The position numbers and the translations under genes were made by a program. Positions 1 to 32,000 of a stretch of 32,000 nucleotides of DNA are shown here, one piece after another (positions within the stretch are counted from its first letter, which is position 1; each line of letters begins with the position of its first letter). Origin of the DNA: Candidatus Saccharimonadota bacterium. Lineage in GTDB: Bacteria > Patescibacteriota > Gracilibacteria > BD1-5 > UBA6164. The DNA lies in assembly GCA_004563595.2 (NCBI GenBank), contig CP042461.1, forward strand, positions 870,001-902,000. The letters are read 5' to 3'. The notes under the pieces were generated by a model, which had not been told where the DNA came from, did not search any database, and saw only the letters and a program-made list of their open reading frames with translations.

Positions 1-131
1 TAATAAATAATATGTGCTATTGATATTATATGATAATCTTTTTAAGATTTTTGCAAATATTTCTTTACATAAAAGCAAAAAACGATAATATGAGCTTGTT
101 TTTATTATATTTTTAATATCTAAGGAATCTT

Positions 132-962
132 ATGAGAAATCTAAAAAATACAGCATTCACACTTGTTGAACTTCTTGTAGTAATAACAATCCTAGCAATT
201 ATATCAGTAGTTGCATATCAAAATTTTGGATGAGCCGTTGATAAAGCTGTTTCTGGAAGAAAAATAAATGATATATCAACTATTGAAACTGCATTACAAC
301 AATATAAAGTAGATAATAACTACTATCCTGCTACAGAGGCATATGATGCTTCAGCAAACATGTGGGGATATAATTCATGAACTACTGCAAAACCATCAAA
401 TACAATAGATGTTACATATGACAAAGCTGAAATAACTATCTTAGATAATGCAGATGGAGGATGAAAAGTATACTGATTAAATGACTGATCAACTGACTGG
501 ACTGCTAAACAAATCTGAGCTAAGTGAACAATATCAAGAGATATTTTAGGAAAGAAATATTTATCTAAAGATTTATATGATCCTGAAAATTGAGATTTAA
601 AAATATGATCAAAATTACTTATAGATAGCTGAGTATGAAGATACGTATATGCCACATATAAAAAAGCTAAGTCTAGTTGAGATTGGACTCAAAATTATAA
701 TGGGACAAATTATAACCTTGCATTTACAATCAAAGAAAACTGAACTGATAAATATGTAACCAGAATTGTTGGTGATTATGATGAAGAGTCATGTTATGAC
801 GATAAATTACTCTGTCCATCTACTCTTATTTGATCTTCAAATACTATACTTATAGATAAACAAGAGGAATGAAAAACATCATCTTGAACTGCTCTTGCTA
901 ATTATGATTCAAAACAAGCGGATCAATGAATTCCTTATGCAGTGACTGATTTTGCTGAATAA
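132..962 (+). CDS. Type IV pilin-like protein (prepilin-type N-terminal cleavage/methylation domain), 276 aa under table 25
   Basis: ATG at 132 and TAA at 960-962 are in the same frame (831 nt). The N-terminus MRNLKNTAFTLVELLVVITILAIISVVAY is a class III signal followed by the hydrophobic pilin helix with Glu at +5. There are 17 in-frame TGA codons and no in-frame TAA or TAG. An AAGGA sits 8-12 nt upstream. Confidence 0.85.
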
Positions 963-973
963 TTTTAATTACT

Positions 974-1007
974 AAAAAACTGAAGTGTTTACACTTCAGT
1001 TTTTTTT
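974..1007. terminator. Bidirectional rho-independent terminator shared by the convergent pilin and methyltransferase genes
   Basis: Perfect 8-bp stem ctgaagtg/cacttcag (980-987 / 992-999) with loop ttta, flanked by an A-run (974-979) and a T-run (1000-1007). The methyltransferase stop codon (989-991) lies in the loop. Confidence 0.75.
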
Positions 1008-1654
1008 ATGATTGAAATTATATTTCTTTGATTATCAAATAATCTATTCTCAATTACTTCAAATCATGATTCTTTAAAAAGATACTCGAGTTCAGATATA
1101 TCAAAACAATGATAATATCTTTCAAATTCTCATATTTTTATATTATAATCTATACTTCAAAATTGATTTTCTGTTCAAACTATGACACTCTTATCATATC
1201 TTTTTCTATTAAAATCACTGTTTAATGCCCAATTTGTCATATATATTTTTCATCATTCTTCTAGTAAAGCATAAGTTTTTTTTATGACCTTTCATCTTTC
1301 TTCTAGAGTTTGCAAATGATGGTATGAAGCAAAGAAAAATATATGAGAAAATTTATTTTTTATTTCATCAAGATCAAGCATATTTAATTCCTGAAAATTA
1401 TATTCAGGATATTGTTTTTTTGCTTCATCCAGTAATCATTTAGATAAGTCTACTCAAAGATAATTTTCTGAAGTTATTTTATCAGAAAACCTAGATTTTA
1501 ATTCTCATAGAAAACGTCAATTTCCACATCAGATATCAAGAATACTAATAGATTCACCATCTAAAATATTCCCTAAAAAATAATCCATTTCTGGCCATTT
1601 CATATTTTTTCTTGAATCTGAGAATGTTTTTGCAAAACTATTATAATCTACCAT
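989..1654 (-). CDS. Class I SAM-dependent methyltransferase, 221 aa
   Basis: The minus-strand frame is open from ATG (1654-1652) to TAA (991-989), 666 nt. Motif I reads ILDIGCGNGRFL, with two of its glycines encoded by TGA. Confidence 0.8.
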
Positions 1655-1669
1655 ATTTTATTTTTATAA

Positions 1670-3433
1670 TTACATTTTTTCTGGCATTTGAATACCAAGA
1701 ATTTCAAAACTATCCTTTAATACTATTGTAAATAATTCAACTAATTGTAATCTAATTATTTTATTCTCCTGATTTTCTTCATTGAGTATATGAACTGTAT
1801 TATAAAAACTATTAAACTTTTTTGTGAGATCATATGTATAAGTACATAAATGATGTGGCATATTGGTATCAGCCGTTTTTAATAAAATATCTCAATATTC
1901 TCAAATAGACTTTACCAGCTCTACTTCTTCAGAATGTTCAAATTTTCCTATATGGGTACCTTCAAGAGACAGCTCTACATTTTTATTATAGAAATTCTCT
2001 AATATTCTTCTAGCCCTCACGTATGCATATTGAATATATGGTCCACTATTCCCTTCAAAACTCATAAACTCATCCCAATCAAAGATAACATCTGTTTCTC
2101 TTGATTTTTTTAGATATCCATACTTAATAGCTCAGATTCATATTATTTTTGATAACTCATCTAATTCATTTCAAACGATATCGTCTCTTTTCTCTAAAAT
2201 TATTTTTTTTGCTCTGTCTTCCGCTTCATCAAGAAGTTTATCAAGTTTTATGATTCTCCCCTTTCTTGAACTCATTGCACCATCTTTTAAGCTTATAAAT
2301 CAGTTATAAGCATGGAATAATTCAGTATCTTCTTTTACCCATCAAACCTTTTTTGCAATAATAAATGCTTGTTTTAGATGTAGTTGTTGTCTCATATCAA
2401 TGAAATATACAATTTTTTCTGGGTTCCAATTATCCATTCTATATTTAATTGCAGCAAGATCTGATGCTAAATACCCATGAGTTCCATCTCTTTTTTGTAA
2501 TATACAAGATGGAATTTTTAATGCATCGTCAAATATCACTCAAACTGAATTATCATCATTTTGTGTAGCTATTGATTTCTTAATTAACTCTTTCACTATG
2601 AATTCCATATCCCATTTCAAGTCTGGGTATTCTTCTATTTTTGGAAGTCAGAGTCATTCATAGAAACTTTCTCATATATTAAAATTTGGCTTTACTCATA
2701 ACCTTCAAAGCTGTATATTCATAGCATCGATTGAATATGATGTGAATTTTTTCCATAATTGAACTGAGTCATTATTTCCTTCAGATAGTAGTTTAAATTC
2801 ATCTCTTGTTCTTTGTTCCAAAGTACTATCATTTTCAGCTTCAGCAGTAATTTTTACATATAATTCAAGTAAATAATCTACTGCATTAAATTTTAATCTT
2901 TCTTCATCTCCCCAAAGTTTATAAGCAGTTATTAACTTTCAAAATATGATCCCCCAGTCCCCTATATGAGAATCTGAGATCACATTATATGATAATTTTT
3001 TATAAAGATTTATTAATACTTGTCCTTGGTTTGGTGTACACATATGACCAATATGGAGAGGTTTTCAAACATTTGATCAAATATAATCAATAACAATAGT
3101 TTTACCTTTTCAAATATCTGATTTTGTGAATTCATCTTTGTGTTTATACATCTCATGAAAACTATCAGTAAAAATAGTTTTTGATACTTTGATATTTAAA
3201 TATGGTCATGCTGCAGTTACATCATCTATGATATCTTGTTCAACTAAAAGAAGTTCTAAATCTGACGCTATCATTGCTGGTGACTTTTTTAATTCCTTAG
3301 ACAATACAAAACAACCAAATGCAAAATCACCAAGTTCTTTTTTTGGTGGATTTTCTAACTTAATTTCAGAAAGATCAAGATCATAATTATCTTTGATAAC
3401 TTTTTTTAATATATTAATTATTTGTGTTTCCAT
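1670..3433 (-). CDS. argS: Arginine--tRNA ligase, 587 aa
   Basis: Track fragments 1670-1861, 2342-2539 and 3206-3433 are all in one frame (1764 nt). An LHIGHM (HIGH) motif is present, plus the typical ArgRS C-terminal anticodon-binding region ending ...GIQMPEKM. The fragments are joined only by in-frame TGA. Confidence 0.95.
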
Positions 3434-3511
3434 ATATATTTCTACTGGTTAAAATTATGGATGGATTATAACCAAAAAATGAGAAAAATAAAGTAAATAG
3501 TAAGTCAGTGG

Positions 3512-3540
3512 TTGACTTTCAGTAAAAATACTTATTATAA
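3512..3540 (+). promoter_or_regulatory. Sigma-70-like promoter candidate for the ATPase gene
   Basis: TTGACT (3512-3517), a 17-nt spacer, then TTATAA (3535-3540), 55 nt upstream of the ATG at 3595. Confidence 0.4.
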
Positions 3541-3594
3541 ATATATAAATTCAAAAATGAGTAAGTATACATTAACAATTATTAAATAAGTATT

Positions 3595-4782
3595 ATGGAA
3601 AATATATTAAAAATAAATCATGACTTTTTATCCAGGAGAGTTATTTTCAGTAATAATAATAGTGAGATAAAGAGAATTGTTCAGCATCTTAACAAAGATA
3701 AGTTGGTTATTGTTAGCTGAATAAAAAACGTTTGAAAAACAAATATAGTAAAAGAACTTTTAGAAAAGTTAGGGATGAGTGATAACTATTTTTATTTCAA
3801 CAAAGATTTAGATAACTCAAATGAAATACAATCAGAGGAACATTTAAATAATCTCTATAATACATATGTAAAGTTATACAAAACACCAAAAATAGTTATT
3901 TTACAGAACTGTACCAAAGTAGAATGAATCAAAAACTTCATCCTCAAGTCATATAATAATGATTTAAAAGTTTTACTTGTATGAAATACAATTAAAATTT
4001 GAGGAAAAGCAGAAATAGAGATTTTACCAAGAACTATAAATAATATCAAAAAGTATGATTTAGACATTATTTTAAAATATTGATTATTAAGTGAAATTCT
4101 TGTTATCCAAAATATTTATTTAAAAGAAAAATTTCTTTCCCTTGTTCAAAATGATATTTTTACAAAAGATATATTTTTTAACTTTTGAGTAAAAAACCTA
4201 GATCTCTATAAATATACTATTTCATACCTATCTAGAAATAATACATTCTTTTCATTGAGAGAATTACAAAAATGACTATGTAAACATATGCAAATATCAC
4301 TTAAAACAACTATTGATTACATAGATTACTCTCTTCAAGCAAAAATAATTAAAAAAGTTTATACTTATGATTTAAAAAAATCAAAGGAAATATCATCAAG
4401 GGTAAAGTACTATTTTACAGATACATGAATAAGAAACTCGTTAAATTGTTATAGTTTAGATAGACAAATACTGTTAGAAAATCTTATTTTTAATGAACTA
4501 AGAAAGAAATGATATACAGTATACAATTGATTAAACTGAGTATTTGATTTTACCTTTTATACTACTTCTCAGTATGTTTCATGATTAAACCTTTATATCC
4601 ATATGAGTGAAGCTAAGGATAAAGGTCAACTAAAAAAAGAAGTAAATAAGCTATCAAAAATAAAAGATAAGAATAAAAAATATTTAATTGTTGAAAGTAT
4701 TCCGAAATTAGAAATTAAGAAAACAAATTATGATTATGTTGAAATAGTTGAGATAGATGAATTCCTGAGAAAACTAAAATAA
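3595..4782 (+). CDS. AAA-family ATPase with DUF4143-like C-terminal domain, 395 aa
   Basis: ATG 3595 to TAA 4780-4782 (1188 nt). The Walker A motif S-G-IKNV-G-KT has both glycines encoded by TGA (3718-3720 and 3733-3735). The C-terminal YYFTDTGIRNSL resembles the DUF4143 signature. Confidence 0.75.
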
Positions 4783-4810
4783 AAACCAAGCTTTGCTTGG
4801 TTTTTATTTT
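4781..4810. terminator. Bidirectional terminator between the ATPase gene and the convergent membrane-protein gene
   Basis: Stem aaccaagc/gcttggtt (4784-4791 / 4795-4802) with loop ttt, and A and T runs on either side. Confidence 0.65.
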
Positions 4811-7061
4811 AGTTTTCTTCTTTTTCTTTATATAGTTGATCTTTGTTATTTACTTTTGTATATGATTTACCTCCTACTGTTTCAGACAATGAATACTTTC
4901 ATTTTCAATCAGTATAAATACCTGTTTCTAATATCTTTTCATAAGTTTTATTTACTTCAGTCTCACTATTAATATTCATTTTTCATAAAATGTTTTTCAT
5001 GCCATCTTCTGACATTCATTGAACAATTAATTTTGCTAGATTATCTCAACCATCAACTACCTGTTTAATTCAATCAACTACTTTAACATTAATAGTAGAT
5101 CAATCTTTTAAACTATAATTTGCCCATGTATTTCAATCATTATCATATCAACTACTACCTGCTTTTATATCTGTTTCTCTAGTACTTCATGATTCATCAG
5201 ATGATGTTCATTTTTCAAAGTATTCAGCAAAATCATCTTTAGTTCTAATATGAGCTAAAACATTAGTCCATATTTGATTTCAACCAGCTGTTGATATTTC
5301 GGAACTGTTCTTTTTGAAATTTGTAAAGAAATCTTGTTCATTTTTACTATCTTTAACTTTATCATGTAACTTATCTCAAAATTGCATTTTTATCATCTCC
5401 ATAAATTTTTCTCTTTCTGATGAATTAACCAAAGTACCTTTCAATTCTTTAATATGTTTTCAGAAGTCCTTAATATGTGCGTCAACATGAGTTTGATCAC
5501 TTCAAGCTCATGAAGTATGACTTGCATTAATTCCGCTCATTTTAGTTGTATTATTACCTCAAAATGGAGAAAGATTTTCTCACCATTGAGTTCATTTAGT
5601 ATTATAATGCCCTTGGACAGAAGAACTTACAGTTGAAGCCGCAGTTGATAGCTCAGTTGCTGATTTTCAACCAAACACTGGCGCATATTGTGGAGATTTT
5701 GCAACAAGTGATCATACTTGCTTCCCGAAGTCAGCAATCGGCTGTACAACAGCTTCTGTAATTTTACTTCATTTCAGTGCTGCCATTACTGATATCCATA
5801 ATATTGCAAGTCAAAAGAGTTGCATTAAAATTTCTCAGAAAATTCATTTTGATCAATTTAAAACATTATTCATTTTTGTTGCAGATTCACTCCCTTTTTC
5901 TCACTTTATACTTACTTTAAAACTATTACCACTTTCGGGAAACAAAATAATATGAGAATATTCTCATTCATCTCAAAATTCTATAACAGTATTAAGAGTG
6001 TTATTTTCTGTAGCAAATCAATTTCAAGCTACAAATATAAAAAGTAATCCAAATCAAAGAGCTCCAGAAACATAAACAGGAACCATTGCTAATCAAAAAA
6101 ACTGAGTAACACTAAATTTTCAATCTAAGAATCATTCATTTTCTTTTCAAAAGAAATATAATAATCAAAAGACGGGGGAAAATATCATATATAACCATAA
6201 CCATACAACTCTTGTAAATAGAGCTAGTGCTAGAGATATAACTAATATAGTATAAACAACAATAAATAATATATGAAATATCTTTTCAACTCAAAGTTCA
6301 ACTACATTTGTAATGCTTATTTCAACATCCCTTTCAACTACCTTTGAAAACTCATCTATTTCAAAAATTCAGTATGTGTATGTATTCAACAATCAATATA
6401 ACCCTTTTCACTTCATCAGAGTCTTGAGACTTGGCCTCGCATCACCTTTCTGCCTACAAGAAGAATCACTTCAATTTATTTCAAAATCAGTACATATTTT
6501 TGTATTTTCGACTGAAGATAAATTAGCACTATCCAATACTTCAAAAGGTAATGATAGAACTGATGCAGCAAGGATAGAACTTATAGATATAATAAACTGA
6601 ACAAAAAACCATGAGAAGGGTACTATTAGAACTCATACTACAAATTTTGGTAATGCTTGTTTAAGTTGAAATTTATCCCCTCATTTTCAAATAATGTTCA
6701 TAAATGCAATTCCAATTAAAAGAAATGCAAATATAAAATATACAACATTTGAAACAAGAATCCATAATTGTTTAATAGTTTCTCAGATACCAATTACTCA
6801 TCCATTTACCCATTCAGGAGTAAGAAAAACTCATACCATTTGAGTAAGTAACCCTAATATTCAAGCTACAATCTTAAATAATCAATTTAATCCCGTTATT
6901 ACTGTATCTCAACCTTCAGAGTTTCCTCCTGGGTCTGTAGAATCTCATTCAGCCGCAAAAGCTCCTTCCCCACTCAACATAAATACCGCAAAAATAAACC
7001 CCAGATAGTAAAATATCTTTTTATTTCTATTAAAAAATTGTTTTATATTTGAAAGAATCAT
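4809..7061 (-). CDS. Large polytopic membrane protein, 750 aa; TrbL/VirB6-like topology (tentative), with a roughly 330-aa S/T/G/K/D-rich soluble C-terminal region
   Basis: ATG (7061-7059) to TAA (4811-4809), 2253 nt, with no TAA or TAG in frame and many in-frame TGA. An N-terminal signal or TM segment is followed by about 7 further hydrophobic helices (for example FVVGVLIVPFSWFFVQFIISISSILAASVL), then a hydrophilic tail. The family assignment rests on topology only. Confidence 0.6.
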
Positions 7062-7170
7062 ATGTTTTTGTTTTTATTTTTATTGTAGCAGTTGCCCAAA
7101 ACAAATTTGGGAGTAAAAACTTACTATAATAATATCATATATTAAATAGCTATGCAAAAAATTGAGACAC

Positions 7171-7210
7171 AAAAAAACTGGACTATTTATCATGTCCAGT
7201 TTTAAAAAAA
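7171..7210 (-). terminator. Rho-independent terminator after gatB
   Basis: Stem actggac/gtccagt (7177-7183 / 7194-7200). On the minus strand the hairpin is followed by a 7-T run (complement of 7171-7177). Confidence 0.7.
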
Positions 7211-8644
7211 TTACCCCAACTTCTTTTTTAACAATTCATTAAAAATCTTTGGATTCCCTTGTCATTTTGAAGCTTTCATAGATTGTCATACAAAGAAACC
7301 AAATATATTTTCATTTCAACCTTTGTAATCCTCGACTTGATTTGGAAAATTTGCAATTACCTCGTCAACTATTGCTTCGAGTGCTCAAGTGTCATTCTTT
7401 TGTCTAAGGTTGTTCTCATCCACTATCAGATCAGCATCACCTCCATTATTAAATAGCTCTTCAATAACTTGTTTCGAATTTGTTGATGAGAGTTCATCTC
7501 AATTTACAAGCTCAATAACTCTTGCTAATTGTTTCATATCAAACTTTAACTCAGAAACAGAATTAATTTCCTCGCTTTCTTTAATAATAGCAAGCAATAT
7601 AGTAGTAATATAACTACATGATCTTTTTGGATCTTTTGTGAGAGATACTAATCCTTCAAAGTAATCTGATAAAGCTTTATCAGCTGTTAAAATTCTCGCA
7701 TCATCATCTCAGAGTTTATATTCATTGAGATATCTGAGCCTTCTATCAATTGGGAGCTCTACTAAGCAGGCTCTTGCTTCTGAAATAAACTCATCTGTCA
7801 GATTAATTGGCAATAAATCAGGTTCTGGAAAATACCTATAATCCATAGCATCTTCTTTTGATCTTTGCGAAGTACTCGTTCATTTTTCATCATCCCAACC
7901 TCTCGTTTCTTGATCAATTTCTCCACCTGATTCAATAATTTTTAATTGTCTTTTATATTCATGATCAATAACTCTTCAAATAGCAGAAAAACTATTTACA
8001 TTTTTTGTTTCTGTTCTCATTCACCATTCTTTTGCTCACTCTGGAGCAATTGATAAGTTTACATCACATCTCATTTGACCTTTTTCCATATCAGCATCTG
8101 AGACTCCTGCTGCTCTCATGATTTTTTGTAATTCTCTTAAGAATTCCATTACTTCTTCTTTGTCATGAAAAACTGGATCTGTTACTATTTCCATAAGTGG
8201 ACTTCATGCTCTATTAAAATCACATAAAGTTTTACCTCATGTATGAATAAGCTTTCAAGCATCATTTTCTAAATGCATATGATGAATACGGAATTCTCTA
8301 GTCTCTCCATTTACAAGAGTTTTTACTGATCCTAATCATACAATTGGATCATAGAGCTGAGTGATTTGATAACTATTCGGACTATCAGGATAAAAATACG
8401 TCTTTCTATCAAATCTTGAATATTTATTTACTTCACAGTTCATCATCATACCACCAATAAGCCCCAATCTTACAACTTCTGCATTGAGAGCAGGAAGCAT
8501 TCCTGGAAATCACATACATATAGGACACACATTTATATTTGCTTCTGGGGCAAGTGCTACTGCATTTTTACAACTACAAAACATCTTTGTTTCAGACTTT
8601 ATTCTCATATGTATTTCAAGACCAATAGTTTTTACATATTTCAT
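7211..8644 (-). CDS. gatB: Asp-tRNA(Asn)/Glu-tRNA(Gln) amidotransferase subunit B, 477 aa
   Basis: ATG (8644-8642) to TAA (7213-7211), 1434 nt. The translation [15 protein letters not shown]...CPICMGFPGMLP...[11 protein letters not shown]...RCDVNLS...YRYFPEPDL matches GatB hallmarks end to end. The Gly in CMGFPG is a TGA at 8510-8512. Confidence 0.93.
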
Positions 8645-8774
8645 TTTATAACTCGTATTTTAGAAAGTATTTTTTTATTTATTTTTCTCAGATATAAAGG
8701 AAAAACAATCAGATAAAATATAACCCTTTTTCCTGATATTTCAACTTAAATTTTATTTTTTTACTTGAAAATTC

Positions 8775-8802
8775 TTGCATTTAAAATGAAGTATGATAAA
8801 AT
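8775..8802 (+). promoter_or_regulatory. Sigma-70-like promoter candidate for hpf
   Basis: TTGCAT (8775-8780), a 16-nt spacer, then TAAAAT (8797-8802) preceded by TGA, which resembles an extended -10 element. Confidence 0.45.
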
Positions 8803-8838
8803 AATCGTACATTAATTTATAATTAAACAATTCAGAAT

Positions 8839-9141
8839 ATGGAATTACAAATAAAAATACACATAGATAAACTATTAGAAGAATCAAAAGAAGTCATTGA
8901 TAGACTTGTTGAAACAAATATAAATAAAAAACTTGATTCATACTTAAAACAATTCACTAAAAATGATGCTGAAGGGATTATCGAACTCTCAGTAGAAAAG
9001 AATAAAAAGGGTGAATTTAACGGAAAGGTTCAAGCAAATTTAGATGGAAACTCTTATAGATCTGAAAGAGAAGATTTCAAAAACTTAGATGATTTAATTA
9101 ATCATCTATTTGATCATCTAAAAGTTCAATTAACAGACTAA
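8839..9141 (+). CDS. hpf: Ribosome hibernation promoting factor / RaiA (S30AE family), 100 aa
   Basis: Intact ORF even in the standard code. MELQIKIHIDKLLEESKEVIDRLVETNINKKLD...DLINHLFDHLKVQL fits the S30AE fold pattern and size. Confidence 0.8.
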   Translation: MELQIKIHIDKLLEESKEVIDRLVETNINKKLDSYLKQFTKNDAEGIIELSVEKNKKGEFNGKVQANLDGNSYRSEREDFKNLDDLINHLFDHLKVQLTD

Positions 9142-9152
9142 TTTATACAAAC

Positions 9153-9187
9153 AAAAAAAAGACTCAATTTCATTGAGTCTTTTTTTT
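9153..9187. terminator. Bidirectional terminator between hpf and hemW
   Basis: Stem gactcaat/attgagtc (9161-9168 / 9172-9179), flanked by an A-run upstream and a T-run downstream. Confidence 0.75.
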
Positions 9188-9198
9188 GTACTCGTAGC

Positions 9199-10383
9199 TT
9201 AAATTATTTCTTTCAATATATAATCCATTACAAGTACTCATTTATCCTCTAATTTTATAACTGAATTTTCTTCTTTTAAATATCAGTCTTTTATAAATAA
9301 ATTTATTTTATTTGTATCTAACTGTGAATATAAACTTTGTTCTATCCCAGAAGTCCTGAGCTGAAACATAATTTTTTCTAAAAAGAGGTCTTCTGAGTTA
9401 CTTAATTCTTGCACTTTCTTTTCTCTCTTGTAATACTCATTAAAACTATCACTATTTCTATACCTTACTCAATTTGTATATCAATATGCTCATAATCAAA
9501 AAGCAACTATTTGTGAATGGTTCCAATATGCCTGATTATGCTTGCATTCGTATCATGGTTGAGAAAAATTTGATATTTCATAACTATGAAATCACCTAGA
9601 TTTTAAAAATTTTTTTATTTCTCTATATTCAGCTAAGTAATCTTCATCCTTTATCCCAAGTTTATTCCAATCATCTGGATACGTTACCTTATCATATTTT
9701 GTTTCTATTATTTTATCTTCATTGTAGTATTCTTCAAGCAAATATACCGAAATATGCTTTATAAATGAATATGCATCTAATATATACTCTATATCTTTTT
9801 TAATTTCTCATTTTTCTACATACGGGAGTCCGATAATAAAATCAAGAGAAATATTATCAATTCATCTCTCTTGTAGAAGATCTAAAGCCTGTATGATATC
9901 TCACTTATTCCCTCTTCATATTTCATCTAGACTTTTCGTACTCAGAGTTTGCACTCACATACTTATCCTATTTATTCATAATTTTTTCCAGTTTTGTAAA
10001 TTCTCTTTCGTCACGTTAATTGGTGTCGTTTCAAGTGTGATTTCAATATCAGGGTCAAAACAATATTTCGATTCCATTGTATCAAGAATCATTTTTATCT
10101 GAGATAGTTCCAAAACACTTGGGGTTCCTCATCAAAAATAAATACTTTTTAAATAACCTCACCCTTGAATTCCCTCTCCTACAGGAGAAGGAGGCACAAA
10201 AACTCATATCCCCCTCTCCTGTAAGAGAGGGGTTAGGGGTGAGGTTCTTACCTCATCTACCAATGAATGGACATATTTTGATATTTGAAATTTTTGAGTA
10301 GATCAGATAGATGCAAATCTACAATATCCGCACTTCTGGTCGCAAAAAGGAATATGAATATATGAATATAAATTTTTATTCAC
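9199..10383 (-). CDS. hemW: Radical SAM family heme chaperone HemW / HemN-like protein, 394 aa, carrying an in-frame palindromic insert
   Basis: GTG start (10383-10381; there is no in-frame ATG after the upstream TAG) to TAA (9201-9199), 1185 nt. Motifs present: YIHIPFCDQKCGYCRF (CxxxCxxC), YFGGGTPS, GINRISMGVQT and HNQAYW. Confidence 0.85.
10155..10246. repeat. GC-enriched palindromic element E1, about 92 nt, inside the hemW coding sequence
   Basis: Outer 10-bp inverted repeat aacctcaccc/gggtgaggtt. Inner hairpins ccctctcct-aca-ggagaagg and cccctctc-ctgtaa-gagagggg. GC content is visibly above the surrounding sequence. Confidence 0.7.
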
Positions 10384-11725
10384 AACTTGATGATAAGTTT
10401 TCTAAATGAACAAATTTTGTCGTTTTACAAGTAATTCTAGACCTAAAAGAATCAAATAATTCTTTATAGTTTGAAGGGTTATCCAAAATAGAAAGAATTT
10501 CTCTATCATAAAGGTTCTTTACTCACTTATCAAAACTCTTTAATTCATATGATGGTTCATAAAAATCTCCTAAAACCATATTGAACTCTGGATGAATTTT
10601 TTCTCATAACTTATCTGATTCTAACGATAACAATGCTGGTAAGTAATATGGAAATGTATCTAAATATGTCCCTACTCCTGAATCTGTTGAAAGGAATTGC
10701 AAAACAGTTGTTGCTAAATCAATATTACTAGAATCCTTGTTTATAACAAAGTAATTATAATTTAACAAAGTAGCTCCATCACCAGAGTAATAATGAGGAA
10801 ATGGACTTGCAAGTAAGAAGTTTTTTCAAAATCATTTCTTATGAATTTCTTGGATCATTCTAGGGTATCAAACTACCATATAGGTCTCTGATTGTGAGAA
10901 AAGGTCTAAGTTATTTTTTCATAAAGCTATTAAATCACTATATCTTGAATTATAAGCATTATTTCATGAGATATCTCAATATAATAAATATGATGCTAAA
11001 CTTTGTTTCAGTTTTGGTCCAGTAACATCAGCAAGTTTAGATACCCCATTTTCTAACATAAAAAATTGTGTAACAATATCAGCTGCATTATATACTGTAG
11101 ATCAATTTCATAGTCAAATTGGAATTAAGTTTGGTTTTTTATCTTTTAGTTTTGAAATGATACTATTAAGACCTGATAGAGATGTTAATTCCGAGGCTTT
11201 TATGTACCTTCTATTAAAATAGATTCATAAAGTTTCATATCCAATAGGAACTCAAATTAAAAATTCCACTTGTTTTTCTCCATCTAATACGGACATAATT
11301 AAATCATCTGAAAATACTCACTTATATTTTTTCCTAAAATCTATTGGACTAATGAGTTCAGGGTTAATTCAGAGAACTTGATCCTGAAAGATAGAGGTTT
11401 TTTCATTATTATTTAATACAAATAAGTCTGGTCATTTTCATTTTGATATTGCTGAAGCCAAAGCTGAATAATAGTCTTCATAAGATGAAAAACTTTCAAT
11501 TTTTATTTGTGTATTTTTGTATTTTGGATTGAGTGCTTTAAAATCAGTCATAACATCTCACATATTTGATGCGCTATCATTCATGATCCAAACTAAAAAA
11601 TCGTTTCAAGTTGAACTTCCTTTTCAAGTTTCTCATTTATCATTATTTAAGATAGAAAAAATCCAAACTACAAATAGAAGTAAAGATATTCCTATAATTG
11701 AAAGTATTATTTTATTTTTGTTCAT
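10376..11725 (-). CDS. Extracellular solute-binding protein (ABC-type, family 1-like), 449 aa
   Basis: ATG (11725-11723) to TAA (10378-10376), 1350 nt. An N-terminal TM or signal segment is followed by FLVWIMNDSASNMGDVMTDFKALNPKYKNTQIKIESF...AISKGKGPDLFVLNNN, which is typical of sugar-type SBPs. The stop overlaps the hemW GTG start. Confidence 0.7.
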
Positions 11726-11749
11726 ATAGAGTATTTAAATTTAAAAATT

Positions 11750-12064
11750 TTATATATCTGATAGGAGATGCATATGTATATGCATAACTTCTTGTCCTCA
11801 TTTTTCTCACACATTAAAATTGAGCTTATATCACTCACTTACTCCCATATTTTTTGCTACTTTTTGGGCAGTAAAAAACATTTCAGCAATGAGTTTTGTA
11901 TCTTCTTGACCTAAGTCATTAATCGTATATATTTCTTTCTTTGGAATAATTAATAGATGAACCTTTGCTTTTGGGTTTATATCTCTAATAACAATCAAAA
12001 CATCATTTTCAAATATAATCTCTGCTGGAATTTCTCGGTTAATAATTTTTGTAAAAATAGACAT
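11750..12064 (-). CDS. HIT family (histidine triad) protein, 104 aa
   Basis: Track ORF 11831-12064 continues through three TGA codons to ...NVGEKGGQEVMHIHMHLLSDI, then TAA (11752-11750). The HxHxHxx triad is present only when TGA is read through. Confidence 0.9.
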
Positions 12065-12081
12065 ATTTTTGTTTATAAGAA

Positions 12082-12333
12082 TTAATAATCAATTTCAGAA
12101 AAATTATCTGATGGATTTTCTATCTCAACTGAATTATCTAAATTAGATGAAAACAAGATAACACCATATCAAAAAACAGATAAAAGTACGAGCAAAACAA
12201 ATAAACTATTTGTTATTTTTGTAATATGATTACTAAAATTTTTAAATTTAAATGCATGAATCTTAGCAATAATGAAAAAGCCCCAAATTCAGACTAAAAA
12301 CAATGTATATAATCAAATATAAACCAAAAGCAT
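12082..12333 (-). CDS. Small two-TM membrane protein, 83 aa (hypothetical)
   Basis: ATG (12333-12331) to TAA (12084-12082). Two hydrophobic segments; fits the gap upstream of the HIT gene. Confidence 0.45.
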
Positions 12334-12407
12334 AGAAATATTTTTATAAATTTAAAATCATTTTAGGCATTTATCAACTGGTTTTTATTATATTTGTTAT
12401 TTTTTTT

Positions 12408-12436
12408 TTGCAAATTTTAAAAAGTTTTGGTATAAT
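12408..12436 (+). promoter_or_regulatory. Near-consensus sigma-70 promoter
   Basis: TTGCAA (12408-12413), a 17-nt spacer, then TATAAT (12431-12436), 30 nt upstream of the ATG at 12467. Confidence 0.55.
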
Positions 12437-12466
12437 TAAAAGAGTAATAAATATTAACTAAACATT

Positions 12467-12841
12467 ATGGCAGAAATAAAACAAGGTGGGAAAGCTTTTC
12501 ATGTATCAGATGATGTTCAAGCTCAATATGCTGAACTTATAAAATTGATCCTTGCAACTGACTCTATGGATGATAATGAAAGACAATATTGGTTTGATAT
12601 TATGCCTTCAATGACGGATGAACAAGTTGATAGGCTGTATAGTATTCTTGATACAGAAAAGAAAAAACTTGAAGATCTTGAAACAAAATACCAAGATGAG
12701 ATCAAACAACTGAATGAAAAACATCTTATCGAATGGCAAGATTTCCAACTCAAAGATTCTAAAAAGAAAATCAAAGAAGAAGAATCTAAAGACCAAGAAA
12801 CAGATGCAGAAGATGTACTCAAAATGTTAAATGACATGTAA
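12467..12841 (+). CDS. Acidic coiled-coil hypothetical protein, 124 aa
   Basis: Intact ORF in the standard code, with its own promoter and a strong terminator. No family recognised. Confidence 0.75.
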   Translation: MAEIKQGGKAFHVSDDVQAQYAELIKLILATDSMDDNERQYWFDIMPSMTDEQVDRLYSILDTEKKKLEDLETKYQDEIKQLNEKHLIEWQDFQLKDSKKKIKEEESKDQETDAEDVLKMLNDM

Positions 12842-12847
12842 TTAAAT

Positions 12848-12888
12848 AAAAAAAGAACTATTAGTTTAAAACTAATAGTTCTTTTTTT
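12848..12888. terminator. Bidirectional terminator with a 12-bp perfect stem
   Basis: Stem gaactattagtt/aactaatagttc (12855-12866 / 12870-12881), A-run 12848-12854, T-run 12882-12888. Confidence 0.8.
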
Positions 12889-12895
12889 GGTTTTT

Positions 12896-13237
12896 TTATT
12901 TATTAATAGTTTTTTCTATACCTACTTTTATTTCTGCTATCGCTCCCCCAACCTTACTATCAGTTTGTGTTTGTCTCATAACAAAATAATCAACACATCA
13001 ATTTAAAAACATAAACATATTACTTCTAGGTTTAGAATTTGTTTTTAATGTAAGTAAAAAACTATAACTAAAATTTTCTTTCGTTTCTCTACGGAGATGA
13101 TTTATTATAAGTGCGCATTCACTCTCCTCTAAGTTCAAATTTGCTCTTATCTGTGGATCCTCTAATTTACTCATGATCTTTTCAAATATATCTGCATTAC
13201 TTAAACCTTCTCATGAAGGTACTCTATCTGCATTCAT
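12896..13237 (-). CDS. Hypothetical protein, 113 aa, immediately downstream of rpoC
   Basis: ATG (13237-13235) to TAA (12898-12896), 342 nt, with two in-frame TGA codons. No recognisable motif. Confidence 0.5.
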
Positions 13238-13254
13238 ATAAAATATATAATAAA

Positions 13255-13288
13255 ATAAAACTACCTATATAGTAGGTAGTTTTATTTT
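13255..13288 (-). terminator. Rho-independent terminator after rpoC
   Basis: Stem aaaactaccta/taggtagtttt, followed on the minus strand by a T-rich tract. Confidence 0.6.
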
Positions 13289-13303
13289 ATAGTCAAGACT
13301 ATA

Positions 13304-17314
<4,011 letters not shown>

Positions 17315-17358
17315 TTACAATTAATTATAGGTTAAAAATTTTTGAATTGAATAAAATA

Positions 17359-17463
17359 TATCTCTCTTGAATTCTCTCTCTTTAGTCAAAGAGAAAGAAG
17401 CTGCAGATAATGTTTGGAGCCCCCTGCTCTTTGACTAAAGAGTAGGGATTCAGGGAAGAGATA
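17359..17463. repeat. Palindromic element E2, about 105 nt, filling the rpoB-rpoC intergenic spacer
   Basis: Perfect 16-nt inverted repeat ctctttagtcaaagag (17378-17393) / ctctttgactaaagag (17427-17442), nested in the outer pairing tatctctc.../...gaagagata. It shares the motif CTTGAATTC-y-CTCTC with E1. Confidence 0.65.
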
Positions 17464-17468
17464 ACCTT

Positions 17469-20927
<3,459 letters not shown>

Positions 20928-21088
20928 AAAAAACAAGTTATAAATTTAAAATAATTTTAAATGTAAAATCAAAAATAGAATAACGCAATCGAGTATTTTT
21001 TGACTTAGAATACGCAAAAATAGCACCACCTCATCAGAATGACACAATCGAAGGTGATACAATTGCGAGGAATTATATATGCAAAGCC

Positions 21089-21131
21089 AAAAAAAGCAAA
21101 AGATTTTTATAGAAAATCTTTTGCTTTTTTT
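21089..21131. terminator. Bidirectional terminator upstream of the rpoB leader
   Basis: 12-bp perfect stem gcaaaagatttt/aaaatcttttgc (21096-21107 / 21113-21124) flanked by an A-run and a T-run. Confidence 0.7.
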
Positions 21132-21170
21132 ATTCATTATTTTAATAAATTTTAAACTTTTAAAATCAAC

Positions 21171-21410
21171 TTAAGATTTCAAAAATTTAAATGACCGCAA
21201 CATAAAAAATACACCTACTCATGTAAAAATAATTAAATTCCAATCTCATGGAAATTCCCAAATAAAGTTATTCTCATTTATAAGTTCTAACATTTCTCTC
21301 CCTGATAATATAGCAACAAATAAACCAGACATAAAGACCATTGCAAAGTTTTTCTTTGCGCCTGTTTCTCTCATTTTTTTTACCTTTGCAACTCTATCAA
21401 TTTCTGACAT
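21171..21410 (-). CDS. Small membrane protein, 79 aa (hypothetical)
   Basis: ATG (21410-21408) to TAA (21173-21171), 240 nt. Two hydrophobic segments and two in-frame TGA codons. Confidence 0.5.
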
Positions 21411-21497
21411 AATATTCTGAATTATAAATTAAAGCTATATATAAACAAGGTTTCTTGTTTTAAAAAATTTACTACTCCTTCCGTTTACACAAAATAA

Positions 21498-23038
21498 TTA
21501 TTTACTCTCTTTTTTTTGGTCCCTCTTTATATAAGTCTCTATTTCCTGTAAACATGCAATATAATAATTATTATTTTTATCAGACATTTTTTCACAATAA
21601 GATGTATCTCTAGTTTTTCTTCATAATCTATACAATAATGAAAAATTACATTTAGTATATAATACCTCATCTCCTGATAAACGATCACAATATGACACAT
21701 CTCACTCTTCTTCTCACAGCTGTAGTAGTTTAACATATACATAGTTAACACATGTCTCTCTTATACCTTTATCTTTAATCATTATGCATGCTCAATAATC
21801 AAAAAATTTCTTTCCATATTCTTGATAACAATATTCTCAATCATCTAATTTTAAACATAATTGTATATTATTTTCACTTAATGCTTTTTCTGTATAAAAA
21901 CTACTAGCACAAACATCTTTCATTCATCCATTAATATGTTCACATGCTGTTACATCTCATAAACTTTTTGAATATTCAAAATAACATTCACCTATAAAAG
22001 AACTCCTTTCACATATTAACATATTTTTTTCTTCTATTGCTTTTTTAACTGCTGATATAGAGTTCATTTTGCTACTTGAAGAAATAGAATCATTATTATA
22101 TATTAAAACATCATCAGTAATATTATTTCCATTTACATAGACCTTTTCAATATCTAATCATTTTAACATTATATTATGATAATAAACATAATGTTTGTCT
22201 TTTGCATATTTAGAATTAATTAATTTAAATGTTTCTGGGTCAGCTCAAGTTATTTTTTTTCATTCAAAATAAACATTATTATTATCTTTTGTATAATTGT
22301 ATGCATTATTTTTATCGTTTATTATTTCAAAAGTTTTTGTATTTATATTTTTTATTATATTTCCATTAAAATATACATTATTATCATCTAGTCAATAAGG
22401 TGAAAATATATGATTATAACCTAAATCAAGGATTTGAAAACTCGGGGCATGAGCCATTAATATTTTGTTTCATTTATAATAGACACTTTTTTCATCTTTT
22501 GCATAATATCATTTAAATAATTCTTGAAAACTAATTGAGATAGCTCATTCAATGAGAGTATCCTTAAAATATACATTCTTATTATCTAATATATAGAATT
22601 TTCCTAAAATTTTTGCACTGCTGGGTTTTAATAAAGAATTTTTTTTTAATTTTCAATTAGTAATCTGTCAGTAGTATACATAATCTTTATCAATATAGAA
22701 ACGTGAAAAAGAGTTACTTCATAAAAAAGAGAAGGTTTTTGCATCAGCTCAATTAAATACTCTGGTATAATTATATATATTATTTTTATCCTTTGCATAT
22801 GATCATATTTCCTGGAAAGTTTTATAATCAGCTCACTCAATTAATAAATAGGTAGTATCACATCATCCTCATCAAATATCATGTCCACAATCAATAGGTG
22901 GTTGTATTCTATAAACCTCTTTATCTTTTATAATGTGTTTTTTTAAAGTTAATTGATTGCCTTTTTTATTGTTAAAATCTTCTGACTCACAAGAAAAAAG
23001 GATAAAAATACAAAAAGCAAGGCATATATTTTTTTCAT
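21498..23038 (-). CDS. DKNYY-repeat lipoprotein with a Cys-rich C-terminal region, about 513 aa; the start codon is out of frame because of an A7 tract
   Basis: The frame is open from 23030 down to TAA (21500-21498) and contains repeated GAD..TF......YAKDKNNIY / YAKDEKSVYYKG / YAKDKHYVYY modules. The lipobox ILFS-C is in this frame. The only ATG (23038-23036) is displaced by one nucleotide (1541 nt in total). Confidence 0.75.
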
Positions 23039-23121
23039 AAGATTAGACTTTATAAATTAATATAATAAGACCTTATGAATTATTTCTGATTTTTCAAATA
23101 AATTTTATTAATATTTATTTT

Positions 23122-23149
23122 TTGAAAAAGCTCAATTTATCTATAAAAT
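23122..23149 (+). promoter_or_regulatory. Sigma-70-like promoter candidate for mltG
   Basis: TTGAAA (23122-23127), a 16-nt spacer, then TAAAAT (23144-23149), 28 nt upstream of the ATG. Confidence 0.4.
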
Positions 23150-23177
23150 ACTAAAAATTATTATGAAATAAAAACAG

Positions 23178-24224
23178 ATGAGTTTTAAAATTACAGAAAT
23201 TAGTAAGAAAACACAAAATCCTCTTATGAGAATAATAAAATTATTCATTTGGATATTTATCCTTATATGATGAATAAATTATTATAATTATTCACAGTTC
23301 TCTGATGAAATCTTAACAGATACAGCTCAGATTATATATATAGAGTCTGGTGACACTTTTTACTGACTCAAAGAAAAATTGAATATTCAAAGTAGTTTCA
23401 TGAATATATATCTCAAAAATAACACTCCTGATTTTGAATTACATGCATGAAAATACCAAATTCATACATGAGCTACCATTTGATCTATTTTAGAATCTCT
23501 TCAAAATCCAATCTTTGAAGAAATGAATATCACCCTTCTTGAGGGCTGGAATATATATGATATAGATGAATATCTCTGAAAAAAATGAATCATAAATACA
23601 GGCGAATATATAAGCTATGTTACAAATACAGAAAAAATAGAAAAACTCACTGAATTTTTCCCTTTTTTAGCATGACTTGAAACTCTTGAGGGTTTTCTTT
23701 ACCCAGATACCTACAAGATAGACACTTCAAACTTTAAAATTAATAGCTTTGTTATTACTCAATTGGAAACATTTGAAAATAAAGTTGCTAATATTGTTTT
23801 TAAAGACAGAGACTTATCTCAAGAACAAATAGTTGATGTAGTAACTCTTGCTTCAATTGTCGAAAAGGAAGAAAAAAATATACAAAATAAAGCGACCGTT
23901 GCTTGAGTTTTAAAGAAAAGACTCAGAGAATGATGGATGATTGGTGCTGATATCACCGTTTGTTATCCTCATAAACTTACTGCTCATGAATGTAAAATGG
24001 TAGTAAGTAAATATATAAATGAAAAAAATGAATACAATACAAGGACCATGAGGTGACTCCCAAAAACTCCTATCTGAAACCCGAGTAGCGAAACAGTAAA
24101 TGCAACACTGAATCATAAAAATAGCCCTTACTATTTTTATTTGCACGATACTCAAACTTGAAAAATATACTATGCAGAAACAAATCAATGACATGTGAGG
24201 AATAAGAATTTGTATTTGAGGTAA
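23178..24224 (+). CDS. mltG: Endolytic murein transglycosylase MltG (YceG family), 348 aa
   Basis: ATG 23178 to TAA 24222-24224 (1047 nt). An N-terminal TM segment is followed by LASIVEKEE and YNTRTMRGLPKTPIGNPS, matching the YceG signature YNTY..GLPPGPI.NPG, and then ...YYFYLHD. Confidence 0.88.
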
Positions 24225-24235
24225 AAAAGCCGACG

Positions 24236-24280
24236 AAAAAACCCCATTATAAGCATTGCTTATAATGGGGTTTAAGTTTT
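24236..24280 (+). terminator. Rho-independent terminator after mltG
   Basis: 14-bp perfect stem accccattataagc/gcttataatggggt (24241-24254 / 24258-24271) followed by ttaagtttt. Confidence 0.75.
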
Positions 24281-24482
24281 AGTTCACGTAAAATCTCACT
24301 GAGGACGTATTATTATTTTCATTTATTTCTGATATCTCATTAAAGGTAATTTAAAAAGAGGCAATAGATACCTTTTAGTATTATTCAAAAATGTCCTTTG
24401 ATTTTGCATGACTTTATTTTTTTAAGATGATTTGTATCTAAATATACAAAAAAATACTAAAATTATTGTTTTGATTTCCTTC

Positions 24483-25448
24483 TTATTTTGATACATCTTT
24501 AAATAACTTATTTATAGTATCATCAACACCTAATATTTCATCATATTTATATTCCTCATTATTTATTTTATAAAAATCAAGTTTAGATATATATTGAAAT
24601 TTAGCTAAATCTTTCTTATCTTTATCCGTTAATTTTTTATCAAAATATGAAATTATTTTTTTATTTATAGCTTCGTATGAAGTCAAATATTCATTTTTTC
24701 TTCAATGGTGATAATAAATAGTATTTAATATCACCTTTTTTTCTGTTTTTGATAATAAATTTACTTTACTTTTGTAAATTTGATTAAAATCATCGAAATT
24801 CTCTAAATTAGAATTTACGTTAAAATAGTTTACAAATTTAAAAAGATGTAAATCAAAATATTTTTCCTGGAAAATTTCATTTACTGATTTTCATTTTAAC
24901 ATTCATAATGGATATGAATAATCGACCTTTCAATCTTCTGTTTCAAAGCTAAAAGCATGAAGAATTTTTAAAATCGGGATCCATATTTTTAAAAATAAAG
25001 GGAAAGTTTCTTCTCAAGTATAGAACTCTTTTGTTGTTTTATATAACCATTTTTTAGTCTTTATATTGTATGTCATAAATATCAAACTACATTCTCAACT
25101 TCAAGCTCATCATGCGTAGCAAATTGGAAATTGGACTGTGTTTTTGTTTATATATTCTATATCAATAGCACATCACTTTATATATAAGTCTTTAGAATGT
25201 GGAAAATCTAAAAGTATTTCTTCTTTTCAATCTATGATAATTTTTGTTGTTCAATAAGAACAAATTTCGTGACTAGATTTAAAAGTGTTTGTTATTTTAA
25301 TATTCTCCTGCATTAATAATTCTTGATTCCAGTATTCAATATATTTTGTTTTTGGCTCAAAAAAACCTATTATAAAGCTAATTATAAATCAAAGTAACAC
25401 TACTGAAAAAATAGTAGTTTTTTTATATTTTTTAAATAGCTTTTTCAT
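24483..25448 (-). CDS. Membrane-anchored hypothetical protein, 321 aa
   Basis: ATG (25448-25446) to TAA (24485-24483), 966 nt. There is one N-terminal TM segment. The C-terminus corresponds to track ORF 24483-24686. Confidence 0.65.
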
Positions 25449-25457
25449 AATGTTTTA

Positions 25458-26126
25458 TTATTTAATACTGATTTCTTTCTGCGGTTCAGACATATCAATT
25501 TTATCTCAAAGAAATTTAGGATTTGAACTCATAAGCTCTACGTCTAAAAAAGCTTTTACTCTTGCCAGTACTTCTCTTCTATTATAGTAATCCTCATGGA
25601 TATACTTCTGTAAGTTTGTAGAAACTCAAATCGTATCGAGTCAGACTCTTTGTCAGATATAGTTTGCTCTTTTCAGATGAAAGTCTTGTGTAAATAAGAC
25701 CACTTCTTCAACTCCAAATAATTCTTTCGCTCTAAATAAAGTGTCATACGTATCAAATCAAGCATAATCTAAATAAATATGATCGATATGAACATCATTT
25801 TTTATGAGGTAGTCTCTCATCCCAGTAGTTTCATCATACTCTTCTCTAGAATTATCTCATGATACAATTATCTTTTTAATTTTTCAACTCTTATATGCTT
25901 GAATAGCTACTTTTAATCTATCCTTTAATATATCAGATGGACTGAAATCTTTCTTGACTTTTGCTCAAAATACAAGTCCAACCTCTGTTTGTTCAAGTTG
26001 TCATACATCAGTTAAGATCTTATCTTTTGAAAAACTCAAAACATAAAGGTTAATCAGTAGAATAGCTATGACTCATAGGATCGTCATAATTCATCAGCAC
26101 TTTAGTATAATAATTATTTTTTTCAT
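25458..26126 (-). CDS. sanA: SanA/YdcF-like (DUF218) envelope protein, 222 aa
   Basis: ATG (26126-26124) to TAA (25460-25458), 669 nt. An N-terminal TM segment is followed by GLVFGAKV...IIVSGDNSREEYDETTGMRDYL...DYAGFDTYDT...TQDFHLKRANYI, which is the SanA pattern. Confidence 0.85.
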
Positions 26127-26131
26127 ATGTT

Positions 26132-27238
26132 TTAATATTCTCAAACTAAAATATTGTTTTCTCTTTCATAAGAAAGTTCTTCCTCGGTCCAAGTATCTTT
26201 TGGTTGATAATTATATTTAAACATTCTCCTATTTGAGAGTGTTCAATATCTGTTAAACACCTTTTCCCAGGGGACCATAACTCTTCTATTTGTTACCGTT
26301 TCAGCCACCCATACTCAATTTGAATCAAAGCTATAAGCTGCCACTATATGCAATACCTTTTTATTTTTTCTTTCCTTCCAAGAATAATAATCTAAATAGT
26401 ACGTAATTGCTACTGGATCTCCAGCTTGGAGTGAATGAATGAGCGTATCAAGGTAATAATATCTATCCACTTCAACATGAGAGACTTCATCAAACTTCTT
26501 CATTATTGGGAATGTCCATAGTTTTTTAGGAGCTTTTCCTATCAATTTTTCTGCTTTTGGTATATAAATACCTATTCCGTCTTTGTATTTTAATATATTT
26601 CTCACTGAAAATGCGTAGCAACCGTTTAGAGTTTGTCATTTGAGTGGAAAATTATAATGAGTGTTTAATAATGGTTTGTATCAAGCAGCTAAATACTCAT
26701 TTGGTTTAGAGTAATATTTTCTGAGTTTCCTATCTAATATCTTTGACACGTACTTATAATACGTTCATTTTAAAAAGAATGTTTTATCATCTGCTTCTCT
26801 TTCACAGATTCTATGGTATTTGCAGTTTTGTAATGAAAACATGACCTTTAATCGTTTCATCACGGTAAAAAAATCTCTTTGATTCAAAGCTCCTGTAGCA
26901 TCAAAGTATTCTCTTTTTGAGAAGGCTCCTAGTCAAGCAAAATAACTCACCTTTTTTCAGAAATCACTTTCAAGATCTATATCTTTAAAATACTCAGAAT
27001 TATCTATTACTTTATAGTTTAAATAGTCTATATTTACTCCTCTATCTTTTTTATAGTCAATAAACCAACTATGCAAGGTTTCTACAAACTCTTTTCTTGT
27101 GATGGGCTTATCTAAGCTTTTTGTATTAAAGCTATACTTTTGAGTAAGATCTACGCTTCATTGCTCCATTTTGTATCAAGCAAAGCTTGAGTTTGTAATT
27201 GCAAAAAATATGATTATTCATGTGATTATTTTCCTCAT
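26132..27238 (-). CDS. Secreted protein with a C-terminal papain-like (C39-like) cysteine peptidase domain, 368 aa
   Basis: ATG (27238-27236) to TAA (26134-26132), 1107 nt. Signal peptide MRKIITGIIIFFAITNSSFA. Candidate catalytic Cys in QTLNGCYAFSVRNILKY and candidate His in HIVAAYSFDSNGVWVAE. The family call is motif-level only. Confidence 0.55.
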
Positions 27239-27356
27239 TTTTTAATAGGCCATTAAAAATAATACGCTAAATATACTCATCATCTGTGATATAAAAAATT
27301 ATTTTAAATAATAAAATGTAAACTTGATTCTGCACTAAAGCAATACTTTACTTTAG

Positions 27357-27485
27357 AGGCTGTCTAATTATTACGTCATTCCTGCGAAGGCAGGAATCTA
27401 TTAAAAGTAAAGTACCTTATTTATAAGGAAAACTATTTTATAGATCTCCGGATCAAGTCCGAAGATGACATTTTTGGGACAGCCT
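27357..27485. mobile_element. MITE-like structured element E3, 129 nt
   Basis: Perfect 8-bp terminal inverted repeats aggctgtc (27357-27364) / gacagcct (27478-27485), flanked on both sides by the direct repeat ctttag (27351-27356 and 27486-27491). Three internal hairpins: attcctgc-gaag-gcaggaat, cctta-ttta-taagg, and atctccgga-tcaag-tccgaagat. Confidence 0.45.
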
Positions 27486-27553
27486 CTTTAGTAGATTCGT
27501 CTTTGATCAAAATATTATTATATAATAAATTTTTTTTTCATTCAAAGTTTCTA

Positions 27554-27581
27554 TTGATATCTAAGGCCCTTTTTATATAAT
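27554..27581 (+). promoter_or_regulatory. Sigma-70-like promoter candidate for the TSP3-repeat gene
   Basis: TTGATA (27554-27559), a 16-nt spacer, then TATAAT (27576-27581), 42 nt upstream of the ATG. Confidence 0.45.
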
Positions 27582-27623
27582 CTTTATATTCAAGCTTTTA
27601 AATTATTTTCTTAAATAAGCATT

Positions 27624-29310
27624 TATGAAAAATATTATAGTTTTTTTAGCTCTTTTTTTAGTCAATATTCCTTCCTCTTTTGCTTTAAATCCGGCAGACT
27701 ATCTCAATCCAATACCAAAAGAATTCAAATCTTGATGTTATGAATTCTATACAAAAATACCAAGATCAAGTTTTGAGAAATACAAAACCTATACTCTCAA
27801 AACTAATAAACCAAATATTGTAATAACACAATTTGGTTTTATTTTGCCCTATAAAAGCTTCTGAACTGAAAAAAAATACTATAATTATTTAACAGACCTC
27901 ACAGATAATACAGAAAGCCTTGTTGATGATAACCGTAATACCACTATTCATTATGATGTAGAAAACAAGTCTAACATTATACTCATAGAACTTGAACAAG
28001 AGCTTCAAGCTGGGAGTTTCAAATTCCACTTCGATTATTTATCAAAATTATTTTTTACCAGTTACTGAATATCGTCTGACTGAATAAACTATTCAACTGT
28101 ATCAAAAAGTGACCTCAGTGACTTTTCATTTAAATATTTAAAAATAGATTTTTGACATAAAAATGATGAGAATATAAGAGAGCTTATATCTATTTCTGAA
28201 TTAAACTTTGAAATACTGAATAACACGTATCTCATTAAACCTTTTTATAATGATGATATAGAAATATATTCAAAAAATAACTGTAACAATAACGTTTCTA
28301 CAAAAGCAAAACAATATGATGATTTTCCTATCAGTAATGATACACCTCTCCTGGAAGTCATGTTAGAAAAAAATCCAAAATATAACGTATATTTAAAAAG
28401 TGACATCGATAATGATTGGGTAGAAGATATGATAGATAATTGTAAAACAAGATATAATCCAAATCAACTTGATACAAACTCTAACTGAATATGAGATACA
28501 TGTGATGATGATGATAAAGACTGACTTATATGATACTATGATAACTGTCCATATATAAATAATAGAGATCAAACAGATGTAAATAGAAACTGAGTTTGAG
28601 ATATCTGTGAATTTGATAAAGATAAGGATTGAATATTTGATAGCTTAGATATATGTATAAATATAGCCAACCCAGATCAAGAAGATCAAGATAAGGATGG
28701 GATTTGAAATGAATGTGATAACTGTAAATATTATAATCCGAGCCAAAGAGACGTGGATGAAAACTGAATTTGAGATATATGTGACACAAAGAGAAAGGAA
28801 CTCTCAAAAAATGACAATGACTTGGACTGAATTCATAATAATAAAGATAATTGTAAAGATATAGCAAATCCAGACCAAATAGATAATGATCTCGATTGAA
28901 TCTGAAACTCATGTGATAACTGTCAAAATATTCAAAACAAGTATCAACTTGATCTGAATAAAAACTGAACCTGAGATATGTGTGAAGATAGCGATTGAGA
29001 CTCAATCATATGATACAAAGATAATTGTATCAACTCAAAAAATAAAGATCAACTTGATAGTGATAATAATTGAGTCTGAAATGTGTGTGAAGATACCGAT
29101 TATGATAAAATATTATTTATAAATGATAACTGTCCCTATGATTATAACCCAGAGCAAAAAGATATAGACAAGGATAGTATCTGAGATATATGTGATGAAA
29201 AAGATGACAGATTCATAGAATCGAATAAATGATTTTTTATATGACTCCTCATATTTATAACTTTTATATTCTCCTATGGAATATATGCAATGATAAGAAA
29301 ACTAAAATAA
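27624..29310 (+). CDS. Thrombospondin type-3 repeat (calcium-binding) surface protein with a C-terminal TM anchor, about 561 aa; the signal peptide is out of frame at a T8 tract
   Basis: The frame is open from 27649 to TAA 29308-29310. About ten repeats of DNC..i.NpdQ.D.d.nGiGd.CD occur between 28440 and 29210. The ATG at 27624 gives MKNIIVFLALF, and the rest of the signal peptide (LVNIPSSFA-LNP) is reached only if T8 (27652-27659) is read as T7. Confidence 0.85.
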
Positions 29311-29331
29311 CTTTACTACTAACTCTAAAGA

Positions 29332-32000
29332 ATGTTTAAACTACTCAATCGTTTTGCCTGGATACTCTCAATACTTTCATGATTTGTTATACTCTTCCTG
29401 TTTTGAATTGCCATTGATGAAATGGATGGAGGTTATAGTAGTTTTTTGGATGATGATTTCTTTTTTATATGGTTCCTTTGAAGTCTCTTTATCTGAAGTA
29501 TTTTTAAAAAAATATTTCTTTCTCAAAAATTTATAGAAGAAAGAGTGAGTTTTTTTGCTGATGCATTAAATATAAAAAAATCTAAAAAGGACAAAAAAGA
29601 TATCCCCGAAACTATTGATATTCCAGAATCAGTAGCATTAGAGAATATAAGTAATATAAAAACAGAAAAAATAAATGAGGTTCAACAGGTTGAATATTCA
29701 GAACCTACTTTTGAAAAAGAACAGTCAAAAGTAGAAAATTATATTAAAAAATTCTTTAGTGAAAATATCCTTGCAAAAATAGGGGCTATTCTCGTATTTT
29801 TTTCTGTTGTATTTTTACTGAGCTTAGTGTGGAGTCAGTTTAATGCTGTTTGAAAAATTATCATCTGATTCATTATTTGATTTTGAATATTTTGAGCATG
29901 AATTATATTAGATAAAAGATGATTTACTTGAGAATCAAGAGTACTATTATGAACATGAGTACTTATAAATTACCTTGTTATTCTTGCCTGAAAATATTTG
30001 ATAGGAGATAATTATTGACCTCAAACTGAATGAATATTATCAACTTGAATTACGTTCTTATTTCTCATACTTAATACGGTATTTTGAGTTGTTACTTCCC
30101 TTCTCTATAAATCAAGAACCATATTGTTATTCTCATTTATTTTTGCTTATATCAACCCTCTTATTATCTGATGAAGCTCAGAAACTCCGTATACTCTTTT
30201 ATGATACTCAATGATTGTATCACTTTGAGCATTATTTATAGGAATCAAACAAAATGATATTATACTCAAATACTCTGCGTTTATATTATGAAACTTATTA
30301 TTTTTAATCGCTCCATTTGGTTGAGAAATAGAATGGATTACAAAGCTTCTTTCTAGTGGTTTTTTATGATTCATAAGCATAATTTCTCTTTATAAAAAGA
30401 ACCCTGAAACTATTGTAAGTATTTTTGTACTTAATTATATATTCATAATATTACTTCTTATTTCTGGCTCTGATATATCTATATTATGAGGGAGTATGAG
30501 CTTTATAAGTTATATGACATCAATACTTCTCTTCTTTTGAATATGAGTATGGTTATTCACCCTTCAAGCTATCAAGTCTATTACTCCTCTTTTATTATTT
30601 CCTATACTGATAGTAATTTGACTTATTTTCTCAGGAAGTGTATTTTTCATAGCTCCTGCTATTGCGATTCTTGTTCTAACGTATCTGATATGATTTCAAT
30701 TTCTGGAATCTTTCCTTACTCCAGTTTTTAAATATTTCTTCTTCTGAATTCTTGGTTGATTTATTTTACTCTCAAACTCATATCTCTCATTTCATTTAGT
30801 AGATATAAGTTTCTCAAGTTTTATCACTGTTGTAATAGTATCATTTGTATTTATGTTTACATCATATTATTTATCAAGAAAAGAAAAATTAGAGTTCTTA
30901 TATAGTATCTGAACCTTATGATGAATATTAACTCTCGCTCCTCTTTTAGTAGTATGAACTCATGATAATACTCTTTCTCAAGGCTTTGAAACACTTTCTA
31001 TTCTTTCTGTTCTCATATTTGCAATAGCAAACCTCGCTCTTCCTTTTGTAAATAAAACTCTTATAGAAAAAACAAGTAATGTAAAAAACCTTGTTACATG
31101 AAGTATCTTTGGGGTACTCTTTATATGATTTGAGTTATTTCGTTACTGAAATGAATACTTCCCTGGTATCAGCCTCTGATTTGCTTTTGCATGATTAGCA
31201 ATTCTATATTTTATTCTCAGTTATCTTATCCTAACTCAGCTTGGAATACAAAATATCAAAAAAGAATGAGCTTCAAAAAATACAGTTCTTTCATATCTAT
31301 TTATTTCAATCTCTCTCTTCTCTCTTGCTGTTTCACTTGTATTCTCATGACACGCTGAAATTATCTCAACAGTTTGGTTATTTGAAGCAACAATTCTCTT
31401 TTACTTCTATTCCAAAACAAAAGAAATAAAAATCTTTTCAGTTTGAATTATACTTTTTATGATTTGAATTATTAAGCTATTTGAGCTTCAAAATATTGTA
31501 CAAAAATGAGATTTTATATTCTTGATTCCATTTACCATTATATTCAGCTCACTTGTATGGAATATTAAATTCCTAGACTTTGTAAAAGACGGGGCACAAA
31601 GATATATTCATGATATCTTTCATATACTTTGAATCTGAGTATTATGAGCATTATTGTTAGAGATTATTCCAAGTACATGACATGGTTGGAGCATTCTAGG
31701 CATCAGTTCATTCTTACTCATCATTTGAACTGTCTATGCGTATTTCAGTTCAAAGCTTTTAAAAATATTTTTCATAGTAGCAATATCATTATTCACATTT
31801 GGACACTTTGAAGATTCTTCTCGTATTATGAATAACATTGATCGTGATGAGATCTGATATTTAAGAATATTACAATATATCTCAACAATACTAATAGCAT
31901 CTATAATTTATATTTGGCATAAATTTAATACTGAAAAACTTCTTGCAAATATATTAAAAATATTTATATCACTCTATATATTGGCTATTGTTTCATTCTA
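29332..32000 (+). CDS. Large polytopic membrane protein, DUF2339-like, more than 889 aa, 3-prime partial (runs off the window)
   Basis: ATG 29332, with no TAA or TAG in frame through 32000 (checked codon by codon). A hydrophilic linker containing track ORF 29545-29853 is followed by more than 20 hydrophobic helices. Alternative start: GTG at 29545. Confidence 0.75.

Follow-up and report, generated by a model that had tools for sequence, protein, structure and literature searches.

Which genetic code is used in this stretch of DNA, and what does UGA mean in it? When the window, i.e. the whole stretch of 32,000 nt that was analysed, is translated with table 11, its track of open reading frames is shattered. 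Our analysis suggests that the window is almost certainly an ordinary chromosomal segment of an uncultured low-GC Gracilibacteria/BD1-5 bacterium using genetic code 25, with rpoB-rpoC, gatB, argS and genes for surface or membrane proteins. Table 25 is essential for reading it, as its gene content is invisible otherwise.

Reading frames and genes of the window

Treating TGA as a sense codon extends the longest stop-to-stop ORF from 239 aa (table 11) to 1336 aa and raises the share of the window in ORFs of at least 100 aa from 9.7% to 84%; when TAG or TAA was made sense instead, the ORFs were not rescued. The 22 genes obtained with TGA as sense give a coding density of 92% and contain 406 in-frame TGA codons in total. 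ArgRS, RpoB, RpoC and GatB are among the genes recovered only in this way, and with TGA readthrough they reach their full lengths of 587, 1152, 1336 and 477 aa, respectively. Pfam domains run across TGA codons in 14 scanned gene products; for RpoB and RpoC, the precomputed Pfam annotation shows RNA-polymerase domains. A preliminary description of this DNA had stated that the conserved genes are broken by TGA only, and indeed no in-frame TAA or TAG was found in them. The comparison of coding density and ORF length between tables 25 and 11 which it had proposed is answered by the values given above. The genes are as follows (coordinates, strand, product):

132..962, +, type IV pilin-like protein, 276 aa, 17 TGA (PF07963 N_methyl, E = 4e-7)
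989..1654, -, SAM-dependent methyltransferase, 221 aa, 12 TGA (PF13649, E = 5e-15)
1670..3433, -, arginyl-tRNA synthetase, 587 aa, 18 TGA (PF00750, PF05746, PF03485)
3595..4782, +, AAA_14/DUF4143 ATPase, 395 aa, 13 TGA (domain scan)
4809..7061, -, membrane protein, 750 aa, 52 TGA, 11% Gly (without Pfam match)
7211..8644, -, GatB, 477 aa, 15 TGA (PF02934, PF02637)
8839..9141, +, hypothetical protein, 100 aa, 0 TGA (kept beside gatB in relatives)
9199..10383, -, radical SAM (HemW-like) protein, about 394 aa, 19 TGA (PF04055)
10376..11725, -, extracellular solute-binding protein, 449 aa, 21 TGA (PF13416, PF01547)
11750..12064, -, HIT-family protein, 104 aa, 3 TGA (PF01230)
12082..12333, -, hypothetical membrane protein, 83 aa, 3 TGA
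12467..12841, +, hypothetical protein, 124 aa, 0 TGA (conserved in relatives)
12896..13237, -, hypothetical protein, 113 aa, 2 TGA
13304..17314, -, RpoC, 1336 aa, 40 TGA, 7 TGG
17469..20927, -, RpoB, 1152 aa, 37 TGA, 3 TGG
21498..23042, -, DKNYY-repeat protein, up to 514 aa, 23 TGA, start uncertain (PF13644)
23178..24224, +, YceG/MltG, 348 aa, 15 TGA (PF02618)
24483..25448, -, hypothetical protein, 321 aa, 13 TGA
25458..26126, -, DUF218 protein, 222 aa, 12 TGA (PF02698)
26132..27238, -, hypothetical protein, 368 aa, 11 TGA
27625..29310, +, thrombospondin type 3 repeat protein, 561 aa, 27 TGA (PF02412, E = 1e-41)
29332..32000, +, polytopic membrane protein, >889 aa, 53 TGA, cut by the window end

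The GTG at 10381-10383 is the probable start of the radical SAM (HemW-like) gene; the public gene call for this protein is truncated (253 aa). In the DKNYY-repeat gene an ATG (23038-23036) lies one base off frame, behind an A7 run. The orthologues in relative L209 show a weak TrbL_3 match for the membrane protein 4809..7061 and DUF2339 for the polytopic membrane protein 29332..32000. An antisense ORF (12454-12915) opposite the 12467..12841 gene is Ser-rich and was judged spurious.

The GC content of the bacterium is 28%, and among the Gly codons of the window TGA ranks first, with 406 of 704 (58%). With TGA counted, the Gly content of the window proteins is 7.2%, without it 3.05%. UAG was found in the window neither in frame nor as a terminator, and hence its role is not directly visible there; about 10% of the long ORFs in relatives end with UAG. 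No tRNA genes were present in the window or in ten fetched Gracilibacteria/SR1 loci, and a pattern scan of metagenomes yielded at least seven Gly-type tRNA(UCA) genes, none of them attributable to the window genome.

Residues at TGA codons

The preliminary description had placed TGA codons on the glycines of several motifs, and at each of its coordinates an in-frame TGA was found in the context given. In detail, these are RpoB RVSALGPG[TGA]LTRE (19668-19670), RpoC RRDRM[TGA]HIDL (16943-16945), GatB CPICM[TGA]FPG (8510-8512), both glycines of the Walker A motif VS[TGA]IKNV[TGA]KT of the AAA_14/DUF4143 ATPase (3718-3720 and 3733-3735), both glycines of the SAM motif DI[TGA]CGN[TGA] of the methyltransferase 989..1654 (1529-1531 and 1517-1519) and the TSP3 motif DTNSN[TGA]I[TGA]DTCD (28486-28488). 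The 17 in-frame TGA codons reported for the pilin gene were likewise counted in the pilin-like ORF, and the tryptophans named as conserved are still TGG (RpoC AHIWYLK, 16907-16909; GatB RGWDDE, 7895-7897). The DxDxDGxGD glycines of the thrombospondin type 3 repeat protein are mostly TGA; about ten such repeats had been suggested, and a strict motif search retrieved seven with TGA glycines, while several others are degenerate.

The reference sets for the alignments were 58 RpoB and 78 RpoC orthologues, encoded by genes without interruption in the standard code. The mean frequency of Gly was 0.649 at the 70 well-aligned TGA columns of RpoB/RpoC versus 0.709 at the GGN columns. Gly was the most frequent residue in 46 of the 70 TGA columns, Trp in none, and Gly reached at least 90% in 38. 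The log-likelihood for TGA was -88 for Gly and -264 for Ala, the runner-up. The other codons represented in more than five alignable columns all have their standard meaning; CGA, CGC and CGG are absent from these RpoB/RpoC columns. When E. coli alone is considered, Gly stands opposite 46 of 75 TGA sites versus 2.8% of non-Gly sites (Fisher p = 5e-46), and Trp opposite a single one of the 75, within a poorly aligned stretch. Ten of the 15 TGA sites of GatB are Gly in Aquifex GatB (PDB 3h0l_B). The alignment of RpoB, RpoC and GatB to references, which had been proposed as a check, puts TGA mostly on Gly columns and not on Trp columns. The earlier wording "invariant glycines" is appropriate for the 38 columns mentioned, about half of the TGA sites; the others fall on variable positions, where many GGN glycines are found too. 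At 24 of the 70 TGA columns, and likewise at 26 of 114 GGN columns, a residue other than Gly is the most frequent, and because GGN glycines behave alike, the TGA columns without a Gly majority are no argument against Gly.

The comparison at the codon level was based on the DNA of six relatives, with TGA masked as X in the alignments. At 910 sites with TGA in the window, the relatives carry TGA in 48%, GGN in 23% and TGG in 0%, and at the GGN sites of the window they carry TGA in 30.5% of cases. Glycine is thus supported by three independent tests, i.e. orthologue columns, codon exchange and composition. This evidence is comparative, drawn from the sequences of the window, its orthologues and its relatives, and on this basis UGA is shown to be a sense codon for glycine in the window.

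Alternative readings of UGA

If UGA were read as tryptophan (table 4), as in Mycoplasma and Spiroplasma, the coding density would be the same, since tables 4 and 25 are inseparable by this measure (bioRxiv 10.64898/2026.05.24.727570), and this is also the reading which a public protein collection applies to its RpoC copy and to most RpoC relatives. It is extremely improbable, however, because Trp reached 10% in 0 of the 70 TGA columns of the standard-code RpoB/RpoC orthologues as opposed to a mean Trp frequency of 0.72 at the TGG columns, and because TGA/TGG exchange was seen at none of the 910 sites in the relatives' DNA. In addition, the Trp content of the window would rise to 4.8%, and Trp would take the place of the Walker A, SAM-binding and TSP3 glycines alike. 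Code 4 is refuted by the orthologue columns together with the codon exchange of the relatives, in line with the earlier exclusion of a Mycoplasma-type code: TGG columns are Trp, TGA columns never. Under table 4 about 4% of the residues of every protein would be wrong, among them catalytic and nucleotide-binding glycines.

The shattered ORF track under table 11 could also suggest that UGA is a genuine stop and the window a field of pseudogenes or badly assembled sequence. The chance of this is practically nil, as the 406 interruptions are all in-frame TGA, with no frameshift and no TAA or TAG, as they concentrate on conserved Gly columns, and as over 100 independently assembled relatives show the same pattern. 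Very unlikely, too, is an ambiguous or context-dependent decoding, in which UGA would mostly be Gly and in some genes stop, Sec or Trp, or in which UGG would partly be misread as Gly by U34 wobble. Although U34 could enable a tRNA(UCA) to read UGG too (Shulgina & Eddy, PMC8629427) and UGG is scarce in the window (0.64% of codons), all 21 complete genes are closed by UAA and their C-termini match those of homologues, GatB has 477 aa versus 478 aa in Aquifex, and an Rfam search returned neither SECIS nor any other family. Moreover, TGG sites of the window are still TGG in 79% in relatives. UGG is shown to be a Trp codon still in the window organism, by the Trp frequency at the TGG columns of the standard-code orthologues and by 96% Trp at TGG columns in relatives.

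In the public protein collection, each of the 40 TGA codons of the window RpoC (stored as P0001) appears as Trp, and the Trp content is inflated (>0.75%, mostly 3-5%) in 103 of the 119 other RpoC relatives listed. The sum of Trp and Gly in RpoC is steady at about 110 in those code-4-translated entries of relatives that were inspected. Alignments, profiles and structure predictions of Gracilibacteria proteins will be distorted by entries with Trp at UGA.

Lineage, CGG codons and known codes

The best 120 RpoC homologues are 70-97% identical to the window protein, against only 43% for an SR1 genome, and those among them with a named source are all "Candidatus Gracilibacteria bacterium", which agrees with the lineage proposed in the preliminary description. 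As code-25 lineages we considered Gracilibacteria/BD1-5 and Absconditabacteria (GTDB class JAEDAM01), and the names of the RpoC matches point to a placement of the window among them.

That UGA is read as Gly in this lineage has been proposed since 2012-2013; proteomics confirmed it in 2014, and NCBI lists the code as a separate translation table. The window thus represents already known biology, i.e. one more member and no new principle. Table 25 is described as the code of Candidate Division SR1 and Gracilibacteria (Campbell et al. 2013 and Rinke et al. 2013, as cited in PMC8629427), and proteomics of a BD1-5 bacterium confirmed that UGA is translated as Gly (Hanke et al. 2014, PMC4032931, as summarised in PMC6851277). 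In addition, of the BD1-5 genomes on record by 2019, none had prfB (Sieber et al. 2019, PMC6851277), and recoded Gracilibacteria possess tRNA-UCA-Gly and lack RF2 (Shulgina & Eddy 2021, PMC8629427). The earlier remark that the reassignment is established was correct (PMC8629427, PMC4032931, PMC6851277). Following this literature, a dedicated tRNA-Gly, with UCA as its anticodon and with the GlyRS identity elements G1:C72, C2:G71, G3:C70 and U73, would read UGA. Release factor 2 would have been lost, RF1 terminating at UAA and UAG, and UGA would therefore have no competitor; AT mutational pressure may then have driven the replacement of GGN by UGA.

A second reassignment may be layered on UGA = Gly. 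Five CGG codons were seen in four relatives with 72-77% RpoC identity to the window (L204, L205, L206, L209), all five opposite a Trp (TGG) of the window, and in one of the five columns all 78 standard-code bacteria have Trp. CGG does not occur in the 9,784 codons of the window, and the window and its two nearest relatives, with about 20,400 codons between them, have neither CGG nor CGC; a CGG reassignment is unreadable in the window because all three are without CGG. The two CGA codons of the window, at 12035-12037 (HIT-family gene) and 26852-26854 (hypothetical protein 26132..27238), look like Arg, and the former sits at what we take to be an Arg conserved in HinT, as in the E. coli sequence. 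It is possible, though we consider it rather doubtful, that the code is not exactly table 25 and that CGG has been captured for Trp in this Gracilibacteria clade; the window genome could then be at a "vacated codon" stage, or CGG could already be read as Trp. For Absconditabacteria and some Gracilibacteria, Codetta predicts CGA/CGG to be Trp (Shulgina & Eddy 2021, PMC8629427), and because of this prediction for "some Gracilibacteria", CGG = Trp would, even if true, extend a computational prediction already in print and not be a new one.

Compared with those predicted cases, the window belongs to the same clade, and the five CGG codons of its relatives lie opposite its Trp, but the window itself has no CGG and its CGA is Arg-like. 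With table 4 (Mycoplasmatales, Entomoplasmatales and some insect endosymbionts) it shares UGA as a sense codon and an AT-rich reduced genome, and ORF structure and coding density are identical under both tables; it differs in the amino acid, as TGA goes with Gly columns and never with Trp columns. With NCBI table 25 it shares UGA as Gly, UGG as Trp, UAA as stop, the low GC content and the Gracilibacteria/BD1-5 lineage, with no departure found in the window. As in the table 25 lineage, UGA usage rises with AT content across the relatives, RpoC containing 3 TGA codons at 38% GC (L003) versus 40-59 at 24-28% GC.

Reading frames and gene content

The window has a G+C content of 28%, and under table 11 its longest stop-to-stop ORF in all frames is only 239 aa. 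With TGA made sense, stop-to-stop ORFs of 1336, 1158, 890, 754 and 592 aa, among others, appear, and the fraction of the window in start-codon ORFs of at least 100 aa is 84% versus 9.7% under table 11. Making TAG or TAA sense instead barely alters the ORF lengths. Reading TGA as a sense codon restores the ORF track that the preliminary description had called shattered, and the coordinates and sequence contexts given there were all exact on re-check.

Altogether, 22 gene models with TGA as sense cover 92% of the window; TGA occurs in frame 406 times in them, TAA and TAG never. The terminator is TAA in 21 out of 21 complete genes and TAG in none. The idea that TAG might be an unused or unassigned codon was rejected, since TAG closes about 10% of the long ORFs in relatives and its absence from 21 genes is within expectation (p about 0.1).

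Pfam domains cross TGA codons uninterrupted in the recognised products, i.e. the pilin N-terminal methylation motif, a SAM methyltransferase, ArgRS, an AAA_14/DUF4143 ATPase, GatB, a radical SAM protein, a solute-binding protein, a HIT protein, a DKNYY protein, YceG, a DUF218 protein and a thrombospondin type 3 (TSP3) repeat protein. RpoB and RpoC were identified via public gene calls and homologues. Genes referred to by position are:

4809-7061, (-) strand, 750-aa membrane protein with 52 TGA codons, weak TrbL_3 match in its orthologue
9199-10383, (-) strand, radical SAM (HemW-like) gene
13304-17314, (-) strand, RpoC
21498-23042, (-) strand, DKNYY gene
27625-29310, (+) strand, TSP3-repeat protein with a transmembrane anchor at the C-terminus
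29332-32000, (+) strand, polytopic DUF2339-like protein

The first and the last two of these are large envelope proteins very rich in TGA glycines, and the TSP3 and DUF2339 genes are also neighbours in the Gracilibacteria relative L209.

Two genes differ at their 5' end from the public calls. The radical SAM gene is called as 253 aa from an internal ATG, by which the CxxxCxxC cluster motif is lost; its orthologues in relatives measure 354-385 aa, and its ORF has a GTG at 10381-10383, immediately upstream of LYSYIHIPFCDQKCGYC. The DKNYY gene is likewise called from an internal ATG (319 aa). At its 5' end, on the minus strand, a run of seven A (23035-23029) comes directly after an ATG at 23038-23036 that is offset by one base from the frame of the long ORF; an A8 run would make the product start MKKNICLAFCIFILFSC, a lipoprotein signal peptide with lipobox. 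The A7 run would be explained either by misassembly of the homopolymer or by phase variation through slipped strands.

The residue encoded by TGA

To avoid circularity, the references were limited to certain standard-code genes, that is, intact ORFs with TGA as stop (58 RpoB and 78 RpoC). They came from a scan with the window RpoC over genomes representing each GTDB species once. It was dominated by the universal ADFDGDQM pattern and gave 80 rpoBC loci, for the most part of unrelated phyla: one from Gracilibacteria, one from SR1 and the 78 loci used as standard-code references. The window proteins were aligned with X at each TGA, and 70 TGA columns were retained, each with a residue in 70% or more of the references.

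Glycine is the commonest residue in 46 of these columns, and in 38 its frequency is 90% or more; the mean is 0.649 as compared with 0.709 at the window's own GGN columns. The summed log-likelihood over the TGA columns is −88 for glycine versus −264 for alanine, the next best residue. Tabulated in this way, every codon with more than five alignable columns has its standard meaning, and these columns include no CGA, CGC or CGG. Taken alone, E. coli K-12 has glycine at 46 of 75 aligned TGA sites, the share being 73% at GGN sites and 2.8% elsewhere (Fisher p = 5e-46), and in the Aquifex aeolicus GatB structure 3h0l_B glycine stands opposite 10 of 15 TGA sites, other solved GatB chains being similar. 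Alignment of RpoB, RpoC and GatB, one of the checks proposed in the preliminary description, bears out TGA as glycine. Exclusion of a code with UGA as tryptophan holds as well: tryptophan does not reach 10% in any of the 70 TGA columns, and at the window's TGG columns its mean frequency in the references is 0.72.

Codon exchange was followed in the DNA of six relatives (L203-L208, 73-81% RpoC identity), with at most ten orthologous genes aligned per locus and TGA replaced by X.

Codons of the relatives at aligned sites of the window
Window TGA (910 sites): TGA 48%, GGN 23%, TGG 0%
Window GGN (981 sites): TGA 30.5%, GGN 50%, TGG 0.1%
Window TGG (140 sites): TGA 1.4%, TGG 79%, CGG 2.9%

It follows from these sites that TGA behaves synonymously with GGN, but not with TGG. 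Composition of the window gives the glycine codons as TGA 406, GGA 116, GGT 114, GGG 59 and GGC 9, so that TGA makes up 58%. If TGA is included, glycine makes up 7.2% of residues, otherwise 3.05%, and tryptophan would amount to 4.8% if code 4 were applied, versus 0.64%. Across relatives, TGA use follows AT content, with three TGA codons in the RpoC of L003, a relative at 38% GC, and 40-59 at 24-28% GC, which fits the AT-pressure picture in the literature (PMC8629427).

CGG and CGA codons and the decoding of UGA

Arginine in the window is almost entirely encoded by AGA (233 codons), and CGA occurs twice (12035-12037 and 26852-26854). Both CGA codons look like arginine. One of them falls on the conserved arginine of the HIT motif, and in the nearest relative one CGA is aligned to a window AGA; on these thin data, a reassignment of CGA in the window's genome was rejected.

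The window lacks both CGG and CGC in all its 9,784 codons. CGG is also missing from its nearest relatives L207 and L208, the three together amounting to about 20,400 codons. Among about 18,400 aligned codons, four other relatives (L204, L205, L206 and L209) have CGG five times, on each occasion opposite a TGG (Trp) of the window, at RpoC codons 327, 502, 764 and 797 and at one site in the 750-aa membrane protein.

CGG codons in relatives, numbered within the gene of the relative
L204:907-4932, RpoC codon 328
L205:6283-10299, RpoC codon 764
L206:10001-14026, RpoC codon 501
L206:20480-22879, codon 321
L209:10001-14023, RpoC codon 797

In standard-code bacteria, RpoC column 764 is tryptophan in 78 of 78 sequences and column 502 in 69 of 78. 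Database translations of the CGG-bearing relatives (P0016, P0034, P0046, P0077) have arginine at the CGG sites, including P0016 and P0077, which are both NCBI-named and translated with code 25. Codetta predicted that CGG is read as tryptophan in some Gracilibacteria (PMC8629427), and the position of the relatives' CGG opposite tryptophan agrees with this prediction for a part of the group. As CGG is lacking in the window, its translation with table 25 is correct whether or not CGG means tryptophan.

The decoding outcome is UGA to glycine. Going by published work on the lineage, UGA would be read by a tRNA-Gly(UCA) with G1:C72, C2:G71, G3:C70 and U73, as described there (PMC8629427), and prfB would have been lost and prfA retained, as was the case for every BD1-5 genome examined (PMC6851277). 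In an enrichment culture of a BD1-5 bacterium, proteomics confirmed that UGA is read as glycine (PMC4032931, cited after PMC6851277). The window itself encodes no such decoding component. ARAGORN found no tRNA genes in the 32-kb window or in any fetched Gracilibacteria locus, and no Rfam family was found in the window at gathering thresholds.

Metagenome contigs were scanned by pattern for a Gly-type acceptor stem together with a UCA anticodon. tRNA-Glu(UUC) and odd Gly-like tRNAs predominated among the matches listed; at least seven tRNA(UCA) genes were found, none attributable to the window's genome. Two of these lie on the short low-GC contigs L096 and L154, where ORFs are longer with TGA as sense. 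UCA-anticodon tRNAs with a glycine-type acceptor stem were also seen on high-GC contigs outside the low-GC recoded lineages (L116:1-74, GC 0.62; L102:76-146, GC 0.53) and may be suppressor or mobile-element tRNAs. At least ten Gly-like tRNAs with a GCGGG...CCCGCU acceptor stem (L089:1511-1583, L091:3623-3694, L093:628-700 and at least seven other metagenome loci) have the six-base anticodon loop CTTCAA and are labelled 'tRNA-???(tc)' by ARAGORN; they look like tRNA-Gly(UCC) minus one C and are unrelated to the window.

Public translations and lineage

The public protein collection contains the RpoC of the window contig (P0001), identical to ours at every non-TGA codon and with tryptophan at 40 of 40 TGA codons, from which it is concluded that the gene was called with code 4. 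Among the other 119 of the best 120 RpoC homologues, 103 have inflated tryptophan (>0.75%, mostly 3-5%), and 16 have about 0.5% tryptophan and 7.5-8% glycine; all NCBI-named Gracilibacteria entries inspected are in the low-tryptophan group. At window-TGA columns the code-4-translated relatives have 48% 'W' (TGA) and 37% G (GGN), and the seven true TGG columns of RpoC have 96% W in both sets. Profiles or structure predictions from code-4 RpoC sequences would place tryptophan at conserved glycines. The main value of our analysis lies in the correct reading of the window and in flagging such translations in public protein data.

The window contig is also ENA ERZ510998 NODE_17_length_412643, with the window starting at about base 67,598, and is present in NCBI and JGI too. 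All named RpoC homologues among the best 120 are 'Candidatus Gracilibacteria bacterium'; the current name of NCBI taxid 363464 is Candidatus Altimarinota, Patescibacteria group. Gene order in the rpoBC neighbourhood is kept in relatives. The RpoC of an SR1 (Absconditabacteria) genome has just 43% identity to that of the window. The observation of the preliminary description is confirmed and its interpretation of UGA as glycine is supported. The window shows every feature of table 25 that is visible in 32 kb and fails the test that defines table 4, alignment of TGA with tryptophan. It comes from one more member of a recoded lineage that is already well described, and the biology is therefore already known.

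Follow-up and report, generated by a model that had tools for sequence, protein, structure and literature searches.

The intrastrand triplex motifs BoxC, PIT and TM_ECO were treated by Holder et al. 2015, citing earlier work of Bachellier, Hoyne and Maher, and the BoxC copies of E. coli were found to have no promoter, terminator or expression effect (PMC4666352). GTAG-tagged REPs, with their dimers and REPINs, are mobilised by Y1 transposases of the RAYT type, and in several phyla (examples are Opitutus terrae and R. conorii) REP units or dimers lie within genes, where they encode 20-30 aa (Di Nocera et al. 2013, PMC3733652). A third group, the Rickettsia palindromic elements (RPE-1 to RPE-10), measures ~150 bp and is carried in frame in unrelated housekeeping genes (reviewed in PMC10969869).

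Here we describe an element of 92 nt that is read in frame within the heme-chaperone gene hemW of the window, the whole 32-kb stretch of Gracilibacteria DNA analysed. By architecture and sequence, its nearest relatives appear to be the BoxC/PIT/TM intrastrand triplex motifs and the GTAG-tagged REPs. BoxC/TM motifs are built, as is the window element, from a C-rich arm, a loop of 3-6 nt, a G-rich arm, a 3-nt spacer and a mirroring G-rich arm, the arms measuring about 8-9 nt, and like the present family they are multi-copy, dispersed and often arranged as inverted pairs of two unit types; however, the E. coli BoxC/TM copies are always intergenic, whereas those of the present family are often found in frame in genes. 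REPs share with the present units the frequent inverted dimers that fold into a longer hairpin and a location mostly downstream of genes, but a mirror third arm with triplex rules is a feature of the present units that falls outside the REP definition, and the host, a CPR lineage with code 25, lies outside the survey in PMC3733652. RPEs resemble the window element as in-frame palindromes in a housekeeping gene of a small AT-rich genome that add a presumably fold-compatible extra peptide, and differ from it in size (~150 bp), composition, unit architecture, phylum and genetic code. We found no paper on such elements in Gracilibacteria in the literature. What is new is the lineage and its genetic code, the phenomenon of in-frame repeats itself being already known.

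Results

The hemW coding sequence occupies 9199..10383 on the minus strand and encodes 394 aa under code 25, with a GTG start at 10383-10381, an 8-nt overlap with the end of the upstream gene and a TAA stop at 9201-9199. Its product scores 208.4 bits on TIGR00539 (cut-off 205.4) and contains both the CxxxCxxC and the GGGTP motif, and the best structural match of a HemW orthologue model is HemN 1olt (TM-score 0.77). The frame holds 19 in-frame TGA codons, two of which are Gly codons in GGGTP, and UGA must therefore be a sense codon read as Gly. The gene call for hemW in the source record opens at an internal Met and so omits the N-terminal 141 residues, together with the palindromic element.

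The composite element lies at 10155..10246 on the minus strand and is read in frame as residues T47-G76 (TSPLTPLLQERGIGVFVPPSPVGEGIQGG), between CxxxCxxC and GGGTP. Its GC content is 0.51, against 0.28 in the window and 0.27 in the remaining hemW, and the chance expectation of its core motifs in the window is 0.00. It is delimited by the outer arms AACCTCACCC and GGGTGAGGTT and contains two inner hairpins, CCCCTCTC-TTACAG-GAGAGGGG and CCTTCTCC-TGTA-GGAGAGGG. When folded, the whole element forms one long hairpin: a 112-nt stretch that includes it gave -61.4 kcal/mol as RNA (z = -7.7, equalled by 0/200 shuffles) and -27.7 kcal/mol as DNA (z = -6.2). The element is not an assembly artefact, since its sequence is 100% identical in the ENA assembly ERZ510998 and in the Logan assembly of run SRR3580189. 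An earlier sequence-only reading of this DNA had reported a nested inverted repeat of about 92 nt that sits between the two HemW motifs without breaking the frame and is free of stops, in its present orientation and frame, only because UGA encodes an amino acid; all of this was borne out, the two TGA codons in question being those at 10206-10204 (Gly60) and 10161-10159 (Gly75). Its description of a single palindrome with two inner hairpins was not, as the element is a dimer of two units and the supposed outer stem consists of their two third arms.

Unit A (10211..10246, minus strand) is C-rich on the sense strand and comprises a third arm, AACCTCACCCC (10246-10236), a spacer TAA (10235-10233) and a hairpin made of CCCCTCTC (10232-10225), the loop TTACAG (10224-10219) and GAGAGGGG (10218-10211). 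Read on the plus strand it becomes CCCCTCTC..GAGAGGGG-TTA-GGGGTGAGG, which is the BoxC/TM layout, and its TTA spacer is that of the TM_ECO 'type A' motifs, to whose E. coli copies unit A shows ~27/36 identity with small gaps. The literal TM_ECO consensus, CCCTCNCCC N3-6 GGGNGAGGG N3 GGGNGAGGG, was not found in the window element: the arms here are CCCCTCTCC / GGAGAGGGG / GGGGTGAGG, compared to CCCTCNCCC / GGGNGAGGG / GGGNGAGGG in TM_ECO, and this shift in register makes the element a sister variant and not a strict TM_ECO. The orientation within pairs also differs, as the third arms point inward in the E. coli pairs (read from Table 1 coordinates) and outward in the window element.

The two units are joined by the spacer GATATGAGTTTTTGTG (10195..10210, minus strand), which holds the first in-frame TGA and whose last 4 nt (TGTG, 10198-10195) are shared with unit B, where they represent a degraded TGTAG tag. 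Unit B (10155..10198, minus strand) carries its G-rich third arm on the sense strand and contains the second in-frame TGA. It begins with the tag remnant TGTG-CCT (10198-10192), to be compared with TGTAGCCT in other B-type copies, followed by a hairpin of CCTTCTCC (10191-10184), the loop TGTA (10183-10180) and GGAGAGGG (10179-10172), the spacer AATTCAA (10171-10165), the third arm GGGTGAGG (10164-10157) and a final TT (10156-10155). The 7-nt AATTCAA spacer and the GTAG tag set unit B apart from BoxC; the short palindrome, with an apparent unpaired GTAG at one end (T-GTAG-CCT), makes B units reminiscent of REPs.

The triplex-motif layout of purine and pyrimidine arms plus a mirror arm is present in both units. 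The composite element is thus a dimer of two different inverted REP-like units, each consisting of a hairpin and a mirror-repeat third arm, and is a DNA repeat of non-coding type that has come to lie within a coding sequence. Rfam returned nothing for the window at gathering thresholds, and at relaxed E-values only generic miRNA-precursor hairpins far below the cut-offs. No second copy was found in the 32-kb window by sequence motif, and the structural finder detected these two units only.

Beyond the window, the unit A motif ACCTCACCCC-NNN-CCCCTCTC was found on more than 120 viral contigs ranging from 36 to 68% GC, and a 22-mer of unit A is also present in the hemW genes of two other loci (L192 and L201). 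Unit A belongs to a triplex-motif variant that is spread over contigs of very different base composition. A scan of viral sequences with the outer arms alone (AACCTCACCC N50-80 GGGTGAGGTT) gave 4 matches, 3 of them due to chance and one a true doublet (L004). In related loci, a strict unit-A regular expression recovered 5 copies only, a figure that understates the family, and it was superseded by a structure-based unit finder, which identified 43 units of the triplex type across Gracilibacteria/Peribacteria loci totalling 1.15 Mb, compared to 0 in shuffled sequence; ~32 of the 43 sit in ORFs of at least 90 aa.

B-type units share the pattern TGTAGCCT-hairpin-AATTCAA-third arm and were recovered in at least 131 distinct copies from at least 119 metagenome loci, with several per contig; the unit in the window is near-identical to one of them (L229). 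Among the matches listed, 59 of the 60 B-unit loci of at least 5 kb are UGA-recoded, and unit B represents a subfamily, apparently GTAG-tagged, with multiple copies in AT-rich, UGA-recoded genomes of the Gracilibacteria type. The 131 copies were retrieved with the GTAG tag in the search pattern and so give no evidence on the tag itself; of five copies retrieved via the AATTCAAG side alone, four carry TGTAGCCT. In the window copy, which reads TGTG-CCT, the A of the GTAG tag has been lost, and this degradation suggests that the copy may be immobile.

Homologues of the window element, in the form of complete A+B doublets, lie in intergenic DNA at L190, L142, L152 and L324/L325, the homology extending over its entire length in L190 and L324. 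The doublet-bearing L325 and a contig identical to the window come from the same sequencing run. Inverted unit pairs were also seen in L163, L215, L251 and L254; that of L251 is an A+B doublet whose B unit lies in frame within a 696-aa ORF. Altogether, 23 of the 131 B units (~18%) are located deep within ORFs, the longest of 2335 aa, with every frame and either orientation represented. They are rarer in ORFs than coverage predicts (18%, where ORFs cover ~90% by a generous estimate), and most in-gene insertions must accordingly be purged by selection.

The third arm was absent from the B search pattern, and its relation to the hairpin could be assessed across the copies retrieved. It mirrors the G arm of its own unit with at most one mismatch in 110/131 copies, whereas in a control that used the G arms of other copies this was the case in 45/131. 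A mirror is a better fit than a direct repeat for 71 B copies and a worse one for 4. Of 127 third-arm mismatches, 82 place a T opposite an A. The third-arm bases opposite a duplex A were 273 A, 82 T, 9 G and 0 C, A or T being what the purine-motif triads require. These comparisons show the third arm to behave, at the level of sequence, as a constrained feature that follows triplex pairing rules.

We then come to the site of the element in HemW. The segment from CRFA to IYF measures 56 aa in the window protein and 33-35 aa in insert-free Gracilibacteria orthologues. The 56-aa length given by the sequence-only reading was correct; the net gain is ~21-23 aa and not the 30 aa implied there. Between shared flanks, 96 nt in the window hemW stand against 33 nt in the closest orthologue, P0001, which lacks the element; the GTDB representatives do not include the source species, and the best match among them has 55% identity. 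That a dispersed palindromic repeat is carried in frame within a conserved enzyme, as had been claimed, is upheld. In the model of another orthologue, P0003 (pLDDT 90), which served as a proxy and has one unit where the window protein has a doublet, the repeat-encoded residues 42-54 form a coil between a helix (23-43) and a strand (56-63). On this model, the window element is placed in the surface loop that links helix alpha1 to strand beta2. Further repeat units were found in hemW genes at three other positions, all of them between secondary-structure elements.

Single A units occupy this same loop in many distant orthologues, and related peptides (TSPLTPLLKGEG, HPLTPSLVRRG and LSPSPSPLGERG) occur at this position in ~13/119 orthologues. 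The carriers are scattered across the HemW tree and have sister sequences that lack the segment. The unit of L192 is identical to that of L201 at 36/36 positions, while the remainder of the two hemW genes is 72% identical; conversely, L199 and L200 are 86% identical overall and share just 19/36 positions of the unit, and the unit of L200 matches that of the distant L196 at 33/36. Units that are alike across distant lineages and unlike between close relatives indicate turnover of cassettes, not ancestral protein sequence. The sequence-only reading had held that a homologous peptide at this position in distant taxa would mark ancestral sequence; such a peptide is indeed found in many ~50%-identical orthologues, yet the discordance at the DNA level points to a repeat that recurs or is replaced, and its presence does not refute repeat insertion.

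In looking for a candidate mobilising enzyme, we used E. coli RAYT and IS608 TnpA sequences as probes and obtained a single weak match, later confirmed by Pfam. The lineage contains a PF01797 (Y1_Tnp) family of 170-180 aa in which HFH is invariant and a YVNxNP motif is present; one of its members is named as a Gracilibacteria transposase. A B-unit contig carries one gene copy, and a second copy is separated by 2.4 kb from an A+B doublet (L324/L325); the copies nearest L295 have Phe at the expected catalytic Tyr, and the members P0136 and P0125 keep the Tyr. Unlike classical RAYTs, the Y1 transposase genes examined have no repeats on their flanks; the 32-kb window contains no gene of this kind, and the window element has no transposase as a neighbour. 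Neither a transposition event nor a target-site duplication nor an empty/filled allele pair was seen, the nearest empty site, that of P0001, being too diverged for its junctions to be read.

Discussion

The explanation that we consider likely is that a BoxC/REP-like repeat dimer has settled inside a loop of HemW, where it is tolerated in frame and is selfish or neutral with respect to the enzyme. Such units would most likely spread in trans through the RAYT-like Y1 (HUH) transposase of the lineage, by single-strand mobilisation; a further contribution probably comes from gene conversion or ectopic recombination among copies, which would account for the swaps of unit variants at the HemW loop. 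In gene-dense genomes many copies would be expected to persist within genes, and survival there would need a permissive loop, a length that keeps the frame and a frame free of stops. Judging from TIM-barrel topology, the alpha1-to-beta2 loop should lie opposite the Fe-S/SAM face of the radical-SAM barrel, and as neither the frame nor any HemW motif is disrupted, HemW with a loop longer by 21-23 aa should stay functional. The repeat itself we infer to be selfish or neutral for HemW and not to serve the protein.

A different explanation would have the host select a structured nucleic acid (a triplex, a cruciform or a stable mRNA hairpin) of which the peptide is a by-product, possible roles being the slowing of ribosomes after CxxxCxxC has emerged, the attenuation or stabilisation of the transcript, or the organisation of replication or recombination. 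In its favour, the DNA of the unit can outconserve the remaining hemW, synonymous positions included (the 36/36 vs 72% noted above), the same loop is occupied in lineages scattered over the tree with a left junction that varies within one codon, all three arms covary so that a triplex-compatible structure is kept, orthologous intergenic sites retain the doublet despite differing, structure-preserving arms, and the RNA hairpin is very stable (-61 kcal/mol). Against this, the element is absent from the HemW loop of the closest orthologue and of 58/60 species representatives; within one 86%-identical clade the loop holds variant c, variant b or no unit; and units of this kind are found in numerous unrelated genes, in every frame and either orientation, and for the most part in intergenic DNA. 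Moreover, no action on promotion, termination or expression was found for BoxC in E. coli (PMC4666352), and the three further hemW positions between secondary-structure elements fit tolerance and not a position-specific function. We therefore regard a host-selected structure as unlikely.

It is highly improbable, in our judgement, that the segment is ancestral HemW sequence, a vertically inherited Pro/Gly-rich loop in which the palindrome is incidental. The related peptides in ~13/119 orthologues would agree with vertical inheritance, but the scattered carriers with sisters that lack the segment, the nucleotide identity of the segment, which is uncoupled from gene divergence in both directions, the presence of the same DNA units in other genes, intergenic DNA and phage-like contigs, and the shift of the peptide frame between copies (GEG vs ERG) while the DNA structure is kept all speak against it.

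Finally, the resemblance to RPEs pointed out by the sequence-only reading stands as a functional parallel, in-frame insertion of a palindrome into a housekeeping gene at a fold-compatible site, with a loop peptide, being behaviour that RPEs share (PMC10969869) and not evidence of membership, but that the element is a member of the RPE family that spread to Gracilibacteria is very improbable, given that the insert peptide has no NCBIfam match at E <= 10 (a collection that may not hold RPE models), that its units of 35-45 nt, each a hairpin plus a mirror arm, have the layout of BoxC/TM and GTAG-REPs, while RPEs are described as ~150 bp long, and that B-type units are almost entirely restricted to UGA-recoded contigs.

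Taking the repeat dimer, then, as a known kind of selfish repeat in a new host and setting, and not as a new kind of element, we note several consequences. The phenomenon known from RPEs and intragenic REPs now reaches the Candidate Phyla Radiation and genetic code 25. UGA recoding strips one reading of the GGGTGAGG arm of its stop, and more frames can thereby tolerate the repeat. GC-rich in-frame inserts like that of HemW can be mistaken for lineage-specific protein motifs.

The covariation of third arms with their hairpins under purine-motif triplex rules, in more than 130 copies, also leads us to put forward, tentatively and as a possibility we hold more doubtful than not, that the three-armed layout is a structure recognised in vivo by selection or by the mobilising enzyme, and that these units form a triplex-forming, REP-like class which colonises protein loops in gene-dense CPR genomes and whose members replace one another, cassette by cassette, at favoured sites, the HemW alpha1-beta2 loop among them. 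If true, this would provide comparative evidence for an intrastrand DNA triplex as the functional structure of a bacterial repeat, and would connect the BoxC/PIT motifs, orphans so far, with RAYTs and REPs. The nature of the BoxC/PIT triplex motifs has been a standing question since the 1990s, and the B family, with its constant linkers and mirror-covarying arms, offers a clean comparative data set on it.

An in-frame dimer of two three-armed units in hemW

The window has a GC content of 28%, and ORFs of at least 200 aa cover 87% of it when TGA is read as sense, versus 2% under the standard code. hemW is encoded on the minus strand (10383-9199; 394 aa), with a GTG start and an 8-nt overlap with the upstream gene, and its product scores 208.4 bits against TIGR00539 HemW, above the curated cut-off of 205.4. 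The gene contains 19 in-frame TGA codons; two of these stand for Gly in the GGGTP motif, so UGA codes for glycine (code 25). The deposited annotation of the source contig begins hemW at an internal Met and predicts 253 aa, missing ~416 nt (window 10002-10383; 9585-10001 in locus L203) and with them the N-terminal 141 residues, which contain the Fe-S motif and the repeat; either the GC-rich insert or the GTG start seems to have misled the gene caller.

The element (10155-10246, minus strand as sense; 92 nt, 51% GC) is translated in frame as T47-G76 of HemW, between CxxxCxxC and GGGTP. Its outer arms, AACCTCACCC / GGGTGAGGTT, accompany two inner hairpins, and its folding energy is -61.4 kcal/mol for RNA (z = -7.7) and -27.7 kcal/mol for DNA (z = -6.2), lower than in any of 200 shuffled sequences; two independent assemblies carry the identical sequence. 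The sequence-only reading, which described a palindromic repeat within the hemW frame, was correct and the finding is real; the two TGA codons it located inside the element are found at 10206-10204 and 10161-10159, and this frame is free of stops only by virtue of UGA being sense. What it took for the outer stem of one nested palindrome, however, is actually two third arms (arms lying outside the hairpin of each unit) that are complementary to each other by coincidence, and the element is a dimer whose two three-armed units differ. On the sense strand, unit A (10246-10211) reads AACCTCACCCC - TAA - CCCCTCTC - TTACAG - GAGAGGGG; it is followed by a 16-nt spacer (10210-10195), whose last 4 nt are the TGTG of unit B, and by unit B itself (10198-10155), inverted relative to A, which reads TGTG-CCT - CCTTCTCC - TGTA - GGAGAGGG - AATTCAA - GGGTGAGG - TT. 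In either unit the third arm repeats the hairpin's purine arm in mirror order and is not complementary to it.

The insert lies in an alpha-to-beta loop of HemW

Between flanks common to the window's hemW and its closest orthologue, the former has 96 nt in place of 33 nt. The segment from CRFA to IYF spans 33-35 aa in insert-free orthologues, so the element brings a net gain of 21-23 aa and not the addition of ~30 aa first proposed. We modelled the structure of P0003, an orthologue (58% identity) carrying one unit where the window's gene has its insert; the model is confident (pLDDT 90, pTM 0.89) and its best PDB match is HemN (1olt, TM-score 0.77). Its repeat-encoded residues 42-54 are predicted to form a coil between helix 23-43 and strand 56-63 (local pLDDT ~76), and in sequence alignments with HemN and NocN a gap stands opposite the insert, at the equivalent position. 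The surface-loop mapping on HemW/HemN suggested with the sequence-only reading thus points to an alpha-to-beta loop, as judged from this single-unit model and the alignment gap. In TIM barrels, catalysis takes place at the C-terminal ends of the strands, and such loops are on the other face. The alpha1-beta2 loop is permissive, because unrelated inserts also change its length among orthologues, and repeat units in hemW of other lineages occupy three further positions, likewise between secondary-structure elements. A second hot spot is the alpha4-beta5 loop before NISxDFI, seen in the hemW of L191 (protein P0006) and also in loci L175, L136 and L147, where repeat-derived inserts reach ~40 aa; one of them, NNPSPFITFQGLPLTKEEIKDGKNRSLPFSKGVPEEGGGG, apparently stems from another GC-rich repeat type.

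Unit A resembles BoxC, and unit B belongs to a large family

On the plus strand, unit A reads CCCCTCTCC-TGTAA-GAGAGGGG-TTA-GGGGTGAGG. E. coli BoxC, PIT elements and TM_ECO are one and the same motif, CCCTCNCCC N3-6 GGGNGAGGG N3 GGGNGAGGG (Holder et al. 2015, PMC4666352), with 23 copies in MG1655, intergenic without exception, five inverted pairs there, each of a "type A" (TTA) and a "type B" unit, and 3610 copies of this type across 262 proteobacterial genomes; the G-rich strand forms a triplex in vitro, and neither a function nor a mobility mechanism is known (PMC4666352). Unit A aligns with TM_ECO type A copies at ~27 of 36 positions with its arms in a shifted register, and is therefore a sister variant and not a strict TM_ECO; the element has the architecture of these motifs but not their literal consensus, and Rfam holds no family for unit A or the element. 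In a scan of viral contigs with ACCTCACCCC-NNN-CCCCTCTC, the matches listed come from more than 120 contigs (36-68% GC); a matching GGAGAGGGG arm follows downstream in almost every case, and most are single units, inverted doublets being few. One viral contig (L111, 10423-11790) contains five tandem repeats of ~335 nt, each with an A-type unit at its start and a second CCCCTCTCC hairpin; their 3' extension, AACTCA..CCGGCTTACTC, is common to L007, L023 and L076.

Searching related loci with the spacer AATTCAAG recovered copies of unit B in L142, L152, L190 and L192, each preceded by TGTAGCCT. A metagenome scan with TGTAGCCTCYTTCY N10-20 GAATTCAAG, a pattern that left both the G arm and the third arm free, yielded at least 119 loci and at least 131 non-redundant copies, up to three per contig. 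The listed loci have a mean GC content of 25%, and 59 of the 60 that are at least 5 kb long, among the matches listed, contain long ORFs that depend on TGA being sense. A copy in L229 is nearly identical to the window's unit B, which has lost the A of a GTAG tag. Members of the GTAG-REP superfamily are recognised by an unpaired GTAG adjoining the stem (Di Nocera et al. 2013, PMC3733652); unit B probably carries this tag, degraded in the window's copy, the metagenome copies having been selected with the tag in the pattern.

With at most one mismatch allowed, 110 of the 131 listed copies have a third arm that mirrors the G arm of the same copy, versus 45 of 131 when arms are swapped between copies. 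Among its mismatches in the listed B copies, 82 of 127 are a T facing a duplex A, and the base facing a duplex A is A in 273 cases, T in 82, G in 9 and C in none. An alternative Watson-Crick hairpin is ruled out: where the arm is not self-mirroring, a mirror fits better in 71 listed copies and a direct repeat in 4. In a survey of C-rich/G-rich hairpins from species-representative Gracilibacteria loci (38 distinct arm sequences, no third arm required), 27% had an upstream mirror arm with at most one mismatch, versus 6% for the arms of other hairpins. The third arm is thus a constrained feature obeying triplex rules.

Units are dispersed between and within genes

A structure-based finder detected 43 units in 1.15 Mb of Gracilibacteria/Peribacteria loci and none in shuffled sequence; ~32 of the 43 lie within ORFs of at least 90 aa, in both orientations. 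B units sit deep in ORFs of 100 to 2335 aa in 23 of 131 listed copies, in all three frames, a share well under the ~90% of bases in ORFs, and selection therefore evidently purges most in-gene insertions. In L251, the B unit of an A+B doublet is in frame within a 696-aa ORF.

Complete A+B doublets, full-length homologues of the window's element, are intergenic in L190, L142/L152 and L324/L325. That of L142 (11165-11320) and L152 (11170-11325) begins at the TAA stop of hemW, the stop falling within the repeat's TAAC start, and has a longer spacer holding a third small hairpin. L325 derives from run SRR3580189, as does a contig that matches the window at 100% identity, and the L325 doublet may therefore be a second copy in the window's genome. 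As to copies elsewhere, which the sequence-only reading had left to be counted, a dispersed family is thus present in related loci.

In unbiased loci, hemW and its immediate surroundings are apparently richer in units than their sequence share predicts. Three genomes (L190 2690-2800, L142 2620-2730, L163 3225-3335) carry an inverted doublet at one orthologous position between genes, where the flanks ...GCTGAATA[GA] and TTTAATCTCTAATTATAATC are conserved; the arm sequences differ and the three-armed structure is kept, which could reflect structure-preserving evolution or cassette replacement. Another GC-rich hairpin repeat is also dispersed (L152 2334 and 18818; L175 468 and 16142; L186 4862-5470; several in L168), in which CCGGCTTTCAGCCA- or CCGCCTCCGGCA- precedes a CCTCCCYT hairpin that is without a mirror third arm.

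Unit and gene histories differ at the HemW loop

The insert is missing from the closest orthologue (P0001, 65-69% identity) and from HemW of 58 out of 60 species representatives. Among 119 orthologues, ~13 have a short insert at precisely this loop, with peptides (TSPLTPLLKGEG, LTLTPLLQERG, HPLTPSLVRRG, LSPSPSPLGERG) like the first half of the window's insert. As DNA, the inserts are single units of type A; three arm variants occur, each keeping the mirror and complement relations. Carriers are scattered over a neighbour-joining tree, with sisters lacking the unit, the number of events being uncertain as the tree is poorly resolved at depth. L192 and L201 share 36 of 36 nt in the unit and 72% identity in the rest of the gene; L199 and L200 are 86% identical overall but match at only 19 of 36 nt (variant c versus variant b), while L200 matches the distant L196 at 33 of 36 nt with 65% identity overall. 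L134, of the same close clade as L199 and L200, has no unit. Because unit and gene identities disagree, the history of the unit is decoupled from that of the gene, and the loop has evidently gained units repeatedly or exchanged one cassette for another; such a pattern could arise from a preference for the site or from gene conversion among repeat copies. The homologous peptide named beforehand as evidence of ancestral protein sequence does occur in orthologues at this loop, but the decoupling at the DNA level contradicts an ancestral HemW stretch.

In the species-representative assembly of L134, an N run coincides exactly with the hemW alpha1-beta2 loop and the neighbouring peptide KTGYPQEAPLQK occurs twice, once on each side, which suggests an assembly problem or polymorphism at the hot spot. 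Some "empty" loops (L131 and the EIKKS[SP][FL]KKGILNSIYF clade) read AAA TCC TCT TTA AAA AAG GGG; these look like an AT-eroded CCTCTCC-TTAAA-GGAGAGG hairpin, and the unit may once have been present, and since have decayed, in lineages beyond the counted carriers.

Identity and likely spread of the element

We infer that the element is a selfish or neutral passenger tolerated by HemW, which would most plausibly spread through a RAYT-like Y1 (HUH) transposase acting on single-stranded hairpins. The lineage has a PF01797 Y1_Tnp family (19 clusters, 170-180 aa, with an invariant HFH and a YVNxNP motif), one member of which is annotated as a Gracilibacteria transposase, and its genes occur in UGA-recoded contigs (L295 845-1396; L324/L325 10001-10519), that of L324/L325 with an A+B doublet 2.4 kb away. 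No repeat units flank these genes in L295 or L324/L325, where each is a single copy among ordinary genes with terminator-like hairpins at its bounds; the three members closest to L295 have Phe at the expected Tyr of YVNxNP. The main rival explanation, that the DNA or RNA structure itself is selected by the host, draws on conservation above background and on structure-preserving variation at orthologous sites, whereas patchy presence and turnover, the occurrence of units in many unrelated genes and the negative outcome of functional tests with E. coli BoxC (PMC4666352) argue against a role specific to hemW.

In its behaviour the element bears out the resemblance to Rickettsia palindromic elements (RPEs) initially noted; evidence for membership was not found, as the architecture differs and the insert has no RPE-type peptide match among NCBIfam models. 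Intragenic REP dimers encoding 20-30 aa are already known in several phyla (PMC3733652), and in the literature we found no account of this kind of element from Gracilibacteria or from any other lineage using code 25. The element is best filed as a further example of an already known kind of repeat, and two by-products are worth follow-up: the third-arm covariation by triplex rules in a large REP-like family, and the cassette turnover at one protein loop.
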